This document shows positions 1-64,000 of a DNA stretch of 64,000 nucleotides, in pieces; within the stretch, counting starts at the first letter, position 1, and each line of letters begins with the position of its first letter. Source of the DNA: a virus (lineage: Duplodnaviria > Caudoviricetes). The notes beneath the pieces are model-generated. The model ran no database searches. It was not told the DNA's origin and worked only from the letters and a program-made list of their open reading frames with translations. Made by a program: the position numbers and the translations under genes. The stretch lies in IMG/VR virus record IMGVR_UViG_3300035425_000025, positions 10,103 to 74,102 of that record. One strand, 5' to 3'.

Positions 1-278
1 AGAGAAATCTCTAAATTTTCATCAATTACGAATTCTTTATTATTAATATTATCAATAGTAACTACAACTGCGTTCTCATCTTCACTAAGAATTGGATTTC
101 CATTAGATACAATAAAACTTCCTTTAAATTCGATATCTGAGTATCTTAGAATCTGTGGCGTGTCTGCTAACATATCAATTTCCTGCTGTGCTGTTCTGAT
201 ACTGTCACCCATCTCTAATGGTCTAATAACTGTTTTGTATTTATTATCTAAAATACTTCTTTCTGGTAAAATTTTCAT
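1..278 (-). CDS. hypothetical protein, 3'-truncated by window edge (MKILPERSILDNKYKTVIRP...)
   Basis: ATG at 278 overlaps the previous stop (ATGA); frame open to position 1. Confidence 0.7.
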   Translation of the reverse strand, partial: MKILPERSILDNKYKTVIRPLEMGDSIRTAQQEIDMLADTPQILRYSDIEFKGSFIVSNGNPILSEDENAVVVTIDNINNKEFVIDENLEIS

Positions 279-571
279 GTTTCTTGTTCCTCTCTTTCAT
301 TTGAAACTACTTGGTTGTACGCATTTTTTATCTGAATTGTGAGATCATATAATACATCTTCATTGATCGTACAATCTAAATTTGACATATCAATATTAGG
401 ATCTGAAATTGTAAATTCTAAAGTACCATTATTTTTGGGGACAAATAGAACTTCAACATTGTTACTTAATAGAAGAGTAATAGAATCAATTTTCTTTCCG
501 TTGTTGGATTTTATAGTTCGTACTTGTCCAACTTTTAGCCGTTCTTCTTCAATAGATAATCTGCTTGCCAA
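275..571 (-). CDS. hypothetical protein (98 aa)
   Basis: Track ORF 275..673 runs through the tRNA; TTG at 571 with a GGTG RBS is the plausible start. Confidence 0.65.
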   Translation of the reverse strand: MASRLSIEEERLKVGQVRTIKSNNGKKIDSITLLLSNNVEVLFVPKNNGTLEFTISDPNIDMSNLDCTINEDVLYDLTIQIKNAYNQVVSNEREEQET

Positions 572-607
572 TCTATTCACCAACTTTCTTTTATATTTTG
601 CATATAG

Positions 608-689
608 TGGATGTTCCTGGACTTGAACCAGGAGTGCCGAAGCCACGATTTTACAGACCGCTGCGATATCCAATTCCGCTCAAACATCC
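608..689 (-). tRNA. trnY: tRNA-Tyr(GTA)
   Basis: GGATGTT/AACATCC acceptor, CTGTAAA anticodon loop, long variable arm, CCTGG-TTCAAGT-CCAGG T arm; no encoded CCA. Confidence 0.9.
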
Positions 690-722
690 ATAAAAATAGG
701 AGAGTACTGAAGACTCTCCTAA

Positions 723-1140
723 GAAATAAACTGCCATGTATTCAAATACAGATTTATTGGTCTTTTATCTGTACCTAACATACTGCGTACCAATAGCATA
801 TGCTTGAATATCTTGTGGCAGGAAGTACACTTTATTGGCAGATTGATGGTCTGCTGCTAGACACTTATCAGGCGACTAACAAATATAAGTATTCAATAAA
901 TGTGCAATGTATAGCATGAAGCGTCCAACTAGCTATAATTGGAATCCGGATGCCCAGTTTTAATAGCTTTGCTATTCGCAAATCAATAAATGTCATCATT
1001 AACGCAGATATCACGAACCTCTCAACACAGTGTAGGTAGTTGTCAACCTACTACGGATTCAGTTATTGCCGTTGATGCGTGTAAAACTTGATAATGACTG
1101 CATGGACGTTATCTACAAAACACACATCTGTTTTAATCGT
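723..1140 (-). ncRNA. candidate structured ncRNA (~420 nt)
   Basis: No ORF; many hairpins (AATAGC/GCTATT, GCAGA/TCTGC, TACAGAT/ATCTGTA, GTAGGT/ACCTAC); directly upstream of tRNA-Tyr. Confidence 0.45.
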
Positions 1141-1157
1141 TGTATTGTTGGAAATAA

Positions 1158-1186
1158 TTGACAATATTTTAGAGATTATGTAGAAT
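1158..1186 (+). promoter_or_regulatory. sigma-A promoter of type I toxin
   Basis: TTGACA-17bp-TAGAAT with TG extended -10. Confidence 0.8.
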
Positions 1187-1321
1187 AATAAGTGTAAGCA
1201 GCATCCAACGTTTCATTTAGGCTAGATGGGATGGTAAATTAGGTGGTTTGAGTCACGTCAGGACAGCAATGTTCTGTTTATCGGATAGATACCCTTGCTA
1301 AGAAAGGAGGGTGATAAAGAA

Positions 1322-1453
1322 GTGACATTTTGTGAATTACTAATTTTTACTTTAGTAACTGGCATTGTTAGCGGAGTAATCTCTGCGTACATAGTCAGAT
1401 TTCTTGATAAAAGACGCAAAAATGACCGCCACTCGCCAAAGCACGGTCATTAA
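1322..1453 (+). CDS. type I toxin, small membrane peptide (43 aa, MTFCELLIFTLVTGIVSGVISAYIVRFLDKRRKNDRHSPKHGH)
   Basis: AAGAAAGGAGG RBS, GTG start, one hydrophobic helix plus basic tail; 5'/3' UTR complementarity. Confidence 0.8.
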   Translation: MTFCELLIFTLVTGIVSGVISAYIVRFLDKRRKNDRHSPKHGH

Positions 1454-1550
1454 TGCGTTAATGAATTCAATTTATTAGCCATTTTTGATTATTTGGCTCA
1501 AACCATCTAACGGATGCTGTTTTGCATTTTTATATAGAGTCTTTTCTATA
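1415..1550 (-). ncRNA. antisense antitoxin RNA of the type I TA module
   Basis: Minus-strand TTGACA(1585-1580)-17bp-TAAGAT(1562-1557); terminator AATGACCG/CGGTCATT plus U tract at 1418-1451 overlapping toxin 3' end. Confidence 0.7.
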
Positions 1551-1695
1551 CTCATTATCTTATATCAAATTTATCATGGTGTCAATAGATTTACTTTTCA
1601 TATAGTCTCATACTGTTTCATATCGTGCTATATTGTCATATAGTATATCACAATATAAAGAATAATTTCACTTGAAATTGGAGTTTCAAAGTGGT

Positions 1696-2709
1696 TTATT
1701 CAGAAAAACCAAACATTTCATTTATTGTATCATCTGAATGATCCTTGAGATAGGATTGGGTGGTACTAACATCAGAATGGTGAGCAAATACCTGAACCTG
1801 TTCCAATGGATATTTTCTAATATTTCCGTTTTCATCAACTAAACGAGTATCTGTTCCTTGTGCTAGACATTCTAATCTGCTATGTCTCATAGTATGAGGG
1901 AATATATTACATTCTTCACCACGAACTTCTGACAATATTTTAGATATTGAACATACTCTATCATATAAAGCATCGCCTGTAATTGGTTGCTTATCATCAC
2001 CAGAACCTTTAACCCATAATGAATCTATATTATCTTCTCCACGTTCTTCTAAATACCTTCTTATCAATTCTTTAGTATCATCAAGATATACTAAACAGAA
2101 TTTTTTGCCACGTTTACCAATAACAATATTTGTTTTATTCCCGTCTAAAAGTCCATGCTTTTCGATTTGAAACAATTCATTTCTACGTCCAGCAGAGTCA
2201 AATCCTATGCTCCATAGGCATGCGTCTTGTAATCTACCTCTTTCTACAAGAATATCTCTTACTTTCATAAATTCATCAAAAGTAAAAAAGAAATTATCCT
2301 CATCATCCTTGACTGGTTTCTTAGGCAGACCTGCGACTTTTTTACTATAATTTACTTCATAATCATAATCATCATCTTCTTCGCAAAAAGTCAACAAACT
2401 ATTGCAAGCACTTTTTAATCTATTTACTCTAGCTGCTGACATTTTACACTCTTCTGAAAAATATAAACTAAGTCCACGAAAATCTTTTTTCTTTAATTCA
2501 AGAATAGAACGGTTCCCTAATTCCTTTAATATGTATATCATCACAATCCTAAGATCATTATAATATCCACTAATCGTTCCTTTTGATTTTTGCCTCTGTT
2601 TATATTCTGCAAGAAAGTCATCAATAATTCTTTTGTTTTCCTTATTTACTTGTTCCCATAATTCAGGAGTGTAAAAATTATTATAAATTCTCCCACGCAT
2701 AAACATCAC
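1696..2709 (-). CDS. tyrosine recombinase/integrase family protein
   Basis: SAGRRNE (R), HTMRHS (HxxR), AHHSDVSTTQSY (H, Y). Confidence 0.9.
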   Translation of the reverse strand: MMFMRGRIYNNFYTPELWEQVNKENKRIIDDFLAEYKQRQKSKGTISGYYNDLRIVMIYILKELGNRSILELKKKDFRGLSLYFSEECKMSAARVNRLKSACNSLLTFCEEDDDYDYEVNYSKKVAGLPKKPVKDDEDNFFFTFDEFMKVRDILVERGRLQDACLWSIGFDSAGRRNELFQIEKHGLLDGNKTNIVIGKRGKKFCLVYLDDTKELIRRYLEERGEDNIDSLWVKGSGDDKQPITGDALYDRVCSISKILSEVRGEECNIFPHTMRHSRLECLAQGTDTRLVDENGNIRKYPLEQVQVFAHHSDVSTTQSYLKDHSDDTINEMFGFSE

Positions 2710-2745
2710 TTCCTTTCAAATAAAAAAAGAAGTGATAGCAAAATA

Positions 2746-4269
2746 CTAAACAACTTCTTTCTTAGGTCTTGTATTTCTTATTATGTTTTGTGAATAATCT
2801 AACTCACCAATATTTCTTACTTTTCCCCAGTCAATATTATTTTTATAAAATTTTTCTATTTGATGCTTTTCTTGTAAAGATGGATTATATATGATGTTTG
2901 TAAAATTTTCTTGTGTTAAATCGCATGGAAACAAAATAAAATATTTTAATCCATTATTTTTTAACATAAGTTCTTTTTCTTTTAGTTTTATCCGATATTT
3001 CTCTTTTGATTTGCTTTTAGATATTTTTCTATTTTCATAATACCAAGTTTTATAATCTGCAATAATCCCAGCAATTTCTATATATAAAATATCGTTTTGT
3101 GTATGTATTACATAATCACAATTCATATTTCCATGATAGTTATTAATAAAATTTGAGTATTTGATATCCCTAAAATAATCTTTATTAAATATAAATCCAT
3201 TTTCTTTCAGAAACTTAGAAAACATATATTCATATTGACTTGCAACATGTTCTTGATCATCAAAATCATAATTAAGTCCCTGCCCTTGATTACCAAAAAC
3301 AATGCCAAAGTTACTAAAATACTTTATAAAATTGACACCATAATATTTTTTACTCATTCTATCTAAAGTACCATAACTCGACCATTGACTACTTTCGTGA
3401 ATCTCTCTAGTAGTAGTAAAATTTCTGTTTTCCTTAGCCAAAAAATCTAATATATTTTTTACAGTCGCATCGAAATCTTCTTTAGATAATTGTTTATCCA
3501 TCATGCTTTCTTGAACAATTTCTAAACCAAGTTCTTTTTTCATTTTATTTAAAGAACCCCAATATTTTTTAATCATTGTTACACCAATTTCATCCATATT
3601 AGGATTCTTAAAATCCTTGTATTCTAATGGTCTATTAAATTTTGATTGCATATTCATAATAATATTTACACAATCTTCTTTGGTTAAATTTTTCGATTGC
3701 CCACCACGAGTTCTTATTTCATATTTTTCTGCATTAGATAAACTATATCCACATAGTTCAAGCCAATCTACTAAATCACCGCCAAGATATTGCTCATACA
3801 TTCTTAGTGTTGGCATTTTATTCTCAGGTCTAAAGTCTTTTTTCTTAAATTTTGGATATCCATTCTTTTCTACAAAATCTCTTAATTTTCTTATTAGAAA
3901 TTTTTTGATTTTTTCATCATTATTCTTAAAAGTACCAACATTCAATTTTGCGGTTGGCATTACATCAAATTTACAATCTAAACAAAGATAATCATATCCA
4001 TATTTTTCTGTATATGATTTGATTCTTGTATATTCCATTTTTGTTATTTGTTCTTTTCTTTTACAAATGTCACATTCACACTCAACTATAAGATTTGAAT
4101 TAGGTTTTAAGTCTTCTACGGATACATCAATAGTCGTTCCGTTGACAATAGAATATGTATTATGTCTTTTATTAAAATATCGAGGTATTTCATATCCTAA
4201 TTTTTCATAATATGATGCCATATTTCCGGATACATCAATCTTAACTTTTTGTGGTAATATTAATCCCAT
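2746..4269 (-). CDS. putative homing-type endonuclease (Zn-ribbon, helical repeats, C-terminal PD-(D/E)XK-like domain)
   Basis: ECECDICK...CLDC; repeats like KKYWGSLNKMKKELGL; C-terminal DYVIH...YIEIAG. Confidence 0.55.
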   Translation of the reverse strand: MGLILPQKVKIDVSGNMASYYEKLGYEIPRYFNKRHNTYSIVNGTTIDVSVEDLKPNSNLIVECECDICKRKEQITKMEYTRIKSYTEKYGYDYLCLDCKFDVMPTAKLNVGTFKNNDEKIKKFLIRKLRDFVEKNGYPKFKKKDFRPENKMPTLRMYEQYLGGDLVDWLELCGYSLSNAEKYEIRTRGGQSKNLTKEDCVNIIMNMQSKFNRPLEYKDFKNPNMDEIGVTMIKKYWGSLNKMKKELGLEIVQESMMDKQLSKEDFDATVKNILDFLAKENRNFTTTREIHESSQWSSYGTLDRMSKKYYGVNFIKYFSNFGIVFGNQGQGLNYDFDDQEHVASQYEYMFSKFLKENGFIFNKDYFRDIKYSNFINNYHGNMNCDYVIHTQNDILYIEIAGIIADYKTWYYENRKISKSKSKEKYRIKLKEKELMLKNNGLKYFILFPCDLTQENFTNIIYNPSLQEKHQIEKFYKNNIDWGKVRNIGELDYSQNIIRNTRPKKEVV

Positions 4270-4473
4270 ATTATCTTTTCCTACTTTCTCACCTACTCAA
4301 CTTAAATAAAGAAATGGGAGAGAGGTAGGTGACTCTACGTTACTGGGTAGCTACTCCCAATAATCCCATTTCCATAATTCCAATGCAGGCTTCGACACCA
4401 CATTCAACTTCACAAACAGTAAGCTAAACGGATTTTCCCTAAATCGCATTGGACACTATATACTTCTCTAAAC

Positions 4474-4510
4474 AAAAAAGACTTACGCTCAATTTTTGAA
4501 CGCAAGTCTT
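4474..4510 (-). terminator. intrinsic terminator
   Basis: AAGACTTGCGTTC/GAGCGTAAGTCTT hairpin followed by U run. Confidence 0.75.
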
Positions 4511-4523
4511 CAGGACATTCAAT

Positions 4524-4670
4524 TCAATCTTCCAACTTCCCAAGCAATTCTTTCACTGTAATTTCCTCTCCAATAGAAGCACACTCATCTAAACGATAGA
4601 AGAGTAGTTCTTTGAGAATTATTAACTCATCGTCTGTGAGGTCTACGGATTTTACAATTTCATCATACAA
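4524..4670 (-). CDS. small acidic protein (48 aa), missed by ORF track
   Basis: GGCGGTG RBS, TTG start, MYDEIVKSVDLTDDEL... Confidence 0.6.
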   Translation of the reverse strand: MYDEIVKSVDLTDDELIILKELLFYRLDECASIGEEITVKELLGKLED

Positions 4671-4693
4671 AGTTATTTCACCGCCAGTCTGAA

Positions 4694-4969
4694 TTATAGT
4701 GTCTTAACAGATTTACTAATCGTAAATTTCAATTCATCATGTGCTGGCTTTGTCCATTCCTTGCCTCCTGCAAGAGCAGCAACACCACTTCTCTCAGCAA
4801 CATGCCTTACAGAAAACGTACCAATTCCAGGAAGAGGAACCTTTTCATCACGACTCTCGTTCAATGCTCCAAGTAAAAACTTTCCATAGGCATCCATAAC
4901 TGCCTCTGCAACCTTATTTGTAACTTCTGCCTCAGAAGCAACTGCTTTAATCATATCGTTCTTTACCAT
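4694..4969 (-). CDS. hup: HU histone-like DNA-binding protein
   Basis: MVKNDMIKAVA...VPLPGIGTFSVRHVAERSG...KFTISKSVK; start refined to ATG 4969. Confidence 0.9.
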   Translation of the reverse strand: MVKNDMIKAVASEAEVTNKVAEAVMDAYGKFLLGALNESRDEKVPLPGIGTFSVRHVAERSGVAALAGGKEWTKPAHDELKFTISKSVKTL

Positions 4970-5210
4970 TATAAAAATCTCCTTTATTTTCAATGTTTTT
5001 CATCAAAATAGGAGAGTAGCATTTACTCTCCAATACATGTGTTTGTGGCCTCGTCAGCCAAATATAATAATCGTCCACTCGTGACGATTTTGCTTGTTTA
5101 TAATGACTTGGACTGTCTCTAGTTTATGGCTTTCAGATTTCAATAATATTGACAAGCCTCCCAATTTAATTCTGATACTACAGAAACCATTAAAATTAGT
5201 ATTCTATTTG

Positions 5211-6455
5211 TTAATTCAAAATAAATTTATATGTTTCTATGTGTCCGTATGTACTATCAAATCCATATATTTTAACAGCAGCTTTGCTACCTTTCATAAT
5301 AGAATCACTATAAGGATCGCTACCAACGAAAGAAGGACTTACCAATATTTCCGTATCATTACAACATCCTTCAAAACTAGGAATTTCCTTACCAGAATGA
5401 AAATGTCCTAATAATAGATAGTCAATAAAGCTTCGTCTCATCATACTTAAATCACGTATAGAATTTTCTATATTTTTTAACTGATGGCCATGCATAGCAA
5501 TAACTTCATTTCCCATAATTGGAATTTCTATGTATTGTTTGCCTTCTTCAGCCAAATGAACAGAAATTCTTTTATTACCAATACATAAGTCTTTTATATA
5601 ATTTCCAATAAGATATTCTAAATCCTCATCTGCAATTTCACTTGCTTTAGTTCCTAATGGACGTAATTGACTATGATTTGCCGAAGGGGTATGATAGTAT
5701 TCAATTTTTGTATACACAGATAATTCTCTTAAAAATAATGCGATTAACCTACTAATCTCCACAGTAGATCTAACAATTGTAGAATCGTTAATTTTTAAAT
5801 CACTAACACGTAAAATTCCCTGTACCATATCGCCCAATGAAGCTATATAAAGTTTTGTTACTTTATGTTTTTGAATGAATTCAATAACATATCCAGATAA
5901 ATTTTCAAATCGTTCTTTTACGATTTCTGGTGAATATTCATTATTTTCACTTTTAAATTTTGCACCATAATGGATGTCTGCAAGAGACATGATATATCCT
6001 AATTCGTTTTCTGCTGAATCATAATATAGTGGCTGAAATTCTGGAAGTGGAAGAGCGGTACAAACATTACCAACATATTCATAATACATTTCTTGACGAG
6101 ATTCATTTCTATCTACACGGTTCCGCTCTATATTGGCAGTCTGCAATTTCATACGTTCTTTTCGCATATCTGCAATTTTCTTATCTAATTCTTTCTCTCT
6201 TGAAAATTCTTCTGGATTGGTATAGATTTGATTTTTAAGATATTCTGTTCTAAACTGACCGCCAAAGATAGTAGAAGATGCCTTGCGAATTGTATCTGAA
6301 TTGCAGGTAATATTATATTTTGCTTGGATCTCTACCCAATCAAGATCGTTATTTCCTTCTAATTTATCAGAAATATCCTTACATACCTTTTCATATGTAT
6401 CAGTAGTTAATCCATACTTTGCTAATTCTTCATTAAAATTATACAGAGTAGTCAC
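5211..6455 (-). CDS. calcineurin-like metallophosphoesterase (SPbeta YonJ-like)
   Basis: ADIHYG, LGDMVQG, ANHSQ, MHGH, GHFHS motifs; syntenic with YonO/HU. Confidence 0.8.
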   Translation of the reverse strand: MTTLYNFNEELAKYGLTTDTYEKVCKDISDKLEGNNDLDWVEIQAKYNITCNSDTIRKASSTIFGGQFRTEYLKNQIYTNPEEFSREKELDKKIADMRKERMKLQTANIERNRVDRNESRQEMYYEYVGNVCTALPLPEFQPLYYDSAENELGYIMSLADIHYGAKFKSENNEYSPEIVKERFENLSGYVIEFIQKHKVTKLYIASLGDMVQGILRVSDLKINDSTIVRSTVEISRLIALFLRELSVYTKIEYYHTPSANHSQLRPLGTKASEIADEDLEYLIGNYIKDLCIGNKRISVHLAEEGKQYIEIPIMGNEVIAMHGHQLKNIENSIRDLSMMRRSFIDYLLLGHFHSGKEIPSFEGCCNDTEILVSPSFVGSDPYSDSIMKGSKAAVKIYGFDSTYGHIETYKFILN

Positions 6456-6461
6456 CTACTT

Positions 6462-6674
6462 TCATTCTTCATCAAACATCGAACTAGAAATTGGAGCAGC
6501 TCCACCCAATTTAAGATCAATAGCCTGTCCAACATACTGTTTAAACATATTTACAATACTAATAGGAGCGTCAAATGCTTCCTCATTCACTAAAACTAAT
6601 TCGCCATTGATTTCCTCAACTCTTGCACCTACAATATTTTCAATTGTTTGGTGTGTATTATCTAATTTTGCCAT
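6462..6674 (-). CDS. small protein, YonK-like by size and position (70 aa)
   Basis: GAAAGGAAG RBS before ATG 6674; adjacent to YonJ-like gene. Confidence 0.55.
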   Translation of the reverse strand: MAKLDNTHQTIENIVGARVEEINGELVLVNEEAFDAPISIVNMFKQYVGQAIDLKLGGAAPISSSMFDEE

Positions 6675-6794
6675 TTGAAATCTTCCTTTCATGAATATAT
6701 TTTTATATCTTGTAACACTTATATTTGCAATTTGCTGGCTGTTAACGAAGAGCCGTGCTACGGAGGACTGTTTGTACAAAACAGACAAAATGAA

Positions 6795-6877
6795 TTGCTG
6801 AAAGCACAGGAGTCGAACCTGTTATCACACAGGTTATGAGCCTGGTATGGTTTATGTATCCGTTCCACTCGCCAGCA
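6795..6877 (-). tRNA. atypical/degenerate tRNA with CAT anticodon
   Basis: CTCATAA loop, ACAGG-TTCGACT-CCTGT T arm; bulged acceptor stem and enlarged D loop. Confidence 0.55.
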
Positions 6878-6878
6878 G

Positions 6879-6953
6879 TTGGGAATCAGGGACTTGAACC
6901 CTGGACAAACATGCTTTATAAGAACACCGCTCTACCAACTGAGCTAATTTCCA
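6879..6953 (-). tRNA. trnI: tRNA-Ile(TAT)
   Basis: GCTC-AGTTGGTA-GAGC D arm, GTGTT-CTTATAA-AGCAT anticodon arm, CAGGG-TTCAAGT-CCCTG T arm, discriminator A; 7-nt variable region. Confidence 0.8.
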
Positions 6954-7463
6954 AAAGAACAAATGACGATACTGCTAGAATAGCAGCACCGCCACCTGTG
7001 ACAGAAATGAGAAATAAAATTATGAAATAAAGAATTCTCAAATATCAGATGCTTAAAACAGAACTGGAATATCTTCTGTAATCTCAATCAATTTGTTATC
7101 AGTAAAATACTGATATGAATTAAATCTATAATTTGAAATTATATTGTTCAAAAATTTTCTTTTACCACTAAAGAAATAATATTTTCAGCTTTCTACTCAT
7201 TTAAGAGATAAAGAATTTTCAGTTCTAATAAAATTAGCATACAAAAACTCCGATTTAATGCCACTACAGGGCAAACTTAGTATGCTGGCATTTGTGCGAT
7301 GCAATATACACACCCTTATGCATTCTTATTTACACAAACAAGTTTTTTACCACAGCCTCATGTGTGTAATTATTATTGGCTGAGGCTTATGACGAAGTAA
7401 TTGTGTGCAACAGGACAGTATTCTCAAATCCTGTAATTGACAAAATAGAATAGAAGATAAATT

Positions 7464-7775
7464 TTATTGTCTATCAAACAAATATTGATTAACCTGTCCA
7501 TTATAATATTTAGATAAACATGCTTTTACATTTACATGTTCAGGACATTCTATATTTTGAAACATTCCTTTTGAATATTTCTTCTTTTTTATGTATTTCC
7601 TTTTTATGTTGATACCATTTAAAAGTTTTATATTTACTTCTTCAGATGGAGTGATAGAAGACAAGTAGTCAAAAATAATATTCTCTGCCGATTTTAATAT
7701 CTTACGGACTGTCGCTACATCTATATCTTCTTTTGTTGCTATTTGATTTATTAAAACATCTTGTGTAACATTCAA
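7464..7775 (-). CDS. second HU/IHF-like protein (divergent)
   Basis: DVLINQIATKEDIDVATVRKIL...NIKLLNGINI...HVNVKACLS resembles the HU fold. Confidence 0.65.
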   Translation of the reverse strand: MNVTQDVLINQIATKEDIDVATVRKILKSAENIIFDYLSSITPSEEVNIKLLNGINIKRKYIKKKKYSKGMFQNIECPEHVNVKACLSKYYNGQVNQYLFDRQ

Positions 7776-7849
7776 ATAACTTTTCTACCTCCATTCTGGT
7801 ATCGAATTCGATTGTCAAGAATCATATCTTTCTTTGTAAATTTTAACAT
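7772..7849 (-). CDS. 25-aa microprotein coupled to HU-like gene
   Basis: GGAGGT RBS, ATG 7849; TGA overlaps the TTG start of the next gene. Confidence 0.45.
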   Translation of the reverse strand: MLKFTKKDMILDNRIRYQNGGRKVI

Positions 7850-7979
7850 TTAATACCTCCGTATTTTGTTATATGTGCGATATGATTGTTCTTTCTCTTA
7901 TACGCACAAAACTTCTGTCGTTATTTACGTCTGAAAAATTTTTTTGTTCATTTTTTCAACCGTAAATAACGAGTCTATT

Positions 7980-10739
7980 TTATTTTGTCAACTTGGTTGA
8001 ATTTTTCTTTTTTTGATACATCTTTTTATTATGTTCTTTTCGTTCTTGCTGCAAACAATCATCACACCTGATTCTTTTACTGTTAGTAAGAACTTCAAGC
8101 CATTCACCGCAATCAATACATTTAATAAATTTAGTCTTCTCCACTTCAATATTTCTTTCCAAATTATTTACAATATATTGTCCATAACAGAACCATAATA
8201 ACTGTTTATATCGTTTTCCTTTACCATATAGATATTCTACTAACATATCTGTGATAGTTTCTTCTGAATATCCAAACATAGCAAATTCTTTTCGTATTTT
8301 ACAAGCAATATATCTGAGATTATCTATATATTCATCTTTCATATTGATCATATAACGGTATTGTTTGTTTAACTCATCATATAAATCAGATACCTCTTTA
8401 CTACAAATAATTTGGAGATTAGACATCATATGTTTATAATTGATACTATCTAATTTCAAACCACGAGTATTTATAGGCTTATTAGGAATTCTCTCATATA
8501 TCTTATTTACAAAACTTTCATTACGCTTTTTTACTTGTGATTTTTCTTTATCCTTTGCATATTCAAAGAAAGCTGGCAATTTGCAATTTATGTATTTAGC
8601 AATCTGTTCATTTATTTCATGAGGAAATTCTGGTTTATATAAGGTCTTTGCGTAGTCGATCACAAAATTATTTTGACAACATAATCTCTTTACACAATCA
8701 ATTGCTTCCGATTTTTCTGCATCGGTTCCAGAAATAAATACATCATCATTCCATATCTTAGAAATATTATTACTGTAAATACCAATATTCCCACCCGTAA
8801 AAGCAGCATTAAGTCCAGCATAGATATTCTTATTGTTAAGCTGAGTTGGTTCTGCCTTTCGCATATTATAGTAGAGTGGTACAATACCATTCATATTACG
8901 CTCTGCAATTCTTACAAAATCTTTATCAGCAACAACGAGACTTTTATCTCCGTCAACATCATACATCAAAATTTTACTGATTAGATCATGTGTGCTGGCA
9001 TAAATTCCATCAGTAGTAAACCATTCTCTGATATATTTTGACCTGTCTCCATAAACTTCATTGGCAACATTAAAGCGAATTGCGTGTTCCTTGTATAGAT
9101 GAGGACTTCTTAAACAATCCAATTTTTCATATCGCTTAAATAACCAACAGAATACTTCTTTATCACTTAGTAAACCAGTAGGAGTATCAATATGTCCAAA
9201 CCAATACTCACAAGCAGCATAGAAATCAGGTAGTAAAAAAGTGTATTTCCCATTTACTTCAAGTTTCCCGCTACGATATTTCTTTAAGAGACTGTTCTTT
9301 ACTTCACGGATCACATCTTTGGCATATGAATCATTCAGCAAAGCAGGGTACATTTTAACTGCTTTCTGGAATGCAGTCATATTTGTGTTATACGGTGTAA
9401 TGCCCAAAATATCCATCATAGTATCTTTAGAACTACAAACATTGCTGATCCGTTCCGCTGATTTCTGTGTAAGTAAATAAATTTCACCATCAGTAATATT
9501 TGTAAGCGTCTGAAGCATCTGATAATTTATTTTGGCATTTTTAATCCTATCTTCTTCAACATTACATTTACCGGCACTACAATGATACTTTTTGAAATCA
9601 TCTTTGTACTCATCCCATGAGTCATAATATTTGTACATCTTGAACTGACTTTTCGTAAAGATAACCTGTATATCCTCTTTAATAACATCGTATTCCTGAC
9701 CATAAATGTCTGTAATAATAGGAGAGTAGTTATTAACTTCTATAAACTTCCTAAAATTGAACACACCTAATAATCCCTTAATCCAGGGCGCACGGAACAT
9801 AAAGTTTTTACTGGAAACTGACGGCAGAATCATACCAGCTCCGTCAGTATGAGGAATTGGCACATAATCAGTTTTTCTTGTAATTGAATAATCAGTCTCA
9901 TCTACAAAGTCAAAAGTATCATATACATTAGTCTCAAAATCATCAATGACAATGGATTTATCAATATCAAATTCATTCCACTCATCAGTAGCAGAGTTTG
10001 TTAAAGCCATATAAGCCAGATGCTTATTGACATTGTTTCCACCTTTTGAATTAATTTTATCTATTGTAAGACCACACATAACAGTCTTTTCAATCTCATT
10101 CCATACAGATTCTTTAACAAATACTGCCTTCTTTTTACGGATCTGTCCTGCTGAAGAAGTAAAATACTTATATTTTTCGCCTTTATATGTAAATCCATAA
10201 AAGGATATATCCTTAAACACATCAAAATAGTAAACCTGAACCACCATTAGAGCATCAGTTAATTCATCCTGTTTAATACCAATGGTTCTACTGAGAGCAG
10301 AGTCAAACACAGATATTATATTTGTATCATTCAAACTGTCTTTTTTGATTGTACGAGTATGATCTTTTCCATCTGTTAATTCATTCTGATTAACTTTATT
10401 AGATAAAAGAGTAAGCAACTTTGCTTTTGACTCTTTCGCTTTTTCTCTTTTATGCTTAATTAACCTTGCCCAATGTAAATATTCAGAAACAGTGTCATAA
10501 GAAGATTCAGTAATATTAACTTCTTCTGTTTTATCATTTTTTAAGTTTTTAATATCATCTTCTGTATATCCAAACTGTTTCAACTGCTTTTCAATTTCTG
10601 GTAATTTATTCTGGACATAATTACGTTCTCTGCGATATTTGCAATTCATATTATGTAAATATTTCTCATGATTGCTGTAAAAATGCCCAGTATCTACAGA
10701 ATACATATTATATTGCTTATCAAGTATATATACCACCAC
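7980..10739 (-). CDS. yonO: YonO-type single-subunit DNA-dependent RNA polymerase
   Basis: 919 aa; MYDVDGDKSLV catalytic DxDGD; HTDGAG, RAPWIKG and RSPH motifs; SPbeta-like synteny. Confidence 0.9.
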   Translation of the reverse strand: MVVYILDKQYNMYSVDTGHFYSNHEKYLHNMNCKYRRERNYVQNKLPEIEKQLKQFGYTEDDIKNLKNDKTEEVNITESSYDTVSEYLHWARLIKHKREKAKESKAKLLTLLSNKVNQNELTDGKDHTRTIKKDSLNDTNIISVFDSALSRTIGIKQDELTDALMVVQVYYFDVFKDISFYGFTYKGEKYKYFTSSAGQIRKKKAVFVKESVWNEIEKTVMCGLTIDKINSKGGNNVNKHLAYMALTNSATDEWNEFDIDKSIVIDDFETNVYDTFDFVDETDYSITRKTDYVPIPHTDGAGMILPSVSSKNFMFRAPWIKGLLGVFNFRKFIEVNNYSPIITDIYGQEYDVIKEDIQVIFTKSQFKMYKYYDSWDEYKDDFKKYHCSAGKCNVEEDRIKNAKINYQMLQTLTNITDGEIYLLTQKSAERISNVCSSKDTMMDILGITPYNTNMTAFQKAVKMYPALLNDSYAKDVIREVKNSLLKKYRSGKLEVNGKYTFLLPDFYAACEYWFGHIDTPTGLLSDKEVFCWLFKRYEKLDCLRSPHLYKEHAIRFNVANEVYGDRSKYIREWFTTDGIYASTHDLISKILMYDVDGDKSLVVADKDFVRIAERNMNGIVPLYYNMRKAEPTQLNNKNIYAGLNAAFTGGNIGIYSNNISKIWNDDVFISGTDAEKSEAIDCVKRLCCQNNFVIDYAKTLYKPEFPHEINEQIAKYINCKLPAFFEYAKDKEKSQVKKRNESFVNKIYERIPNKPINTRGLKLDSINYKHMMSNLQIICSKEVSDLYDELNKQYRYMINMKDEYIDNLRYIACKIRKEFAMFGYSEETITDMLVEYLYGKGKRYKQLLWFCYGQYIVNNLERNIEVEKTKFIKCIDCGEWLEVLTNSKRIRCDDCLQQERKEHNKKMYQKKKNSTKLTK

Positions 10740-10815
10740 CTAACATTCTTTCGATTGTGTCTATCATATTTTGGACATTCTGTTTTTTAAATTCAATACT
10801 TACGTCTGGATATAT

Positions 10816-11067
10816 CTACTCAGTTTGTATTGTTACATTAAAATAATTGCAAATTTCTCTTATTTTAACGAGAAAATTTTCTTTTTCCTTTGTTATTGTG
10901 AACCGTTTATAAGGAGTTGTATAACAACAATATTCCTTAACAATATCATCAGGCCTAAAGCGTGTTAATTTATGTTTTTTTATTTTTGTTTGAATAAGAT
11001 ATTCACAAATAGGAATATAATTTTTCTTTATATTTCCATCCTTTTTACAAAATGTGCAAAGATTCAT
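10816..11067 (-). CDS. hypothetical Cys-containing protein
   Basis: ORF track; in operon. Confidence 0.55.
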   Translation of the reverse strand: MNLCTFCKKDGNIKKNYIPICEYLIQTKIKKHKLTRFRPDDIVKEYCCYTTPYKRFTITKEKENFLVKIREICNYFNVTIQTE

Positions 11068-11219
11068 TTTATATTACTCCAATGAAATTTCTATTCTATC
11101 TAATTCGACAATTCCAATTGTTCTTATCAATAAACCACTCGCTATTCCACCAACATATATAAATACATTGTGGTAGATTATGTATTATTGGAATAATCCA
11201 TTTTGGTTTCATCATGACT

Positions 11220-11420
11220 TTATTCTCCCATAGTCTTAATATCAAATCCTATCCACTCTAATAAATCCCTCATACCATGAAAACATTCATAGTGACGATA
11301 CTCACCGTCCAAGTTTTTAATATATTCTTCTCCATCGCAAATTCCATCACCACAAGAAGAGCAGTAGTGTAATGTTTTTCTAGGTGTGTAATTTGGGCAC
11401 ATGGAATGACAAGGATTCAT
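11220..11420 (-). CDS. small Zn-binding protein
   Basis: CxxxC, CxxC and H-x-x-C motifs. Confidence 0.65.
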   Translation of the reverse strand: MNPCHSMCPNYTPRKTLHYCSSCGDGICDGEEYIKNLDGEYRHYECFHGMRDLLEWIGFDIKTMGE

Positions 11421-11437
11421 TTTACATATCTCACAGA

Positions 11438-11872
11438 TTAAGCAACACCTCCCACACCATATTTCTCTATTCGTTCATGTACATATCCGTCATTGGTTGT
11501 ATAGTAAATATCTTTAATTCCAAGATCCTTAATTGCTGCCATACAGGAAGGACAAGGACGTGATAATCCAAACGGCTGATCCTTGCGAATCCTATATATG
11601 TATAACTTGACTTTTGAAAAGTTAATATTCAAATGTCTGATAGAATTTATACAGTTAATTTCTGCGTGTAACTTTGGTAACATATTTTCCGATGGCTTTC
11701 GATACTTATTATATTTTTTCTGTATTGGATGAGTCTTATTACAGTTGCAACCGATGCCAATGATATTGCCTTGATAAACGGACACACATCCAATGTGGGT
11801 TTTATAATAATCAGATATACTGGCAGTCTGTCTTGCCTTGTCAAAATATCTATAATCACTTTTGGTCAACAT
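11438..11872 (-). CDS. cytidine/dCMP deaminase-family protein
   Basis: LHAEINC...SRPCPSC (HAE/PCxxC). Confidence 0.85.
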   Translation of the reverse strand: MLTKSDYRYFDKARQTASISDYYKTHIGCVSVYQGNIIGIGCNCNKTHPIQKKYNKYRKPSENMLPKLHAEINCINSIRHLNINFSKVKLYIYRIRKDQPFGLSRPCPSCMAAIKDLGIKDIYYTTNDGYVHERIEKYGVGGVA

Positions 11873-12307
11873 TTATCCTGCCAGTCTTTCCTGTTCAAAT
11901 AACTCATTACCACGATCAAAACACGCAAGTTCATATTCGTATCTTTCTACAAAGTAATCAAAATATTTTTTGCCGTTTCCCTTATCGGTGACAGTGGCAC
12001 AATGATGTACAATTCGGCAGATATTCTCTATAATGGACTCTCTAGTTCCTGATATGTATTGTGTATCAACCTTCTTAGAAGATATCTTCATCCGATCCTC
12101 CAAATCGGTACGATTTAACCACATAGAAAGAGCATATTTATCTTCATGTTTATCAAAGTGATACGCACATTCAACAATATAGTTCTCATATCCAAAATCA
12201 GATAATTCAATCGTAATTGTGTTGCCTTTAAATTGGGGTTGCATCAGTTCTTTTAAGCTTCTCTTCATTAACATTTTTAAACATCCTCCATATTTTAAGT
12301 TGTACAT
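11873..12307 (-). CDS. hypothetical protein (start probably internal)
   Basis: ORF track; in operon. Confidence 0.65.
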   Translation of the reverse strand: MYNLKYGGCLKMLMKRSLKELMQPQFKGNTITIELSDFGYENYIVECAYHFDKHEDKYALSMWLNRTDLEDRMKISSKKVDTQYISGTRESIIENICRIVHHCATVTDKGNGKKYFDYFVERYEYELACFDRGNELFEQERLAG

Positions 12308-12412
12308 TAGATTTTTTAGTATAAAATTTCACAGTCGATAATTTTATCAATAAGTACATTAGAATTTTCTACGCTAATGTACACCATTTGATTCCTGACA
12401 AATAACGGTATC

Positions 12413-12771
12413 TCAGTTGTATTTACTTGCCTGATATTTTCTCATACGTTCACCAGCAGCAATTTTCTGTTCTTCAGATAGTTCTCTTTTCTTTGCTCTG
12501 AAACTGATCAGAGTCTTATCTTCAACACGATATGTTTTTCCTCTACCTGTATCTGCGATAAGAGAGTATATATCTGGACTTGTCTTGCATAGTTTATCTA
12601 ACTTTGTCATATATGTAGTATCTGAGGTATAGATTGTGGCAGAATCTTCATCTCTCATAAAATTGATACATCTTCCTGTTCTGAAACGGATACTGAATTT
12701 AATGGTTTTGGTTCTTCAATAGTTATTTCTTCATTTTCATCAATATTTATGTATCCAGATTTACTTGCCAT
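12413..12771 (-). pseudogene. conserved phage protein, apparently split by a 1-nt deletion near 12680 (or two coupled ORFs 12655-12771 and 12413-12658)
   Basis: ...SEQE / CINFMRDEDSATIYTSD reads continuously across a frame change; fusion inferred from recalled homologs. Confidence 0.45.
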
Positions 12772-12979
12772 AATTTTTATTCCTTTCAATACCTTCTCGA
12801 TTTTTCTTCCAAAGTTTTTCTTCTCTTTGCTTATCTGCTTCTATACGACTTGCTATCTGAGATCCGTTTGTATTATCTTTTCCTCGATAATCCGTGTTAA
12901 AATCTGATGGAAAAATTAATCCTCCAAATTTTGTGTGATCTACTTCATAAATTCCATATCTGTTAGTTGTCTGTGTCAT
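12761..12979 (-). CDS. hypothetical protein
   Basis: ORF track; RBS present. Confidence 0.6.
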   Translation of the reverse strand: MTQTTNRYGIYEVDHTKFGGLIFPSDFNTDYRGKDNTNGSQIASRIEADKQREEKLWKKNREGIERNKNYGK

Positions 12980-13091
12980 TAGTTACTGTGATTTCTCCTT
13001 TTCTGTTTGTTAATTTTTAATGTAATATGCATGATAATTCTCCTTTTGATTGAAATATTTGTGTTGACATTGTGATATCTACAATATATTT

Positions 13092-13898
13092 CTACATTTT
13101 CTTTTGTGATTCTTCTAAAATATCAAGCTGTTTTTGAATTTCTATTCTGTAATCATAATTAGAATCTATTTCCTGATTCCCTTTTTCGTCTTTTGTAAAA
13201 TGCATATAATCAGCAAATACTTTTGGAGTAGTAAGAAACCTATATTTATCATCTTGTTTTTTATATCTGATCCGTTTACCTTCTTGAAACTTGATAATAT
13301 CCATTACATCTAACATTTCTACAATCCGAGATATGTAGCGTTCTGATAATCCAATATCCTCTGTAATTTTTTGATACAGCCGGTAGCAACACAAGGGTTT
13401 ATCTGGATTGCGATTCATATTTACACGAAGATAAGAGAGGAGTAGTAGGATATAAGCTGAAGACATTCGGAGTAAGTCAATTTCCTCATCGTTAATTTTT
13501 ACACCTTTTAATTCTTCTTTGAAATTTAGGATCTTTTCTAATTCATCAAAATAGATAATTCCAAAATTATCAGGTATATCAAATTTTTCTGTGTTGATTT
13601 GGATATTGTAATAATCTGTAGAATTTTTCTTCTCTTTTGCCAGTTTCTCAAAATCAGGATAAGATTTTAAATAATCATAGTGAGAGAGTAGTTCTAGTAC
13701 TTCCAGATATTTATGATTAATCTTTCCATCGTGATAATTAGGTTTTAAGTGTGACCAGTGGCACAGTTCCGAAATACTGAATGCCACTGTATCATCTAAG
13801 GTTCTACGGGAACACAGGTAAGAAAATATGATTACTCGCTTATCACCAAGTTCTTTGTTGTAGATTATTTCTCGTGGTATCTTTACATAGTTAGGCAA
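13092..13898 (-). CDS. putative winged-helix DNA-binding/replication protein
   Basis: KRVIIFSYLCSRR...SISELCHW and KITEDIGLSERYISRIVEML HTH-like segments. Confidence 0.5.
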   Translation of the reverse strand: MPNYVKIPREIIYNKELGDKRVIIFSYLCSRRTLDDTVAFSISELCHWSHLKPNYHDGKINHKYLEVLELLSHYDYLKSYPDFEKLAKEKKNSTDYYNIQINTEKFDIPDNFGIIYFDELEKILNFKEELKGVKINDEEIDLLRMSSAYILLLLSYLRVNMNRNPDKPLCCYRLYQKITEDIGLSERYISRIVEMLDVMDIIKFQEGKRIRYKKQDDKYRFLTTPKVFADYMHFTKDEKGNQEIDSNYDYRIEIQKQLDILEESQKKM

Positions 13899-13910
13899 GT
13901 TATCACCTGC

Positions 13911-14519
13911 CTATGCTACAAACGGATTGATCTCACCATTATCCGTAATTCGCAAATATTCCGTTAATGCTCTACATCTCTCAGGACTAAGAATTCCTTT
14001 ATCACGTTTAGAAATCATGCCATTGATACATTCTTTTACATACCAATTAGAAGGTGTCCAATAACTAGCAAATTCTTTTGCTTGCGCATATGTACTATTT
14101 TCTTCCTCAAACTTTTCCATACTTAAATCATGCCAAGTATCTAAGTCAAAATGAGTTGCTATATCTCCATAAATCTTTTTGAAAAGAAAATGTGAGAATA
14201 AAACATATTCACAAGAATCTTTATCATGACCGAATAATTCCCATACTCTCGCTTTGCATAATTTATTAAAATTTCTTTTTCTCTTTGAGTGGAATGGTGA
14301 ACAAATCACATTGGTATTTTTTTCTAAACTTTCTACTTTTGTTTTTGTTGAATTAATATCACCAGTTAGAATCTCAATTTTTGCGTCTCTTTTCTTATTT
14401 TGATTGTTTATAATCTTGAGAGCTTCAATTACACCATTTTGAGAATTAGCTAATATCTCATCAATATTGGTACTTTCATTTTCATAGTTATTGTTTTCGC
14501 AATTCATTAAATTTTCCAT
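13911..14519 (-). CDS. coiled-coil phage protein (ORF6C-like C-terminus possible)
   Basis: Coiled coil followed by ...IYGDIATHFDLDTWHDL... Confidence 0.45.
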   Translation of the reverse strand: MENLMNCENNNYENESTNIDEILANSQNGVIEALKIINNQNKKRDAKIEILTGDINSTKTKVESLEKNTNVICSPFHSKRKRNFNKLCKARVWELFGHDKDSCEYVLFSHFLFKKIYGDIATHFDLDTWHDLSMEKFEEENSTYAQAKEFASYWTPSNWYVKECINGMISKRDKGILSPERCRALTEYLRITDNGEINPFVA

Positions 14520-14535
14520 ATGTAATATCCTTTCT

Positions 14536-15585
14536 TTACTGAGTTTCTACAATATCATCATATCTGTTTGTTAATAGTTTCTTCATTTCATAAGACCAAT
14601 TATCAAGTTTTGTAATAATATCTTCTAAATTACTTACACATACATCACTGGAATCTAAAGTTTCCATACAACGCTTAAATTTAATTGGCGCAAGTTCATC
14701 TTCTAATAGTTTCTGTAATCTTACAGTTAAACCAGCTAATTCAGTAGCAGAATTTATTTGTCTACCCAAATCTGACTTCTGTTTTGTGAGAAATTCAATT
14801 TCAGTTTTCAACTTGTTATACTTATCAGATTCTTCTTGATTAAGTTTGACTTTTCTTTCCAATAAACTTTTTTCTGATTTTAAATCAGAAATTTGTCTTT
14901 CTAATTCTTTAACTTTTGGATTATCAGATTCAATCTGTTTGATCTTGTCAATATACTGTTGTACTTCTCTTTTTGTAATCTTTTGTGTAATATCCATAGA
15001 TTTAACAAAATCTTCTTGCTCGCTAGGCGACATATACTTAATAAGTGCAATAGCAGTAGTAGGTGCAAGAATACCTGTTTCGACCCAATCCTGTAACTCT
15101 GGAACTAATTCTGTTAATTTCTTATAATTTTGAAGAGTATCTACAGAAATACCAATCATTTCTGCGATGTCTGATTGATATAAGACATCCCCACCCGAAA
15201 GTTTCGGCTCGGATTGACCAGCACTGCCATCTCTAACTCCATAAATTCGTTCCAGCTCCTTAATACATCTACCTAATTTAATGGGATTAGGGTTCCCAAT
15301 ACCTCTTTGACGAATATTTGTTTCAATGAGATCCTTTAAAACTTTGTCTTCTTTGTCATACTTACGAATATCAACCATGATAGTTTCAATTCCAAGTTCT
15401 TTAGCAGCTCTTACCCGTTGATGTCCTGATACAATAACCATATTTTGTGTTACTACAATAGGTTCAATAATTCCTGATGATTCGATAGATTCTAAAAATG
15501 CTTTCCAAGAATCACCTGTAATATCATCAAAAAATTCATTGTTACGTGGATGTGATCTCAATTCATTAATGTTAATCTGTTGCAT
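14536..15585 (-). CDS. ParB N-terminal domain protein
   Basis: GIIEPIVV...VSGHQRVRAAKELG...LIETNIRQR plus HTH. Confidence 0.85.
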   Translation of the reverse strand: MQQININELRSHPRNNEFFDDITGDSWKAFLESIESSGIIEPIVVTQNMVIVSGHQRVRAAKELGIETIMVDIRKYDKEDKVLKDLIETNIRQRGIGNPNPIKLGRCIKELERIYGVRDGSAGQSEPKLSGGDVLYQSDIAEMIGISVDTLQNYKKLTELVPELQDWVETGILAPTTAIALIKYMSPSEQEDFVKSMDITQKITKREVQQYIDKIKQIESDNPKVKELERQISDLKSEKSLLERKVKLNQEESDKYNKLKTEIEFLTKQKSDLGRQINSATELAGLTVRLQKLLEDELAPIKFKRCMETLDSSDVCVSNLEDIITKLDNWSYEMKKLLTNRYDDIVETQ

Positions 15586-16091
15586 TTGTAAAAATTCCTT
15601 TCCTTAATTAAAATTGATTTATAGTTACATAGAACAAGTTTTGTTCTAACTTGTATTTCTACATTTCAAATATAAAATCACCTTGATTCTTTTATAAAAT
15701 AATTTTCATATACAATTTCTCTCAAATGCGTTTAGGTCTGCTACTGAAGACCCAAATACAATCCTTTTCTTCATTTGGGTCCGCTGTGGGGGTCATTTTG
15801 TGTAAGTCAATATCTAAATAGACTCATATTATCAAGAGAAGATATATTCGTAACTTATTTCGCTATCGCTTAATAAGTTACTCTCTTAAAACTTTTTGAT
15901 TGTTGTTGGTTAATGATTGATTTTTTATTATTAATTATTGATGATATAGTAGTAGTGGTTATTTATGTATTCTCTTTTCTCGGATATAAAATTCCTTGTA
16001 TGTATATAAACCGTATTCATTATGTATTTTTTCTCCTTAATAGTTATTTCTCTATTGAAGATTCCATTTATAGAAAAATCTCTTAGTAAAA

Positions 16092-16280
16092 TCAATCAAA
16101 GTATTCAAGGACTTCAGCAAAAATAGCTGTTAAGTCCTTTTTGATTTCTGCTTTATCTGCTTTGAAGGCATCTATATCTATGGTTACAGTGATTCCATGA
16201 GATATTGTTTCACCTTTACCATTTTTGATGGTTGGTTTTTCAAATGTAAATTTTTGAGGTATGATAGTTAGTTTTGCCAT
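16092..16280 (-). CDS. hypothetical protein
   Basis: AGGAG RBS; ORF track. Confidence 0.6.
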   Translation of the reverse strand: MAKLTIIPQKFTFEKPTIKNGKGETISHGITVTIDIDAFKADKAEIKKDLTAIFAEVLEYFD

Positions 16281-16585
16281 AAAACTATTTTCTCCTTTGA
16301 TTTTTATAAGTTTTTAGTTCTTGATCATTACTTCTACATTTCGTTTCTGAAAATACTAAAAATTTTGAATCTATATTTTTAGCAAATAGAAGAGTACATA
16401 ACCAATAAATAAAATATGTAAAATATACCCCCTATGTACACGTGATATAATTTTGTGTTTTTTAGAAGAGTGGTATATAGGATATTTATTATTTCTCCAT
16501 TTGAATTGATAAGATTTGTAAGTTTTGAATATTAGATAAAAAAATAAGACAGATGATTTCTCACCTGTCTTTAGAGAACATATGA

Positions 16586-17620
16586 TTATTCTGTTATATT
16601 TTCTGCCACAAGCCAATTTGATTCTGGTTTTGCTATAAGTCTTGCATCCATATATGCCATTTCCATTGATAGACATGTAGTTGCCTGATAATACCCATTT
16701 TTCATTAAGTCTAATACTAAGGCAACATTAGGAGTATCATCTTTCCCAAAACATAATGGAACAAGCAGTTGTATTTTATTTTGATAATAGTGTGGAACTG
16801 CTAATTTATAATTGGCTATTACTTTTTGAATGGCAGTATCTATAACCCCTTTTAAGGTTTCTAATGGTCTATCACTATTTTTTATAGAGTCTGGCAACCT
16901 TTGTGATGTACTTAAATCATCAAGGATATGTTTATAATTCTTATTTACATTAAGATGCCAATTAAATACTAATCTTGACGGATCAGAAAAGTAATCAGCT
17001 CTTTCTGGAAATTTTTCAATATCAAGATTACCCAACTCATAAGTGTCCTTAAATTCCTTAAAATACCATTTTGCAGAATTTTCAGATACATTTTTATTAA
17101 TTTCACCATAAGCATATATTGGTTCATAGTATTTGGAAAATAATCCAGTATCAAAGGCACAATATGTATCAGTTTCTATTACCTTATTTTCTTCCTGTAA
17201 TTTTATAAATGTATATTTTAAATAATTCTTTAGAATATAATTATCATTTTTGTCTTCAAAACTCCATTTTTCAGGCAATGCCTTATCTGCTAATTTTTGA
17301 ATTTGTAAGTTATAATCTCCCCAGTACATATAGTTATAAATATCAATAATTTCCATGCAGCTACCCTCCGTTGATAAAGATAATGCTTGTTTGATTATAT
17401 CATATTTTCTGGAAACAGAAAAGAAAGACTCAGAAAAGTTTATCTCTCCTATAAAGAAATCGTATGGAATATCATGATAATTCATTATAGTTATAGGAAT
17501 TAGTCCTTTCTTAATCTTTGCTTTGGAATATGCATCTCTTTCGTTGTTAGCATAGATAACCATAATGTCGGTAAAAATTGATTGATATTCCTTTGTTACT
17601 GGTACTAAATAAGTATTCAT
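16586..17620 (-). CDS. DUF3825 domain protein
   Basis: AFDTGLFSKYYEPIY...PHYYQNKIQLLVPL...AYMDARLIAKPESNWL. Confidence 0.75.
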   Translation of the reverse strand: MNTYLVPVTKEYQSIFTDIMVIYANNERDAYSKAKIKKGLIPITIMNYHDIPYDFFIGEINFSESFFSVSRKYDIIKQALSLSTEGSCMEIIDIYNYMYWGDYNLQIQKLADKALPEKWSFEDKNDNYILKNYLKYTFIKLQEENKVIETDTYCAFDTGLFSKYYEPIYAYGEINKNVSENSAKWYFKEFKDTYELGNLDIEKFPERADYFSDPSRLVFNWHLNVNKNYKHILDDLSTSQRLPDSIKNSDRPLETLKGVIDTAIQKVIANYKLAVPHYYQNKIQLLVPLCFGKDDTPNVALVLDLMKNGYYQATTCLSMEMAYMDARLIAKPESNWLVAENITE

Positions 17621-18437
17621 AATTTTTATCTCCTTTGCTCACTTTTTATATCTTTATATTCTCTGTATGGATGAAATTTTTATTAAAAATTTTTGTGATG
17701 AGATAAATTGAATATGATGTAAAAATTTTATGAGTTCGGTGAGAGAGTAGTTTTGATATGTTGATGGAATGTAAAAGTACTGATTTTACTGGATATTTTA
17801 AGATTTTGATGAATGATTTTTAAGTGTGATTTTGTATAAAATTTCTTTCAGGAAATGCAATTTTAGAGCAAGTTCGGAATAATGCTTATTTTTCAAGGGT
17901 TTTGGAAGATTTTTGGGTTGTATTTTTGAGTTTTGGAGAGGGATTAAATTGTCAGAAAATTTATATTATATTGATTTGTAAGGATTTTGAGAAATGGCAC
18001 CGAATAAGTTTCCGAATTGATTTTATGAATTGTTTGTGTTTCGGACACAATTTTTAAAGGTGACGTATGGATGGAATAGATAGGGGCTTTTTGGTAAATG
18101 GGTATTTATTTGAAAATGTAAACCCACCGGGGCTATAAAACATACAGTAATAGTATAGTATTATGATATGTTTAAGTTACACTTTGCCCATTTTTGCAAC
18201 TTAATACAAACATATATTCTGTCAAGTAAAAATACTTTACAATGATATTGTCTAGGCATCTGTCAAGTAATTTTGCTTGACGAGTTCGATGCATAAAATT
18301 AAATATATCAAAATGCTATTTTATATACCATAATGCTACTTCCATATTATCCAACATTATCACAATATCACCATTAAAAATATATCATAATGCTATCTAA
18401 TATATCAAAATGCCACACAACCATGTTACATTTATTA

Positions 18438-18653
18438 TTAATCCTTTTTCCCCTGAATATATCCGTCTCTTTCCAGCTTCTCAACGATTGCGGTAGTAGT
18501 CCATCTATTCCGGTTCATGCCACTATCAGCCATAGCTTTTTCAACTTCCCGATATATCTCAATAGGGTACTTTACGCTGTATTGTTTCATGTTCTCAGCG
18601 TCATATTTTGCCTGATATTCACTTTGTTTCTTTCTATTTGACATATTATACAT
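18438..18653 (-). CDS. small Arc/ribbon-helix-helix-like regulator
   Basis: KQYSVKYPIEIYREVEKAMADSGMNRNRWTTTAI. Confidence 0.6.
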   Translation of the reverse strand: MYNMSNRKKQSEYQAKYDAENMKQYSVKYPIEIYREVEKAMADSGMNRNRWTTTAIVEKLERDGYIQGKKD

Positions 18654-18680
18654 TCCTTTTCTAAAATCGTCTTAAATCGC

Positions 18681-18821
18681 ATTTTAGCACGTATTACCTA
18701 AGTTGTCAATCAATCAGTAAATTGCACAAAAATAACTAGGTAATACCTGAAATAATTGCGTATAATTTTGCTATAAAAATCTAGGTATTACGTTGACAAT
18801 CTAGGTAATACGTGTTATAAT
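18681..18821. promoter_or_regulatory. divergent sigma-A promoter pair with four TAGGTA(A/T)TAC operators
   Basis: Minus TTGACA-acttaggtaatacgtgc-TAAAAT (18709-18681); plus TTGACA-atctaggtaatacgtgt-TATAAT (18793-18821); extra operators at 18736 and 18781. Confidence 0.85.
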
Positions 18822-18909
18822 CTATACATAAGTTAAAGATAAAACAAAGCACCAAAACAAAGAAGTATATAGCAGCACACAACCACAAAACGAAAGGCAG
18901 GTACACAAC

Positions 18910-19170
18910 ATGAAATTATATGAATGCATAGTAGATGATGGGCAAAACGTATTCAAGACCTTGACAGCTTCTAAAAGTAAAAAAGAACTTCTTTCAGTTT
19001 ATGGCGGTAATGGTTCTTTTGAAAAAATTACCGATGTAACAAAAGATTATTTTACCAATGAATCCTCTGATAAATTAGTTTCTGATTTACAAAAATGTGG
19101 TTGGGGTAAAGGTGAAGTTGAATTAATAAGGGCATTATTAGAAGAACATATAGACAAATTAAATAAATAA
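18910..19170 (+). CDS. hypothetical early protein
   Basis: First ORF after strong promoter. Confidence 0.7.
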   Translation: MKLYECIVDDGQNVFKTLTASKSKKELLSVYGGNGSFEKITDVTKDYFTNESSDKLVSDLQKCGWGKGEVELIRALLEEHIDKLNK

Positions 19171-19230
19171 ATCCCCTGAAGAGTCTTTGAAAATTAAGAC
19201 GAAACTACCCAAAACAAGGGTAGTCGGGAT
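19171..19230 (+). ncRNA. hammerhead ribozyme (type I)
   Basis: ATCCC/GGGAT stem I, CUGAAGA core, GTCTT/AAGAC stem II, GAAA, CTACCC/GGGTAG stem III, GUC cleavage triplet at 19223-19225. Confidence 0.85.
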
Positions 19231-19346
19231 AGCAATACAACCCAAACAAGCACCTTGATAATTGAATAGACTTTGCACCTAAGTTGTGATATACTTATTC
19301 TGTAGCAATACAAAGCACAATCACAACATAGAAAGTAGGTGATTAT

Positions 19347-19538
19347 ATGCCAACAAGTATAGAAGTAGCAAAACAAGCACTTGACGATTTTGCAAAGATA
19401 CAAAGACATATGTTAATTGCAAAAGAAGAGGGGGCAACAAAGACTTATGCAAGTCTTAAAAAAGAATATCTGACAATAAAAGCATTACTTAATGTTTCTG
19501 GTGTAAATCTTACAGATATTGATGAAATAAAAGAATAA
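19347..19538 (+). CDS. hypothetical protein with own promoter and terminator
   Basis: TAGACT-17-TATACT upstream; hairpin 19559-19604 downstream. Confidence 0.7.
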   Translation: MPTSIEVAKQALDDFAKIQRHMLIAKEEGATKTYASLKKEYLTIKALLNVSGVNLTDIDEIKE

Positions 19539-19558
19539 TAACGAAACATATCGCAATC

Positions 19559-19604
19559 AAAAGGTGTAAAGTCTATTGAACTATTAAGGCTTTACACCTT
19601 TTTA
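19559..19604 (+). terminator. intrinsic terminator
   Basis: AAAAGGTGTAAAG/CTTTACACCTTTT. Confidence 0.75.
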
Positions 19605-19671
19605 ATGTAGAAATAATCTGGTATAATGAAATAATCTAAATCAGTATATCAGGTTATAGGAAGGTGATCAC

Positions 19672-19884
19672 ATGGCAATAAAAACAAATAAAGAGTTATC
19701 ACAGGCAATAGAAGAGATAATAGAAAATAATGGTATTAAAAAAATATGGTTATCTGAAAAGGTGGGTATAGCTAATCAAAATCTAAATAGATTACTTTCT
19801 AAAAAAAGTTTATCACTTGACGATGCTAACAAAATTCTAAAGGCACTTGGATATCATGCAGAAATAATAATCGAAAAAGATTAA
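19672..19884 (+). CDS. XRE/Cro-type HTH protein
   Basis: GIKKIWLSEKVGIANQNLNRLLSKKSLSLDDANKIL. Confidence 0.8.
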   Translation: MAIKTNKELSQAIEEIIENNGIKKIWLSEKVGIANQNLNRLLSKKSLSLDDANKILKALGYHAEIIIEKD

Positions 19885-19902
19885 AAAAATTATCAAAAGT
19901 GA

Positions 19903-19931
19903 TTGACAAGTAAAGGCAAATAGTCTATAAT
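19903..19931 (+). promoter_or_regulatory. consensus sigma-A promoter
   Basis: TTGACA-17bp-TATAAT. Confidence 0.85.
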
Positions 19932-19937
19932 AATACT

Positions 19938-20930
19938 TGTAAGGAACACAAGGGAAATCAAAAATCGGTATCACGGCAGCATCAATAAGTCCAGGAGCGA
20001 TAAAAGAAAAATCCCCGTTCCAAACGAAACAGGGAAATTTCGGAAAAGCGTATAAAACACTTTTACCCTAGACAAGTAAAGTGTAACGCATTTCTGATAA
20101 TCTGTCAATCGGCAGATATTTCCCAAAACAAAGTAACTATTAACGTCCTGTAAAGTGGAGTGCTAACAGGATCGTAACTAAGGCAAAGCAACAAGAGATT
20201 GCAAACGAGGTTAGAGAAAAGATAATTGATCATCTAATCATCCCAATAGGGAAAACGTGAAAAGAGATACCAGCGTAAAAATGGACTATGGTTCCGGCCA
20301 TCTGACTACATCGTGGAAAACAGGGGATACAAACCTGTTTAGACGTAGCAGCGAATGCCATCGCAAACCGGAAAAACTACATTATGTGTCTGAAAATGAC
20401 AAGAGTTTGTCAAGTGCTGATTCTGAACTTGTGATCTGTGATAGCGTGGTGCTAGTAGCGGAAGTGAGAGACAGTGACTTTCACATTGGAATTAGCATAT
20501 GTCTGTATCTTAGCGGTGCAGTAGGTAGGGACACGGTGAAAAAGGGCGTATGATAAACCATTAAATAGACAGTTATTGTAAACCATGGAAAGAGCCGAGT
20601 ATAAAAGAATCGGTGATTATCGGTGCAGATAATTAATTTTAGAACGGATAAAACCTTAGAGAGTGTCAAGTAACAATGGCACTCTCTTCATTATTAAAAG
20701 CGGTCAACTGCTTTTCAAAAAGGAATGTGATGTTCAAGCGAAAAATAAGAAGCAACAAAAGCAATACATAGTTTTATTATTTACCATACCCATAAAAACA
20801 GAATCAAACGTGAGGCGGTGCGGAAAGCTGGTAAACCAACGGGTAACAACCGGGACATAGCCATTAAAGCCGGAAGCATTTAGCCATATCCCTTGAAAAG
20901 TCTCTTTTGTGGGCATGGATAAGTAATAAA
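19938..20930 (+). ncRNA. candidate ~1-kb structured ncRNA
   Basis: Follows a consensus promoter; no ORF with RBS; more than 12 hairpins. Confidence 0.5.
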
Positions 20931-20992
20931 AAGGTTTTAAATGATTCAATAATCTGTTATAATTAGAATATCAATAGAAAAGTTGGTGTAAA

Positions 20993-21307
20993 ATGATAAC
21001 GATAGAACAGTTAAAGGCAATAAATAAACCTGAAAACATAGCAGTAACAGAACATGCTAGAATCCGTCTTTATGAACGAAATATTAGCATTGATGATATT
21101 GTAAATGGTATAAATACAGGCGAAATTATAAAACAGTATCCAGACGATAAACCACTAGCAAGTTGTTTGGTATTGGGATTTTCTGTTAAATCACAGTATA
21201 TTCATATAGTAGTAAGTTGTGATACAGATTTTATATATCTTATAACTGCATATTTTCCCGATCCTGATATGTGGGAAAGTGATTTTAAGACAAGAAAGGG
21301 GCGTTAA
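20993..21307 (+). CDS. DUF4258 domain protein (putative RelE-like toxin)
   Basis: TEHARIRLYERNISIDDI...IIKQYPDDKPLASCLVLG...LITAYFPD. Confidence 0.8.
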   Translation: MITIEQLKAINKPENIAVTEHARIRLYERNISIDDIVNGINTGEIIKQYPDDKPLASCLVLGFSVKSQYIHIVVSCDTDFIYLITAYFPDPDMWESDFKTRKGR

Positions 21308-21309
21308 TT

Positions 21310-21537
21310 ATGGTATGTATGGAATGCGGAGCAAAAGCCGAAAAGGGATATACAACAAGCGTAACAGATTTAGGGAACCGCCTTTTAATCGTGCGGAATG
21401 TCCCTTGTTATAAGTGTACAGAATGTAATGAGGTTATCTATACAGGGGATGTTATTAAAAGATTGGAGCAGATCACAGAACAGGCGAAACAATTTACACA
21501 GGAAATTTCTATTGTAAATTATAGTAGTGCTGCATGA
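21310..21537 (+). CDS. YgiT/MqsA-type zinc-finger protein (putative antitoxin)
   Basis: CMECG...IVRNVPCYKCTECNEVIY. Confidence 0.8.
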   Translation: MVCMECGAKAEKGYTTSVTDLGNRLLIVRNVPCYKCTECNEVIYTGDVIKRLEQITEQAKQFTQEISIVNYSSAA

Positions 21538-21697
21538 TGGGATTGTAAGGAAATAAGTATGGACAGTATAAAAGGATTGGTTTTTCCAGTCCTTTTTGTT
21601 TTGAAAATAAATAATAAAAAGCATTAAAAATATAAAAATAGTGCTTGACAATGCACTGTTAATACACTATAATAGAAAATGTAAGGAGGGTTAGCGA

Positions 21698-21853
21698 ATG
21701 GCAAAACCGAAACAGAATACCCAACGGTTAGTCGTTTATATATCTCCTGAGTTAGAAAAATCATTGCAAGATGAAGCCGAAAAGAAAGGCACTAATGTTT
21801 CAAATCTAGTAAGGATGATTTTAACAAAAAGAGAAGAAAAAAAGGCTAACTAA
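21698..21853 (+). CDS. CopG/RHH regulator (51 aa), missed by ORF track
   Basis: AAGGAGG RBS; RLVVYISPELEKSLQDEAEKKGTNVSNLVRMIL; TTGACA-17-TATAAT upstream. Confidence 0.8.
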   Translation: MAKPKQNTQRLVVYISPELEKSLQDEAEKKGTNVSNLVRMILTKREEKKAN

Positions 21854-22218
21854 ATGTGGAAGCTGTCAACGACCGCAAATCATAGAACAGCTCCCACGCA
21901 ACCGCCAAACGCTGCAAACGTAGGCTTTAAACCTACTCACGATTGGACAATCTTATTATATCAGTTCTTTCAAGATTATTCAATCAAAAATCCACTTTAC
22001 AGATTGAACCTTGACAATTTCATAGGTAATGCGTAAAGCATCAAGATCACTTGCCTAAAAGAAGTGGTTAAGGTAGTTGCAGACTTTCCGAAACAACCGG
22101 AGAAGCAACAGAGCATTAACAGGCTGCTGAGACTCCCTATAATGGAAAGAAGTGGGAATAACTGTTAAAGTCTCTACAAGAAAATGAGACTAAATAAACA
22201 CATATTGATATTAAGGGC

Positions 22219-22572
22219 TTGCATCCGTCAAAAGTTGCAAGCTCATTTCAAGAAAATGGAGAAAGTGAGGATGATAGTATGGCGAGAAAATCAGCGTGGG
22301 ATAAATTCTTTGATGATACAGAAGACATCCAATGTATTTCTTGTTTGGATGCTTATGTATTGAAATATTTCATTGATAATTGCTGTGTACAAATAGACAG
22401 ACATTCAAGTGATAAGGATAGCAAATTTACGCTTAGTATAAGAGGATATGACGAAGAAAATAAGAAAGATTTATATGAAAGTGATTTCAGTAGGGAATGG
22501 AAAGAAAGGAATGTTTACAATCAGGCATTAGTTAAGAAGTTTGTAAGCGGATATTTCTTTTATTTGCAATAA
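22219..22572 (+). CDS. hypothetical protein (start probably near 22270-22279)
   Basis: ORF track; GAGG RBS. Confidence 0.6.
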   Translation: MHPSKVASSFQENGESEDDSMARKSAWDKFFDDTEDIQCISCLDAYVLKYFIDNCCVQIDRHSSDKDSKFTLSIRGYDEENKKDLYESDFSREWKERNVYNQALVKKFVSGYFFYLQ

Positions 22573-22600
22573 AACAATTATTTGAAAGGAGAATAAAAAA

Positions 22601-22894
22601 ATGACTAAAAAAGAAGTAAAACAATTATTGCCATTTAACACGATAACAAAATGTGAAAAAGAATACCACAGGCTTGTGAAAGAAAGTCTCAATTTTGGTG
22701 GATTTGATGCGAAATCATATGAGACACTTATATCTTGTGTAATATGCATATATTCAAGTTTGAAAAATGACAGTGTGGCACAACTAGAAAAGTTCTTTGC
22801 CGGTAAGGAAAGCAGAAGAAAAAGTTATTATGCTTGTTTATTTGCAAGTGAAGAAGACAAAAGAAAAGCGATAAAAGAATTATTATTTGTTTAG
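22601..22894 (+). CDS. hypothetical protein
   Basis: AAAGGAG RBS. Confidence 0.7.
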   Translation: MTKKEVKQLLPFNTITKCEKEYHRLVKESLNFGGFDAKSYETLISCVICIYSSLKNDSVAQLEKFFAGKESRRKSYYACLFASEEDKRKAIKELLFV

Positions 22895-23083
22895 GGAATA
22901 ACGCAATGAAAGGGATATTTAAAGGCAGATGGAAAATAAAACCGTCTGCCTTACTTGTTATAATGCAGCCTGAAAGCCTGATCAACTTTCAGACAGTCCA
23001 CAGTCTGTAAAATGCAGATGGTAACAAGAAAATAATAGAGAAATAGTTATTGCTACATAGACAATCAAAGAAAGGTTAAAACG

Positions 23084-23623
23084 GTGGAAATTATGTTAAG
23101 AATCTATTTAACAAACTTAGGCAAGTACAATGAAGGTCAGTTAATCGGTGAATGGGTAGAATTTCCATGTACAGATGATGAACTGGAAGAAGCTAAAGAA
23201 AGAATCGGGATCAGCGATGAACCAGACGAAAACGGAAACTATTATGAAGAGTGGTTTATTACAGATTATGAAACCGACATTCACGGCTTGACAGTTGGCG
23301 AGTATGACAATTTAGACGAATTAAACGAACTTGCGGAAACTTTAGACGATCTGGACGAGTACGAGCGAGAAATTGTAGAAGCTATGATTTCTGAAGGTTA
23401 TTCTTTAGAAGACGCAATCAACAAAAAAGAAGATTGTATGATTTATTATAACTGTGAAGATATGGAAGACGTGGCAAGAGAATATGTAGAGGAAACAGGA
23501 CTTCTTGATAGTATTCCAGAAAATCTGCAAAGTTATTTTGATTTTGAGGCATATGGGCGCGATATGAGTTTTGAAGGACATTTTGTATTTACTAATAAAG
23601 GAAATTGTGTGCAGATTTTATGA
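23084..23623 (+). CDS. ardA: antirestriction protein ArdA
   Basis: RIYLTNLGKYNEGQLIGEW...EEWFITDYE...YFDFEAYGRD; very acidic. Confidence 0.9.
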   Translation: MEIMLRIYLTNLGKYNEGQLIGEWVEFPCTDDELEEAKERIGISDEPDENGNYYEEWFITDYETDIHGLTVGEYDNLDELNELAETLDDLDEYEREIVEAMISEGYSLEDAINKKEDCMIYYNCEDMEDVAREYVEETGLLDSIPENLQSYFDFEAYGRDMSFEGHFVFTNKGNCVQIL

Positions 23624-23663
23624 TCTGTACACAATGAAATTGTAATTTGAAGGGAGAAAATGC

Positions 23664-23867
23664 ATGAACACAATACCACGATACATGAAAGAATATGCCA
23701 ATGCACAGCGGAAAAGTTATGTAGATAATGAATTGATGCAGAAAAAGTATAAAGATGCAGCCGTGGAAATTATAGAGCGTATTTTGAAAAATACAGAACA
23801 TGGATTGATTACAATTAATGAAGGAATGAAAGCGTTATGTGATCCAATTGATGGAATAGTTTTGTAG
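23664..23867 (+). CDS. hypothetical protein
   Basis: GGGAG RBS. Confidence 0.65.
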   Translation: MNTIPRYMKEYANAQRKSYVDNELMQKKYKDAAVEIIERILKNTEHGLITINEGMKALCDPIDGIVL

Positions 23868-23955
23868 GCAGTTAGAACGGCTATGGAGAATATAAGGCTA
23901 TAGCCGTTTTATAGTGCTTATAAAGGCAAATAAAGTATTGTAAGGAGTAAAAGCA

Positions 23956-24381
23956 ATGAATGATATTAGGCTTAGTTATAAAATGGCTCTAAAACTTGAA
24001 ATGTATATGGAGAAAGAGATTGAAGAAATTGCTCAGGATTTTCAGAGTCTATCATGGAATTACAATGAAACATACGAGTATAAAAAAGATATGAAGGCAG
24101 GTAAAAGATCTTTTCATACTGACTATGGAATTGATAAAACATCTTATGATGACAGAGTAAAAAATTTAAGAATCCGTCAATATGAATTGTATCTTGAATT
24201 GGAAAATTTAATAAAAGATTGTAAAGAACAGAATGACGGAAAGCCATATCTTCCATATAGTATGCATTTAAAAAGGCAATTAATTTGTATCAATCCATCT
24301 TATGATAATGTAGCTGAGGAATTAAGAAGATTAAAAGGAACGGAGGAAAATCATGATGATAACATACAGTGGTGGATCTGA
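23956..24381 (+). CDS. hypothetical protein
   Basis: AAGGAG RBS. Confidence 0.7.
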   Translation: MNDIRLSYKMALKLEMYMEKEIEEIAQDFQSLSWNYNETYEYKKDMKAGKRSFHTDYGIDKTSYDDRVKNLRIRQYELYLELENLIKDCKEQNDGKPYLPYSMHLKRQLICINPSYDNVAEELRRLKGTEENHDDNIQWWI

Positions 24382-24529
24382 AGCAATCGAAACAGTTTAC
24401 ACATATGAAGAATGGCTTAAAGAATACAACCGCCAAGAAACGAAACGGAGAATTAGACAGAGGACAGAACATCTATATTATATAAAACAACGTCTATCTG
24501 GCACTATCATGGCAGCGATTGGAGGTTGA
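24353..24529 (+). CDS. hypothetical protein (58 aa), possibly 3'-truncated
   Basis: GGAGG RBS; ends within the RBS of the next gene. Confidence 0.55.
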   Translation: MMITYSGGSEAIETVYTYEEWLKEYNRQETKRRIRQRTEHLYYIKQRLSGTIMAAIGG

Positions 24530-24532
24530 AGA

Positions 24533-24721
24533 ATGGAAAATATTATAAACAAAATGTTAGAGCGTATCAATTTTAAAATCAGATATGCACAGGAAAATTT
24601 TACAGAGTGGAACGCTGCACACGATAGACGGATGGCAGAAATTGACGGTATGATTGATATGTTATCAATAGTTACTGGTAAAGAATATGTTATCACAGAA
24701 AATGGACTGGAAGAAAGATGA
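24533..24721 (+). CDS. hypothetical protein
   Basis: GGAGGT RBS. Confidence 0.7.
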   Translation: MENIINKMLERINFKIRYAQENFTEWNAAHDRRMAEIDGMIDMLSIVTGKEYVITENGLEER

Positions 24722-24724
24722 AAA

Positions 24725-24922
24725 TTGAGGTTAAAAATGAAAAAATACGGATTCAAAAAATTAAATAATGGATGGCGTTTTAAAATTGGTGGGACTTCTG
24801 GGGAACCGTTTGGAATTACACTAAGATATTTTAATAAATGTGGCTTCCGGCTTCTTATAAATTTCAATACGGATTTTCTTATAAATCTTTTTGGATTCAA
24901 TCAAAAAATCATTGGCGTTTAA
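24725..24922 (+). CDS. hypothetical protein
   Basis: ORF track. Confidence 0.5.
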   Translation: MRLKMKKYGFKKLNNGWRFKIGGTSGEPFGITLRYFNKCGFRLLINFNTDFLINLFGFNQKIIGV

Positions 24923-25058
24923 ATCGCATACAAGCCCATTTAAAGCCTTAAATCAGTGCATATACAAATATGTATGTGCGTTGCATTAAGTCCTTAAATA
25001 AGGCAAATAAACAGTATAGAAAGAGAAGTATAGAGCAAGCGACAAGTGGAAATGTTGC

Positions 25059-25748
25059 TTGCTTTTATTATTTGTAAAATCAAATAGAATGGAGGAAAAT
25101 TTTATGCGTACAGTAACAGAAATTTATAATGTATATACTTATCCTGAGTTGTCAGAAGAAGCAAAAGAAAAAGTAAATCAGTGGTATCTTGATGATCCGT
25201 GCAGAAATGACGAATTTTTGGAAATTTACACAGAGGATTTACACAATATTTTTTCTAACAGCAACTTAAAGATGCAATATTCTTTAGGATATTGTCAGGG
25301 AGACGGTGTAAACATTTATGGAGAACTTGATTTGATGGACGTATTCAAGGCAATCCGTGACAAGTCATATTGTGGGGAAACATTCAAAGATTTTTGGGAC
25401 GCTATGACAGAACATGAGCAGAAAGCCATAGAGGCATACATGGAAGTTTGCGGAAGAAGTGTTGCATTGCCTTACAATGACGGACATTACAATTATTGTG
25501 TGTCTGATAAGACGGATTTTGCAGAAGAATGGATAGAAGAATTAGAGTATCAGCAATATAAAAATATCCAGGTTGATACAATTCGTAAAATGGAAAAATT
25601 AGTTGCTGATATATTTGTAATGCTTGCTAAACAGTATGAAGAATATGGTTACAAGTATTTCTATGAAGTGGACGATGAAGAGATAACAGAAACTTGCGAA
25701 GCTAATGGATGGGAGTTTCTGGAGGACGGAACATTTTACGCAGCATGA
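25059..25748 (+). CDS. conserved acidic phage protein
   Basis: ELSEEAKEK...YSLGYCQGDGV...CEANGWEFLEDG; real start likely internal. Confidence 0.7.
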   Translation: MLLLFVKSNRMEENFMRTVTEIYNVYTYPELSEEAKEKVNQWYLDDPCRNDEFLEIYTEDLHNIFSNSNLKMQYSLGYCQGDGVNIYGELDLMDVFKAIRDKSYCGETFKDFWDAMTEHEQKAIEAYMEVCGRSVALPYNDGHYNYCVSDKTDFAEEWIEELEYQQYKNIQVDTIRKMEKLVADIFVMLAKQYEEYGYKYFYEVDDEEITETCEANGWEFLEDGTFYAA

Positions 25749-25760
25749 GGAGGGCAAGAC

Positions 25761-25991
25761 ATGAGTACAAACGACTACATAAGGCAATCAGCACAAAAAT
25801 ATCATTGGCACAAATATTATTCTGTTATGCGCCCTGTAAGCATCGGAACACACCCTAAAAATGGCATGATGGATTTTATCAACTATGACACCAGAACGGA
25901 AGTAAACGGGCATATGGTATGGGCTGAGTTGTACTATAGCAGGGAATTAACACAGAAGGAAATGGAAGATTTTGAGATGGAGAAAGGATAG
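25761..25991 (+). CDS. DarA C-terminal-like (defence-against-restriction) domain protein
   Basis: YYSVMRPVSIGTHPKNG...LYYSRELTQKEMEDFE. Confidence 0.6.
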   Translation: MSTNDYIRQSAQKYHWHKYYSVMRPVSIGTHPKNGMMDFINYDTRTEVNGHMVWAELYYSRELTQKEMEDFEMEKG

Positions 25992-26000
25992 GGAGTAAAT

Positions 26001-29000
26001 ATGAAAGCGGACATTTTTAGACATGGAATAAATTGGTTTATTGAATTTTATAACGAAAACGGCAATCATATGGAACATTGTGGAGAATGTATTTCAGGAT
26101 TTAATGACAATCCTTTAAAAAGAGCCGTTGAACGTGCAAAATGGTGGAATTGCAAGAGTATTTGTATAGTATTTTAAGGCGATGAAAGAATCATTTGGTC
26201 AGGAGGGAATGCGATGGAAACAAAAATAAAAGTATTGCATGATGATTATGGACACACAGCGACAATTTGTGAAAGAATGGCGCTGATGCATAAAGGGGAC
26301 GTAGAAAGAAGGAAAGTTTATATATTATCATTAACAGCGGATTATGATAATGATTTTATGTATTTTAAATCAGAATTTAGAAGTATGGATGCATTAAATG
26401 CAAAATTGAAGACTACAAGGGTAAAGTGGAAAGAAGAAGTAGCCAAAGGAGATTAATTATGGAAATGATAAATGAAATTATTGAAAAATGTAATAATTTA
26501 TGTGGAAATGAAAAATTGAGAGTAGAAGATTTTGGAAAGAATAAAGATTTAACTTTATATATACAAAAAGATTGTGACTACAATCCAGAAATTGATAAAG
26601 ATAAATGGAACATTGTCAGTATTACAACGGTGCAAAATTACACATATGTTGATGATACAGAAGATATATATGTTAATGATGGCTCTTTGTACAAAGAACT
26701 AGAAAGAATATATAACTATAAAGATTTTGAACTTTTATAAATGGAGATGGAAAAACTATGTGGAAAAATCAATATTGGGATAATGAAGGCGAATTGTTTA
26801 GAGATTTAGACAGAGAGGATGATGGAACACCAATTGAAGAAATGGGAAGGTATGAAATTGTATTTGATTTTTCAGAACAGAGGTATTATTGCTTTGTAAA
26901 TGCAATTAATATGGAAGAGGCTTTAGGTATCTTCTTCGCGAACCATGATAATGTAATGTATAAACATATTATAGAACACATAGAAATTTAGGCATGAAAA
27001 CATATTTGATTAGGAAGGAATCATGTTAGTATAATGAAAGCAATAATTAAAGAAACTCAAAATGGCTTTATAGAAGAAACAGTGATTGAAGATGTTTGTA
27101 TAGTAGAACATGGGTATTCATATGGAATAAATGGTAATTATGAATACTTAGAATTATGGAAAAATTCTGTTAGACCATATGTAAGAGTAAAATTGAATGG
27201 GAAAACAGAAATAATACTTAAATAAAGGATCGCTTTATCAAAGAGAGGGAAACGATTATGAATAAAAAATATTATGAGTTTGATAATAGACTGGAATTAA
27301 ATAGACGCTTAAAATATTGGTCAAATGCTTGTGGTGAATTGCATCATCATGGGGAATATGATTTAAAGGATGTTTCAGAACTTCCACAAGAATTACTGAG
27401 GGCATATAATGAACTTTGGGAACAAGGAAACGGTTGTTTTGAATACTTAGTTGAGTATGATGGAAAGTATTATATTGCTCTTATAAGTGAATTTGACAAT
27501 ACTTTTGCAGAAGATAGTAATGTATTAATGGAAGAACTGCATGAAATAGCTAAACAAAACGCGTTAGAATTATTTCATCAAGATTTATTCAAAGACACTA
27601 TTTTGATTATTGGAAAAGACACTGGTTTTAACGAGTGTCATGAGATTATTTTTCTTATTCCAGCAATGGAATCTAAAAATGTATATGATGAAATAGAGGA
27701 CACTATATATTTGAATATTTGGAAAATGGACAAATAGAATCGGAATTTTATCCGGAGAAAGGAAAAAATTATGAATAGATACACAATGGAAATAAAACAA
27801 AAAACAGGCGTGTGTTCATCAGAATTATGGAAATTTATTGTTGTTTCAGGTGATACGATTGAACTTGTTACATCTTTAATTCTTGAAGCACAAAAAGAAT
27901 TTAAATTTGAATCGCCTGTAGAACTTATGGATTATGTTTGTGATGTATATGGCTGGAAATGGGAAGATTTTGAGTATGATATTGAAATAGAAATGTAGCT
28001 TTGAATCTCGTATTTCAACAGGAGGTAAATAAAGTGGTGACATGTAATAAATGCAGAAGAGAATGTGAATACAGGAATAAAAAATTTAAAGATGTTTCCT
28101 TATACTGTGACACTCATTGTACCTATGATTTTAAGATAGAATGTGATAAAATAGCGACAGATGATTTTCGGAAAGTAATTCAAGAATTAAAAGATGGAAA
28201 TTTTTCTAATGCTGCCGTTACAGGAATATTAAAACAAGCGCAGTGCATTTTAAATGTTGCTGATAACATTATGGAGGAATGATAACTATGAGATTGGCTC
28301 TTAATCAGAAATATTTGTATTCAAACATAGCCAAGATTGGAAGACAATGTAAAAGAACAAAGAAAGAAGAAATTGTTACATATATCGGATCAGAAGATGA
28401 TAAAGAGATTTTTCAGAAAGAATCTGGAACAGAATTATTAGTACATAAATCTGATATTGATAAGTTTATAAAGGAAATTTCACGATGAAATGTACCTTTT
28501 CAGTCCTTTTAATTGGACACAAATAATAGTATAATGGAAACATAAACAAACAGATCAAAGTCCTACATAGTAGGCAGAAAGGTGGAATATATGGAAACTT
28601 TACTTGGATTGATTTTTCTCTTTTGTGTATTTGGATTACCAGCAATCATAAGAAATTACAAATTTGATAATAGTCTTCCTCCAGAAGGATATCAAACAGA
28701 CTGGGCAGCTATGAATCGTGATTTAGCGATGGGAAAATCAAAGACAGAAGTAATAAATAAATCAAACAGAGGAGAGTATTACGTTAAAAAGAAATAGAAT
28801 GAACGAAGAGTAGAAGCCACTGGAAAATAATCTGGTGGCTTTTATAGTGGAGAAAATAAGGAAAGAAGGACAAAATAGAATGGATAAGAATACATACACA
28901 CTTGGAAAGAAATTTGAATGTTGCGGAAAGACTATGGTAACTGTTATAATTAAAGGCAGAGCAGCTTGTGTTATGCCTGAGTTGGAATACAATAGGATTA

Positions 29001-30764
29001 TTGAGACTGAGCGGAAATATCTACAGAGAAATAATAAGAGGGTGGCATAATGGTTGTACGTGGGAAAATAAATGGGTTTATATCATGGAACGGCTGGTAT
29101 TATGGATATATAAAATTAAAGCGTGAAAATAAGTATTACAGATCAAAAAATGTTAGGTTTGATGATACTTGTGGTGGAACAGAAGAATGTACTGAAGAGC
29201 AATATCATGAAGCGGCAGAAAAATATGCTAAAATATTTAGATGAATGGATTATTTCATTGGAAAAGATTGGAGGAAAATATGGAAAAGTATAAGAGCATT
29301 GGAATTTATGAAAAAGGTGATGTGATTATGTGTGATAATATACTATTGGACGATGTTGTATGGGAAATAGCATTGATTCGAGAAATTAAGGGAGAACCAT
29401 TAGGAAGATTAAACTTGGTTAATGTTCCAGTTTATGACATAAATAGTGTAGATTGTGATATTGTTAATATATTTTCTGTAGAGGCTTGGAAAAAAATATA
29501 CGAAAGCGATTTGCTTCAAGATGCAGGATATGATGGCAGTATTTTAAATTGGTTAATTAAGCAGAAGAGAGAAATTCCTGAAGACCTTTTGGATTATGTG
29601 AGAGACCATTTTGAAGGTGACACAAGAAACCTTTTGTCTGATGCAGGTAATTTATCAAATGCCAAGTGGTTATATAAAAATGGAGCTATCTTAGAACCTG
29701 AAGGCCGCGAAAGTTCTGTAAAAGAATGGTGGGGAATGTGGCGGGATAAAAATCATGTTGAGATGTACGAATACTTTTTTGGTAAAAATGGGATATGTGC
29801 TTAATTGGATGAAATGATTGCTCTATTTAAAATATTTTGGAGGAAAACATTTATGAAAATTGTAATAGAGAATATGGAAGAATTATCTAAGCGTTTAAAA
29901 TATTTTTCTCAATTAAAAACAGATCAATTAAAAGAAATTTTATTATTGACATTTGAAGAAGCAAATTTTTTATTAAATGAAAAAGAAAATGGTGAGTATA
30001 CTTTTTATTTTGATGATGATAGTTGGATAAAACCAGAAAAAAATGGTATATATGTTAAAATTGGTTTTCGTAGTGACTTTATACAAGGGTTTAAGTTTCG
30101 TATGGACTTTATACAAGGTTTTATGTTTCGGGATTTTTTTTGTTGTAGTGTAAAATGGATTTATCTTTTTGATGAAAAAGGTAAATATGATATCGGTGAT
30201 TATGAGATTGAGTTTTCAAACATTTTAACTTCAAAATATAATGTATTAATGAAAAAATGGTTTGGAAAAGATTATATTATAGATTTGTTACATGCTCGTT
30301 TCCCATACGAATTTTCAGTAGATTCTTTGATTGGTTTAAAAGAAGAAACGTTAAATTATATATTCAATGATAGAAATGATAAAATGATGAATAGGGAAAA
30401 GAAAACATTAGATAAGAGGGATAATATATTTAAAAATATAAATGGACAAAGTATAGAAATGAAGTCTTTTTCAAACATTGAAACTGAATTATATAGAAAA
30501 ATAGATAATTTTAGAAATTCTGATTGTTTTATATTATATGTCAGTGATGAAGTGGAAAATACTAATATTATTAAATTTAATTTTACATTAGATGAAGATA
30601 GTGAAAAAGTATTAATAATAAAAACAAATTGTAATAAAAATGAAATTTTGTTAAGGGTAGGAAAGAACAGTGATTTTTTTGAAAATTGGCCCACATTGAA
30701 AGAAGAAATTATAAAATTTATTTCTGATTATATTCCATATGATAAATTTTATTATTTATGTTAG
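26001..30764 (+). other. run of ~15 short hypothetical accessory genes (26001, 26214, 26459, 26758, 27034, 27258, 27771, 28001, 28279, 28582, 28835, 29050, 29241, 29805)
   Basis: Co-oriented ORFs with RBS, many separated by the TRAAW-N6-TTTYA motif. Confidence 0.75.
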
Positions 30765-31017
30765 TATATAAATTTTTTTCTAAAAAAGCCACATTTGTTT
30801 ATGTGATTGAACACGACAAAAGTTTAAATGCTGCTATTGAAGAAGCTATTGGAAATATGGTCAGAGTGTAGGAGGCTGAAAGACTAAAGTATTATTTACA
30901 GTTAAAATAATAGATTCATCCAGTGTGTTGAGGAATGGAATCGTGTAAAAGCGATTCTTTTTCTTTACATATTATTTAGAATGTGATAACATATAAATAG
31001 AAAGGATGTGATAACAA

Positions 31018-31596
31018 GTGTCAAAAGATGATTACATTCGTTTTAGATGCTCTACTGCATTGAAAGAATTGGCAGGAAAACAAGCAGAAGAAAAAGGAAT
31101 GAATATAACTGATTATATGGAATATCTGATAAGAAAGGATGGAAATAATATGATGTATGTTTACAATACAGAGAAAATGACTGATGATATAAAAGAAAAA
31201 ATTATCAATAATGGATTGGCGGTTATTATAAATGAGGTCAACTTGCTGTCAAAAGTTGACGAACTTGTAATTGATGGAAATGTAATAAAAAGCAGTTATT
31301 CTCTTGATGAATATATTGAGATGTTTGATGGCGGAGACTATATCAAATTAGCAGGTGTTGAAGTGACAATGTTGGAGTCAATTCAAATGTTACTGGAAGA
31401 ATTATACCAGCCTTGCAATAATGAAGGAATAATATATGCAGAAAGAATTTATAATTCTGATAATCCTTATGTAGAAATTAGAAAACTTATTAATGAATTT
31501 CTTTTAATAAGAATTGATAGTGTAATGACGGAAATTCAAATGAAAATTGATCTTGTTAAAAAAGGTATAGAAGATGGAACGTTTGAATGGGGATGA
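31018..31596 (+). CDS. protein with N-terminal RHH domain
   Basis: DYIRFRCSTALKELAGKQAEEKGMNITDYMEYLI; ATGTGATAACA direct repeat upstream (30981, 31006). Confidence 0.65.
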   Translation: MSKDDYIRFRCSTALKELAGKQAEEKGMNITDYMEYLIRKDGNNMMYVYNTEKMTDDIKEKIINNGLAVIINEVNLLSKVDELVIDGNVIKSSYSLDEYIEMFDGGDYIKLAGVEVTMLESIQMLLEELYQPCNNEGIIYAERIYNSDNPYVEIRKLINEFLLIRIDSVMTEIQMKIDLVKKGIEDGTFEWG

Positions 31597-32578
31597 AATA
31601 TATGATGAAATAGAAGTGTTCGATATGGTTAGAAAGGGAGAATTAAAAAGATACCCACATAGTTTCTGGAGTCTTGCTGATGGGAAAATTCGTGCCATTA
31701 ATATTTTAAAATATGTACTAGAAAATATTTTGAATTGGAATGATGAGGATATTGTTCAAAATTATGATGTAAATGTTTTTGGTAAATATAAAATTAGGGG
31801 GATATTGAGTCGTGTATTCAATAATTCTCCATTTGAAGCATTAAATGCTGTTTATCCCAACAAATTTAAAATATGGCAGTTTAGAGTTCCTAATAATTAT
31901 TGGAAAGAGAATGACCATGTTATAGAAGCTGTAAGGGATATTTATGAAAATAAATTAGGAATAAAAAGTATATCAGACATTTATAAAATTACGAATCATG
32001 AAGATATTTTTGAAAAGTATGGATTGGATGCTATACCTAGAGTTCAGAAAAAATCAATTCATGATGTTATAGGAATGGCATATGCTGGATTAGAAGAAGA
32101 AAAATTTTTAAAATCAAGCGCATCTCATTATGATTTGGATAAACAAATAGAAATATTTAAACAAAAAAATAGTGATGATAATTTGACTCATGATGATATA
32201 ATACAAATGACAGCAGAACAATTTAGAAATAGTGATTTGTTTTCGGTTGCTGTAAAAAAACATCATTTAGGAATTTATGAAATAGTTGAACTGGCATATC
32301 CGGGAGAGTATAAACCCTGGGAATTTTCTTATATTGGAAAGGGATTTTGGAAGAATGAAGAAAATATTGTGAAGGCAATTAAATGGTTATTTGAAGAAAG
32401 ATTGCATATTGATCCAAAAACTACAGTACGGATTTCAAAGGAAGATTTTTATAAAAATAGTCTTGGAAGTTTAATTACTTATGGGAATATTAATCGTATT
32501 GGAGTGAAAGAGTTAATAAGAATAGCTTATCCTGATTGCGATATTATTTTCAAGAAGAAAAAATTGGATAAAATCTAA
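31574..32578 (+). CDS. DUF4046-like protein
   Basis: Repeated F/YW...AIKWLFEERL units; YPNKFKIWQF and YPGEYKPWEF. Confidence 0.7.
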   Translation: MERLNGDEIYDEIEVFDMVRKGELKRYPHSFWSLADGKIRAINILKYVLENILNWNDEDIVQNYDVNVFGKYKIRGILSRVFNNSPFEALNAVYPNKFKIWQFRVPNNYWKENDHVIEAVRDIYENKLGIKSISDIYKITNHEDIFEKYGLDAIPRVQKKSIHDVIGMAYAGLEEEKFLKSSASHYDLDKQIEIFKQKNSDDNLTHDDIIQMTAEQFRNSDLFSVAVKKHHLGIYEIVELAYPGEYKPWEFSYIGKGFWKNEENIVKAIKWLFEERLHIDPKTTVRISKEDFYKNSLGSLITYGNINRIGVKELIRIAYPDCDIIFKKKKLDKI

Positions 32579-32605
32579 GTTTTAAGTATAAAATGGAGAA
32601 TAAGA

Positions 32606-33217
32606 ATGAGAGAAAGTAAATTATTTATTTCTTTGGGGATAGAATATGCTTCAAACTTATTCAAACAACCTAAAAATAGAAATATTTATGAAGATACAAA
32701 TTTTCCGCCAACGAAGCCAATTATGGGTGGATTTTGGGGATCTACGTATTTGAGGACTGGAAATTTTAAATCGTACTGGGAGAAATATATTTATGAGAAA
32801 CTGAATGTTAAAATGTTTGAACATAAACTTAATCATTCTTCTACAATATTTTCACTGAAAGAAAGTGCAAATATATTGTTTTTGGATAGCTTTCAAGATA
32901 TATGGATAGATATGAAATTGCAACAATCAAATTTACCACTTAGACTTGTTAAGATTGCAGGAAATGTGCCTAAACAATATGAAAATCATATGTTTTTGAA
33001 TTTTGAAGATTGTGTATATGATGCAATATATGTAAGTCAAAATTTTGTGGAATGTGTAGATTATGTATTGAAAGAGTTTGAACGAAGGATATTATCTAAT
33101 GAAAATGCGGATGATTTAGCTCAAGCATTATATTTTGCGGAGATGTTTGAGGATTGGAATGTGGATTCAGTATTAGTGTTAAATAAGGATATTATTAATG
33201 TGATTGATACTCAATAA
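32606..33217 (+). CDS. hypothetical protein (KPxxGGFW motif)
   Basis: ORF track. Confidence 0.65.
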   Translation: MRESKLFISLGIEYASNLFKQPKNRNIYEDTNFPPTKPIMGGFWGSTYLRTGNFKSYWEKYIYEKLNVKMFEHKLNHSSTIFSLKESANILFLDSFQDIWIDMKLQQSNLPLRLVKIAGNVPKQYENHMFLNFEDCVYDAIYVSQNFVECVDYVLKEFERRILSNENADDLAQALYFAEMFEDWNVDSVLVLNKDIINVIDTQ

Positions 33218-33282
33218 AATTAGATATTTAAGTATAAAATTAGTTATATGGACATATACTTTAAAGAATAGGGGGTGGTATA

Positions 33283-33534
33283 GTGCCTGTAGTATCTGAA
33301 CTTTCTGAAATGAATACAGAAGATATATTGGAATTAATCAATGAAGTATATGAATATGAACATAATAGCATTGATATAGAAAATTTTCCGAAACTAAATG
33401 CATTATATACAAGTAGAGATTTTCATAGTGAGCGTGTAATGATAAATTCTTATGTAATACCAGAAGCAGAACGAAGGTTTCACAAAATAGTTCCAATATT
33501 GTTAAAACATAATATAAATGAATATCTGAAATAA
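33283..33534 (+). CDS. hypothetical protein
   Basis: ORF track. Confidence 0.55.
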   Translation: MPVVSELSEMNTEDILELINEVYEYEHNSIDIENFPKLNALYTSRDFHSERVMINSYVIPEAERRFHKIVPILLKHNINEYLK

Positions 33535-33625
33535 TTAGTCAAAATATTTTAGATTGTAAAGGCATTTGGAAAATAAAAATCCAGATGCTTTTTATTATAC
33601 AAAAAATTAAAATAAAAAGGAGAAA

Positions 33626-34576
33626 ATGATTATGAAACAGAAACAAAATGGCACAGAAAACAAGAAAAATGAAGTATGTGGAATGACAAAAGATCAGATG
33701 ATTGAACTGATGGAGAAAATCAACAGAGGACGCAAGGATAATTTAGAAAGTCGCAAGAGTGCATTAAATACTCTTGTTGGCGCATTTCCAGTAGGTGGAA
33801 AGGTATTTGCGGTGGTAGCCTTGGATGAATTACATATTGATGAATCTTATCAGCGGCCATTGCAGAATCATGTAAAAATTATTGCTAGAGACTGGAATCC
33901 TACAAAGTGTGATCCGCTGAAGATTAATTTCCGCGAGGATGGAAATCTTTATGTGTGGGATGGACAGCACCGTTTAGAAGCAGCGCGATTGCGTGGAATT
34001 AAATATTTGTTATGCGATATTACGGTTGGTCTTACTCAAGAGCAGGAAGCAGAATTGTTTGGTTGTCAAGGAATGGGAATTAAGAAGCCTGATCCGTATG
34101 ATATTTTCAAAGCTAATGTGTGTGCTGGCGAGGAAATTGACACAGCTATCAAGAATATGTGTGACAATTATAATTTACTGGTCAGCAGAAACAATAAGAA
34201 GGCAGGGAATTTATCTTGCCTGACACTTGCTAGAGACATTTTTAAAAGAGGGGATAAAGAATATTTTGAGTGGGTATTGGAATTGCTGCATAAAGCAAGG
34301 TGGAATGAATTTCCTCAGTCTCATTGCCATCGGATAGTTAATTCTTTGTATGAAATAAGGAAATCCTCTGAAGAACAGAATGAATTTGTACAGCGGAAAT
34401 TGATTGCATATTTGAAGAAAACTAATCCGGACGACCTACTGATTAATGCTACTATTAAATACCCACAGTTTAAAGATGAGAGTAAAAAGTTGAAATTATT
34501 CTTGTTGGATATAGTGAACGGAGATAGCGATCCTGCTGGAGAAGTAGTTGGAAAACAGAATAGATTTATTGCATAA
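33626..34576 (+). CDS. ParB/Srx-fold protein (DUF6551-like)
   Basis: LHIDESYQRPL...YVWDGQHRLEAA. Confidence 0.7.
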   Translation: MIMKQKQNGTENKKNEVCGMTKDQMIELMEKINRGRKDNLESRKSALNTLVGAFPVGGKVFAVVALDELHIDESYQRPLQNHVKIIARDWNPTKCDPLKINFREDGNLYVWDGQHRLEAARLRGIKYLLCDITVGLTQEQEAELFGCQGMGIKKPDPYDIFKANVCAGEEIDTAIKNMCDNYNLLVSRNNKKAGNLSCLTLARDIFKRGDKEYFEWVLELLHKARWNEFPQSHCHRIVNSLYEIRKSSEEQNEFVQRKLIAYLKKTNPDDLLINATIKYPQFKDESKKLKLFLLDIVNGDSDPAGEVVGKQNRFIA

Positions 34577-34692
34577 TACATATTACGGTTGCTGACTTTC
34601 ATCGGTTAGTAGCCGATTTATTCCACGCTGTAGAGTGTTGGATTGTGCTCTATATTTCTCCACGAAAAAGAGAAGTAGTTTATATAAAATGA

Positions 34693-35656
34693 TTGGAGGA
34701 AAATAGAATGAAATCAATAAATATGGTAAAAGAATTAGGAATTGAACTAATGAAATTGAGTGACACCATTGATTCGCAAGAATTGATTATTGAAAGATAT
34801 CGGTTAAAGACAGCAATGTATAAGGCTTCTTTTTTCCATAGAAATGATTTAGCAATAAAAATTCAACAACAGATTATAGAAAATAATGATGCTGAAACAG
34901 GAGAATTTGATGGATTTTGTTATGCTTCATGGAGGTCAAATGCAATATATAGGACTTTGGAAGATCTGATTGAACAAAGAATAATTTCAAAAGAAGAATA
35001 TAATTTTTGTAACGAATAGCTTGAAATCATCGTTTCAACTCACGGAGGGAAAACAATGAGGAAAATACTCAAAAATAATAATAAATCAAAAAGGATCAAC
35101 GGAACAGCTAAAGGTAAAATCGGAGCACCACTAAATATAATGGATAAGTATATGAACAATTTAACTATAGGTGATGAGATTAAGTATGGCGAATATAAGG
35201 GGATTCTTTTATATAACCATTATTACGATCAGTATGGTGTGGCTTTAGATTATAGTATGTGGTACGGAAATGATAAATACAATATAGATTCATACGGAAA
35301 ATTTATTGAAATTCCTATGGATAATGGAGCGAGGATGGAGATTGAGTTGATAAATCATGCAAAATAAAATTGGAGGTGTATTTATGGAATATAAAATTAC
35401 TCATGTTTGGGATGACAGTATAAACAATGTTCATCATATCACTATTGAATATAATGGAAATTCTTACAGTGTTATTTTTGGAAGATATATCAATGGTGGA
35501 TTTTTTAGTGTCCCTAATTGGGGTGTTGGAGGAGAACTTGGACAGTTCTGTGATACATTTTGGAATGAGGAATCTTTATACAGAGTATTGAAAAGTAAAA
35601 GAGCAGCTAAAGTTATCGCATTAGCAATTGCAGAGTTTGGAGAGATGGAGGAATAA
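34693..35656 (+). other. three hypothetical genes (34693, 35056, 35357)
   Basis: ORF track; GGAGG RBSs. Confidence 0.7.
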
Positions 35657-35658
35657 TT

Positions 35659-36519
35659 ATGGGAAATAAAACAAAGCAAATAGGTAAAACAGAAGTGTAT
35701 CCGTTCTGGGATATGGAAGATATTAAGAACATGATGGACTACTTTAAGATGAAAGAGATGTGGCATTGGTATTTAGTATTTAACTTTGGATTGCTTCTGG
35801 GGAGACGCATAAGTGACACACTTTCGCTAAAATGGTCTGATTTTTTCTATGAAAATAGAAGATTGAAGGATGAGACAGATATAGTGGAATGGAAAACAGG
35901 GAAGACTGTCAGACTATATATTTGTCCAGCTTGTCAAGAAGCATTGAAATTATATATTGATAAAACTGGCACAGACCCGATGGATAATTATAACGATTTT
36001 GTTTATGGAACTGCTCAAATGTCACAGTTATTAGAAAATAAAGAAGAGTATCCTGAAGAAGATTGGAAGGAACTAATGATGAAAGCAATACAAAGTCATG
36101 CTGCAGCATTTAGAAAACAGTTTAAGTTAGCAGCAGATGCCTGTAATATACAATATGCGACTTCGACTCATAGTCTTAGGAAAAATTTTGGATACTGGTC
36201 AGTTAAACTTCATCCATATGATGTGACAACTGTAGACAAATTGCAAGGGATATTTTCACATTCTGATCGCAATACAACTCTTCGCTATATCGGAATTTCA
36301 AGAGAAGATGAAAAGAAATTATATTGTGATATGGGAGATTTTATCACTGATATTTCTAACGGTAAAAAGCCTGTAATAAAGAATAGTCCTGTATTGGCAA
36401 TAAAATCAGAAGACGCAAGAGAATTATTTAGCAAGTGCTTTGATATGGCAAAAGACGGAGAAGAGAAGTTTGAAGTTATAAACAGAATTCTTGGTATGGC
36501 AGAGAAATGTATGGTATAA
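35659..36519 (+). CDS. tyrosine recombinase (catalytic domain only, XerC/D-like)
   Basis: LGRRISDTLSLKW, EWKTGK, STHSLRKNFGY, IFSHSDRNTTLRYIG. Confidence 0.9.
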   Translation: MGNKTKQIGKTEVYPFWDMEDIKNMMDYFKMKEMWHWYLVFNFGLLLGRRISDTLSLKWSDFFYENRRLKDETDIVEWKTGKTVRLYICPACQEALKLYIDKTGTDPMDNYNDFVYGTAQMSQLLENKEEYPEEDWKELMMKAIQSHAAAFRKQFKLAADACNIQYATSTHSLRKNFGYWSVKLHPYDVTTVDKLQGIFSHSDRNTTLRYIGISREDEKKLYCDMGDFITDISNGKKPVIKNSPVLAIKSEDARELFSKCFDMAKDGEEKFEVINRILGMAEKCMV

Positions 36520-36695
36520 TATGGGAGGACAATTCTATGACAAAATTGGATTATAGACAATATCTTATTAACAAACAAAAAGATATATCGGAAGAAGGAA
36601 AAAATGTTAGAGAGCCTATGGCAGCAATTACATATCGATGTCTTATAAATCTTTTAGAAGATGTTTTGGAAAAATTTGATAGTATAAAAGATTGA
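36507..36695 (+). CDS. hypothetical protein
   Basis: GGGAGG RBS. Confidence 0.55.
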   Translation: MYGIIWEDNSMTKLDYRQYLINKQKDISEEGKNVREPMAAITYRCLINLLEDVLEKFDSIKD

Positions 36696-37522
36696 TTTTA
36701 TTGGAGGATATTATGGGAAAGAAAAAAATAGAAAAAGAATTGACTAAAGAGGAAAAATTACAACAGGAAAAGGAAAGAGGAATAGAGCAAATACAGATGG
36801 AACTGCCTTTTATAAATACGCCATCATATTTTTTTAATGTGGGTGATAAAGTAAGTTATGGTGCGATTAAAGAAAGTGTTGTTGAAGATATTTTGTATGA
36901 TGGAAAAGTATATGTTTTAAAGTGCGTTGCGACTAATAATAATTATGGACGTCCTTATGATTATGAAACTTACCGTGTTACATCATGGACAAATGTAAGA
37001 CCGATTTGTCCTGATAATGATACTAATTTCTCTGAAAACCAGGATGTACGATTGGACTACTATAACTCAACTATAGAAAGTCTGTTGAGAAGGAATTATG
37101 TTTTTGGAATAGACTTTGATCCAGATTATCAGAGAGGATATGTTTGGGATGTGAAGGACAAGGAAATGTTATTAGATAGCATTTTTAAAAATATAGATAT
37201 TGGAAAGTTTGTATTGATTCATATATCAGATGAAGAATGGCATAAGAGAGGATTAAGTTATGAAATACTTGATGGAAAGCAGCGTTTAAGCACTCTCATT
37301 GAGTTTTATGAGAACAAATTAGCATACAAAGGGAAGTATTATAATGATTTGAGTGGAATGGATAAGAGGACTTTTACAGAACATCAAGTTGCTGTCGCAG
37401 AAGTAAGGGAAACGGACAAGAAGACAGTATTAAAATATTTCCTGATGCTCAACAGAACTGGAAAATCTATGGATGAATCGCATCTGTTAGAAGTAGAAAA
37501 GATGCTGGATAGTATGAAATAG
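36692..37522 (+). CDS. DUF262 (GmrSD N-terminal/ParB-like) domain protein
   Basis: DFDPDYQRGYVW...LLDSIF...ILDGKQRL...FLMLNRTG. Confidence 0.85.
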   Translation: MILLEDIMGKKKIEKELTKEEKLQQEKERGIEQIQMELPFINTPSYFFNVGDKVSYGAIKESVVEDILYDGKVYVLKCVATNNNYGRPYDYETYRVTSWTNVRPICPDNDTNFSENQDVRLDYYNSTIESLLRRNYVFGIDFDPDYQRGYVWDVKDKEMLLDSIFKNIDIGKFVLIHISDEEWHKRGLSYEILDGKQRLSTLIEFYENKLAYKGKYYNDLSGMDKRTFTEHQVAVAEVRETDKKTVLKYFLMLNRTGKSMDESHLLEVEKMLDSMK

Positions 37523-37534
37523 GCAGTTGAAAAC

Positions 37535-38005
37535 TTGATTTTATTGGAGGTTTTAATGGAAGATAATTATACTGGCGATATGATTCTGATAGATAGATTA
37601 TCAGAATTTTATCCTGTTAATAGTTGGTCATGGAATGAAGGCGAGGTTGTAGAACTTGATGACATTGCTTGTGCAATTCATGAAGGACATCCAGAGGAAT
37701 CAGAGCCGTTTGGTGATACATGGAAACATCCTTGTATGGAGAATAAATCTACTGAGTGGCATATAGGAAGGATTTTATATTTTATAAAACATCCAGAGGA
37801 AATTAGAGATATAGAGGTTGATAATCTATACAGTGGAGATTATATTTTCCCTGTACCTTCAATCATTGATGGAAACCATAGATTCATGGCAGCTATGTGG
37901 TTACAGGATCAAGGAAAGATGGGAAAAGTTCATTGTAGATATGGTGGTAGAATGGATTTGTTGGATTATCTGGTTGGGAAAACTGATGTGTGCCCTGATG
38001 AATAG
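37535..38005 (+). CDS. ParB-like domain protein
   Basis: IIDGNHRFMAA. Confidence 0.55.
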   Translation: MILLEVLMEDNYTGDMILIDRLSEFYPVNSWSWNEGEVVELDDIACAIHEGHPEESEPFGDTWKHPCMENKSTEWHIGRILYFIKHPEEIRDIEVDNLYSGDYIFPVPSIIDGNHRFMAAMWLQDQGKMGKVHCRYGGRMDLLDYLVGKTDVCPDE

Positions 38006-38017
38006 GCGAGGTGGTTA

Positions 38018-41000
38018 TATGGATTATAAGGAATGGGAATCTTTAAAAACTGGAGATAGAGTAAAAAGACTTTTTGAAGGCGCAGGAACCATTATCGCAA
38101 GTTGTGGCATTGGACGTGTGGTTAGATTTGATAGTGGAAAAGTAGAAAGAATATCTGATGGAGATTTACATAAGATAGTCAGTCGAAAGAAAGGTGACGA
38201 TTAAATGAAAGTATTATATTGTGATTGTTGTAAGCGTAAAATTGGAGACTATGAACAGGTGTATTCTATTGAAATAAAACATGGAGTTGATAATGAATTT
38301 ATATTAGATGATGTTTGCGATGAGTGTTATGAAAAATTCAAAGATATTATAGAAAATGCTGAAAGATGGAGACAAAATAGGCAATAAATGTCTGATTTTA
38401 TAGATATAGAAAAAGTATTATTGTATATTTTTGAACTAAGGAGTTAAATCTATGAAAAAGTACACAGATTTGGATAAAGAATTAAAAAAAATAAGGCATA
38501 AATGGGAATATGATTTATATGAAGTGAACTTAGAATCTCAGAATATAATTGATAAGTTTTATAAAGAAGATATTTCTGAAAATGATATGATGTGTAGAAA
38601 ATATCAATTAGAATTATACCTTAATAGAAGAAATATTTTATTCTTCCCAATTATAATAACTATAATTTTTGGACTTTTGGTAAATCTAGTTTTTAATAAA
38701 ATTAGTAGTATTCCTAATTTTATTGAAATGTTTCAAAAATTACAGTCCATACCTACTACGCCAGAAAATATGTTTGAACTCATAAAGTTATATGCTGTGT
38801 TAATTATTTTGTTTATTTTGGTGGTGCTTGTTTTTGTTTCTGTATTTTTTATCCCCTTCCCGCCACTTTATTTTGTGATTGAACTTGGAGAGAATAAGGT
38901 ACATCAGAGGGAATACGAACTAAAAATTTTAGGGGATAAAATAAATAAAAAATTAGAAGAAAATAAAAATGGGAAAGAATATAGTTCAGATATCAGAAAA
39001 AAACCGAAAATCAAATTTATTTTTTTATCCATTTTTATGATAATCATATCTATTGTAATTGGTATATATTGGAGATTGACATTGGATAAAATATTATTAA
39101 TAGATTTATTTGGCATTATGTGTGGATATTTCATAACAAAGATAGATATAGATAAATAGAATTCGATTTTCATTAGGAGGTTTTATGGAAGAATTATTAC
39201 AAAGCAAAGGATTTAGTCTCAATACTTATCCAGAAGGAAAGTTTTGGGAGCTAACAGTTGAAGACAATGAGAATTTAAAATTGAAAATCTGTAAGATATT
39301 CAATGCAGAAATTGAAGTAACTGTAAACGGATCAGATATAGAAACACTCATCTTACAATGTGCAGAGGATTTTACAAAATGTATTTTCTATTATGACTGT
39401 AATCCATTTGATATGGAAACTGATGATTTTATGAAGTGTGTGAAGAAGATATAGTTGAAATGAAGGAGATAGATTATGATAACAGGAGATAGAAAGTTAG
39501 GGTTTCAATATAGAGATTTAATTATTGAGCAACTTAAAAAAGAAATAAATCCAAGTGAAGAAAGACTACAAAAGATGATTAATAGACTTAATAATGCTTC
39601 TTCTGATGAATTAGAAAGAGTCTATGAAGCATTTGATAGATTTGGTGTGCAATCAATTATGGATGCAGTTTGTGAGTAAGATTGGAGAAAATATTATGAA
39701 TAATGAATTGTATAGAGTAATATATAAAGGAGTAAATGGATGATTCCAGTTAAGTGATGATATGGATTTTGATGCAGCGTGTCAATTTAGAAACAAATGT
39801 TTAAACATTGGATATGACACCGCTTATGTAATTCAGATTGTGGAGTGATAGTAGATATGATGGAGATGAATTATAAACCTAAATTTTATGATTGTATATT
39901 AAATGGAATAAGAACGGAAGGAAGTAAGCACTTATTTCATTTAACAGAAAAAAACACTGATGAAAAAAATCAAATGCAGATTGAGGTGGATCAGCCATCA
40001 GATTTGATTTTAGAAAGAATGAAGGAATGCATTCTTGGGAAAAGAAAAATACTATATTTAACCAATGGAATGAGAGATATTGATGTATCTTATCTTGGAG
40101 ATAATAAATGGCAGTTATTTGATGAGTTTGATATTTTTGAGTTTGAGATGAGTGTATAAGAGCAGATAATTTTTAGAGGTGATGGTTAAAAATGATTACT
40201 TGGAAATGTTTATATAAGTTGGATAAAGAAGAATTGTCAGGAATTGTAAATGACATTAAGAACGGTGAAAGTTATACTATTTTTGGTTGGGAAGATACAT
40301 ATCCGACAGATGATGATATTTTGAAGTATGCTGCTAGATGTGGGGTGAGGTGATTGATATGAATAGAAAAATGAATAATCCTTCTTGGTGCTGTGATAAG
40401 ATAGAAGAATTGCTACAAGAATATAAAAATAAGCAAGAAGATTCTCATGATCCAGCAGAATATGAGACATATAAAGAAGTTATTGAAGATTTGGAGAAGA
40501 TTTTATATGAATGATTGGAGAATGTGAGTATGGATAAGAAATTCAAACATGGAGATAGAGTTTATCACAGAAATTTGAAGCAATATGGATTCTTTATTGG
40601 ATATGCATGGGAATCTGAGGAAGAATGCGATGTGGATTTTGAAACAGAAGATGGAGAAATTGAGCAGAAACACGTAAGTGTTAGTTGGTTGGAACCAGCG
40701 CAGAAAACATACAATAAAGAAGTTATGGAAGCTCTTAGACAGCGCAGAGGATTAGAACCTGGCGATGCATCACAGGATGCAGAAATTATGAGTATGGCGA
40801 AACAGGATATATTTAATGAATATTGCCAGTGGAATGGGTTACTTGGTGGATATGGATATTTGTTATTGAATGTTGTGGAAAATATTTATGATATAAATTT
40901 GCAACAGTAAATTTTTAGATTGGAGGATATCATGCTTGATGTTGGATTAGATAATGGTAAATATACTTCGTGTTTAAATTGTAACGAGAAGCAAGATGAA

Positions 41001-41300
41001 TATAGAAAAATATATTCAATTACTATAGGAAATTTGAATCCATTAAAAATAAATTTATGTACCGAATGCATGGGCGTGTTGGTTTCTAAAATGACATATG
41101 CGTTTAATATGGAATTTCCAAATAATGATAAGACAGATTACGATACTGAATTGGAAATTGAAAGCAAATTAAGAATTTTACTTAATAAGAAAATTTCTGG
41201 AACTTGGAATGAAGATTGTCAAAAGGAATTAGATTCTCTTAACGAAGAAAAAATGTGCAATTCTCATAGATTGCTTTATAGAGATGTTTGTAATTGGTAA
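38018..41300 (+). other. run of short hypothetical genes, including a membrane protein (38452-39159)
   Basis: ORFs at 38018, 38205, 38452, 39185, 39476, 39845, 40192, 40359, 40515, 40920. Confidence 0.7.
39696..39848 (+). pseudogene. small gene with in-frame TGA at codon 16 (39741)
   Basis: RBS plus ATG; frame continues 34 codons past TGA and meets the next gene. Confidence 0.55.
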
Positions 41301-41347
41301 ATGATAGTCTTGAAATCCGGTTTTCATTTGTATAGGGGGATAAAAAT

Positions 41348-42118
41348 ATGTTAGGAAAATTTGAATTTAATATACAAGAATATATCAGCATAAGAAGTGA
41401 AATGTGTCAGCGAATATCAGTAATTAATGCACAATCTCATACGGCTATATTAACAATAATTACTGCTTTTGGAGCAGGAATCACGCTGAACTATAACGCA
41501 CAAGTTGATAAAATTGACAATATGACTGGTTTTATTTCGTTAAATATTATTCGTTGCCTTATTTTTATTATACCAATATTGTATTTATTTCCGTTAGCAG
41601 TAAAGAGTGGAGAGAATTTAATTCAGATAGCATCCTTATCTGCATATATAAGAGTTTTTTATGATTATATATCGAATGACAATAATAAGATGAATTGGGA
41701 AACATCAAATAATATTTTGAGTAATGCCAATATTGACAGAGGGAAAAGAAGTTTTTATATGAAATTTTATAATGAAGAATATACAGTATTAGCATGTATT
41801 TCTTTTGTTTTGTATATTATATTTTCAATTATATCTATTATTATACTTGATCCAGTTATTGAGAGAAAATATTTGATTATTATTATTGCAACTTATATTA
41901 TTCTTGGAGCTGGATTAATAGAAATAATAGTGGCTATACATAAAAGTTCTGGAATGAAAAATACATTGATGAAGTATACACCTATTTATATAGAGGGTTA
42001 CATTAAAAGAGCAATAGAAATGGGGATTATAAAGAATACTGATATTGAAGTAGTAAAGGAAGAACTTAATCCTTATAAAGAAATAGAAATTGGGTTTTGG
42101 AAAAGAACCAATATATAA
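41348..42118 (+). CDS. multi-pass membrane protein
   Basis: About four hydrophobic segments. Confidence 0.7.
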   Translation: MLGKFEFNIQEYISIRSEMCQRISVINAQSHTAILTIITAFGAGITLNYNAQVDKIDNMTGFISLNIIRCLIFIIPILYLFPLAVKSGENLIQIASLSAYIRVFYDYISNDNNKMNWETSNNILSNANIDRGKRSFYMKFYNEEYTVLACISFVLYIIFSIISIIILDPVIERKYLIIIIATYIILGAGLIEIIVAIHKSSGMKNTLMKYTPIYIEGYIKRAIEMGIIKNTDIEVVKEELNPYKEIEIGFWKRTNI

Positions 42119-42156
42119 TTATAACATGAAATGTTGCTTTCAAGAGGAGAAAAATT

Positions 42157-42372
42157 ATGATTTGCTTGGATTGTGGTAATATGGATATTAGATATGATGA
42201 AAAAGAAAAATCGTATCATTGTAATAATTGTGGTTCTCGTAATTTAGGAAAAAGAAAAGATGGGTGTATGCATATGAGAGATAATGGATTATGTGGTAAA
42301 AATCCGGCTGCCACATCATCAGGAGAGTGTGAGGCTCCTTGTAGTTATTATGAAAGCGGTTTTAGATCATAA
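42157..42372 (+). CDS. Zn-ribbon protein
   Basis: CLDCG...CNNCGS. Confidence 0.7.
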   Translation: MICLDCGNMDIRYDEKEKSYHCNNCGSRNLGKRKDGCMHMRDNGLCGKNPAATSSGECEAPCSYYESGFRS

Positions 42373-42454
42373 ATTTTGTTGACTTGTATATAATAACGAC
42401 ATATAATATAAGTACAATAATCAGTACGGTTTTAAGTACGGAAAGAGGTGCGTT

Positions 42455-42712
42455 ATGATTGCAACGAAACAGATGGATGTAAGAGCAAATATAAAAAAAT
42501 ATTTTGATATGGCATTTGATGGGGAACCAGTGATTGTTTCCCGTAAAGAGAATAGAAATGTTGTTATAATATCTGAAGCAGAATATAACGAATTAGCAAA
42601 AGCTAAAAAGAATGCTGAATATTTAGCGAAATTAAATAGAGCAGACGAACAGATTAAAAATGGACAGGTAGTAACAAAAACTATGGATGAACTTCTGGCA
42701 ATGGAGGAATAG
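42455..42712 (+). CDS. yefM: Phd/YefM antitoxin
   Basis: VRANIKKYFDMAFDGEPVIVSRKENRNVVIISEAEYNEL; own TTGACT-17-TATAAT promoter. Confidence 0.9.
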   Translation: MIATKQMDVRANIKKYFDMAFDGEPVIVSRKENRNVVIISEAEYNELAKAKKNAEYLAKLNRADEQIKNGQVVTKTMDELLAMEE

Positions 42713-42715
42713 TCT

Positions 42716-42979
42716 ATGAAAATCACTTTTGCAGAAGAAGGATGGAGTGAATATCTCTATTGGCAGACTCAGGATAAGAAAATAGTAAAGAAAATAAACC
42801 AGTTGTTACAAAGCATAGAACGTGATGGAGTATTACAGGGAATAGGTAAGCCAGAGCCATTAAAATACGGAAAGTCTGGTTCATTCAGTAGGCGAATAGA
42901 TGAAGCAAATCGCTTGGTTTATGAAGTTTCTGATGACCAAATTATTGTAAAATCTTGTAAGGGACATTATAATGACTGA
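42716..42979 (+). CDS. yoeB: Txe/YoeB toxin
   Basis: EYLYWQTQDKK...GIGKPEPLKY...SRRIDEANRLVY. Confidence 0.9.
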   Translation: MKITFAEEGWSEYLYWQTQDKKIVKKINQLLQSIERDGVLQGIGKPEPLKYGKSGSFSRRIDEANRLVYEVSDDQIIVKSCKGHYND

Positions 42980-43089
42980 TATAGGGGTTGAGATAATCAA
43001 TCCCTATAGTTAAAATCGGAGAAGCAAAATAGGATTTAAAATGCTGTTTTTTTGGAATATAGATAAAAATATTTGTACATAAATGAGGT

Positions 43090-43980
43090 ATGAGAATGAT
43101 ATGGGAATATGAAATTAATGACGATGATAAAGAATTTATAGAGAAAAATTCAAAATCCATTGAAATAAAATTAAATGGAAACAGACCTTATTTTATAGAA
43201 GATTATAAAAATCAACTAGGAGGAAGAGATTATTATTTTTCAGAGGTGAATGAAAGGCGTTGTGGAGTGGCATTTGCTTGTATCAAAAATGATACTATAT
43301 CTAATCCATATAATAGAACGAATAGTTTAAACAAGAGATATCAAATACATTCTAAACCATCAGGATTTCCGAAATCAAAGGAAGAGAATACTGTAAATAA
43401 AAAATTGATATTTCAACGTTGTCATTTGATTGGATATAATTTGTATAAAATAAGGAATGATAAGGGTGAAGAAAATGCGAATTTAAAAAAGATTTTTACT
43501 GGCACACGTTTTATGAATAATGTGATGTATTATTATGAAAAAAGGATTTATAATTATGTGTACAACACAGAAAATAAAGTTTTATATCGTGTGACACCTT
43601 ATTTTAAAGAGAGTAACAAACGTGACAAGCTTGTGTTTGGTGTTCAAATGGAGGCAATGTTCATTAATGAAAATGGTAATGAAGATGAAGATTTATCATT
43701 TAACGTTTTTGTGTATAATAAGCAACCAGATATTCTTTTTGAATATGGAACTGGGGAAATTTTAAAAGATGAATCAATAAATTTAATAGAAAAAATGTCA
43801 AAAATAGATCGCAAATATATTATTAATAAAAAAAGTAAAAGGTTTCATTTAGAGTGTTGTGCTAGCGTTGGTTCTATAGACAAGGAGAAGATGCAAGAGT
43901 TTTGTGGAAAACGAGAGGAACTTAATAATTTAGAGTTTAAGTGTTATCCATGTAAAATATGTGATTCTGGTACTAAATGA
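43090..43980 (+). CDS. DNA/RNA non-specific endonuclease with C-terminal metal-binding domain
   Basis: FQRCHLIGY, FTGTRFMN, VLYRVTPYF, GVQMEA; FHLECC...CKIC. Confidence 0.8.
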   Translation: MRMIWEYEINDDDKEFIEKNSKSIEIKLNGNRPYFIEDYKNQLGGRDYYFSEVNERRCGVAFACIKNDTISNPYNRTNSLNKRYQIHSKPSGFPKSKEENTVNKKLIFQRCHLIGYNLYKIRNDKGEENANLKKIFTGTRFMNNVMYYYEKRIYNYVYNTENKVLYRVTPYFKESNKRDKLVFGVQMEAMFINENGNEDEDLSFNVFVYNKQPDILFEYGTGEILKDESINLIEKMSKIDRKYIINKKSKRFHLECCASVGSIDKEKMQEFCGKREELNNLEFKCYPCKICDSGTK

Positions 43981-44202
43981 AAGGCTGGTTTTATCTAATC
44001 GGATTGGAGGGTGTATGAAGTGTTTGTTAAAAATATTTGGTATATTAACAATAAATGAAATCGTTCCATATAGAGAACATCCAAACCCCAAATTTGCATA
44101 TGTTTATTACGGAAAAGGATGGCATACTGTGCCGATTGAAGATATAAAAATATTGTAATGAAATTCTAGTTTGATGGTTTATGGACAGAAAAGAGGTGTG
44201 AT

Positions 44203-44937
44203 ATGAGTAACGATAAAGAATTCTTAAAGTTTCTTCTGGAACGATCTAAAATTGAAAGAGAACGATTTGACAGATCTGGAGTGTATGCGTATACTCAACG
44301 CCTACTTGCTTATAACTCAAATAAGATTGAAGGTAGCACACTTACCGAGGAGCAAACAGCTTCTTTGTTTGATAATGGAACTTTGCCAAAATCAGATGAT
44401 TATTACAGAGCAAAAGATGTTGAGGAGATGAATGGTCATTTCCTAATGTTCAATAAGATGTTGGATGCATTGGATGAGTCGTTATCACAGGAACTGATAA
44501 AGCAATTCCATTATGAGCTAAAGTCTGGAGTATTTGAAGATAGGGCTAATGGATATGCTATCGGCGATTATAAGCAGCGTCCTAATATGATTGGTATGTA
44601 TCAAACTGTAAGACCTGAGAATGTTACACAACAAATGTATATACTTATGGATTGGTATAATAACCAGGAAGTAGATATTTCTGTATTGGCTGAATTTCAT
44701 GCTAGGTATGAGAGTATTCACCCTTTTCAAGATGGAAATGGTAGAACAGGCAGATTGATTCTTTTTAGAGAGTGTATGAAGAATGGTATCGTACCGATTG
44801 TGATTGAATATGCGAATAGAAATGAGTATCTGGAGGCCATAAAAGAATATAGAGAAGAAAAAGCTCTGAGTAAACTGATAAGTTTGTTTGAAAAAGAGCA
44901 ACAATTCTATTTAGAAAAGTGTAAATATTTTATGTAG
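44203..44937 (+). CDS. fic: Fic family protein
   Basis: HPFQDGNGRTGR. Confidence 0.9.
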   Translation: MSNDKEFLKFLLERSKIERERFDRSGVYAYTQRLLAYNSNKIEGSTLTEEQTASLFDNGTLPKSDDYYRAKDVEEMNGHFLMFNKMLDALDESLSQELIKQFHYELKSGVFEDRANGYAIGDYKQRPNMIGMYQTVRPENVTQQMYILMDWYNNQEVDISVLAEFHARYESIHPFQDGNGRTGRLILFRECMKNGIVPIVIEYANRNEYLEAIKEYREEKALSKLISLFEKEQQFYLEKCKYFM

Positions 44938-44957
44938 AATATATTGGAGGTGATAAA

Positions 44958-45236
44958 GTGGTAAAATTAAAAGTTGGAAGAAATGTATTTGATATAGATA
45001 ATAATGATTTAATTCTTGATAATGGTGCTTGTTATCAAATTATAACTAAAGAAATTAGAAAAGGTTTTGATAGAATTACTCCTAAAATAAGTAGTAAATT
45101 ATTTAATGATTTAAAAAAGTATGAATTGATATTTACAAGTGAAGAATTAAGACAAGTTGCAATTGAAAAGTATGGAAATTTTGTAGTGACATTTTGGAAA
45201 TTTAATATCGATCAAATGCAGAAAATGGGTTATTAG
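44958..45236 (+). CDS. hypothetical protein
   Basis: GGAGGTG RBS. Confidence 0.65.
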   Translation: MVKLKVGRNVFDIDNNDLILDNGACYQIITKEIRKGFDRITPKISSKLFNDLKKYELIFTSEELRQVAIEKYGNFVVTFWKFNIDQMQKMGY

Positions 45237-45273
45237 CAGATGAATGTTCAGCTTTATTTGGAGATAAATATTT

Positions 45274-46179
45274 ATGGAAAAATTAATAAATACAATTGAA
45301 GATTTTTTGAAAGCATCTTTTCAGATACAAGAATATATAGAATTATACAACAATGATTGGAAAGCTACTCATCATAAGGGATTAGCTTTTAGGGGTCAAT
45401 CAAATAAAAGCTATGAATTAGTTCCATCCATCGGAAGAGATAGAAAATTTTCTTGTGATGTTTCTATTTTAAATCAAGAGCGAAATTTAATAGAAATGGC
45501 AAAATATAAATTGCCGCATATATTTCGATCAGATTTATTGCCGATTGATTTATTATCTTTGTTGCAACATTATGGAATACCTACGAGATTATTAGATGTA
45601 ACTTCAAATCCATTAGTATCACTATATTTTGCTTCTATGGATGATAATGAAGATGGAGAAGTAGTTGTTTTTGAGTATAATGATAGTGATAGAGCTAATT
45701 ACCCAATTATTAATGCAATTTCTGAATCGTATAAATTTGCATTTGGAACATTTAATCCTCTTTCTTTGTTTTTTAATGACGCAATTAAGCAACCATATTT
45801 TTCAGAGCAAATAAGTTTTCTTAGTAATGAGGATAATAAAGCTGGCGGGCGTTGGGTAAAGGAATGTTGTAGTGATTTGATTTTTGTGAATGCAACTGAA
45901 CAGATAGAGCGACAAAAATTACAGCAAGGATTTTACATATTATTTCCTAATGAAATAACTGAATATGGAAACGATGACTATTGTTTCAATAAAATAATTG
46001 AGCCAATTGATAAAAACAATAAACAGATTAAAGAAAGACTGATTATTAAAAAAGAAGGCAAGAAAGAGATCCGTAAAAAATTAGAATTTTTAGGGATTTG
46101 TGAAGCAACATTATTTGCTGACAATACAGATATCGTATGTAAAAGCATAGTAAATCAATGTAAAAAGATACGGTATTAA
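45274..46179 (+). CDS. FRG domain protein
   Basis: FRGQSNKSYELVPSIGR...LQHYGIPTRLLDVTSNPLVSLYFA. Confidence 0.9.
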   Translation: MEKLINTIEDFLKASFQIQEYIELYNNDWKATHHKGLAFRGQSNKSYELVPSIGRDRKFSCDVSILNQERNLIEMAKYKLPHIFRSDLLPIDLLSLLQHYGIPTRLLDVTSNPLVSLYFASMDDNEDGEVVVFEYNDSDRANYPIINAISESYKFAFGTFNPLSLFFNDAIKQPYFSEQISFLSNEDNKAGGRWVKECCSDLIFVNATEQIERQKLQQGFYILFPNEITEYGNDDYCFNKIIEPIDKNNKQIKERLIIKKEGKKEIRKKLEFLGICEATLFADNTDIVCKSIVNQCKKIRY

Positions 46180-46214
46180 AAGTGAAATTTAATTGGTACT
46201 GAAGGAGAAAATAA

Positions 46215-47225
46215 ATGGAAAATACTAATATATTAGTTATAGGCAATGGATTTGATTTATATCATGAATTAAAAACAAGTTACACAGATTTTGTCAGATT
46301 TTGTGAAGAAATATTAAAGACAGAAAAAGGAACCAAGGGCAGAAAGTGGGCTATAAGTAATTCTTTTGTAAATTGTTTTATAAAGGTGGCTTCCGAAAAT
46401 CAAAAGTGGATTGATTGTGAGAGAGAAATAGAAAAAATTGTAACTATGTTTTTGAAAATAATGCATGATAGAAATGTTTTTGATATCATTCCTCATTATA
46501 TAGATAAGGACAATACTACGCTTGAACCGTATGAGTTTGATATACTAAGATTAATGAATAGGTTTTGTGAAATGTCAAATATACAGAAAATAAAGATACG
46601 AGATGATTACTTTAAAACTTATGAGGGAATTAATAAAAAATTAGTGATGGAAAAACTAAAAGATGATTTAAATGATTTAATTAATCTGTTTAAGTATTAT
46701 TTGGAGGAGAAAGTAATAAACCAACCAGTTAAAAAGTTTTCTAAACAAATAGAAAAAATAAACCCGGATTATGTTATAAATTTTAATTATACTAATACAT
46801 GTGAAAAATATGGTGTAAATAAGCAGGACATATGTTATATACATGGATCAGTACAGGATAATAATATGGTGTTGGGAATAAGAGATATTGATGAAAAGGA
46901 TATAAATTCCATATATTTTAAAAAATTTTTTCAAAGGATACAAAAGCATACAGATACAATTCAATGGAATAGGTTCGGAGAAAATCGAAGTCATACTGAA
47001 ACAACGAGAGAAGCTACTACATATTTTTTTGGTCATTCTTTAAGTAATACAGATGGTGATATAATACGAAGTATATTTGAAAACTCATGTAAAATAATCA
47101 TCTTTCATTTATATGGGAAAAAAGATTATGAAGAAAAGGTTATTAATCTTATAGACACACTGGGAAAAGAAAATGTTATACAAGGAATATATTCTGGGCG
47201 TATTGAACTTGTTCCAATAAAATAA
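46215..47225 (+). CDS. abiH: AbiH-family abortive infection protein
   Basis: ILVIGNGFDLYHELKTSY...NFNYT...YIHGS...FFGHSL. Confidence 0.85.
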   Translation: MENTNILVIGNGFDLYHELKTSYTDFVRFCEEILKTEKGTKGRKWAISNSFVNCFIKVASENQKWIDCEREIEKIVTMFLKIMHDRNVFDIIPHYIDKDNTTLEPYEFDILRLMNRFCEMSNIQKIKIRDDYFKTYEGINKKLVMEKLKDDLNDLINLFKYYLEEKVINQPVKKFSKQIEKINPDYVINFNYTNTCEKYGVNKQDICYIHGSVQDNNMVLGIRDIDEKDINSIYFKKFFQRIQKHTDTIQWNRFGENRSHTETTREATTYFFGHSLSNTDGDIIRSIFENSCKIIIFHLYGKKDYEEKVINLIDTLGKENVIQGIYSGRIELVPIK

Positions 47226-47247
47226 CTATTTTGCCATATAAAAAATG

Positions 47248-47277
47248 AGAGGACTGAAAGAAATCAGTCCTCTTTTT
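47248..47277. terminator. convergent terminator
   Basis: AGAGGACTGA/TCAGTCCTCT plus T run. Confidence 0.75.
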
Positions 47278-47509
47278 GATGAAGAACAGGATCGTTTGTA
47301 CGCCCAACAAGATAATCAATTGAAACATCAAAATAGTCAGCAAGTTTGATTAACATATCTAAGCTTGGTTTTTTGTTTCCGTTTTCAAAATTACCAATAG
47401 TACCCCTTGTGGTTTCAATTTCTTTACCAAGCTGCTCCATAGTAAGTTTTTTGGAAGTCCTTAATTCTTTTAGTCTTTCAGAAAAACTAGGGAAAAAGAA
47501 AAAAAACAT
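47264..47509 (-). CDS. XRE-family repressor (cI/ImmR-like)
   Basis: FSERLKELR...QLGKEI...NFENGNKKPSLDMLIKLADYFDVSIDYLVGRT; AGGTGA RBS before ATG 47509. Confidence 0.9.
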   Translation of the reverse strand: MFFFFFPSFSERLKELRTSKKLTMEQLGKEIETTRGTIGNFENGNKKPSLDMLIKLADYFDVSIDYLVGRTNDPVLHQKED

Positions 47510-47520
47510 AAAATCACCTC

Positions 47521-47576
47521 TTGACAAAAGTATTCTGATAGAATACAATAAATATGTATTCAAACGGAATACATAA
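47521..47576. promoter_or_regulatory. cro promoter with two GTATTC-N5-GAATAC operators
   Basis: TTGACA-aaagtattctgatagaa-TACAAT; second palindrome GTATTCaaacgGAATAC. Confidence 0.8.
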
Positions 47577-47593
47577 CTGGAAAGGAGATAATT

Positions 47594-47809
47594 ATGACCC
47601 AGCTAAAACAAATCCGTTTGAAGAATAAATGGACTCAACAGTATGTGGCTGATAGAATTGGAATTACAAAGTCAGCATATTCAAACATTGAAAATCAAAA
47701 TAGGAATCCATCATTAAAAGTAGCCTTACAATTACAAAAATTGTTTGGTTTATCAATTGAAAAACTAATGGAAAATGAGAATAGCAACTCTTCACCGACC
47801 AAAGTTTAG
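47594..47809 (+). CDS. Cro-like HTH protein
   Basis: LKQIRLKNKWTQQYVADRIGITKSAYSNIENQNRNPS. Confidence 0.9.
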   Translation: MTQLKQIRLKNKWTQQYVADRIGITKSAYSNIENQNRNPSLKVALQLQKLFGLSIEKLMENENSNSSPTKV

Positions 47810-47978
47810 AAGTTGCCATTCGCCAAATGATTTGAACTAAGTCCTAATCTTTTTTATTTTATCGTACTTTCTGGACTATTTCAAGTCGAATTTTCAAAAA
47901 TCGTACCTTGATAATTTAATATTGAGTATCGCAAGTATAATTTTAGAAAAAATGTGAAAAGTTTTGTAGAAATAGTTA

Positions 47979-48989
47979 GTGGAACTATTGATCAAAACTT
48001 ATTTACAGAAAGGAAATGATAGAATGAGAATTAAAGAGAAACAAAACGAAAACATTATTGCTGATAGGAGTATTAGAGATAAGTGTGCAGAGCATTATGA
48101 GGTATTAGAAAAAGTCAAAGAGTTGTTACTTATTTCAGGAACAGATTTTGCAGTAATTGCACAGGTTGCAGATTATTATGGAACTGGCTTAGAGGCAATA
48201 GCTTCATTGGTAAAAGATAATCGAGAAGAACTTTTGGAAGATGGATTGGTTAATGCTTCTGGGCAAGAAACGAAAGAAATTTTAGCAAAGTCCTCAAAGA
48301 ACTTTGCTAATGAGAGAGGCTATTTTGTATGTGATGGAATTAAATTTAATCATAGAAATAACTTATTATTTCCTCGTAGAGCGATTTTACGTGTAGGAAT
48401 GTTGCTTAGAGATTCTGAAGTTGCAAAGGAAGTTCGGACACAGTTACTAAATATAGAAGAAAAAGCTTCTGATGAAACTAAGACACAAGATATTGACGAA
48501 GAACAGAGTCTTATGTTATCGGTAGGAATGGCAGTTGCAAGTGGTGACGCAACGGCAGTAGCAGTGGCTTCTGCAAAGTTGGTAGAATTTAAAAATCGCC
48601 ACATCCAGAAATTAGAAAATGATAACAAAGCTCTTGCTGAAGGAATTCTTGAATGGAAAGACAGGAATAAACTTAACGCTGGTATCAGGAAGCTTGCTGC
48701 TGTGACAGGAATTCATTTTAGCAAGATGTGGAATGAATTATATAAGAATCTTCAGTATAAGTATGGGATCTGTGTAAAGCAGAGAGGAGGTACTCCATAT
48801 ATACAGTGGATTGACGAGTCTGAGTGGGCTGATGTAATGAAAACATTTTGTGCTATGTGTGAAGCATATGAACAGTCGCCAACAGAGATGTTACAACAGA
48901 GTACACCATTACAAAATTTAAAGCAAAATGATAAGCTAAAGGGTATGGCAGCTTTGAATGATTTAAAAGCAAGGCGGATAAGTGTTTAA
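47979..48989 (+). CDS. antirepressor-like phage protein
   Basis: LFPRRAILRVGMLLRDSEVAKEVRTQLLNIE; position after cro. Confidence 0.65.
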   Translation: MELLIKTYLQKGNDRMRIKEKQNENIIADRSIRDKCAEHYEVLEKVKELLLISGTDFAVIAQVADYYGTGLEAIASLVKDNREELLEDGLVNASGQETKEILAKSSKNFANERGYFVCDGIKFNHRNNLLFPRRAILRVGMLLRDSEVAKEVRTQLLNIEEKASDETKTQDIDEEQSLMLSVGMAVASGDATAVAVASAKLVEFKNRHIQKLENDNKALAEGILEWKDRNKLNAGIRKLAAVTGIHFSKMWNELYKNLQYKYGICVKQRGGTPYIQWIDESEWADVMKTFCAMCEAYEQSPTEMLQQSTPLQNLKQNDKLKGMAALNDLKARRISV

Positions 48990-49033
48990 AATTACATATG
49001 GTCAGTATGTATAAAAGCATACTGACCAATATA

Positions 49034-49206
49034 GAAACCATAATTTTATCTTTGATATTAGCCAGTTTAGCATAGAAAAATCCTTATTTCTATACTAAAA
49101 ATATGGAAGCAATGGATAAAACTGTAATATGATCAACCATCTAAAAGCACAAAAGTGTATAAAATAGGTATTTCTGCACATGAAGACAAGATAAAATTAT
49201 GGTTTC
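49034..49206. repeat. perfect 19-bp inverted repeat GAAACCATAATTTTATCTT enclosing 135 bp
   Basis: 49034-49052 and 49188-49206. Confidence 0.9.
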
Positions 49207-49244
49207 ATTTTACCAGTACTGTTTATTGTACAGTAAAAACTGTA

Positions 49245-49466
49245 TTATTTAGAAGTAGTATCACTTTTATTTATTTCAATTTTAAGATCAAGAGCATTGC
49301 ATATATCAACTAGAGTATTACAGTTGGGGTTTCCATTATTAAAATATTGGCTAACAGATTGTTGTGATTTATGAATACGAACAGCTAAATCTTTAACTTG
49401 AATATCATCTATATCCATATATTTTTTGATTTCTGCTAATATTTCTTTTGAAGTTTGATGCAGCAT
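49245..49466 (-). CDS. XRE-type HTH protein
   Basis: QVKDLAVRIHKSQQSVSQYFNNGNPNCNTLVDICNAL. Confidence 0.8.
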   Translation of the reverse strand: MLHQTSKEILAEIKKYMDIDDIQVKDLAVRIHKSQQSVSQYFNNGNPNCNTLVDICNALDLKIEINKSDTTSK

Positions 49467-49646
49467 ATGTCACCTCTTGATTAATGTTTGAGATGATTAT
49501 ACAATATAAACAATGATTATACAATATTTTTGTTGAAAATTATATAAATATATATATTGTAATTACAATATATATATTGTATAATATGAAGTATCAAAGG
49601 CAAAAATGTAAGATTTTACATAACTCAGAGGGAAGGAGGATGCGAT

Positions 49647-49997
49647 ATGGAAGTTAAACGATATGATATAGTACAAGCTGACTTGAGTGGAAGTATTGGG
49701 TCAGAACAGGGTGGTATACGCCCAGTACTTGTCATTCAAAATGATATTGGCAATTTACATAGTTCAACAACTATTGTAATGCCGTTTTCCACAAAAATAT
49801 TTAAAAATCCTAATCAGCCAACGCATACTCTTATAAAGAAAAGTGATAAGACTGGCTTAAAAATGGATTCGATATTACTTGGAGAACAAATGCGTGTTAT
49901 TAGTAATGAACGTATTAAGAAAAAAATTGGATCGGTGACAGATGTAAAAGAACAAAATGAAATTCGCAGAGTATATGCGGCTAATTTCGGAGAATAA
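49647..49997 (+). CDS. mazF: MazF/PemK-family endoribonuclease
   Basis: GSEQGGIRPVLVIQNDIGN...ILLGEQMRVISNER. Confidence 0.9.
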   Translation: MEVKRYDIVQADLSGSIGSEQGGIRPVLVIQNDIGNLHSSTTIVMPFSTKIFKNPNQPTHTLIKKSDKTGLKMDSILLGEQMRVISNERIKKKIGSVTDVKEQNEIRRVYAANFGE

Positions 49998-50017
49998 TAT
50001 AAAGGAGATTACTTTTT

Positions 50018-50293
50018 ATGCGATATATTGAGATGTCCGTAGAAGAAGCAATAAAAAAATGTAAGAAAAATGCAAAGATTTTGGTTGCTATACAAGATTT
50101 AGCAGATGAGAATGTAGATACTGTATTCGTCCAAAAAAAAGGGAGTGATTATAAGGAAGTTTTTGAAGATGTAAAAACTGTAGCTTCTTTATGTGATGAT
50201 TTTATTTCGCAACTTAAATTATTTACTGAGAAACAGGATATAAGACAGATTCGACCATATGGTATTCAAAGAACTGTATTGTTGAGAGAATAA
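50018..50293 (+). CDS. hypothetical protein
   Basis: AAAGGAG RBS. Confidence 0.6.
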   Translation: MRYIEMSVEEAIKKCKKNAKILVAIQDLADENVDTVFVQKKGSDYKEVFEDVKTVASLCDDFISQLKLFTEKQDIRQIRPYGIQRTVLLRE

Positions 50294-50308
50294 AACTGGA
50301 ATAAAATA

Positions 50309-50361
50309 GAACATGCGTTCCTGTTTTTCCTATTGACAAATACAAACACATGTTCTATACT
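50309..50361 (+). promoter_or_regulatory. sigma-A promoter with LexA/DinR boxes
   Basis: GAACatgcGTTC at 50309; TTGACA(50333)-17-TATACT with AAACacatGTTC in the spacer. Confidence 0.75.
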
Positions 50362-50576
50362 TATCATTGTCAGGAACAACTAAACAAAAAGACCCATCCT
50401 CAAACGGTGCTGCAACACCATCGGACAGGTCTTATGTATACATACAAATTCATTTTATGAATTTGATTGAGCAGAAACGCTCACTTGTATTATTACATAT
50501 TTGAAACATTTTGGTCAAGTGGTAATTTCAAGCGATTCTGCACAGATTCAAAACTAGAATAATTTAATAAAGATAT

Positions 50577-50647
50577 AGGGGTATCGCCAAATGGTAAGGC
50601 ATAGGATTTTGGTTCCTATATTGCAGGTTCGAATCCTGCTACCCTTG
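50577..50647 (+). tRNA. trnQ: tRNA-Gln(TTG)
   Basis: AGGGGTA/TACCCTT, TAGGA-TTTTGGT-TCCTA, GCAGG-TTCGAAT-CCTGC. Confidence 0.85.
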
Positions 50648-50651
50648 CTGC

Positions 50652-50725
50652 GGATCATTAGTTCAGTTGGTTAGAGCAACTGGCTCATAACCAGTTGGTC
50701 ATCTGTTCAAGTCAGATACGATCCA
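50652..50725 (+). tRNA. tRNA with CAT anticodon, most like Ile2 (lysidine type)
   Basis: GGATCAT/ACGATCC, ACTGG-CTCATAA-CCAGT; overall resemblance to Firmicutes tRNA-Ile2 rather than elongator Met. Confidence 0.8.
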
Positions 50726-50798
50726 TTAAATCAGTGTTTTAAGTACACTGTATTTTTTATACCCATTTTTAGGGAATTTTATAGGAAAGGAAGAAAAA

Positions 50799-51416
50799 AT
50801 GGACTATGTAATTAAAAATCATAAAGGGGTGTATATAAGGCTAAATCAAAATGGTGCCCCTGTTACATGTGCGGAACATGAAAAAACATTATTTGAGCAG
50901 TCAAAAGCAAAGAATATTTTTGATAGTTTGCCAAAAACATTGAAAAGATTAAATTTTAAGGTAGAACCTATTTTGGATGTTGGGCAAAATAAATTAAATT
51001 CATCCGAGGATAGAAAAACAATAAAAAATGAAAATTACATAATTCCTGATCAAATCACACAATGGATTGAGAAATTTGGAATATGTGATGACATATTGAA
51101 AGAAGCGCAAAAGAGAAAAGAAGAACTGGTCAGATTATTATCTGATGCAGATAAAGAATTTAGTAATATGGTACATAAAGTTGAACTCGAAGAAAAAATA
51201 GATATGTACGGTGCTTGGGAAGAGAGAAATAAGTGGAGAAAGAATAGAAGAAAGAGAAGAGAAATAAAAGATGAGTTACTAATTATTTCAAATGTATTGA
51301 AAATGGATTTTAGAAATCTTGATAGAAGTACCATTGATAAAGTTGTTAGAGGACTAGCAAAAAGAAAATTTACATATCGAGTAGTCGAAGAGGAGGAAAC
51401 AGAAAATGTTGTGTAA
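50799..51416 (+). CDS. hypothetical coiled-coil protein
   Basis: ORF track. Confidence 0.7.
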   Translation: MDYVIKNHKGVYIRLNQNGAPVTCAEHEKTLFEQSKAKNIFDSLPKTLKRLNFKVEPILDVGQNKLNSSEDRKTIKNENYIIPDQITQWIEKFGICDDILKEAQKRKEELVRLLSDADKEFSNMVHKVELEEKIDMYGAWEERNKWRKNRRKRREIKDELLIISNVLKMDFRNLDRSTIDKVVRGLAKRKFTYRVVEEEETENVV

Positions 51417-51588
51417 AAGATGTATGACTGTAATGGCAACTGGCACTACATATGAGCAAAGAAGAGATGGTAAATCTTCAGCAAGAAGGTTTCACGAATG
51501 TAAAAGGTGTCATGATAAGGTTTATACAAAAGAACCAAATTTTCAGGAATGTATGAATAAGACATCAGATAGATGTAGAAATAAATAA
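51406..51588 (+). CDS. Zn-ribbon protein
   Basis: CKRC...CKRC. Confidence 0.65.
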   Translation: MLCKRCMTVMATGTTYEQRRDGKSSARRFHECKRCHDKVYTKEPNFQECMNKTSDRCRNK

Positions 51589-51615
51589 TACATAATTATT
51601 GAGAGGTGTATCAAT

Positions 51616-52194
51616 ATGGATGAGATATTAATTACATATTATTCAAACAATGCAAAAAAACTTCATAAGATAGTTGATAGGATTTTATTAAAATTTGGCG
51701 GTTTATCAGACAAAGATTTGGATGATTTTTATTCATTGGCAAATGAAGTGTTTGTAGATGTAATGGCAAGATACGATGATTCCCAGTCATTTGATGCCTT
51801 TCTGTATTCATGCTTATTAAATAAGGTTAAGACAGAAATGACAAGAAGAAATTGTGAAAAACGTAAAGCAGATAGAATGTCGATTTCAATTGATGCACCG
51901 ATTGGTGATGATGAAAATTCTACTATAGGAGATATTATTGCATCTGATTTCTCTATTGAGAAAGAATTATTTGAAAAAGATAAAAGAGAAGAATGGAGTG
52001 AAGAGGCAAATAGGTATCTTGATAGTTTATCTCCTTTACAGAGGAAAATAGCTTTTCTCTTGTCGGATAACAATACTCCTAATGAAATATGTGAAGAATT
52101 ACATATTACACTAAAACATTTCGAAAATTCTATGAAAAGAATTTTGGCAGATGAGCGAATTAAGTCACTTAGACCATTAGTAGAAAGGATATAA
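51616..52194 (+). CDS. sigma-70-family factor
   Basis: DLDDFYSLANEVFVD...FDAFLYSCLLNKVKTE; SIDAPIG; region-4 HTH. Confidence 0.75.
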   Translation: MDEILITYYSNNAKKLHKIVDRILLKFGGLSDKDLDDFYSLANEVFVDVMARYDDSQSFDAFLYSCLLNKVKTEMTRRNCEKRKADRMSISIDAPIGDDENSTIGDIIASDFSIEKELFEKDKREEWSEEANRYLDSLSPLQRKIAFLLSDNNTPNEICEELHITLKHFENSMKRILADERIKSLRPLVERI

Positions 52195-52199
52195 GAATC

Positions 52200-53651
52200 A
52201 TGAAATTATTAAGAGATAAAATTAAAAGAGATACATACATGGTATCTAAACTTTCTGGAATGATTAATAGGGGAGATTTAAGGGATAATCATCCTCAACA
52301 AAGAAAATCAGGGCAGTGGGATAATAATACTCGTGATAATTTCATTGTTACGGTTATTAAAAATGAAGATTTTGATCCAATTAAGATATGTGAGCAACTT
52401 ACAGATCAAGGTGTTGTACTTTGGCTAATTGATGGTCTTCAGCGTTCTACTACTATTGCTAATTATAAAGCTGGGAAATTCGCTTTGGGGAGGAAAATAG
52501 ACCCATATATAATTGAATACCAAGAGGCAATAAAGGGAAAAGATGGAGAGATTGTATATCAAAATGTTTCTTACGATTTACGTGGAAAGGGATATAAAGA
52601 ACTTCCAGATAAATTAAAAGAAGATTTTGATAACTGCCCTGTAGATATTGTAAAGCATTTGGATTGTACTGACGAAGAAGTTGGGCGACACATTGTCAGA
52701 TATAATTCTGGAAGACCTATGGTCACGGCTCAAAAAATATCTGCTTATATGCATAATACGGCAAAATATGTAAAAGAGTTATCTGGGCACGCATTCTTTA
52801 ATGATTGTGCAAATTATTCAGAAAATGCAGATAGAAATGGAACTGTGGATAAAGTTGTATCAGAGGCAATTATGGGATTGAATTTTTTTGATTCATGGAA
52901 TAAGCAGGCACAAAAAATTGGAAAACATTTAAATGATAACGCAACAAAAGAAATGTTTGATAATTTTGGCTCTTACTTAGACAGGCTGCTTAATGTAATA
53001 ACTCCTCAAACGGGGAAATTGTTCTCAACTAAAAATGCACTTATTTGGTTTATGCTCTTTGAAAGATTTAGTAAAAGAGAATTGAAAGATAATGTCTTCC
53101 AGATGTTTTTAGAGAATTATGAAGAATTTAAAAGAATAAAAGTAAAAATTGACCGTGAATATGAATTAGTAAAAGGGAGTGGGGAATACACAAATAATCT
53201 TTCCTTTGCAGAACTTGATGGATGTAAATCTACAAAAGATAAAGGGATAATCGAGGATAAATTACATATTTTAGAAGTTGTTATGGACGATTTTATACAA
53301 AATAATTGTATCAGTGAAGAAGGTGATATAGAAAATCAAACAATTACGGCAAAAGATATTATTAAAGAATATGTGAATGGCAATGTGGATGATGATGAAA
53401 TTGAGTTATATGAAATGATGACAGATGACTTTTCGGAAGTCATAGAAGACATTAATTCTGATTTTTTATCTGATGTAAATAGACCATCATTTGTTGCACT
53501 GGTTGGATATGCTGATCAATTAGGGAAGAGTGAATTATTAAATGAGTGGCTACCTAAGTTTGAAAAAGATCAGAATTTAATTATGAATCAAAAACGTAAT
53601 TTTATACATATGAAAAAGGATTTTGAGCAGTATCTTAAAAAATGTGCATAG
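52200..53651 (+). CDS. DUF262/ParB-like domain protein
   Basis: QRKSGQWD...LIDGLQRSTTI...RYNSG. Confidence 0.75.
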   Translation: MKLLRDKIKRDTYMVSKLSGMINRGDLRDNHPQQRKSGQWDNNTRDNFIVTVIKNEDFDPIKICEQLTDQGVVLWLIDGLQRSTTIANYKAGKFALGRKIDPYIIEYQEAIKGKDGEIVYQNVSYDLRGKGYKELPDKLKEDFDNCPVDIVKHLDCTDEEVGRHIVRYNSGRPMVTAQKISAYMHNTAKYVKELSGHAFFNDCANYSENADRNGTVDKVVSEAIMGLNFFDSWNKQAQKIGKHLNDNATKEMFDNFGSYLDRLLNVITPQTGKLFSTKNALIWFMLFERFSKRELKDNVFQMFLENYEEFKRIKVKIDREYELVKGSGEYTNNLSFAELDGCKSTKDKGIIEDKLHILEVVMDDFIQNNCISEEGDIENQTITAKDIIKEYVNGNVDDDEIELYEMMTDDFSEVIEDINSDFLSDVNRPSFVALVGYADQLGKSELLNEWLPKFEKDQNLIMNQKRNFIHMKKDFEQYLKKCA

Positions 53652-53793
53652 AGGAGGATGGGTAAATGGCGGTTATTATTAATTTCCAGAAATATGTTAA
53701 TTCAAGAAAAAAGAAAGGTGAAGATGTAAAAGTAAACAAAACTTCAAAAGAAATGTGTGAAATTATTTATTTTAACAAGGAGGATGTTAGTTT

Positions 53794-54345
53794 ATGAGAT
53801 ACATAAGTGATGATGGTAAGGTTTTTAACACAGAGCAGGAATGCTGTGAATATGAACGGGGAATTGAAGTAGAAAAAGTAAAAAGAGAAAAGTTAGAAAA
53901 GGAACGTCAGAGTAGGTTAGATACAATCAATAAGAGATACGAAGAGTTACAGACTCTGCTTTCTGAGTATGAGAAAGAGTATGGTGTAAGGCAAAGACCA
54001 TATGTTGCTCCATTTTATGAGATTTTAGACATGCTGTGTGGGTAATAAATGCCGCATTTCATTGTGGAAATTGGAGGAAATTTTATGAAGATATATTTTG
54101 GAATTGATTGTGCTCCTGGTGGTATCAGACCTAATACATATGCTGAGAGAGTTTTTGAGAAATTAGGGATTAATTCAATAGAAGCATATAATAAATGTTT
54201 TGGTGCGTGGGAGTGGGAAGTAGATGTTGATGATAATTTTGATTATGAATCTTTCAAAACGTGGATGAAGGCAGAAATGGATGAACTATATAAAGCAGGT
54301 CGTATTCGTGGTGCGCAATGGGATAAAGTAGAAACGGAGAAATAG
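53794..54345 (+). other. two hypothetical genes (53794, 54049/54085)
   Basis: ORF track; RBSs. Confidence 0.65.
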
Positions 54346-54346
54346 T

Positions 54347-54458
54347 ATGAGTGATAAAAAGATGAAAAGAGATGATTTAGGGAAATCGTATGAAAACATT
54401 TTATGAGAAGATTCCTAATACAAGATTAATGAGAAGGAATATTTTAAGAATTGAGTAA
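54347..54458 (+). pseudogene. 5' remnant of a Thg1-like gene with 1-nt insertion
   Basis: MKRDDLG/NRMKTFYEKIPNTRLMRR across GGG-AAA-T; stop overlaps LAGLIDADG start. Confidence 0.65.
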
Positions 54459-55527
54459 AAGAATTATTTTGGACAAAAATGAGCTGCACCAAAAATATGT
54501 AGTGGAGAAATTATCACAAGCTAAAACTGCAAAATACTTTAATTGTTCTATTGACACTGTTGTAAGAAACTTAAAAGATTATGGGATAAAAGCTCATAAA
54601 CAAGGATCTTGGCGTGTTTCAAATAGAGTAGAATTGTCAGAATATCAAAGAAATAAGTTATGTGGTGCACTATTAGGCGATGGTAGTCTGATAAAGTGTA
54701 AGAACGGTATAAATGCACAGTTTACATATGTTTCAAAATCAAAGCAACATGTTGAGTTTGTATGTAAGGATTTTATAGATTATTCATATAAAGAGGGAAT
54801 AAGAAAGTATGAATATATTGATAAAAGAACAAAGAAGCAGTATTTACGGTATACGTTTAGAACGATTACAGATCAAGGATTTACTGCTGAATATTATAGG
54901 TGGTATAAAAATGGAATTAAGCATATTCCAGAAGATTTAATTTTAAATCCCTTAATATGTTTAATTTGGTATATAGGAGATGGTAGCATATGCAACTCTT
55001 CTAAAAATAATAGTCAATGTATAAAAATTGCCACTAATTGTTTTGATAAAAACGAGCAAGAAAGAATTTTACTTCCTCAATTATCTGATTTTGGTGCAAG
55101 ATTATGTAAGGCTGGCAAAAATAAATCAACTAACAAATATCAATATGCAATTTACATTCCTAAAAAGAAAATGGAACAGTTCTTTGAATTTATTGGAGAA
55201 TGTCCATTTCCTGATTATAAATATAAATGGGATTATAAAGAGAAATTTTATCCATCTTATGAAGATTATTATGAAGAATGGAAAAAGTTGTATTTAAATG
55301 GAATGGGTTACACGCATATTGCTAGATTATATGGAGCAGATAATACAACAGTTCTAAAATATTTAAGAAAAGTTGGAATATATAAGAGATTTGAGGGATA
55401 CAAGCAATTTTATAAGGAATGGGAAGATATGTTTATTTCTGGAATGAAATACTATGATATAGCCAAAAAATATAATTGCTGTTCTCAAACCGTATTACAT
55501 CATTTAAGACAAGTAAATTTATTTTAG
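54451..55527 (+). CDS. LAGLIDADG homing endonuclease with flanking HTH domains
   Basis: LCGALLGDGSL and IWYIGDGS motifs; KIATNCF. Confidence 0.85.
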   Translation: MSKRIILDKNELHQKYVVEKLSQAKTAKYFNCSIDTVVRNLKDYGIKAHKQGSWRVSNRVELSEYQRNKLCGALLGDGSLIKCKNGINAQFTYVSKSKQHVEFVCKDFIDYSYKEGIRKYEYIDKRTKKQYLRYTFRTITDQGFTAEYYRWYKNGIKHIPEDLILNPLICLIWYIGDGSICNSSKNNSQCIKIATNCFDKNEQERILLPQLSDFGARLCKAGKNKSTNKYQYAIYIPKKKMEQFFEFIGECPFPDYKYKWDYKEKFYPSYEDYYEEWKKLYLNGMGYTHIARLYGADNTTVLKYLRKVGIYKRFEGYKQFYKEWEDMFISGMKYYDIAKKYNCCSQTVLHHLRQVNLF

Positions 55528-55548
55528 AAAAGAAAGGAGTTATACAGG

Positions 55549-56365
55549 ATGGACAATAGTAATATTGCAAAACGAATGAAAAAATATGAAGCAGTACATA
55601 AAAGTGTATTGATGAATCGTATGCCAGTCATCCTTCGTCTTTGACGGCAAGGCATTTCATACGTTCACCAGAGGATTTAAAAGACCATTTGATGATGTTC
55701 TTATTATGACAATGCAGGAAACAGCAAAATATCTCTGTGAAAATATTCAGGGATGTCAATTAGCGTATGTTCAATCGGACGAAATCTCTTTGTTGTTAAT
55801 TGATTACCAGAGATTTGAAACATCGGCATGGTTTGATTATGAAATGCAGAAAATGTGTAGTATTTCTGCAAGTATGGCAACTATGGCGTTCAATAAGATT
55901 TTCCGTGACATGGTAGGAGAATTGCACATTAAGGGATCGTTGGAAGAAGAGTATTCTTGCATTCTATATAGGGCAGCACAGAAAGGAGCCATGTTTGATG
56001 CCAGAGTCTTTAATATTCCAAAAGAAGAAACATGTAATTACTTCTATTGGCGACAACTTGACGCTTCTAGGAATAGTATTCAGATGGTAGGACAAGCAAA
56101 TTTCAGTCATAAGGAGTTACAGTTTAAATCTTGTAATGACATTCAGGATATGCTCATGACTCAGAAAGGTATTAATTGGAATGACTTTCCTACATATCAG
56201 AAGCGTGGGAGCTGCGTTTTAAAGGAAAATTATCTTGATGCCACACCAGAATCTACAGATTCAGAAACGATTAGAAACCGTTGGATCATTGATAAAAATA
56301 TTCCGATTTTTAAGGGTGAAAACAGAGAATATATTGAACGGTTTGTGAATGTAGGAGAGGAGTAG
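55549..56365 (+). pseudogene. thg1: tRNA-His guanylyltransferase (Thg1-like), +1 frameshift at 55639-55645 (CTT TGA C)
   Basis: PVILRL / DGKAFHTFTRGFKRPFD...YVQSDEISLL...AMFDARVF...YFYWRQLDASRNS; 271 aa if shifted. Confidence 0.85.
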
Positions 56366-56367
56366 TT

Positions 56368-57005
56368 ATGAGTCTTACAATGTTACAGTTTAAAGAAGTA
56401 GCGAAAGATATTTTGGATTTAGAAGAAAAGAAAAATCTGATACTTTCCAACTTTGAGGAATCAACATGTGAATTGTCTAAGTGTTTTCATTGGATTATGG
56501 AAGCAGAATTAGATGGTAGAAATCATACATGTCTTACTGTTGATACATGTCCAGAGTTATATGCAAAAGAATTAGAGAATATGGGATTTGTTATAGAAGA
56601 GCAAAGAAATGTTTTTGATACTCTTTGCGGATATGATATTAAATGGCGATGAAACTAACATTTTAAGTTGAGAAAGGATAAAAAATAATGGGAAGGTTAA
56701 AAGATTTTATTGGAGAATCAAACTCAGAAATAGTGAATCATCTCGTAAAAGCAGGTTTTAAATATGATACTTTTGTGTGTGGTGGCAATTATGGTTATCA
56801 AAAAGGATTTAAAGTAGATAGTGGGTTATATTACACATATATACATTGCGATTTAGAAAGTAGAAAATTAAATGTTTATAAGGAATATAATTGTGGTGGA
56901 GAAGTTGCATCATATAGTTGTGATATTCCTGATCGTTTGATAGAAAATGATGATGTTAATGAGTTCATTGAGTGGATTGATGAAGAAACAGAGTACTATT
57001 TATAA
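56368..57005 (+). other. two hypothetical genes (56368, 56688)
   Basis: ORF track; RBSs. Confidence 0.7.
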
Positions 57006-57009
57006 ATAA

Positions 57010-57530
57010 AAACAGTCGTTGGCGAAAGATAAACGCATTTAAGACAATAATATGCTCACGATAGGTAACGCTTACATAAAGGTAAGTATTCCGAGACAGG
57101 TAATCGGCTTCAGCATATGAAGTATCTGAACTGTGCATGAGTGCTGGAGGAGTGAAAGGCTCACCACGACTGAAAGATCAAAAACTTGTAGGTGGATATA
57201 ATGAAACCTTCTGAACGAATAATTTCGAGGGCACTGGCTGATTGTGCACGATCAGGGATTTACGGATGACCAGTGGTTGAGTTGTGGGAAGGCTTATTAA
57301 AAAATAAATGAGAAAGTATAGGCGGTACATCGTTGGTGATGAGTAATGCTGTCTATACCAGAAAATTATTGCTGGAGTGGGTAAGAGCATACAAGAACAC
57401 CTACCAGAGATTTCCGTTAAACTGACGGCGTGGCGGTGTGAGTATAAAAATATTTGTGTATGTATTTGCTGAAGCGGTACAGAAGAATATCCTATAGGTG
57501 AAATTCCTATAGCAGCTTTTATATAAGACA
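57010..57530 (+). ncRNA. candidate ~520-nt highly structured ncRNA
   Basis: GC-richer than flanks; nested stems (AGTCGT/ACGACT, CACTGG/CCAGTG, CTGAT/ATCAG, ATAGGCGGTA/TGCTGTCTAT, CTATAGG/CCTATAG); no credible ORF. Confidence 0.6.
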
Positions 57531-57559
57531 ATGAAAAATTCATTTTATGGAGATGAAAT

Positions 57560-57874
57560 ATGATTTTATTGTTAGGTAAAAATGATTTGGTAGAAAATTA
57601 TGCGGATTCTACATTACATATTGATATGAGAAACGATATTGTATATTACCCAAATAAAGAAACACATCATACAGAATTGTATAAATATGTCAATATTGCA
57701 AAAGAAGAAAAACCTCCTGTAATTACAACGCAGAATTTAGAAATGATAAATGTTTTATTAGATTCTGACTTAGATTTTTCTGTATATACAGTTTATGAAA
57801 ATAATAAAGTCAGAAAAATGTCAAAACAGGAAGCAATAAATGCAAGTAGGAATTTAGGAATAGAACTACGATGA
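57560..57874 (+). CDS. hypothetical protein
   Basis: ORF track. Confidence 0.65.
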   Translation: MILLLGKNDLVENYADSTLHIDMRNDIVYYPNKETHHTELYKYVNIAKEEKPPVITTQNLEMINVLLDSDLDFSVYTVYENNKVRKMSKQEAINASRNLGIELR

Positions 57875-57915
57875 ATATTTGATTTCAACTTAGTAAAGAA
57901 AGGAAAAAATAAAAT

Positions 57916-58209
57916 ATGAGAGAGACAGGTATAATTCGTAGAATAGATGACTTAGGCAGAGTTGTTATTCCGAGAGAAATTAGAAAGCAATTTTTGATCA
58001 AAGAAGGAGATCAGCTTGAAATTTTTGTAAACAAGGATGAAATCATATTAAAAAAATATGATGTATCTATTGGGATGAAAGAACTTGTAAGAAGATTGGA
58101 TGATGAGTTTTCTGATGTTAAGGGCGATATGGAAACAGAAATAGCAAATAATATTTATAAACATATCAGTGCCTTGAAAGATATTTTAAAGAATATGGAT
58201 AATCAATAA
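57916..58209 (+). CDS. AbrB/SpoVT-type DNA-binding protein
   Basis: TGIIRRIDDLGRVVIPREIRKQFLIKEGDQLEIF. Confidence 0.9.
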   Translation: MRETGIIRRIDDLGRVVIPREIRKQFLIKEGDQLEIFVNKDEIILKKYDVSIGMKELVRRLDDEFSDVKGDMETEIANNIYKHISALKDILKNMDNQ

Positions 58210-58318
58210 AGTTACTATTGCTAATTTAGTGGTATTTCTGGTATAACCACCTCTGCTCATTATCGGCTAGGCCGTGAATTGTAACTTATAGTTTAAAGAA
58301 AATTGGAGGAAATATGAT

Positions 58319-58720
58319 ATGGATAACAACATTCCAGTATATGATTATGAAGATGCAATCAACTTTATTGCAGAAAGATGCGATATCAGTAAGGATATCA
58401 TTGAAAAGGTTTTAACGTTGGAAGAGGATTACATGCGCAGCATTGGAATTATAAGTGATGAAGAACAGCCATAGAATGAAACTTTCAAGTGGATAGAGGT
58501 GATAGTAGTGGAATGTCCGTATTGCGGAGAAGAATTAAGGTGTATTGATTATTATGGACATACAAGGTATTCAGAACATTATTGGATATATCCTCATAGT
58601 TGGATAGAAAAAGAAGGCGATATTTATCAATGTCAGAATGAGGAATGTGAGAGTCAGGTATTCAATGGACATTTTTACGATCGCTGTGATGGTGATTTAA
58701 GAGAAGGGTATCCATGTTGA
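58319..58720 (+). other. two small genes (58319-58474; 58499-58720 Zn-ribbon)
   Basis: RBSs; CPYCG...C...C. Confidence 0.6.
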
Positions 58721-58837
58721 AAAGGAAAGTATATATTAAAAGACAAATAGAATTAGTGCTTAAACGATTATTTTGTAAAAGAGAACTGTTGTACAGAATG
58801 ATTAATATAACAGTTCTCTCTGATACTTAAATAATTT

Positions 58838-59497
58838 TTAAAATAATTTGCTGAGTGAAGAAATTAATTCCAGAAATGTAGGTGTAGAAGATATAATTCC
58901 AGAAATATTAGCGGCTAGAGAAAGAAAATCTGTGACAGATGATTTAAAAGATTTATTATCACTTGATTCTATCGCTTCAATGATTTTATCTAGTCGCTCA
59001 ATAATTTCATTATTAGTATTAGGGATATTATTGCGTGTTACTAATATACGGTGTTGTAGAGTATCATCTTGTTCTAATTCTCCAAACATCATATCTGGAT
59101 TATCAAGTATGTTTTTTAAAGCAATTGCGAATTCCAATGGTGGGTAATATTCTTTGCGACAGTAAGCAACAGATTCGTCTTGTGAAAACCATTCTACAGC
59201 TTCTGGAAGTGTAGAATATGTTAAAGCGATAAGTTTAGCATCATTTCCATTATCACGAATTTTTTTGCATAAAGCAAGACCTGTTTTATTATCATGATCA
59301 CTATCAATTTCATCAAAAAGATTCTTGGCTGATAAGCGTATATCACAGATTATAGCATCATAATCACTATTGATGGTTTTTGAGTAAAATAATTCTATAT
59401 CTGATGTGCTATCAACAATAAACCCAGATTCTTTTAGAAAATTAGAATAATCAGATAATCTAAATTCATCGTCATCAATCATTAGTATTTTATACAT
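58838..59497 (-). CDS. stand-alone response-regulator receiver-domain protein (inverted)
   Basis: KILMIDDDE...DAIICDIRL...TGLALC...LIALT...YCRK; own RBS; terminator at 58780-58819. Confidence 0.8.
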   Translation of the reverse strand: MYKILMIDDDEFRLSDYSNFLKESGFIVDSTSDIELFYSKTINSDYDAIICDIRLSAKNLFDEIDSDHDNKTGLALCKKIRDNGNDAKLIALTYSTLPEAVEWFSQDESVAYCRKEYYPPLEFAIALKNILDNPDMMFGELEQDDTLQHRILVTRNNIPNTNNEIIERLDKIIEAIESSDNKSFKSSVTDFLSLAANISGIISSTPTFLELISSLSKLF

Positions 59498-59587
59498 ATA
59501 TTTATCCTCCTTTTTATTATTATAGCAGGAAAAGGAGTAAGTGGATACAGAAAATGGAAAGAAATAAAACACGAGTTTCAAAGAAAA

Positions 59588-60298
59588 GTGGAGAAATGTA
59601 TGAAAATAAAAATTGAATATTGTTTCTATACAGATGGTGATTATAGTCTAAGAAATTATAATAATTTTGGTTGTACTGGTAGAGAAATTGAAATAGAAGA
59701 TGAATATTTTGATTATATTGGAGTTGTCAATTTAGATAATGATGAAACTTGGAGATGTAAGCATGATGCCAAAAACTTTTTGACACAGTTACTATGTGAC
59801 GGAATTCATATTTCATATACACATTATTGGTTAATGGAAGAATTTTATAATATTATTGAATCTTTAATAAATTTTATAGATAAAAATGATTCTGGAGAGA
59901 TTTGTAAAAACTTATCAGGAAATTATGAAGGAACAAGAATCGATGTATATATCTACAATTAGTATATAAAATTTCCGTTTTAACTGGAGGTGAGGCTTAT
60001 GGAAAAAGCGATACATTTTTATGAGTATGATCCTGATATGCCTATTTTCCATTGTTGGGAAACAACAAAAAATCAATTGAGAATGGGTAAAAGTACGATA
60101 AATACTATGCAAATGGGTTTTTTGCATACAAGACTTTTTGATCTTGGGTACAGGATTTTTATTCATGAATCTGAAAATGAGTTCTATGAAATTGTTCTCG
60201 GTTGTGAAAATGAAAGAACAAATAGAGAAATAAAAATGGGACATAACTTATTTAAAATGTGGGAATCTGGTGAATTTAATAGGAGATTGAAAAGATGA
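59588..60298 (+). other. two hypothetical genes (59588, 59990)
   Basis: ORF track. Confidence 0.65.
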
Positions 60299-60738
60299 CT
60301 TATATAGAAAAAGTAAGAGATTTATTTTCTGTTCCAGAGGATTATTATTTAGCACATTGTATAAGTGCTGATTTTGGGATGGGAAAAGGTATAGTTGTTG
60401 AGTTTAATAAGCGATTTGATATGAAAAATAAATTACATACTAAAGATCCCGATTATTTGGATCGTTATAATCGACATAGAATTGGTGGCGATTGTATTTT
60501 AGAGGGACGAGTGCTTAATCTCGTTACGAAAGAAAGATATTTTCATAAGCCAACGATTATTACTATGAGAATTGCTTTGCAGAAAATGAAGAAAATATGC
60601 ATAGAGAATAACATTATTAAAGTTGCTATGCCAACTATCGGAGCAGGATTAGATAGACTTGCTTGGAGTTCTGTGTCGGATCAGATTCATATGATATTTA
60701 GTGACACAGACATAGAAATTTTAGTATGTAAACTTTAG
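60295..60738 (+). CDS. macrodomain protein (Poa1/DarG-like ADP-ribose hydrolase)
   Basis: LAHCISADFGMGKGI...NLVTKERY...MPTIGAGLDRL. Confidence 0.85.
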   Translation: MTYIEKVRDLFSVPEDYYLAHCISADFGMGKGIVVEFNKRFDMKNKLHTKDPDYLDRYNRHRIGGDCILEGRVLNLVTKERYFHKPTIITMRIALQKMKKICIENNIIKVAMPTIGAGLDRLAWSSVSDQIHMIFSDTDIEILVCKL

Positions 60739-60747
60739 GATTCTTGA

Positions 60748-61056
60748 ATGAGGAAACTTATGAAATTATTTAAAAACTTTAAAACAAAACGACAACTTAG
60801 AGAAGAAATTGCGGAATTAAAAGGTATGTTATGTCCACAAAGACCACAGATACATACTATAGATCGAGAAATACAGAAGGTATCGTCTGATATAGTCTTT
60901 GATAATAATGAGTCGATAGAACATATAAAAGAACAAATTGCGCATGGAATGGTTGAATTCTTAAAACCGCTTATAGAGTGGGATATTGAAGACGATAAAA
61001 CCAATCCATTTAAGAAACGAATACGAGGTAATATATATTTGGCAAAGAAAAAGTAG
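60748..61056 (+). CDS. hypothetical protein
   Basis: ORF track. Confidence 0.65.
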   Translation: MRKLMKLFKNFKTKRQLREEIAELKGMLCPQRPQIHTIDREIQKVSSDIVFDNNESIEHIKEQIAHGMVEFLKPLIEWDIEDDKTNPFKKRIRGNIYLAKKK

Positions 61057-61100
61057 CAATAAAACGAAGGTTTCATTGATAGAAGATTGGAGGTGAAAAA

Positions 61101-62318
61101 ATAAAAGTAGAAAGGCGTGAGCAAATAATCATACGAAAGAATCATCCAAAATTCAAAGTTATAGATCAACAGTGTTTTCATTCTAAGAATCTTTACAATG
61201 AAGCAAATTATGAAATAAGACAGAAATTCATAAATAACGGAGAATATATATCATATAACAAAATGAATTTTGAATTTAAGACACACGAAAATTACAAACT
61301 TACATTCAGTCAACCAGCGAATTGTACTCTAAGAGTTTTAGATAAAAACTGGAAATCCTATTTCAGAGCAATAAAAGACTGGAAGAATAATCCGTCAAAA
61401 TATCTTGGTATGCCTAAGTTGCCAAAGTATTTAAAAAAGGACGGTAGGTTTCCTTGGATGATTCCCAATAATCAGTTGGTCTATGACTATGAAAAAGGAA
61501 CGGTTTATATCAGGAACAGATTACTTAATGATTATGAATGGAAATGTCGCTGCCTTGGCAGAATCATTCAAGTCAGATTTATTCCAAAAGGTTCCTGTTA
61601 TGTAATGGAAATTGTCTATGAAACAGAAGTTCCAGATGTAAAAACAGAAAGCAATCGCATAGCAAGTATTGATTTGGGTGTAGATAATCTTGTAACTATG
61701 ACAAATAATATCGGTTTGAATCCAATTATTATTAACGGCAAGGGAATCAAAAGTATCAATCAATACTATAACAAACGATTGGCGAAAGAAAAATCTTTAT
61801 TGAAAATACGTCATGGAAAAGACTGGTCTAAGAAACTGGATTCTATTACATTTAAAAGATATCAGAGGATCAAGAACTATATGCACAATGCAAGTGCTTG
61901 TGTAGTGAAGTGGTGTGCAGAAAATGATATTGACACTTTGGTAGTAGGCAAGAATAAGGAATGGAAACAGAGTATAGATATGGGTAAACAAAGCAATCAG
62001 AAGTTTGTGAGTATTCCTTATCAGATGTTGTTACAGCAACTCAAATATAAATGTGAAAATGTTGGAATTAAATATATTGAAACTGAGGAGAGTTATTCTT
62101 CAGGAACAAGTTTCTTAGATGGAGAAGAAACTATTAAACAGAATTACGATAAGTCAAGACGGATAGAAAGAGGGTTGTTTAGAAGTAACTCTGGATTGCT
62201 TATCAATAGTGATGTAAACGGATCATTACAAATTATGATGAAGGTATTCCCAAATGCGTTCAATGAGCGATATGGGATAGAGGGTGTTCTAACCCCTATA
62301 GTTATAAATGCAGCGTAA
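61101..62318 (+). mobile_element. tnpB: solo TnpB RNA-guided nuclease (IS200/IS605-type, no TnpA)
   Basis: SIDLGVDNL, LVVGKN...ETEESYSS, NSDVNGSLQI; frame open upstream to ATA 61101 after GGAGGTG. Confidence 0.9.
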
Positions 62319-62442
62319 GTTGTGTGATTTACTATGAATGTCAAAAAGGCAATAGAAGAAACATTTGATTGTTACAGCTCCTCAACTCTCCTGTACAATA
62401 TCATTATGGGATTTAGGGGCATTATGTAAAGGTAAAATGAAA

Positions 62443-63243
62443 TGGAAAATCAGAACAAGGAATTATATTTTGCGAAAACAGTTATTGGAGCAATTGAAAA
62501 TGTGAAAGTGCCAATGCTCATGTATGAAGAAGAAAAAATGGTAGTTAAAAAGGCGTTGCAGATGTATATTGACAAAATTGAAATGGATGCTCGATGTAAA
62601 TAATCTTAGAGGGATTGTGGAGGGAAAGGGAAATATGGAGAGATTGACAAAAGCTGAATTAGTAAATGGATTTCCTGTATGCTATCCGAATAATTGTTCT
62701 GGATTGCCGGAATTTGTGACAAAGGGGAATCCATACAGGAATATAGTGGAAAGGCTAAAAGCGTATGAAGACCTTGAGGAACAAGGGAAACTGCTGAAAC
62801 TAGAAGATAAGTACCAAAAAATAATGATAGGTCAGGAAATTTTCGTTGTAGAAGATGGTGATGTAAAGCCTAGAAAGATATGCCGTATAAATGAGTGGTG
62901 GAACGATTATCATGGATTTCAGGGAGAATATGCCGCCATTCCATCAAAATGTTTTGGTTCGTGGGAATTCAAATATGAGGATTTCGGCAAGACGGTCTTC
63001 CTCGCCAGAGAAGAAGCCGAAGCCACATTGAAAGAATTAAGGGATAAGAAAGGATAGGGAAATATGGATTTTAAAATACCATTACATATTGCGAAAGAAA
63101 TAAAAAAATATTGCGAACAGCAAGATTTTGGTGGTGATGAAAATAAGGAAACTTGCAGGTATTGTGTTTTTTGTGGCAGGCATGGGGATTGTATGTTGCA
63201 TGATGATAAAATGGGATTTCCGAGCAACTGGAAGACTCCGTAA
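62443..63243 (+). other. three hypothetical genes (62443, 62636, 63064)
   Basis: RBSs; VERLKAYEDLEEQGKLL...DFGKTVFLAREEAEA is a common phage motif. Confidence 0.65.
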
Positions 63244-63274
63244 TTGGCGGGAAAATAGAGCGAGGTAAGGAAAA

Positions 63275-63545
63275 ATGAGCGGTGATTTGATTAGCAGAAG
63301 TGCATTGATGCAGTCTTTGAGAAACAATGTGTTGGTTGATGTGACACCAAATCTGGAACAGGCGATTGAAGAACAGCCTATGACGTGGATAAGGTTGTGG
63401 AAGGATTGCGGTTAGAATTAGGACTTGCTGATAAAGAAAAGGAACGATGCGCAAAAGAAAATCCATTACAATTTGATGAAGCAAAAGGTTATGCCAGAGG
63501 AGTGGCTGTTGCATTAGAAGTAGTCAAATCCGGCGGCGTTGAATG
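63275..63545 (+). pseudogene. phage protein frameshifted near 63378 (likely loss of one 7-bp ACAGCCT unit)
   Basis: DLISRSAL...IEEQP / DVDKVVEGL...VVKSGGVE in a different frame. Confidence 0.6.
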
Positions 63546-63920
63546 AAACTAGCATGCGTATGGGCAGTTATAATACGGCTGACAAAAAGCAGAATAAGAA
63601 ACAAAATGAAATTAGAACATTGTATATCCTATATGGAAGAGTATAGGTGTGATTTGACAAAAGAATTAGACGAAGTTTCAGGTATTTCAAGAAACAATCA
63701 CTACGATATGTTTTATCATTACATATTGGCAAATAAATGGTGCAAAAATCAAAAGTGCCTTGCTATTAGAGTGCCTGGTGGTACGGTTGGAGGTATTCAT
63801 TTTGATGATAATAATGTCATTACAAAGATAATACTTGATACAGATTATGTAGTAAAAACATATCCAAGTAATATAAATGAATTAATTCAGAAATTTATTG
63901 GAGAAACAATAGAGTGGTAA
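63543..63920 (+). CDS. hypothetical protein
   Basis: ORF track; start probably 63606. Confidence 0.65.
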   Translation: MKLACVWAVIIRLTKSRIRNKMKLEHCISYMEEYRCDLTKELDEVSGISRNNHYDMFYHYILANKWCKNQKCLAIRVPGGTVGGIHFDDNNVITKIILDTDYVVKTYPSNINELIQKFIGETIEW

Positions 63921-64000
63921 TAAAATAAATCTTTCAAAGAAATAGAAATAGTAACTGAACGTCCATTAAGCCCCCAGCAGAGCTGGGGAGAATAGAGTGA

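Follow-up and report, generated by a model that had tools for sequence, protein, structure and literature searches.

The DNA analyzed here, referred to throughout as the window, is a 64,000-nt stretch (positions 10,103 to 74,102) of IMG/VR virus record IMGVR_UViG_3300035425_000025, a 74-kb record of ∼31% G+C. The carrier is a large temperate phage of the mouse gut. The record encodes a YonO-type single-subunit RNA polymerase (PF05183), ParB, DUF3825 and two tyrosine recombinases, along with one TnpB, one LAGLIDADG endonuclease, four tRNAs and ArdA. Runs that contain the stretch come from ∼10 studies of mouse-gut metagenomes, and a blastn search of 50,697 phage records found no DNA relative among cultured phages. 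Gene orientation is leftward as far as ∼17.6 kb and turns rightward at ∼18.8 kb, which places the gene-free unit studied here ∼1–2 kb into the rightward, and presumably early, region. Each small gene of this region is preceded by a consensus promoter of its own (18793, 19903, 21645), and ardA lies 2 kb downstream of the unit. These observations support the view that the unit's surroundings are an early, anti-defense-flavored region. The unit and its immediate neighbors comprise the following features:

19672–19884, + strand: Cro/C1-type HTH gene, 70 aa, matching Pfam HTH_26 and HTH_3, always upstream of the unit
19903–19931, + strand: sense promoter, TTGACA-17-TATAAT, 12/12 consensus, with a predicted start near 19938
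19938–20141, + strand: leader, with a purine-rich, Shine-Dalgarno-like motif near its 5′ end, a hairpin at 20012–20035, a closing helix at 20032–20038/20118–20124 and the 3′ end UUUCCCAAAAC
20108–20080, − strand: antisense promoter, TTGACA-17-TACACT; sister copies have TATACT with TG
20073–20003, − strand: predicted ∼70-nt antisense RNA of two stem-loops, with a terminator hairpin at 20035–20012 and a U run
20142–20640, + strand: structured RNA body, helices H1–H7 and H9, with copies in related phages
20658–20687, + strand: terminator-like hairpin of 11 bp, 5 of them G-C (GAGAGTGTCA/TGGCACTCTC), with an interrupted U tail
20696–20764, + strand: module B, a hairpin AAAAGC..GCTTTT with an A-rich tail and a mini-ORF that is not conserved
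20765–20931, + strand: module C, a structured element of ∼165 nt with sharp mosaic borders
20936–20963, + strand: promoter of the next genes, TTTAAA-16-TATAAT with TG
20993–21537, + strand: genes for a DUF4258 protein (104 aa) and a 75-aa zinc-finger protein, a toxin–antitoxin-like pair outside the RNA unit

Homologs of the HTH protein (42–100% identity) anchor every related locus, and the regulator slot upstream of the unit is filled by HTH or RHH genes in the window and its relatives. The exact HTH protein is present in 204 blocks of public assemblies, among which the records listed derive from mouse-gut or unnamed metagenomes. A promoter stands at the equivalent place, 10–30 nt after the HTH stop codon, in 13 of 13 related loci. 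An inverted repeat, conserved in position, surrounds the sense promoter.

The original prediction placed a TTGACA-17-TATAAT promoter at 19903–19931 and read the ∼990 nt behind it as free of any ORF led by a ribosome-binding site. Both statements are borne out. TAA, TAG and TGA are each present in all six frames (19900–20995), so no stop reassignment opens a frame, and stop-codon recoding was rejected. The only sizable ORF (20257–20553, 98 aa) lacks a Shine-Dalgarno sequence and has no Pfam or PHROG match; it was rejected as a gene because every homolog that is not nearly identical carries frameshifting indels and 3–10 stops. The locus was likewise rejected as a type I toxin–antitoxin system, since the leader contains no ATG, the body has no conserved ORF, and a 1-nt deletion in related locus L057 shifts the frame of the module B mini-ORF. 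The next genes do have a TG-TATAAT promoter of their own, as had been proposed, and the evidence supports reading the gene-free ∼1-kb stretch as a non-coding RNA gene, neither a decayed ORF nor, as already argued, merely a 5′ UTR. Less durable was the idea of a single ∼1-kb transcript. The stretch is a chain of five exchangeable modules (leader, body, terminator-like hairpin, module B and module C), not one uniform RNA, and the hairpin at 20658–20687 probably ends most transcripts at a length of ∼750 nt. An array of small RNAs, also suggested, fits only loosely: the modules differ from one another, and no repeats were found inside the region.

The strong evidence for structure in this stretch is covariation rather than folding energy. 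Folded as a whole, the 998 nt reach z-scores of −3.4 (+ strand) and −2.4 (− strand), and the body alone reaches z = −2.1. By comparison, RNAalifold on five copies of the body returned 108 pairs, 38 of them with compensatory changes. A covariance model, R1, was built for domain 1 of the body (20142–20304) from four hand-placed helices, and it scores body copies at 135–188 bits. In the R1-based alignment of 10 copies, 90.3% of cells are paired, against 35–41% in slid controls in which the 3′ partners were moved by 1–3 columns; compensatory pairs number 11, against 2–4 for those controls, and the observed values were matched by 0 of 500 shuffles. Copies folded one by one between conserved anchors give identical hairpins H3–H7 from differing sequences. 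Each helix exists in 3–7 different stem sequences across the copies, with six versions of H3, seven of the inner hairpin H6, and five of H7, whose loop is constant (AAUNCCA). The stems of H4 and of the outer helix H5 also vary between copies, and H9 switches from CAAGU/ACUUG to CGGU/ACCG and UGGU/ACCA.

A held-out test, in which five copies supplied the structure and the five others were used to score it, separates the two parts of the body. Between 20140 and 20450, 78% of cells are paired versus 25–42% in slid controls, with 18 compensated pairs versus 5–9. Between 20450 and 20700 there is no signal (47% versus 33–48%). Thus, the 5′ 310 nt of the body (20142–20450; H1–H7 and H9) are well supported, and homolog covariation, the check put forward in the original prediction, comes out strong there. 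Because the held-out test is null farther on, support for the 3′ third of the body is confined to type-1 copies, and type-2 copies give none. The many G-U pairs identify the + strand as the RNA strand of the body. In the alignments, conserved blocks, kept at 72–78% overall identity, alternate with stems whose two sides covary, and the compensatory changes concentrate in those stems.

The serial hairpins listed in the original prediction all exist, with uneven support from covariation. Those formed by TCCTGT/ACAGGA (H1) and AAACAGG/CCTGTTT (H6) are real and covary, and those formed by ACACTTTTAC/GTAAAGTGT and ATCTG/CAGAT are present, both in the leader. AAAAGC/GCTTTT is conserved and shows no covariation, and TGACAA/TTGTCA is specific to the window and unsupported. 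The idea of a CsrA sponge was dropped by eye, as the GGA in the loop of H1 is not conserved in loci L004 or L005.

These data bear directly on whether the stretch is nonfunctional filler, that is, a decayed gene or a recombination scar with chance promoters and hairpins. In its favor, the region is mosaic with sharp recombination borders, neither the body nor module C has more than a modest folding-energy z-score, and the window does contain a 98-aa ORF. However, that ORF is not conserved, promoter, antisense promoter and terminator are found in the same arrangement at loci of unlike sequence, and the compensatory changes in the stems already largely refute this explanation, which we find scarcely credible.

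The body is present in 10 copies, in nine phage contigs and one MAG contig. The copies were found through neighbor-protein searches and DNA-pattern scans of IMG/VR, supplemented by a single scan of GTDB genomes and another of JGI metagenomes. They form seven sequence clusters from a single habitat, so the covariation statistics rest on few independent events. The window and L003 cluster together (92% identity), as do L050, L053 and L057; L004 (72%), L005 and L052 stand in other clusters, and the G004/L021 contig has two tandem body copies of 78% and 74% identity. Several carriers are classed as integrated proviruses, and at least four genome-derived records contain a provirus with the RNA. The R1 model found no copy in L006–L011, L002, L069 or L071, so the gene-free stretches that lie behind the HTH gene at these loci are other sequences. 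A 17-mer and a two-block pattern gave just chance matches in high-GC DNA, except at L012 and L021; the JGI metagenome scan contained no true homolog; and among 401 genomes from the order of the copy-carrying MAG, there was no carrier besides that MAG. A loop-motif pattern brought up eight new loci, none of which is a member by the covariance model. A tie of this RNA to the YonO-type RNA polymerase was rejected, because a close homolog of the enzyme occurs in just one of five related records.

Rfam 15, whose use had been recommended with the original prediction, contains no family that matches the region at gathering scores, and the models tried included GOLLD, ROOL, OLE, HEARO, raiA, group I and II introns, RNase P, tmRNA, 6S and c4. 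Relaxing the threshold to E ≤ 10 added nothing meaningful, only sub-threshold chance matches that were on the minus strand or below 21 bits, and at E ≤ 1 there were no matches in three divergent homologous loci. Judged by these sequence comparisons, the body appears to be a new RNA family, and a small one. Full-text literature searches turned up no description of the body RNA. An IMG/VR catalogue of candidate structured RNAs, of mean length 67 nt, has been published (PMC10690425), and fragments of the body RNA could be among its candidates.

It is useful to contrast the body with the large ornate RNAs GOLLD and ROOL, which occur in phages and prophages and are established Rfam families with cryo-EM structures (PMC12286853). 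Like them, the body is phage-borne, several hundred nucleotides long, multi-helical and non-coding, and it has conserved single-stranded blocks. By contrast, it matches neither model in sequence or structure, even at E ≤ 10; its distribution is narrower (nine viral contigs and one MAG contig); and it stands behind a small regulator gene and an antisense-bearing leader, in a place where it is exchangeable with protein genes. A non-coding RNA of more than 400 nt with many covariation-backed helices is of the GOLLD/ROOL kind, and the body belongs by kind with the large ornate phage RNAs, a member of neither the GOLLD nor the ROOL family.

The leader folds more stably than expected (z = −5.8). It is conserved in the window, L003, L002, L050, L053 and L057 (the six W-type leaders that were aligned), and its homology with L071 and L069 breaks at window positions 20132–20136. 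All leader types have in common a 5′ purine-rich UAAGG(G)AA with no start codon behind it and the 3′ end UUCCCAAAAC. In the sense RNA, the hairpin at 20012–20035 and the leader-closing helix at 20032–20038/20118–20124, which is 10 bp long in L050, L053 and L057, are competing folds.

Within the leader lies a predicted antisense RNA gene, a feature that the original prediction had missed. The −35 box of its promoter is invariant in six of six W-type leaders. The predicted RNA folds at −28.9 kcal/mol (z = −5.8), and its counterparts in L021 and L004 (z = −4.8 and −3.0) have the same two hairpins and U tract. A weak Rfam match to L10_leader (27.6 bits, against a gathering score of 44) corresponds to the antisense terminator. 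The predicted RNA is fully complementary to leader positions ∼66–136. A minus-strand promoter lies 110–180 nt behind the sense promoter in nine of the 13 related loci and further off in the other four, and in several of the 13 a minus-strand hairpin with a U tract stands between the convergent promoters. At least three leader types, too unlike in sequence to be aligned, share this layout. A convergent promoter inside a leader, together with a terminator-ended stem-loop antisense RNA, here a predicted one, characterizes countertranscript systems.

In Gram-positive countertranscript systems, such as pCF10 prgQ/Anti-Q, pIP501 RNAIII and pT181 RNAI, the antisense RNA induces an attenuator ahead of protein genes. 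The unit resembles these systems in having convergent promoters ∼100–200 bp apart on a Firmicutes mobile element and, by prediction, a short, terminator-ended stem-loop antisense RNA whose sequence complements the leader of a long transcript. It differs from them in that the gated item is a non-coding RNA and in that no sense-strand attenuator was found: there is no terminator-like site on the + strand between 19938 and 20657. The mechanism of the antisense RNA is therefore a guess. A second point of comparison is provided by the antisense RNAs of phage immunity, namely, P22 sar (in the arc-ant region), P1/P7 c4 and P4 CI, which act on the ribosome-binding site of an antirepressor mRNA or bring about termination. 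There too a small antisense RNA sits in an early or immunity region beside small Arc/Cro-type regulators. Unlike those loci, the unit has no ORF to repress, and it has no match to the Rfam c4 model.

What follows the leader is not constant. In public assemblies, an identical HTH gene and W-type leader precede three alternatives. The first is body type 1; the second is an unrelated, ORF-free body of ∼480 nt with the same terminator (L069, 95% identical to L002:3248–3767); and the third is a new promoter followed by an antitoxin/ParE pair (L071). Homology between the alternatives breaks directly after UUUCCCAAAA. A sister leader stands before the body in L004 and before a gene for a 58-aa protein with a good ribosome-binding site in L005. 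The second body of G004 lies directly behind an RHH gene, L021 has further units of an RHH gene plus leader, and the window itself contains a second unit, from an RHH gene at 21698 through to 22250. Since the same regulator gene and leader precede unlike RNA bodies or protein genes, the leader would be a generic cassette and the body its payload. These sequence arrangements suggest a leader that works as a generic gate and an RNA that is a swappable payload.

This modularity also bears on a ColE1-type, RNA-primed origin. On that reading, the long RNA would prime replication as RNA II does, and the short antisense RNA, complementary to its 5′ end, would control copy number in the manner of RNA I. 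In geometry the likeness is striking: a long, structured sense RNA from a strong promoter is opposed over its 5′ leader by a stem-loop antisense RNA of 70–95 nt, comparable to the ∼100-nt RNA directed against the 5′ end in ColE1. The unit also lies 2 kb from a switch in gene orientation and GC skew, and a ParB-type gene is nearby. However, the leader-plus-antisense cassette also precedes protein genes and unrelated bodies, and it occurs several times within a few kilobases; being generic and repeated, it fits a gate on gene expression, not copy-number control. In addition, the RNA is terminator-ended, several carriers are classed as integrated proviruses, and conservation of the multi-helix fold goes well past the needs of a primer. 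DnaA boxes near the unit form no cluster and are no more numerous than chance, and no iterons were found nearby. A ColE1 origin would have a single, origin-tied copy-control cassette and a sense RNA unterminated before the origin, an arrangement that differs from the repeated cassette and terminated RNA seen here. We consider this explanation highly improbable.

The terminator-like hairpin is kept behind body types 1, 2 and 3. Its U tract is poor in the window (TCATTATTAA); a canonical five-U terminator closes the G004 copies, and no terminator was seen after the body in L004 and L005. Module B, present once in the window, is also found in L002, L003, L006, L012, L050, L053 and L057. Module C has homologs in L003, L057, L002, L006 and L004 and no promoter of its own. 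Its folding energy is unremarkable (z = −0.14), 12 of its 41 predicted pairs show compensatory changes, and its apical hairpin exists in three versions. The long-range pairing ACCCATAAAA/TTTTGTGGGC that appeared in the original prediction closes this ∼165-nt module, its stem largely kept with a different sequence in L004; it does not close one 990-nt RNA. Assignment of module C to the minus strand was rejected in view of its many G-U pairs. No terminator was found between 20931 and the next-gene promoter.

Given the poor U tract and the lack of a visible terminator in L004 and L005, much transcription may run on, which would favor a cis role. The unit would then be the leader of an early operon, not a free RNA, and would either modify RNA polymerase, in the manner of put- or EAR-like processive antitermination, or control read-through or stability of the rightward transcript. 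Its position, close to where a long series of + strand genes begins, is in keeping with this, as are the weak terminator of the window and the unobstructed path from module C into the next genes. Against this, the downstream genes have promoters of their own, several of consensus quality (20936, 21645, 22116). The genes behind the unit also vary between phages: in sister phages, other genes occupy the place of the DUF4258/zinc-finger pair (Pfam DUF4258, E = 2e-24; phrog_29304, E = 3e-18). The G004 copies stand in tandem with strong terminators at their ends, and known antitermination RNAs measure 70–120 nt, not 500. Taken together, these points make a cis-acting leader unlikely.

The reading that we favor, with moderate confidence, is that the unit encodes a countertranscript-gated, terminator-ended structured RNA that acts in trans. 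We infer the timing, the antisense mechanism and the action in trans alike. The gate logic is modeled by analogy on prgQ/Anti-Q-type switches and on RNase III-dependent antisense control, and it is proposed because the convergent promoters are unequal in strength, the two-hairpin antisense RNA is fully complementary to the leader, and the leader has competing folds. According to this model, the consensus sigma-A promoter would start an RNA at ∼19938 whose first ∼200 nt are a regulatory leader, while the weaker convergent promoter inside that leader would make the ∼70-nt antisense RNA with its two stem-loops and terminator. A strong sense promoter combined with an antisense gene would act as a threshold gate. 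Under weak sense transcription, for instance in a lysogen or upon leaky firing, the antisense RNA would pair with the leader, starting from complementary hairpin loops. Such pairing would block the leader-closing helix (20032–20038/20118–20124) and expose a long duplex to RNase III; after cleavage, the body would lose its 5′ end and be degraded. Full firing of the sense promoter would outrun and interfere with the antisense promoter, so that folded body accumulates. The payload would be the ∼500-nt multi-helix RNA ended by the hairpin at 20658–20687, and read-through transcripts would gain modules B and C. The body may, as a stable structured RNA acting in trans, bind a protein or self-assemble. 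Our best guess is thus a stable RNA that works in trans early on, with the countertranscript setting the threshold for its output.

What the folded RNA does can be addressed more speculatively. It might be an RNA effector of anti-defense or host takeover, one of several interchangeable RNA or protein payloads behind the regulator–antisense cassette, which sequesters or mimics a host factor and possibly self-assembles as ROOL and GOLLD do; in this specific form, the proposal is a doubtful one. The natural exchange of RNA and protein behind the same leader suggests that the RNA does a job that proteins can also do there. A related layout is known from Aca-controlled anti-defense operons, in which small HTH/RHH regulators accompany strong early promoters and structured RNA motifs lie right after the start site (PMC13551039). 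The unit recalls these operons in its layout of HTH/RHH regulator, early promoter, structured RNA and nearby ardA. It differs from them in gene order, with the regulator placed ahead of the promoter, in lacking an acr gene and in having an RNA as payload.

Very few large structured phage RNAs are known, and the function of GOLLD and ROOL is still open. The new RNA offers testable handles in its predicted promoter, terminator and antisense regulator, in its provirus carriers, and in the natural payload swaps, which are a ready-made complementation experiment. If the payload idea is true, gut-phage early regions may hide a class of RNA effectors that protein-centered annotation has missed. The phage is common in mouse-gut metagenomes, so both material and transcriptomes exist. 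Four metatranscriptome runs from four studies contain assembled contigs on the region, one of which, of 468 nt, lies wholly within 20155–20623, with others on 20360–20817 and 20502–20768. These contigs show neither strand nor transcript ends, their depth resembles that of the genes on either side, and they could stem from contaminating DNA; they fit transcription and are no proof of it. They diverge exactly at the borders of module C, at 20764/5 and 20931–33.

The sense promoter of the RNA unit is overlaid by an inverted repeat (window 19906-19940), one arm of which lies in the promoter spacer and the second at +1 to +15. An inverted repeat occupies the equivalent position in the related phage loci L004, L005, and L021. 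Its position is constant, and its sequence differs between leader types, the versions being ACAAGTA/TACTTGT, TCCCTT/AAGGGA, ACTTCCC/GGGAAGT, and ACTTGA/TCAAGT. The repeat could be an operator, or it could form a hairpin restricted to read-through RNA from the preceding HTH gene.

The payload slot behind the leader can hold different contents. Two related phage loci (L069:2991-3510 and L002:3248-3767) carry an ORF-free body of ∼480 nt, here called body type 3, which is unrelated to the window body and is flanked by the same leader and terminator as in the window. Its fold z is −1.6, and just two copies, near-identical to each other, were found. In L071, a sister phage, an antitoxin/ParE pair occupies the slot. 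Immediately 3′ of the RNA unit in the window lies a toxin–antitoxin-like pair, a DUF4258 protein with a 75-aa zinc-finger protein (20993-21537).

A second such RNA unit lies elsewhere in the window (21645-22250), composed of the following features:

21645-21673, promoter of the second unit (12/12), upstream of the RHH gene and driving it
21698-21853, Arc-like RHH gene, driven by the 21645-21673 promoter
21983-21955, minus strand, TG-extended promoter inside the second-unit leader
about 22213-22250, 3′ hairpin of the second unit, with 96-98% identity to sites in L002 and L005

Directly from the RHH gene continues an ORF-free RNA of ∼390 nt, whose leader shares 85% identity with an RHH-following leader in L021.

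The twister-P1 ribozyme model matches window 22957-23025; 55 nt further downstream lies ardA, an antirestriction gene (23084-23623). At 48.4 bits (E 1e-8), the match is sub-threshold, since the gathering score is 67.2; the sequence is probably a divergent twister. Directly behind the first early gene, hammerhead models scored just 20-26 bits (E about 0.4) at 19158-19230, values too low for a ribozyme call.

Other phage genes in the window include a YonO-type single-subunit RNA polymerase (7980-10739, minus strand; PF05183 match), a close homologue of which is present in only one of five related phage records (those with the HTH gene or the RNA in common). Also within the phage are a LAGLIDADG homing endonuclease (54451-55527) and a TnpB with OrfB_IS605 and Cas12f-like TNB domains (61263-62318).

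Follow-up and report, generated by a model that had tools for sequence, protein, structure and literature searches.

A 16-base palindrome with degenerate arms around a 6-bp centre recurs in the window (the whole 64,000-nucleotide stretch analyzed here); it is a real, non-hairpin site that lies at homology breakpoints between related genomes, and its centres are conserved in order across unrelated flanks. Because the centres keep the same order and the genes between them differ, the copies look like fixed, numbered gene-swap points. We propose, with a probability of about one half, that they are address-coded crossover sites in an ordered phage array, where exchange would be carried out by a tyrosine-type site-specific recombinase.

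Occurrence and placement of the motif

Positions 22001-64000 of the window contain 21 copies of T[GA]AA[AT]-N6-TTT[CT]A, against 4.31±2.23 in dinucleotide-preserving shuffles (maximum 11). The intergenic enrichment on which a first-pass annotation had staked its proposal of recombination or capture sites was found: by the gene calls made for this analysis, which are crude, 7,054 non-coding bases hold 15 copies versus 0.56±0.69 in shuffles (maximum 3), an approximately 27-fold enrichment. The enrichment is restricted to the 6-bp spacing. TRAAA-N6-TTTYA has 20 exact copies in the whole 74-kb record versus 0-7 at control spacers (range 0-15), and intergenic DNA, again by these calls, holds 53 copies with at most one mismatch at N6 versus ~19 for other spacings. 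An unbiased scan that covered every 5-mer arm and spacer (G000, G005, and the A4 prophage) ranked TGAAA/6 first among palindromes, and in the complete relative G005 the motif is confined to the small-gene arm. Across copies, the arm consensus is the degenerate W-TRAAW ... WTTYA-W, with no information, including nothing promoter-like, beyond -2..+18 of the motif.

Based on the same crude gene calls, the arm has 31 gaps of 20-80 nt between genes on one strand, and 21 of them contain the motif; its distance from the start codon is 13-33 nt. Only ~13 of 32 copies overlap the upstream stop codon, which in the others lies 0-11 nt upstream or within the spacer; the motif is thus not a stop-codon artefact, as had been argued. 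Of the 32 coordinates initially reported, 17 fit the consensus proposed with them exactly and 10 with one mismatch, whereas the fit is weaker at 24719 and 26183 (two mismatches) and at 26995, 27223, and 58748 (three); copies at 22570, 30903, and 54046 had been overlooked. The left arm and the 47.5-54 kb block do mostly lack the motif, as reported, except for exact copies at 1673, 6676, 16366, 49192, and 54046. The sites discussed below are as follows; no strand is assigned to any of them. From 22570 onwards they are classed as junction sites, save for the variant at 28486, the element at 49031, and the copies at 30903, 33215, 47218, and 59565, classed simply as sites.

1673..1688, perfect copy TGAAA-ttggag-TTTCA, 7 bp beyond the stop of the left-arm integrase gene
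22570..22585, TAAAA-caatta-TTTGA, one arm mismatch; same spacer in a collinear slot in G001 and A4, where the called flanking proteins are unrelated and the match is motif-only (~26 nt)
23635..23650, TGAAA-ttgtaa-TTTGA, after ardA; spacer common to G001, G005, and A4; homology block with A4 begins at -3
27735..27750, TAGAA-tcggaa-TTTTA; spacer common to G001, G003, and A4; flanks unrelated in G003 and A4
28002..28017, TGAAT-ctcgta-TTTCA; spacer common to G001, G003, and A4; a 98.7%-identical G001 block stops 3 nt past the right arm
28486..28502, variant better read as TGAAA-N7-TTTCA than as the N6 copy initially reported; G001 homology block begins precisely at the first base
29242..29257, TGAAT-ggatta-TTTCA; GGATTA in 5 genomes with unrelated flanks and differing arms
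30903..30918, TAAAA-taatag-ATTCA; TAATAG in 5 genomes, collinear
32569..32584, TAAAA-tctaag-TTTTA, upstream stop codon within the spacer; spacer common to G001, G005, A4, and L188, flanks unrelated in all four
33215..33230, TAAAA-ttagat-ATTTA; TTAGAT comes after TCTAAG also in G001, A4, and L188
35022..35037, TGAAA-tcatcg-TTTCA, exact match; spacer common to G001 and L188
36685..36700, TAAAA-gattga-TTTTA; spacer common to G003, A4, and C64
37528..37543, TGAAA-acttga-TTTTA; spacer common to A4 and L183; L183 block ends at +13
38385..38400, TAAAT-gtctga-TTTTA, exact match to the initially proposed consensus
39157..39172, TAGAA-ttcgat-TTTCA; spacer common to A4 and L183
41311..41326, TGAAA-tccggt-TTTCA; spacer common to G003, A4, and L184; L184/L185 block ends at +16
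42127..42142, TGAAA-tgttgc-TTTCA; spacer in 5 genomes; L183 and L187 blocks begin at base 0
43978..43993, TGAAA-ggctgg-TTTTA; spacer common to G003 and L184, flanks unrelated
44159..44174, TGAAA-ttctag-TTTGA, before fic; spacer common to G003, L183, and L184; L183 block begins at -1
45241..45256, TGAAT-gttcag-CTTTA; spacer common to A4 and L183; A4 block ends at +16
46177..46192, TAAAA-gtgaaa-TTTAA, FRG/AbiH junction, one mismatch; GTGAAA in 5 other genomes
47218..47233, TAAAA-taacta-TTTTG, after abiH; spacer common to G003
49031..49208, 178-bp element whose ends are two 19-bp inverted motif-like sites with the same spacer (CCATAA / TTATGG)
54046..54061, TAAAT-gccgca-TTTCA, exact match at a gene junction
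56650..56665, TGAAA-ctaaca-TTTTA; spacer common to G003 and A4; A4 block ends at +17
57532..57547, TGAAA-aattca-TTTTA; G003 block ends at +15
57872..57887, TGAAT-atttga-TTTCA; spacer common to L184, flanks unrelated
58472..58487, TAGAA-tgaaac-TTTCA; A4 and C64 blocks end at +17 and +18
59565..59580, TAAAA-cacgag-TTTCA; CACGAG in 5 genomes with differing arms
59967..59982, TAAAA-tttccg-TTTTA; spacer common to A4 and L184
61060..61075, TAAAA-cgaagg-TTTCA, before tnpB; spacer common to L184 and L188
63921..63936, TAAAA-taaatc-TTTCA; A4 block ends at +13

The source is an SPbeta-like gut prophage in which the motif separates accessory genes; the cargo named in the first-pass annotation was recovered with Pfam (ArdA, Fic, FRG, AbiH, GmrSD_N/DUF262, TnpB, and a minus-strand response regulator). 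The same class of site exists in cultured model phages. SPbeta carries 36 copies of TRAAA-N6-TTTYA, compared with 8 at N7 and 3 in the backwards control, and 10 of the 12 copies within 81.5-100 kb lie at annotated gene junctions; phi3T carries 34 copies versus 5 for the backwards control. Compared by eye, 25 of the phi3T centres are identical to those of SPbeta and come in the same order, and the lengths of the slots differ.

Homology breaks at the edges of the motif

The motif marks exchange boundaries between relatives. Starts of homology blocks cluster at -4..+2 of the motif (20/41) and their ends at +13..+18 (21/38), and arms with other spacings give no such peaks; breakpoints of gene gain and loss among related genomes do coincide with motif edges, as anticipated. 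When one neighbour is conserved, 87 of 92 motif junctions (95%) show a break in homology, compared with 63 of 94 gaps without the motif (67%; Fisher 1.5e-6) and 142 of 213 short gaps (Fisher 4e-8). The copies delimit exchange units that mostly comprise one gene, in line with the original description: 23 of the 41 motif-bounded units in the arm, by our crude gene calls, are single-gene units.

Spacers are slot specific and collinear

The near-fixed 6-bp spacer was described correctly, but its sequence variation, previously treated as noise, is slot specific and more informative than any other feature of the site. Among 11 arms there were 233 identical-spacer pairs versus 62 in a reversed-spacer control, and with exact-arm sites only, 68 versus 0. 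Shared spacers are collinear between G000 and G001 (9/9), G003 (10/10), A4 (16/18), and L184 (9/9), and between L186 and L187 (13/13), with P<0.001 for each of these pairs; the P values, here and in the linkage comparison above, are approximate since the counts pool genome pairs with common ancestry. For 89 of the same-spacer pairs, neither flanking protein is related to its counterpart (blastp E>1e-3), and the slots between same-spacer sites vary several-fold in length. Degenerate arm positions of sites with the same address agree approximately as at random (R1, 0.54 vs 0.48; Y14, 0.45 vs 0.40). The pattern is one of allelic exchange slot by slot rather than cassette capture in arbitrary order, and the shuffling suggested earlier does not describe it, although a few homologous genes in L183 and L186-L188 occupy non-collinear positions, which counts against the crossover reading. 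Within the window, a same-spacer pair occurs only at 49031/49190, where it bounds the 178-bp element. This element is conserved in A4 and L184/L185, its two repeats having changed in a paired manner; no inversion of it was seen, its orientation being the same in all 8 contigs found, which also counts against the crossover reading.

Proposed mechanism and candidate recombinases

Under the crossover reading, the motif would be a double-stranded, dyad-symmetric crossover site, of which ~30-50 would form an ordered array through the early/accessory arm of SPbeta-like phages, with arms common to all copies and degenerate, and a separate 6-bp centre for each slot. In an encounter between two related phage genomes, such as that of a superinfecting phage with a resident prophage, strands would be exchanged only at equal centres, and whatever lies to one side of the site, be it one gene or several, would be replaced by the content of the partner at that position. 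Exchange only between equal centres would keep the gene order, and differing centres within one genome would block deletions between neighbouring copies. We infer that a tyrosine-type recombinase recognizes the short arms and checks whether the 6-bp overlaps are identical; the enzyme could be the arm-encoded recombinase or one of its homologues, some other recombinase of the phage, or XerC/D of the host. The relevant genes in the window are as follows.

1696..2709, minus strand, left-arm tyrosine integrase (Pfam) with a SAM-like N-terminal domain
35357..35656, plus strand, DUF6618 gene (Pfam 2.9e-38), abutting the recombinase gene
35659..36519, plus strand, arm-encoded tyrosine recombinase of 286 aa, a candidate enzyme only (Pfam Phage_integrase 2.8e-10, residues 19-211)

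The arm recombinase has a generic Xer/Int fold, and residues R50, K79, H171, R174, H201, and Y210 do not vary among 6 homologues of 23-73% identity, so that it is predicted to be catalytically intact. It lacks an N-terminal core-binding domain, which might suit arms as short as 5-7 bp. The DUF6618 gene and the recombinase gene form a syntenic pair, the DUF6618 homologue in G005 (76% identical) again adjoining a recombinase homologue. The recombinase was not detected in the motif-rich G012 (92% complete) or in the searched region of C64, and BLASTP found no similarity to SPbeta YopP or YopR, results that count against the proposal. The left-arm enzyme is probably the prophage integrase, with no close homologue in G005 or C64.

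Alternative explanations

In a long polycistronic arm, the motif follows a stop codon and precedes the next Shine-Dalgarno sequence. This placement, together with ribozyme-like elements in the same arm (twister-P1, E=9.8e-9), could suggest an RNA or single-stranded DNA hairpin: a stem-loop between cistrons that serves mRNA processing or controls translation, or else a recombination site folded like attC. This is highly improbable: among 151 non-redundant sites, arm positions 1/14 form 78 Watson-Crick pairs versus 79.0 expected, A·C and G·T are as common as independence predicts, and no spacer pair covaries. The symmetry is that of a dyad site in double-stranded DNA rather than of a hairpin, and arms without covariation imply no folded attC-like site. 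Moreover, we estimate by nearest-neighbour rules a free energy near 0 for the 5-bp A/U-rich stem with its 6-nt loop, and the distance to the start codon varies. Two-fold symmetry without covariation is what a protein dimer bound to duplex DNA would leave, and it favours a further alternative. The first-pass annotation had raised operators for one phage-wide regulator; in the version considered here, a dimeric phage regulator binds the palindromes as stoperator-like operators and silences or times the whole early arm, the recombination pattern being a by-product. The 5-6-5 geometry resembles that of 434-type helix-turn-helix operators (ACAA-N6-TTGT), the window encodes four HTH_3 proteins, and the sites occur only in a single transcription arm, which begins with perfect sigma-A promoters. 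Precedents are the L5 repressor, which acts at 20-30 stoperators (PMC6550527), and MrpR, which acts at SPBRE in SPbeta (PMC10516654). Nevertheless, we consider an operator unlikely. It gives no reason why a slot-specific centre is kept across unrelated flanks and the contacted arms drift, and on this point the core-site geometry of tyrosine recombinases, with a 6-bp centre exact per slot, performs better. Immunity operators diversify, whereas the same arms occur in Bacillus and Lachnospiraceae phages (YonO 42% identical); the cI/cro-like pair of the window uses other operators (GTATTC-N5-GAATAC); no arm protein has a presence pattern that tracks motif strength; and SPbeta 57148-69424, including the MrpR-bound yonP promoter region, has no motif copies.

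Somewhat unlikely, in our assessment, is recombination by homology of the linker type or by micro-homology that needs no enzyme of its own and proceeds through host RecA or a phage annealing protein; here the motif would have another primary use, and crossovers would fall there as the sole sequence shared by unrelated neighbours. Both motif edges are used about equally (20 starts vs 21 ends), no recombinase is present in all motif-bearing genomes, and the frequent breaks at junctions without the motif fit this account as well. Yet identity between sites with the same address spans only ~8-12 bp (the 6-bp centre plus AAW/WTT), the outer arm positions differing as often as expected by chance, and known homologous recombination systems need more than that. 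The precedent is provided by the PeSLs of T4-type phages, conserved intergenic regulatory cassettes where ORFans swap and mini-circles have been detected, with a far longer conserved interval of ~100 bp (PMC2839356). Recombination of this kind also leaves without reason an exact centre alongside tolerated arm mismatches, and the Shine-Dalgarno sequence, which offers a similarly long micro-homology within these gaps, accounts for ~15 block ends against 41 at motif edges.

Comparison with known site-specific recombination systems

The arms of lox, FRT, and dif are 11-13 bp, longer than the 5-7 bp of the motif, a difference that counts against address-coded exchange by a tyrosine recombinase. The integron analogy drawn in the first-pass annotation fails: integrons have folded attC sites of 57-141 bp, far longer than the motif, a capture site, and a shuffled order, whereas the phage motif has none of these, with neither an attI-like capture site nor an IntI-type enzyme found for it, and keeps its order. 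The combination of exact spacers and degenerate arms agrees with the overlap-identity rule that tyrosine recombinases follow, and is not what an operator or plain homologous recombination would give.

Phage context and gene content

The window corresponds to bases 10103–74102 of a 74.1-kb IMG/VR virus fragment of ~31% G+C and encodes a single-chain RNA polymerase of the YonO type (919 aa; Pfam RdRP, 2.3e-10) that shares 42% identity with SPbeta YonO across 97% of its length, together with ParB, a sigma factor, and 2 tyrosine recombinases. The combination of a YonO-type polymerase and 2 divergent arms is that of Spbetavirus-like phages. The early/accessory arm (~18–64 kb, plus strand) is made up of small genes, including those for ArdA, Fic, FRG, AbiH, DUF262, TnpB, a MazF-like protein, and others. 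The polymerase of a prophage in Lachnospiraceae bacterium A4 is 98% identical to that of the window, the other relatives are likewise Lachnospiraceae prophages, and one complete relative, G005, measures 128.6 kb and carries terminal repeats; the phage and plasmid collections contained no near-identical match. Given the YonO-type polymerase, the Lachnospiraceae prophage relatives, and the size of G005, the element is, judging from its sequence, a fragment from the genome of a large SPbeta-like temperate phage of gut Firmicutes.

Features of the window outside the junction sites (window positions; strand where assigned)
608–689, minus: tRNA gene, left arm
6879–6953, minus: tRNA gene, left arm
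18793, 19903, and 21645: perfect sigma-A consensus promoters heading the arm
19158–19230, plus: weak hammerhead-like matches (RAGATH-1 hammerhead, E=0.44; Hammerhead_1, E=0.38), not convincing by Rfam
22957–23025, plus: type-P1 twister ribozyme match ~60 nt upstream of ardA (48.4 bits, E=9.8e-9), below the Rfam gathering score of 67.2 and not reported at that threshold
47264–47809: divergent HTH_3 pair (cI/cro-like) with a TTGACA-N17-TACAAT promoter and two GTATTC-N5-GAATAC palindromes between the genes
49031–49208: 178-bp element with perfect 19-bp inverted repeats at its ends
49245–49466, minus: XRE gene upstream of the MazF-like toxin gene, matched in relatives G003 and C64 only
49647–49997: MazF-like toxin gene
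50577–50647 and 50652–50725: tandem tRNA genes, early arm
51616–52194: sigma factor
52200–53651: DUF262/ParB-like protein, 483 aa
54451–55527: LAGLIDADG_2 homing-endonuclease-like gene with HTH domains
55706–56365: Thg1-like (tRNA-His guanylyltransferase family) gene, following the LAGLIDADG_2 gene

The MazF-like toxin, the sigma factor, and the DUF262/ParB-like protein lie in a block (49245–53651) conserved in all arms examined. Repeats of the GATTATACAATAT type, both direct and inverted, are found upstream of the MazF-like toxin gene.

A palindrome at gene junctions

The first-pass annotation had noted about 30 copies of a 16-bp palindrome with arms T[GA]AA[AT] and TTT[CT]A around a 6-bp centre. 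This observation was confirmed against both spacing and shuffle controls, although the 32 individual positions listed were of unequal quality, with 17 matching the consensus exactly, 10 deviating by 1 mismatch, and 5 by 2 or 3. The record contains 20 exact copies of TRAAA-N6-TTTYA, compared with 0 to 7 for each other spacing between 0 and 15, so that 6 bp alone is enriched; in intergenic DNA, with up to 1 mismatch allowed, 53 copies have the 6-bp spacing vs ~19 for other spacings. In dinucleotide-preserving shuffles, the 21 copies of the arm were reduced to 4.3±2.2, and the 15 copies within the arm's 7 kb of non-coding DNA to 0.56±0.69. When every 5-mer palindrome was scanned at every spacing without prior bias, TGAAA with a 6-bp spacing ranked first in the genome of the window (G000), in G005, and in the A4 prophage.

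Copies of the motif occupy about two thirds of the same-strand arm gaps of 20–80 nt, and 23 of the 41 motif-bounded units hold a single gene. In G005, copies are restricted to the arm of small genes, with few in the polymerase/structural arm, and no motif enrichment was detected around the RNA polymerase genes of 80 relatives. A heterotypic palindrome was sought in motif-poor relatives and none was found; G003 and C64 just carry more degenerate copies.

Homology breaks at the motif edges

We compared the window with related phage genomes, prophages, and contigs (G001, G003, G005, A4, C64, and L183–L188). Homology blocks begin or stop at the motif with base precision, and breakpoints of insertions, deletions, and replacements among the aligned arms do coincide with motif edges, a check that the first-pass annotation had proposed. 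For instance, a block shared with G001 at 98.7% identity passes the site TGAAT-ctcgta-TTTCA at 28002 and stops 3 nt beyond it, and homology to G001 resumes exactly with the opening base of the site at 28486. Across all arm pairs, 20 of 41 near-motif block starts fall at positions −4 to +2 (motif start, 0) and 21 of 38 block ends at +13 to +18, whereas control arms with other spacings gave no peaks of starts or ends. A crude junction test, which ignores conservation of the neighbours, placed block ends in 27% of motif gaps vs 29% of non-motif gaps; it was replaced by a conditional linkage test, in which breaks are counted given one conserved neighbour. By this test, homology was broken at 87 of 92 motif junctions, compared with 63 of 94 non-motif gaps (Fisher 1.5e-6) and 142 of 213 short gaps (Fisher 4e-8), the P values being approximate as the counts pool related genome pairs.

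The 6-bp centre as a slot address

Between 11 arms, we found 233 pairs of sites with identical centres vs 62 in a reversed-spacer control, and among sites with exact arms the corresponding numbers were 68 and 0. The shared centres are collinear: 9/9 between G000 and G001, 10/10 between G000 and G003, 16/18 between G000 and A4, 9/9 between G000 and L184, 9/9 between A4 and L188, and 13/13 between L186 and L187 (P<0.001 for each genome pair, 1000 permutations). In 89 same-centre pairs the upstream and downstream proteins are both unrelated (blastp E>1e-3), and only 18 pairs have a related neighbour. The lengths of the slots vary several-fold, the slot from GGATTA to TAATAG measuring 1661, 918, 1392, and 429 bp in 4 genomes, which argues that slot contents were replaced rather than merely diverged. 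The degenerate arm positions of same-address sites agree no better than random ones (0.54 vs 0.48; 0.45 vs 0.40), and the left arm at the GGATTA address reads TGAAT, GAAAA, or TAGAA. By these comparisons, no part of the site is better conserved than the centre, which is specific to its slot.

When the 36–43-kb part of the window is aligned with L183, L186, L187, and L188, some homologous genes appear in another relative order, some of them on the opposite side of the sigma/DUF262 core; gene order is thus not absolutely fixed.

A two-fold symmetric site on duplex DNA

To characterize the motif, we assembled a set of 151 non-redundant copies taken from 12 arms. The resulting logo, (G)-W-T-R-A-A-W-N6-W-T-T-Y-A-W, confines all information to positions −2 to +18. 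Positions 1 and 14 form 78 Watson–Crick combinations vs 79.0 expected under independence, indicating that the arms vary independently, and the spacer contains no covarying pair in the 151 sites; a smaller set likewise showed no covariation. Symmetry of this kind is the signature of a protein dimer, and the motif is best described from these alignments as a two-fold symmetric site on duplex DNA. The absence of covariation in arms and spacer rules out an RNA or DNA hairpin, be it a folded attC-like site or a hairpin promoter, and the symmetry and the lack of flanking information rule out promoters that are asymmetric, sigma-70-type ones included; neither a −35 nor a −10 box was found at any fixed distance from the 151 copies. 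An expectation-maximization motif search of upstream regions returned solely the Shine–Dalgarno sequence.

The A4 chromosome outside the prophage contains about as many copies of TGAAA-N6-TTTCA as of its N7 counterpart, and this lack of enrichment makes the site of a host global regulator unlikely. An immunity operator was rejected as well: the operators of the cI/cro-like region, probably an immunity switch, are different (GTATTC-N5-GAATAC), and the region itself is not conserved in the relatives, whereas phages of Bacillus and of Lachnospiraceae share one and the same junction motif. A search for the binding protein by presence and absence across genomes identified no arm protein that follows motif strength.

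Each repeat closing the 178-bp element at 49031–49208 is itself a motif-like site, and the two have the same centre. The element is conserved in A4, L184/L185, and 4 further contigs, and in the L184 copy the left repeat has T>C where the right has the matching A>G. It has the same orientation in 8 contigs, which gives no evidence of an active invertible switch; possible identities are a structured RNA closed by a long stem and an inversion switch that is seldom used.

Junction sites in SPbeta and phi3T

SPbeta contains 36 copies of TRAAA-N6-TTTYA, nearly all of the form TAAAA...TTTTA, vs 8 with the N7 spacing and 3 in a backwards control, and phi3T contains 34 vs 5 in the backwards control. 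Between 81.5 and 100 kb of SPbeta, 10 of 12 copies are located at annotated gene junctions, often across the stop codon. These sites are distinct from the SPBRE set bound by MrpR, and no copy occurs in the yonP promoter region that MrpR binds. When the lists were compared by eye, 25 phi3T centres were those of SPbeta, in the same order, and several slots differ in length between the 2 phages (GTAAAA to AGACTG, 1514 vs 637 bp). Because SPbeta and phi3T share both the site class and the order of centres, the system is family-wide and testable in Bacillus subtilis. At one collinear position, SPbeta reads TAAAA-TGATAA-TTTTA (NC_001884.1, 99498–99513) and phi3T its reverse complement (KY030782.1, 89340–89355), which hints that the site or its segment was inverted in one of the 2 phages.

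A putative slot-wise exchange system

Strand swapping by tyrosine recombinases, such as Cre, Flp, lambda Int, and Xer, demands an identical overlap of 6–8 bp in both partners. The junction sites display the geometry of the core-type sites of these enzymes, that is, inverted arms (W-TRAAW and WTTYA-W) around a 6-bp centre, and the identical collinear centres between unrelated flanking genes would supply the shared overlap; core-type arms extend over ~11–13 bp, whereas the information in the motif ends at −2 and +18. Exact centres combined with drifting arms are, we infer, the pattern predicted by the strand-swapping rule. The degenerate arms would bind the enzyme and the overlap would have to match in both partners, such that many different centres on common arms would allow recombination between equal slots only and keep gene order. 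Single crossovers between co-resident relatives would yield viable chimeras, and the unlike centres within one genome would prevent internal deletions. Our furthest-reaching reading, to which we assign a probability of roughly 0.4, is that SPbeta-like phages of Firmicutes possess a natural cassette-exchange system of 30–50 ordered, mutually incompatible sites, at which a tyrosine-type recombinase lets co-resident phages trade the contents of single slots (accessory, defence, and counter-defence genes), sparing the genomes internal deletions.

Two other explanations have to be weighed against slot-wise exchange. That the palindromes are operators, which the first-pass annotation offered as its alternative, would agree with a dimer site, but cannot explain a centre that is exact and slot-specific on arms that drift. 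General homologous recombination is a poor fit: partners are identical over just ~8–12 bp, there is no reason for arm mismatches to be tolerated and centre mismatches not, and the Shine–Dalgarno micro-homology in the same gaps is far less used.

The candidate enzyme is encoded in the arm:
35659–36519: tyrosine recombinase

The residues R, K, H-x-x-R, H, and Y are invariant in 6 homologues of this protein (23%–73% identical), which makes it a candidate predicted to be catalytically intact. A fold search returned a generic Xer/Int fold, with the SroF repressor of phi3T only at rank 46. The N-terminal core-binding domain is absent, which would fit the short arms. Homologues are present in most relatives (G001, G003, G005, A4, G013, G014, and L186); none was detected in G012 (92% complete) or in the part of C64 searched. 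BLASTP detected no similarity to SPbeta YopP or YopR, and orthology with MrpR/YopR is not supported, there being no sequence match to the solved structures. Host XerC/D or a different phage enzyme may act instead.

Phage mosaicism is usually explained by illegitimate recombination events that are rare and sifted by selection, or by homology within conserved linkers. The junctions described here hold a compact site, the centre of which is a position label kept across unrelated cargo. Slot-wise exchange would amount to a dedicated mechanism for trading anti-defence, defence, and toxin–antitoxin genes (ArdA, Fic, AbiH, FRG, DUF262, and others), with temperate phages of gut Lachnospiraceae as partners, and, if true, to a built-in, address-coded grid for pan-genome exchange. 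The presence of the site class in SPbeta and phi3T opens the idea to direct genetics in a standard laboratory system and, if exchange is enzyme-driven, the sites would make up a collection of orthogonal recombination sites already available in nature. In the limited literature collection searched, we found no paper describing these junction sites.

Comparison with known systems

The first-pass annotation had proposed the palindromes as candidate integron-like sites of cassette shuffling. As in integrons, promoterless single genes, each trailed by an imperfect palindrome, follow strong promoters in one orientation, and a tyrosine recombinase gene is nearby. Integron attC sites span 57–141 bp and are recognized as folded single strands, and cassettes enter at one attI site, so that their order reflects history; in contrast, the junction site is 16 bp long, its possible stem is just 5 bp, and its arms do not covary in the 151 sites. 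Neither an IntI-type integrase nor attI was found, both recombinases giving generic Phage_integrase matches alone, and XerA, lambda Int, and XerH rank above IntI in the fold search. The conservation of slot order between genomes further argues against capture at a single site. The recombination-site part of the earlier interpretation is partly supported, whereas its integron and shuffling part did not hold.

Among regulatory elements, the stoperators of Cluster A mycobacteriophages are 13-mers that lack symmetry, follow the direction of transcription, and differ between heteroimmune phages (PMC6550527), and the SPBRE of SPbeta is found in ~10 promoter regions and is bound by MrpR, a protein with a tyrosine-recombinase fold (PMC10516654). 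Both resemble the junction motif in being short and in recurring 10–30 times along a temperate phage genome, within short intergenic spaces, but neither has slot-specific centres. Immunity-repressor targets vary between heteroimmune relatives, whereas the junction motif, as far as the sequences indicate, is the same across hosts.

The closest known systems, by analogy, are heterospecific recombinase sites, PeSLs, and pdif modules. Heterospecific lox or FRT sites, with the same arms and different overlaps, do not cross-react; pairs of them permit exchange of a segment without rearranging the remainder and form the basis of recombinase-mediated cassette exchange. To our knowledge, sets of such sites are an engineering device and no natural system has been described. 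The junction sites match them in having inverted arms around an overlap-sized centre, centres that are exact between equal slots, arms that drift, and a conserved order, but are informative over 5–7 bp per arm rather than 11–13 bp, and 30–50 different centres occur in one natural genome.

Promoter-early stem-loops (PeSLs) of T4-type phages are ~100-bp regulatory cassettes with a sigma-70 promoter and a terminator hairpin that recombine by homology (PMC2839356, PMC4122927). Like PeSLs, the junction sites are repeated intergenic motifs in hyperplastic regions, flank single small ORFs of unknown function, and contain the breakpoints of insertions, deletions, and replacements between close relatives; unlike PeSLs, they are 16–18 bp long, have a slot-specific centre, and include neither promoter or terminator nor a stable stem. 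In the dif modules of Acinetobacter plasmids, short Xer-type pdif sites (XerC/XerD) flank accessory modules, including Fic and toxin–antitoxin genes; the modules turn up in different replicons, and sites carried by different plasmids have been seen to recombine (PMC6449649). The 2 systems have in common many copies of a short site flanking discrete accessory-gene modules. The pdif sites are 28 bp long (11-6-11), resemble chromosomal dif, and alternate in orientation, and their modules move to new contexts, whereas the junction sites span 16–18 bp, are not enriched in the host chromosome, and carry centres that each mark a fixed slot in a conserved order.

Follow-up and report, generated by a model that had tools for sequence, protein, structure and literature searches.

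Positions 57013-57517 of the window (the whole 64-kb stretch of DNA analysed, which is a piece of a 74-kb IMG/VR virus record and has a GC content of 31%) form a + strand tandem array of three structured non-coding RNA modules. These modules, called here A, B and CD, can be inherited separately and belong to uncatalogued families. The array is more conserved than the genes around it, and its modules are found in several uncultured, AT-rich, Herelleviridae-like gut phages. The best overall explanation is that of a three-module array from which A and CD would be excised by the tRNA-processing enzymes of the host. We regard this explanation as a whole as probable, though by no means assured; its tRNA-mimicry and excision part, taken by itself, is less likely than not.

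The gene-free tract

The array lies in the largest + strand gap within a block of + strand genes: the interval 57006-57559 includes zero + strand ORFs of at least 50 aa (coordinates of all features are collected in Table 1). A sequence-only reading of this DNA had described a GC-richer, ORF-free tract, occupying its own gene slot and bounded on the right by a junction motif. The composition is as described (GC 0.39-0.45 in the tract and about 0.28-0.31 in the flanks) and the palindrome on the right starts exactly at 57532. Freedom from ORFs holds for the + strand; the minus strand does carry an ORF of 121 aa (57178-57543), which we judge to be non-coding. The notion of a slot of its own has to be given up: the nearest palindrome on the left is at 56650, so the slot between the two also holds the 105-aa ORF.

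The palindrome (TRAAW-N6-TTTYA) is found at 56650, 57532, 57872 and about 25 other gene junctions, and at the same junctions in related contigs. This class of motif is enriched in the window (44 strand-matches compared with 15.6 +/- 5.1 expected), and the copy at 57532 is kept after CD in L134, L133, L116, L125 and L111. It might serve as an operator bound by a protein, as a hairpin for processing or as a site for recombination.

The neighbourhood includes a LAGLIDADG/HNH nuclease gene and a gene for a Thg1-like tRNA-His guanylyltransferase, whose closest cultured relatives (45-49% identity) are found in Fusobacterium phages and Herelleviridae-type Bacillus phages. ARAGORN identifies four tRNA genes in the window and Rfam agrees. 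The tRNA-Gln and tRNA-Met genes (50577-50725) are 3 nt apart, neither encodes CCA, and the outer acceptor-stem pairs of the tRNA-Met look imperfect. An IS605-type TnpB gene (61263-62318), with OrfB_IS605 and Cas12f1-like TNB domains, is located 3.7 kb downstream of the tract.

With Rfam 15 (cmscan, gathering thresholds) the whole window yields the four tRNAs and nothing else; there is no match for a hammerhead at 19171-19230 or a twister at 22954-23623. With permissive filters and E<=10, the sole match in the tract (search interval 56800-57750) is a sub-threshold pemK motif. At this level no covariance model for ROOL (RF03087), GOLLD (RF01998), OLE, group I (Intron_gpI) or group II introns, RNase P or tmRNA matches in the tract, and Rfam finds nothing on the homologous loci. 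ARAGORN is blank at 57000-57560 (its four tRNAs are elsewhere) and there is no match to RF00005. A blastn search of the tract against 50,697 phage records was also without a match. The earlier suggestion of a possible new class, made after failing to place this RNA by eye in a known family, holds as far as catalogues go: the tract is absent from Rfam and is new as a family.

A number of other candidates were rejected. For an intron, the flanking ORFs vary between contigs and are not halves of one gene, and Rfam has no match. Motifs resembling RNase P RNA (GGUAAGAGC, GAGAAAGU and ACAGAA) were dropped because no RNase P model scores. A TnpB/IscB omega RNA was excluded, since the sole TnpB (PF01385 and PF07282) is 3.7 kb away and there is no HEARO/IS605-orfB RNA match. 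A retron reading was rejected as well.

The + frames of the tract have 12-17 stops each. All three stop codons are present in every one of these frames, so that reassignment of a stop codon gives no open frame and was ruled out. A 22-aa + strand ORF in module B is preceded by a good Shine-Dalgarno sequence (AGGUGGA...AUG at 57201); it was rejected as a gene because its start codon is ACG in L125 and a stop occurs at codon 2 in L124. Across the tract the antisense frame has just one stop in 190 codons and is thus more open than expected (P about 0.004 by simulation, given the composition). The composition of the 121-aa ORF in this frame is that of a translated pyrimidine-rich strand. Between module A of the window and that of L006 (94.6% identical), eight of nine substitutions fall at codon positions 1 or 2 of the antisense frame. 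This pattern, together with a missing RBS and the lack of a Pfam match or homologues, rules the ORF out as a gene.

Table 1. Features of the array, its surroundings and related loci (window coordinates unless a contig is given)
Feature	Position	Strand	Remarks
LAGLIDADG/HNH nuclease gene	54451-55527
Thg1-like tRNA-His guanylyltransferase gene	55706-56365
Left partner palindrome	56650-56665		Nearest copy left of the tract
105-aa ORF	56688-57005	+	Left neighbour of the tract
Module A	57013-57172	+	Stem-closed multibranch RNA, 160 nt; 12 instances, covariation
P1, closing stem of A (AGTCGT/ACGACT)	57013-57019 with 57166-57172	+	Covarying
P2 of A	57022-57024 with 57034-57036	+	Conserved loop RAAGAUAWA
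Conserved single strand of A, AAGACAAUAAU	57040-57050	+
3' hairpin of A, GG / AG-GAG-UGAAAGG-CUC-A / CC	57146-57165	+	Stacks on P1
Antisense 121-aa ORF	57178-57543	-	Spurious; not counted as part of the array
Module B	about 57181-57361	+	Series of hairpins, lacking its own closing stem; 8 instances (alignment A4)
B helix CACTGG/CCAGTG around CTGAT/ATCAG	57232-57237 / 57270-57275	+
B long hairpin	57316-57327 / 57347-57358	+
Module CD	57370-57517	+	Stem-closed five-way junction RNA; 7 instances (alignments A5, A7)
CD closing stem, (U)GCUG / CAGC(U)	57370-57374 / 57513-57517	+
CD helix GUGGGU / ACCUAC	57377-57382 / 57399-57404	+
CD hairpin CCGUUA/UGACGG	57414-57428	+
CD long arm	57450-57490	+
CD 3' hairpin, CUAUAGG-UGAAAUU-CCUAUAG	57492-57512	+
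U-rich tail, UUUAUAUAAGACAA	57518-57531	+	After the CD closing stem; kept in all CD homologues
Junction palindrome TGAAA-N6-TTTTA (here TGAAA-AATTCA-TTTTA)	57532-57547	none	Right border of the slot
104-aa ORF	start 57560		Right neighbour of the tract
Module X	L134:10062-10395, L133:4696-5038, L116:11682-12008		In the place of the window's 105-aa ORF
133-aa family genes	L006:10900-11301, L124:1005-1406, L193:2501-2902, L189:3001-3408

Module combinations and distribution

Homologues were collected in four ways. Thg1 served as an anchor in IMG/VR, with blastn and nhmmer applied afterwards; IMG/VR and the JGI/ENA metagenomes were scanned for words; the neighbouring 133-aa gene family was used as a lead; and model R1 and nhmmer were run as searches. 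The complete array (A+B+CD) is present in the window and in L134, L133, L116 and L125. Only B+CD is found in L111 and L114, only a divergent A (A') with B in L124, and A or A' alone in L006, L193, L196, L197, L189 and L198/L199. The order is A, B, CD in every locus. The array of the window is 97-98.5% identical to those of L134, L133 and L116, while the flanking genes of these contigs are 67-91% identical. In L006, A is at the syntenic position after Thg1 but has different genes on both sides. L197 is a GC-richer phage, whose module A has a GC content of 54% and a shortened core.

The tract had been read from its sequence as a single ornate RNA of about 520 nt. In its extended form this explanation makes A, B and CD (and, in some phages, a further module, X) domains of one ROOL/GOLLD-like RNA of 520-870 nt, of which the shorter forms would be reduced versions. 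It would fit the invariant order and the nearly unchanged full array in five contigs, as well as module B, which has no closing stem and is never alone (it always adjoins A' or CD; CD is missing in L124, and A in L111 and L114). A joint fold also proposes a CUUGUA/UAUAAG stem closing B+CD, and GOLLD itself has one variable half. That stem, however, is broken in L114, no covarying pairing between modules was found and Rfam gives no ROOL or GOLLD match. Moreover, at least six contigs, belonging to several lineages, have A by itself, with its own closing stem kept by covariation, and CD is closed by its own stem. We therefore consider a single molecule quite unlikely. The separate occurrence of A, A'+B (in one contig) and B+CD (in two), together with the closing stems of A and CD, makes the tract a tandem array of modules of about 160-185 nt.

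A further ORF-free, stem-closed module of about 300 nt (X, AAGTTGGC...GCCAACTT) is located directly upstream of A in L134, L133 and L116, where it is 100% identical; partial similarity is seen in L005:7303-7416 and in L125. As X replaces the 105-aa ORF in the first three contigs, the whole slot is non-coding there. The commonest gene immediately after A or A' encodes a 133-aa protein without a Pfam domain. It has 48 relatives, and most members of this family have no module upstream.

The distribution of the module families looks narrow, module A being the most widespread. Neither A paralogues nor, with model R2, a second copy of CD were found elsewhere in the window. Searches of 80 loci around Thg1 homologues and of 50 complete records of related phages, made with blastn, nhmmer, R1 and R2, gave L006 and L111 as the only true matches; the recurrent 17-25-nt matches in the Thg1-locus searches are chance matches in coding regions. 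Since the 50 related phage genomes with the same Thg1-like gene do not carry the modules, there is no obligatory tie to the adjacent tRNA-repair gene. The 105-aa and 104-aa flanking ORFs, used as anchors in IMG/VR, retrieved no relatives. A GTDB word scan over 185,579 species genomes turned up 13 matches, all due to chance, and neither a prophage nor a host copy, and a later IMG/VR word scan for CD added no member.

Structure and comparative support

Module A is represented by 12 instances (11 distinct), which score 76-197 bits with model R1. In an alignment fitted to the covariance model, 92.9% of the cells are paired and both sides have changed in a compensatory manner in 20 of 39 pairs. These pairing and covariation values were reached by none of 500 shuffles, and slid controls were 27-41% paired. 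Covariation in P1, P2 and the 3' hairpin is also observed in an unfitted MAFFT alignment. For example, the outer two pairs of P1 occur as CG, UA or UG and as GC, AU or GU, and P2 occurs as GCG/CGC, CGA/UCG or AUG/CAU. In the 3' hairpin, GC has changed to AU and AU to GC in four sequences each, and GC to CG in four. The invariant blocks (the P2 loop RAAGAUAWA, AAGACAAUAAU and the loop UGARA) are unpaired.

The evidence for B and CD is of the same kind but from closer sequences. In the B alignment 99% of cells are paired and there are 17 extra pair types, mostly G·U; the long hairpin includes one compensatory pair (G-C to A-U) and the internal loop GGAUUUACGGAUGA is invariant. In the CD alignment 98.8% of cells are paired, with two compensatory pairs, in the 3' hairpin (U-A to C-G) and in helix 4, and three wobble-only changes in GUGGGU/ACCUAC that keep the pairing. 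The covariation observed was reached in 53 of 500 shuffles for B and 80 of 500 for CD, weak statistics that reflect how little the sequences differ. Folding energy taken alone is a weak indicator (z = -1.76 for the whole tract on the + strand, -0.64 on the minus strand, and -1.3 to -2.15 per module). In L047, a related phage, a hairpin with the same loop as the 3' hairpin of CD, AGGUGUGG-UGAAAUU-CCACACCU, is found at 2325-2355, just upstream of two tRNA genes.

All of the nested helices noted in the sequence-only reading are present in the sequence, although two of them (TTCAG/CTGAA and CCGA/TCGG) fall outside the consensus folds, CTTCA/TGAAG being preferred. The others are backed by the comparative data. 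AGTCGT/ACGACT and the GAG-tgaaagg-CTC hairpin covary, CTATAGG/CCTATAG shows a compensatory change and ATAGGCGGTA/TGCTGTCTAT one compensatory pair. Comparative backing is also available for GCTTAC/GTAAGT, for CACTGG/CCAGTG enclosing CTGAT/ATCAG, and for CCGT/ACGG, which is invariant.

The structures pair in 95-99% of cells on the + strand and in 80-82% on the minus strand, and G·U pairs are frequent (31, 72 and 46 cells in A, B and CD). This identifies the + strand as the RNA strand. It also bears on the explanation that there is no functional RNA and that the tract is a decayed gene, a miniature DNA mobile element (with terminal inverted repeats as closing stems) or a DNA site such as an origin or recombination site. 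The closing stems are indeed short inverted repeats, the modules move between contexts within a mosaic, cassette-like region bounded by palindromes, and one antisense frame is unexpectedly open, as described above. Strand-specific G·U pairs, on the other hand, are not what inverted repeats in DNA or a site in double-stranded DNA would show. The internal helices covary, conservation of the tract exceeds that of its neighbouring genes, and neither protein similarity nor target-site duplications were found. We consider this explanation very improbable. The proposal that the tract encodes a conserved structured non-coding RNA is instead supported on the + strand by these sequence comparisons, in particular by the homologues collected and the covariation in module A.

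tRNA-like end stems and a proposed processing route

Modules A and CD have similar ends. In A, the 7 bp of P1 are followed by two G-C pairs, a 2-3 x 1 internal loop and three pairs capped by UGAAAGG (UGAGAAG in other lineages). In CD, a 5-bp closing stem (4 bp and a U·U in the window and L134) is followed by a 7-bp hairpin with the 7-nt loop UGAAAUU (UGAAAGC in L111). Both stacks are thus of 12 bp (7+2+3 and 5+7) and carry a 7-nt UGARANN cap, whose first and fifth positions are U and A as in the pentanucleotide T-loop pattern. Stack and loop are kept in all 12 A and all 7 CD instances through compensatory changes. In a tRNA the T-arm/acceptor stack, which RNase P measures, likewise spans 12 bp between the end and the T-loop (PMC4919913).

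A coaxial stack of about 12 bp with a T-loop-type cap, as expected of an acceptor/T-arm mimic, is therefore found in both modules, with two caveats: A has an internal loop, and the CD of the window ends in a U·U pair. That A and CD are tRNA-mimicking units is a possibility suggested by these predicted folds, and one that, taken by itself, we consider less likely than not. Against it, ARAGORN and the Rfam tRNA and tmRNA models are blank at the tract, the loop is UGARA rather than UUCRA, the stack of A is interrupted, and the outermost pair of CD is U·U in the window and L134.

The surroundings of the closing stems are also relevant. One unpaired base and a run of three to five U residues (N+U3-5) come after the closing stem when the module is the last before a gene (in L193, L196, L197, L198, L189 and every CD), but not where a further module follows (the window and L124). 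The tRNA genes of the phage do not encode CCA, which implies that the host must process CCA-less precursors; in Bacillus subtilis RNase Z does this by cleaving them 3' of the discriminator (PMC1874595). From the 12-bp stack, the T-loop-like cap, the placement of the U-runs and the CCA-less tRNAs we infer that A and CD would be units excised by RNase P and RNase Z. Co-transcription of the array with its + strand neighbours would be followed by cleavage, by RNase P on the 5' side of each closing stem and by RNase Z past the unpaired base on its 3' side, where the U-run begins. A and CD would then be released as stable small RNAs and B would be freed as the piece between or beside them. B has neither a closing stem nor a T-loop, which counts against processed modules. 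The RNAs released might be decoys or ligands for tRNA-recognising factors, or the modules might punctuate the polycistronic transcripts of the phage.

A broader version of this model would treat A and CD as new phage 'tRNA-mimic cassettes', that is, autonomous, shufflable RNA genes. Their 12-bp acceptor/T-like stem would attract the host's RNase P and RNase Z (and the CCA-adding enzyme, too, perhaps), so that an elaborate cargo domain is excised and stabilised; the RNAs would act on tRNA-directed factors of the host or the phage, such as defence nucleases that cleave tRNA and might be decoyed, or would punctuate polycistronic transcripts. We put this forward as a speculative proposal to which we give a rather low probability.

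The U-run after the closing stem could equally be a terminator tract. The U-rich tail after CD (57518-57531) may be a 3'-end or processing region, and a terminator scan flags the CD 3' hairpin (57492-57512) together with this tail. These points would suit a cis-acting role, in which A, and CD by analogy, would act either as a leader or attenuator, of a riboswitch-like or a protein- or tRNA-binding kind, or as a structured 3'-UTR/terminator, with P1 beside the U-run controlling read-through into the next gene or protecting the upstream mRNA. In the contigs with A only, the next same-strand ORF indeed follows the module at a distance of 20-45 nt, with N+U3-5 after P1, and the conserved unpaired AAGACAAUAAU and RAAGAUAWA resemble a ligand or protein pocket. 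The downstream genes, however, are unrelated to one another (a 133-aa soluble protein, membrane peptides of 32 and 54 aa, a zinc-ribbon protein, a 104-aa ORF or another RNA module); in the window it is B, and not a gene, that comes after A. No alternative (antiterminator) pairing was identified, and a stem that encloses some 150 nt makes a poor intrinsic terminator. We consider a cis-acting element unlikely, and membership of a riboswitch or leader class was not found on these same grounds. The array with its proposed excision of A and CD remains our preferred reading.

Comparison with known RNAs

By analogy, the tract resembles a tRNA gene array more closely than a single molecule of the ROOL/GOLLD type. 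It has in common with ROOL and GOLLD, to which the sequence-only reading had already likened it, that these are large, GC-enriched, ORF-free tracts with many helices in Firmicutes-type phages. They are, however, single molecules of 580-800 nt that assemble into cages (bioRxiv 10.1101/2024.12.08.627333), whereas the tract of the window consists of independently occurring units of 160-185 nt and has no match to either model at E<=10.

The closest analogues in kind are the T4 RNAC and RNAD and the long non-coding RNAs of phage K, and, for the tRNA-like end, mascRNA and tmRNA. RNAC and RNAD (species 1 and 2 RNAs) are small stable RNAs that map to the T4 tRNA region; they are about 120-140 nt long and their role is still obscure (PMC3014915, PMC9697503). 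They share with the modules of the window that they are phage-encoded non-coding small RNAs, those of T4 being made alongside tRNA genes. There is no sequence relation and the modules are 6.3 kb from the phage tRNA genes; as predicted RNAs they are also larger and more branched, and they form a combinable array. The T4 RNAs are cut from the tRNA-cluster precursor by host tRNA-processing enzymes. Phage K (Kayvirus, Herelleviridae) is a large AT-rich Firmicutes phage. Its lnc001 and lnc002 are abundant long non-coding intergenic RNAs beside tRNA genes, of obscure role (PMC9241854), for which no modules or structure have been described. Since the blastn search against the phage records was blank, there is no detectable homology to them.

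With mascRNA/menRNA and the tRNA-like domain of tmRNA, modules A and CD share a closing stem stacked on a T-loop-capped hairpin that has no anticodon function. The likeness is one of predicted fold: A and CD have no D/T-loop pair signature, no CCA and no match to a tRNA or tmRNA model. RNase P frees mascRNA from the longer transcript that contains it (PMC11693755). Compared with a tRNA, the modules have a multi-helix domain of about 110 nt in place of the D and anticodon arms. The pemK RNA motif (RF02913) has the terminal hairpin loop GGUGAAAUUCC (57497-57507) in common with the tract. This match concerns the last hairpin only and scores 17.5 bits (E=1.9) compared with a gathering score of 34.8, so the tract is not a member of this family.

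Structured RNAs of phages are largely unexplained: ROOL, GOLLD, the T4 RNAC and RNAD and the phage K RNAs are all without a known function. The locus described here adds at least two uncatalogued RNA families with comparative support, which for module A matches that of many Rfam motifs. It shows that phage RNAs can be modular, combinable units within a cassette-like accessory region of gut phages. The 12-bp stem and T-loop-type cap common to A and CD may connect these RNAs with the arms race over tRNAs in which phages and bacterial defence systems are engaged.
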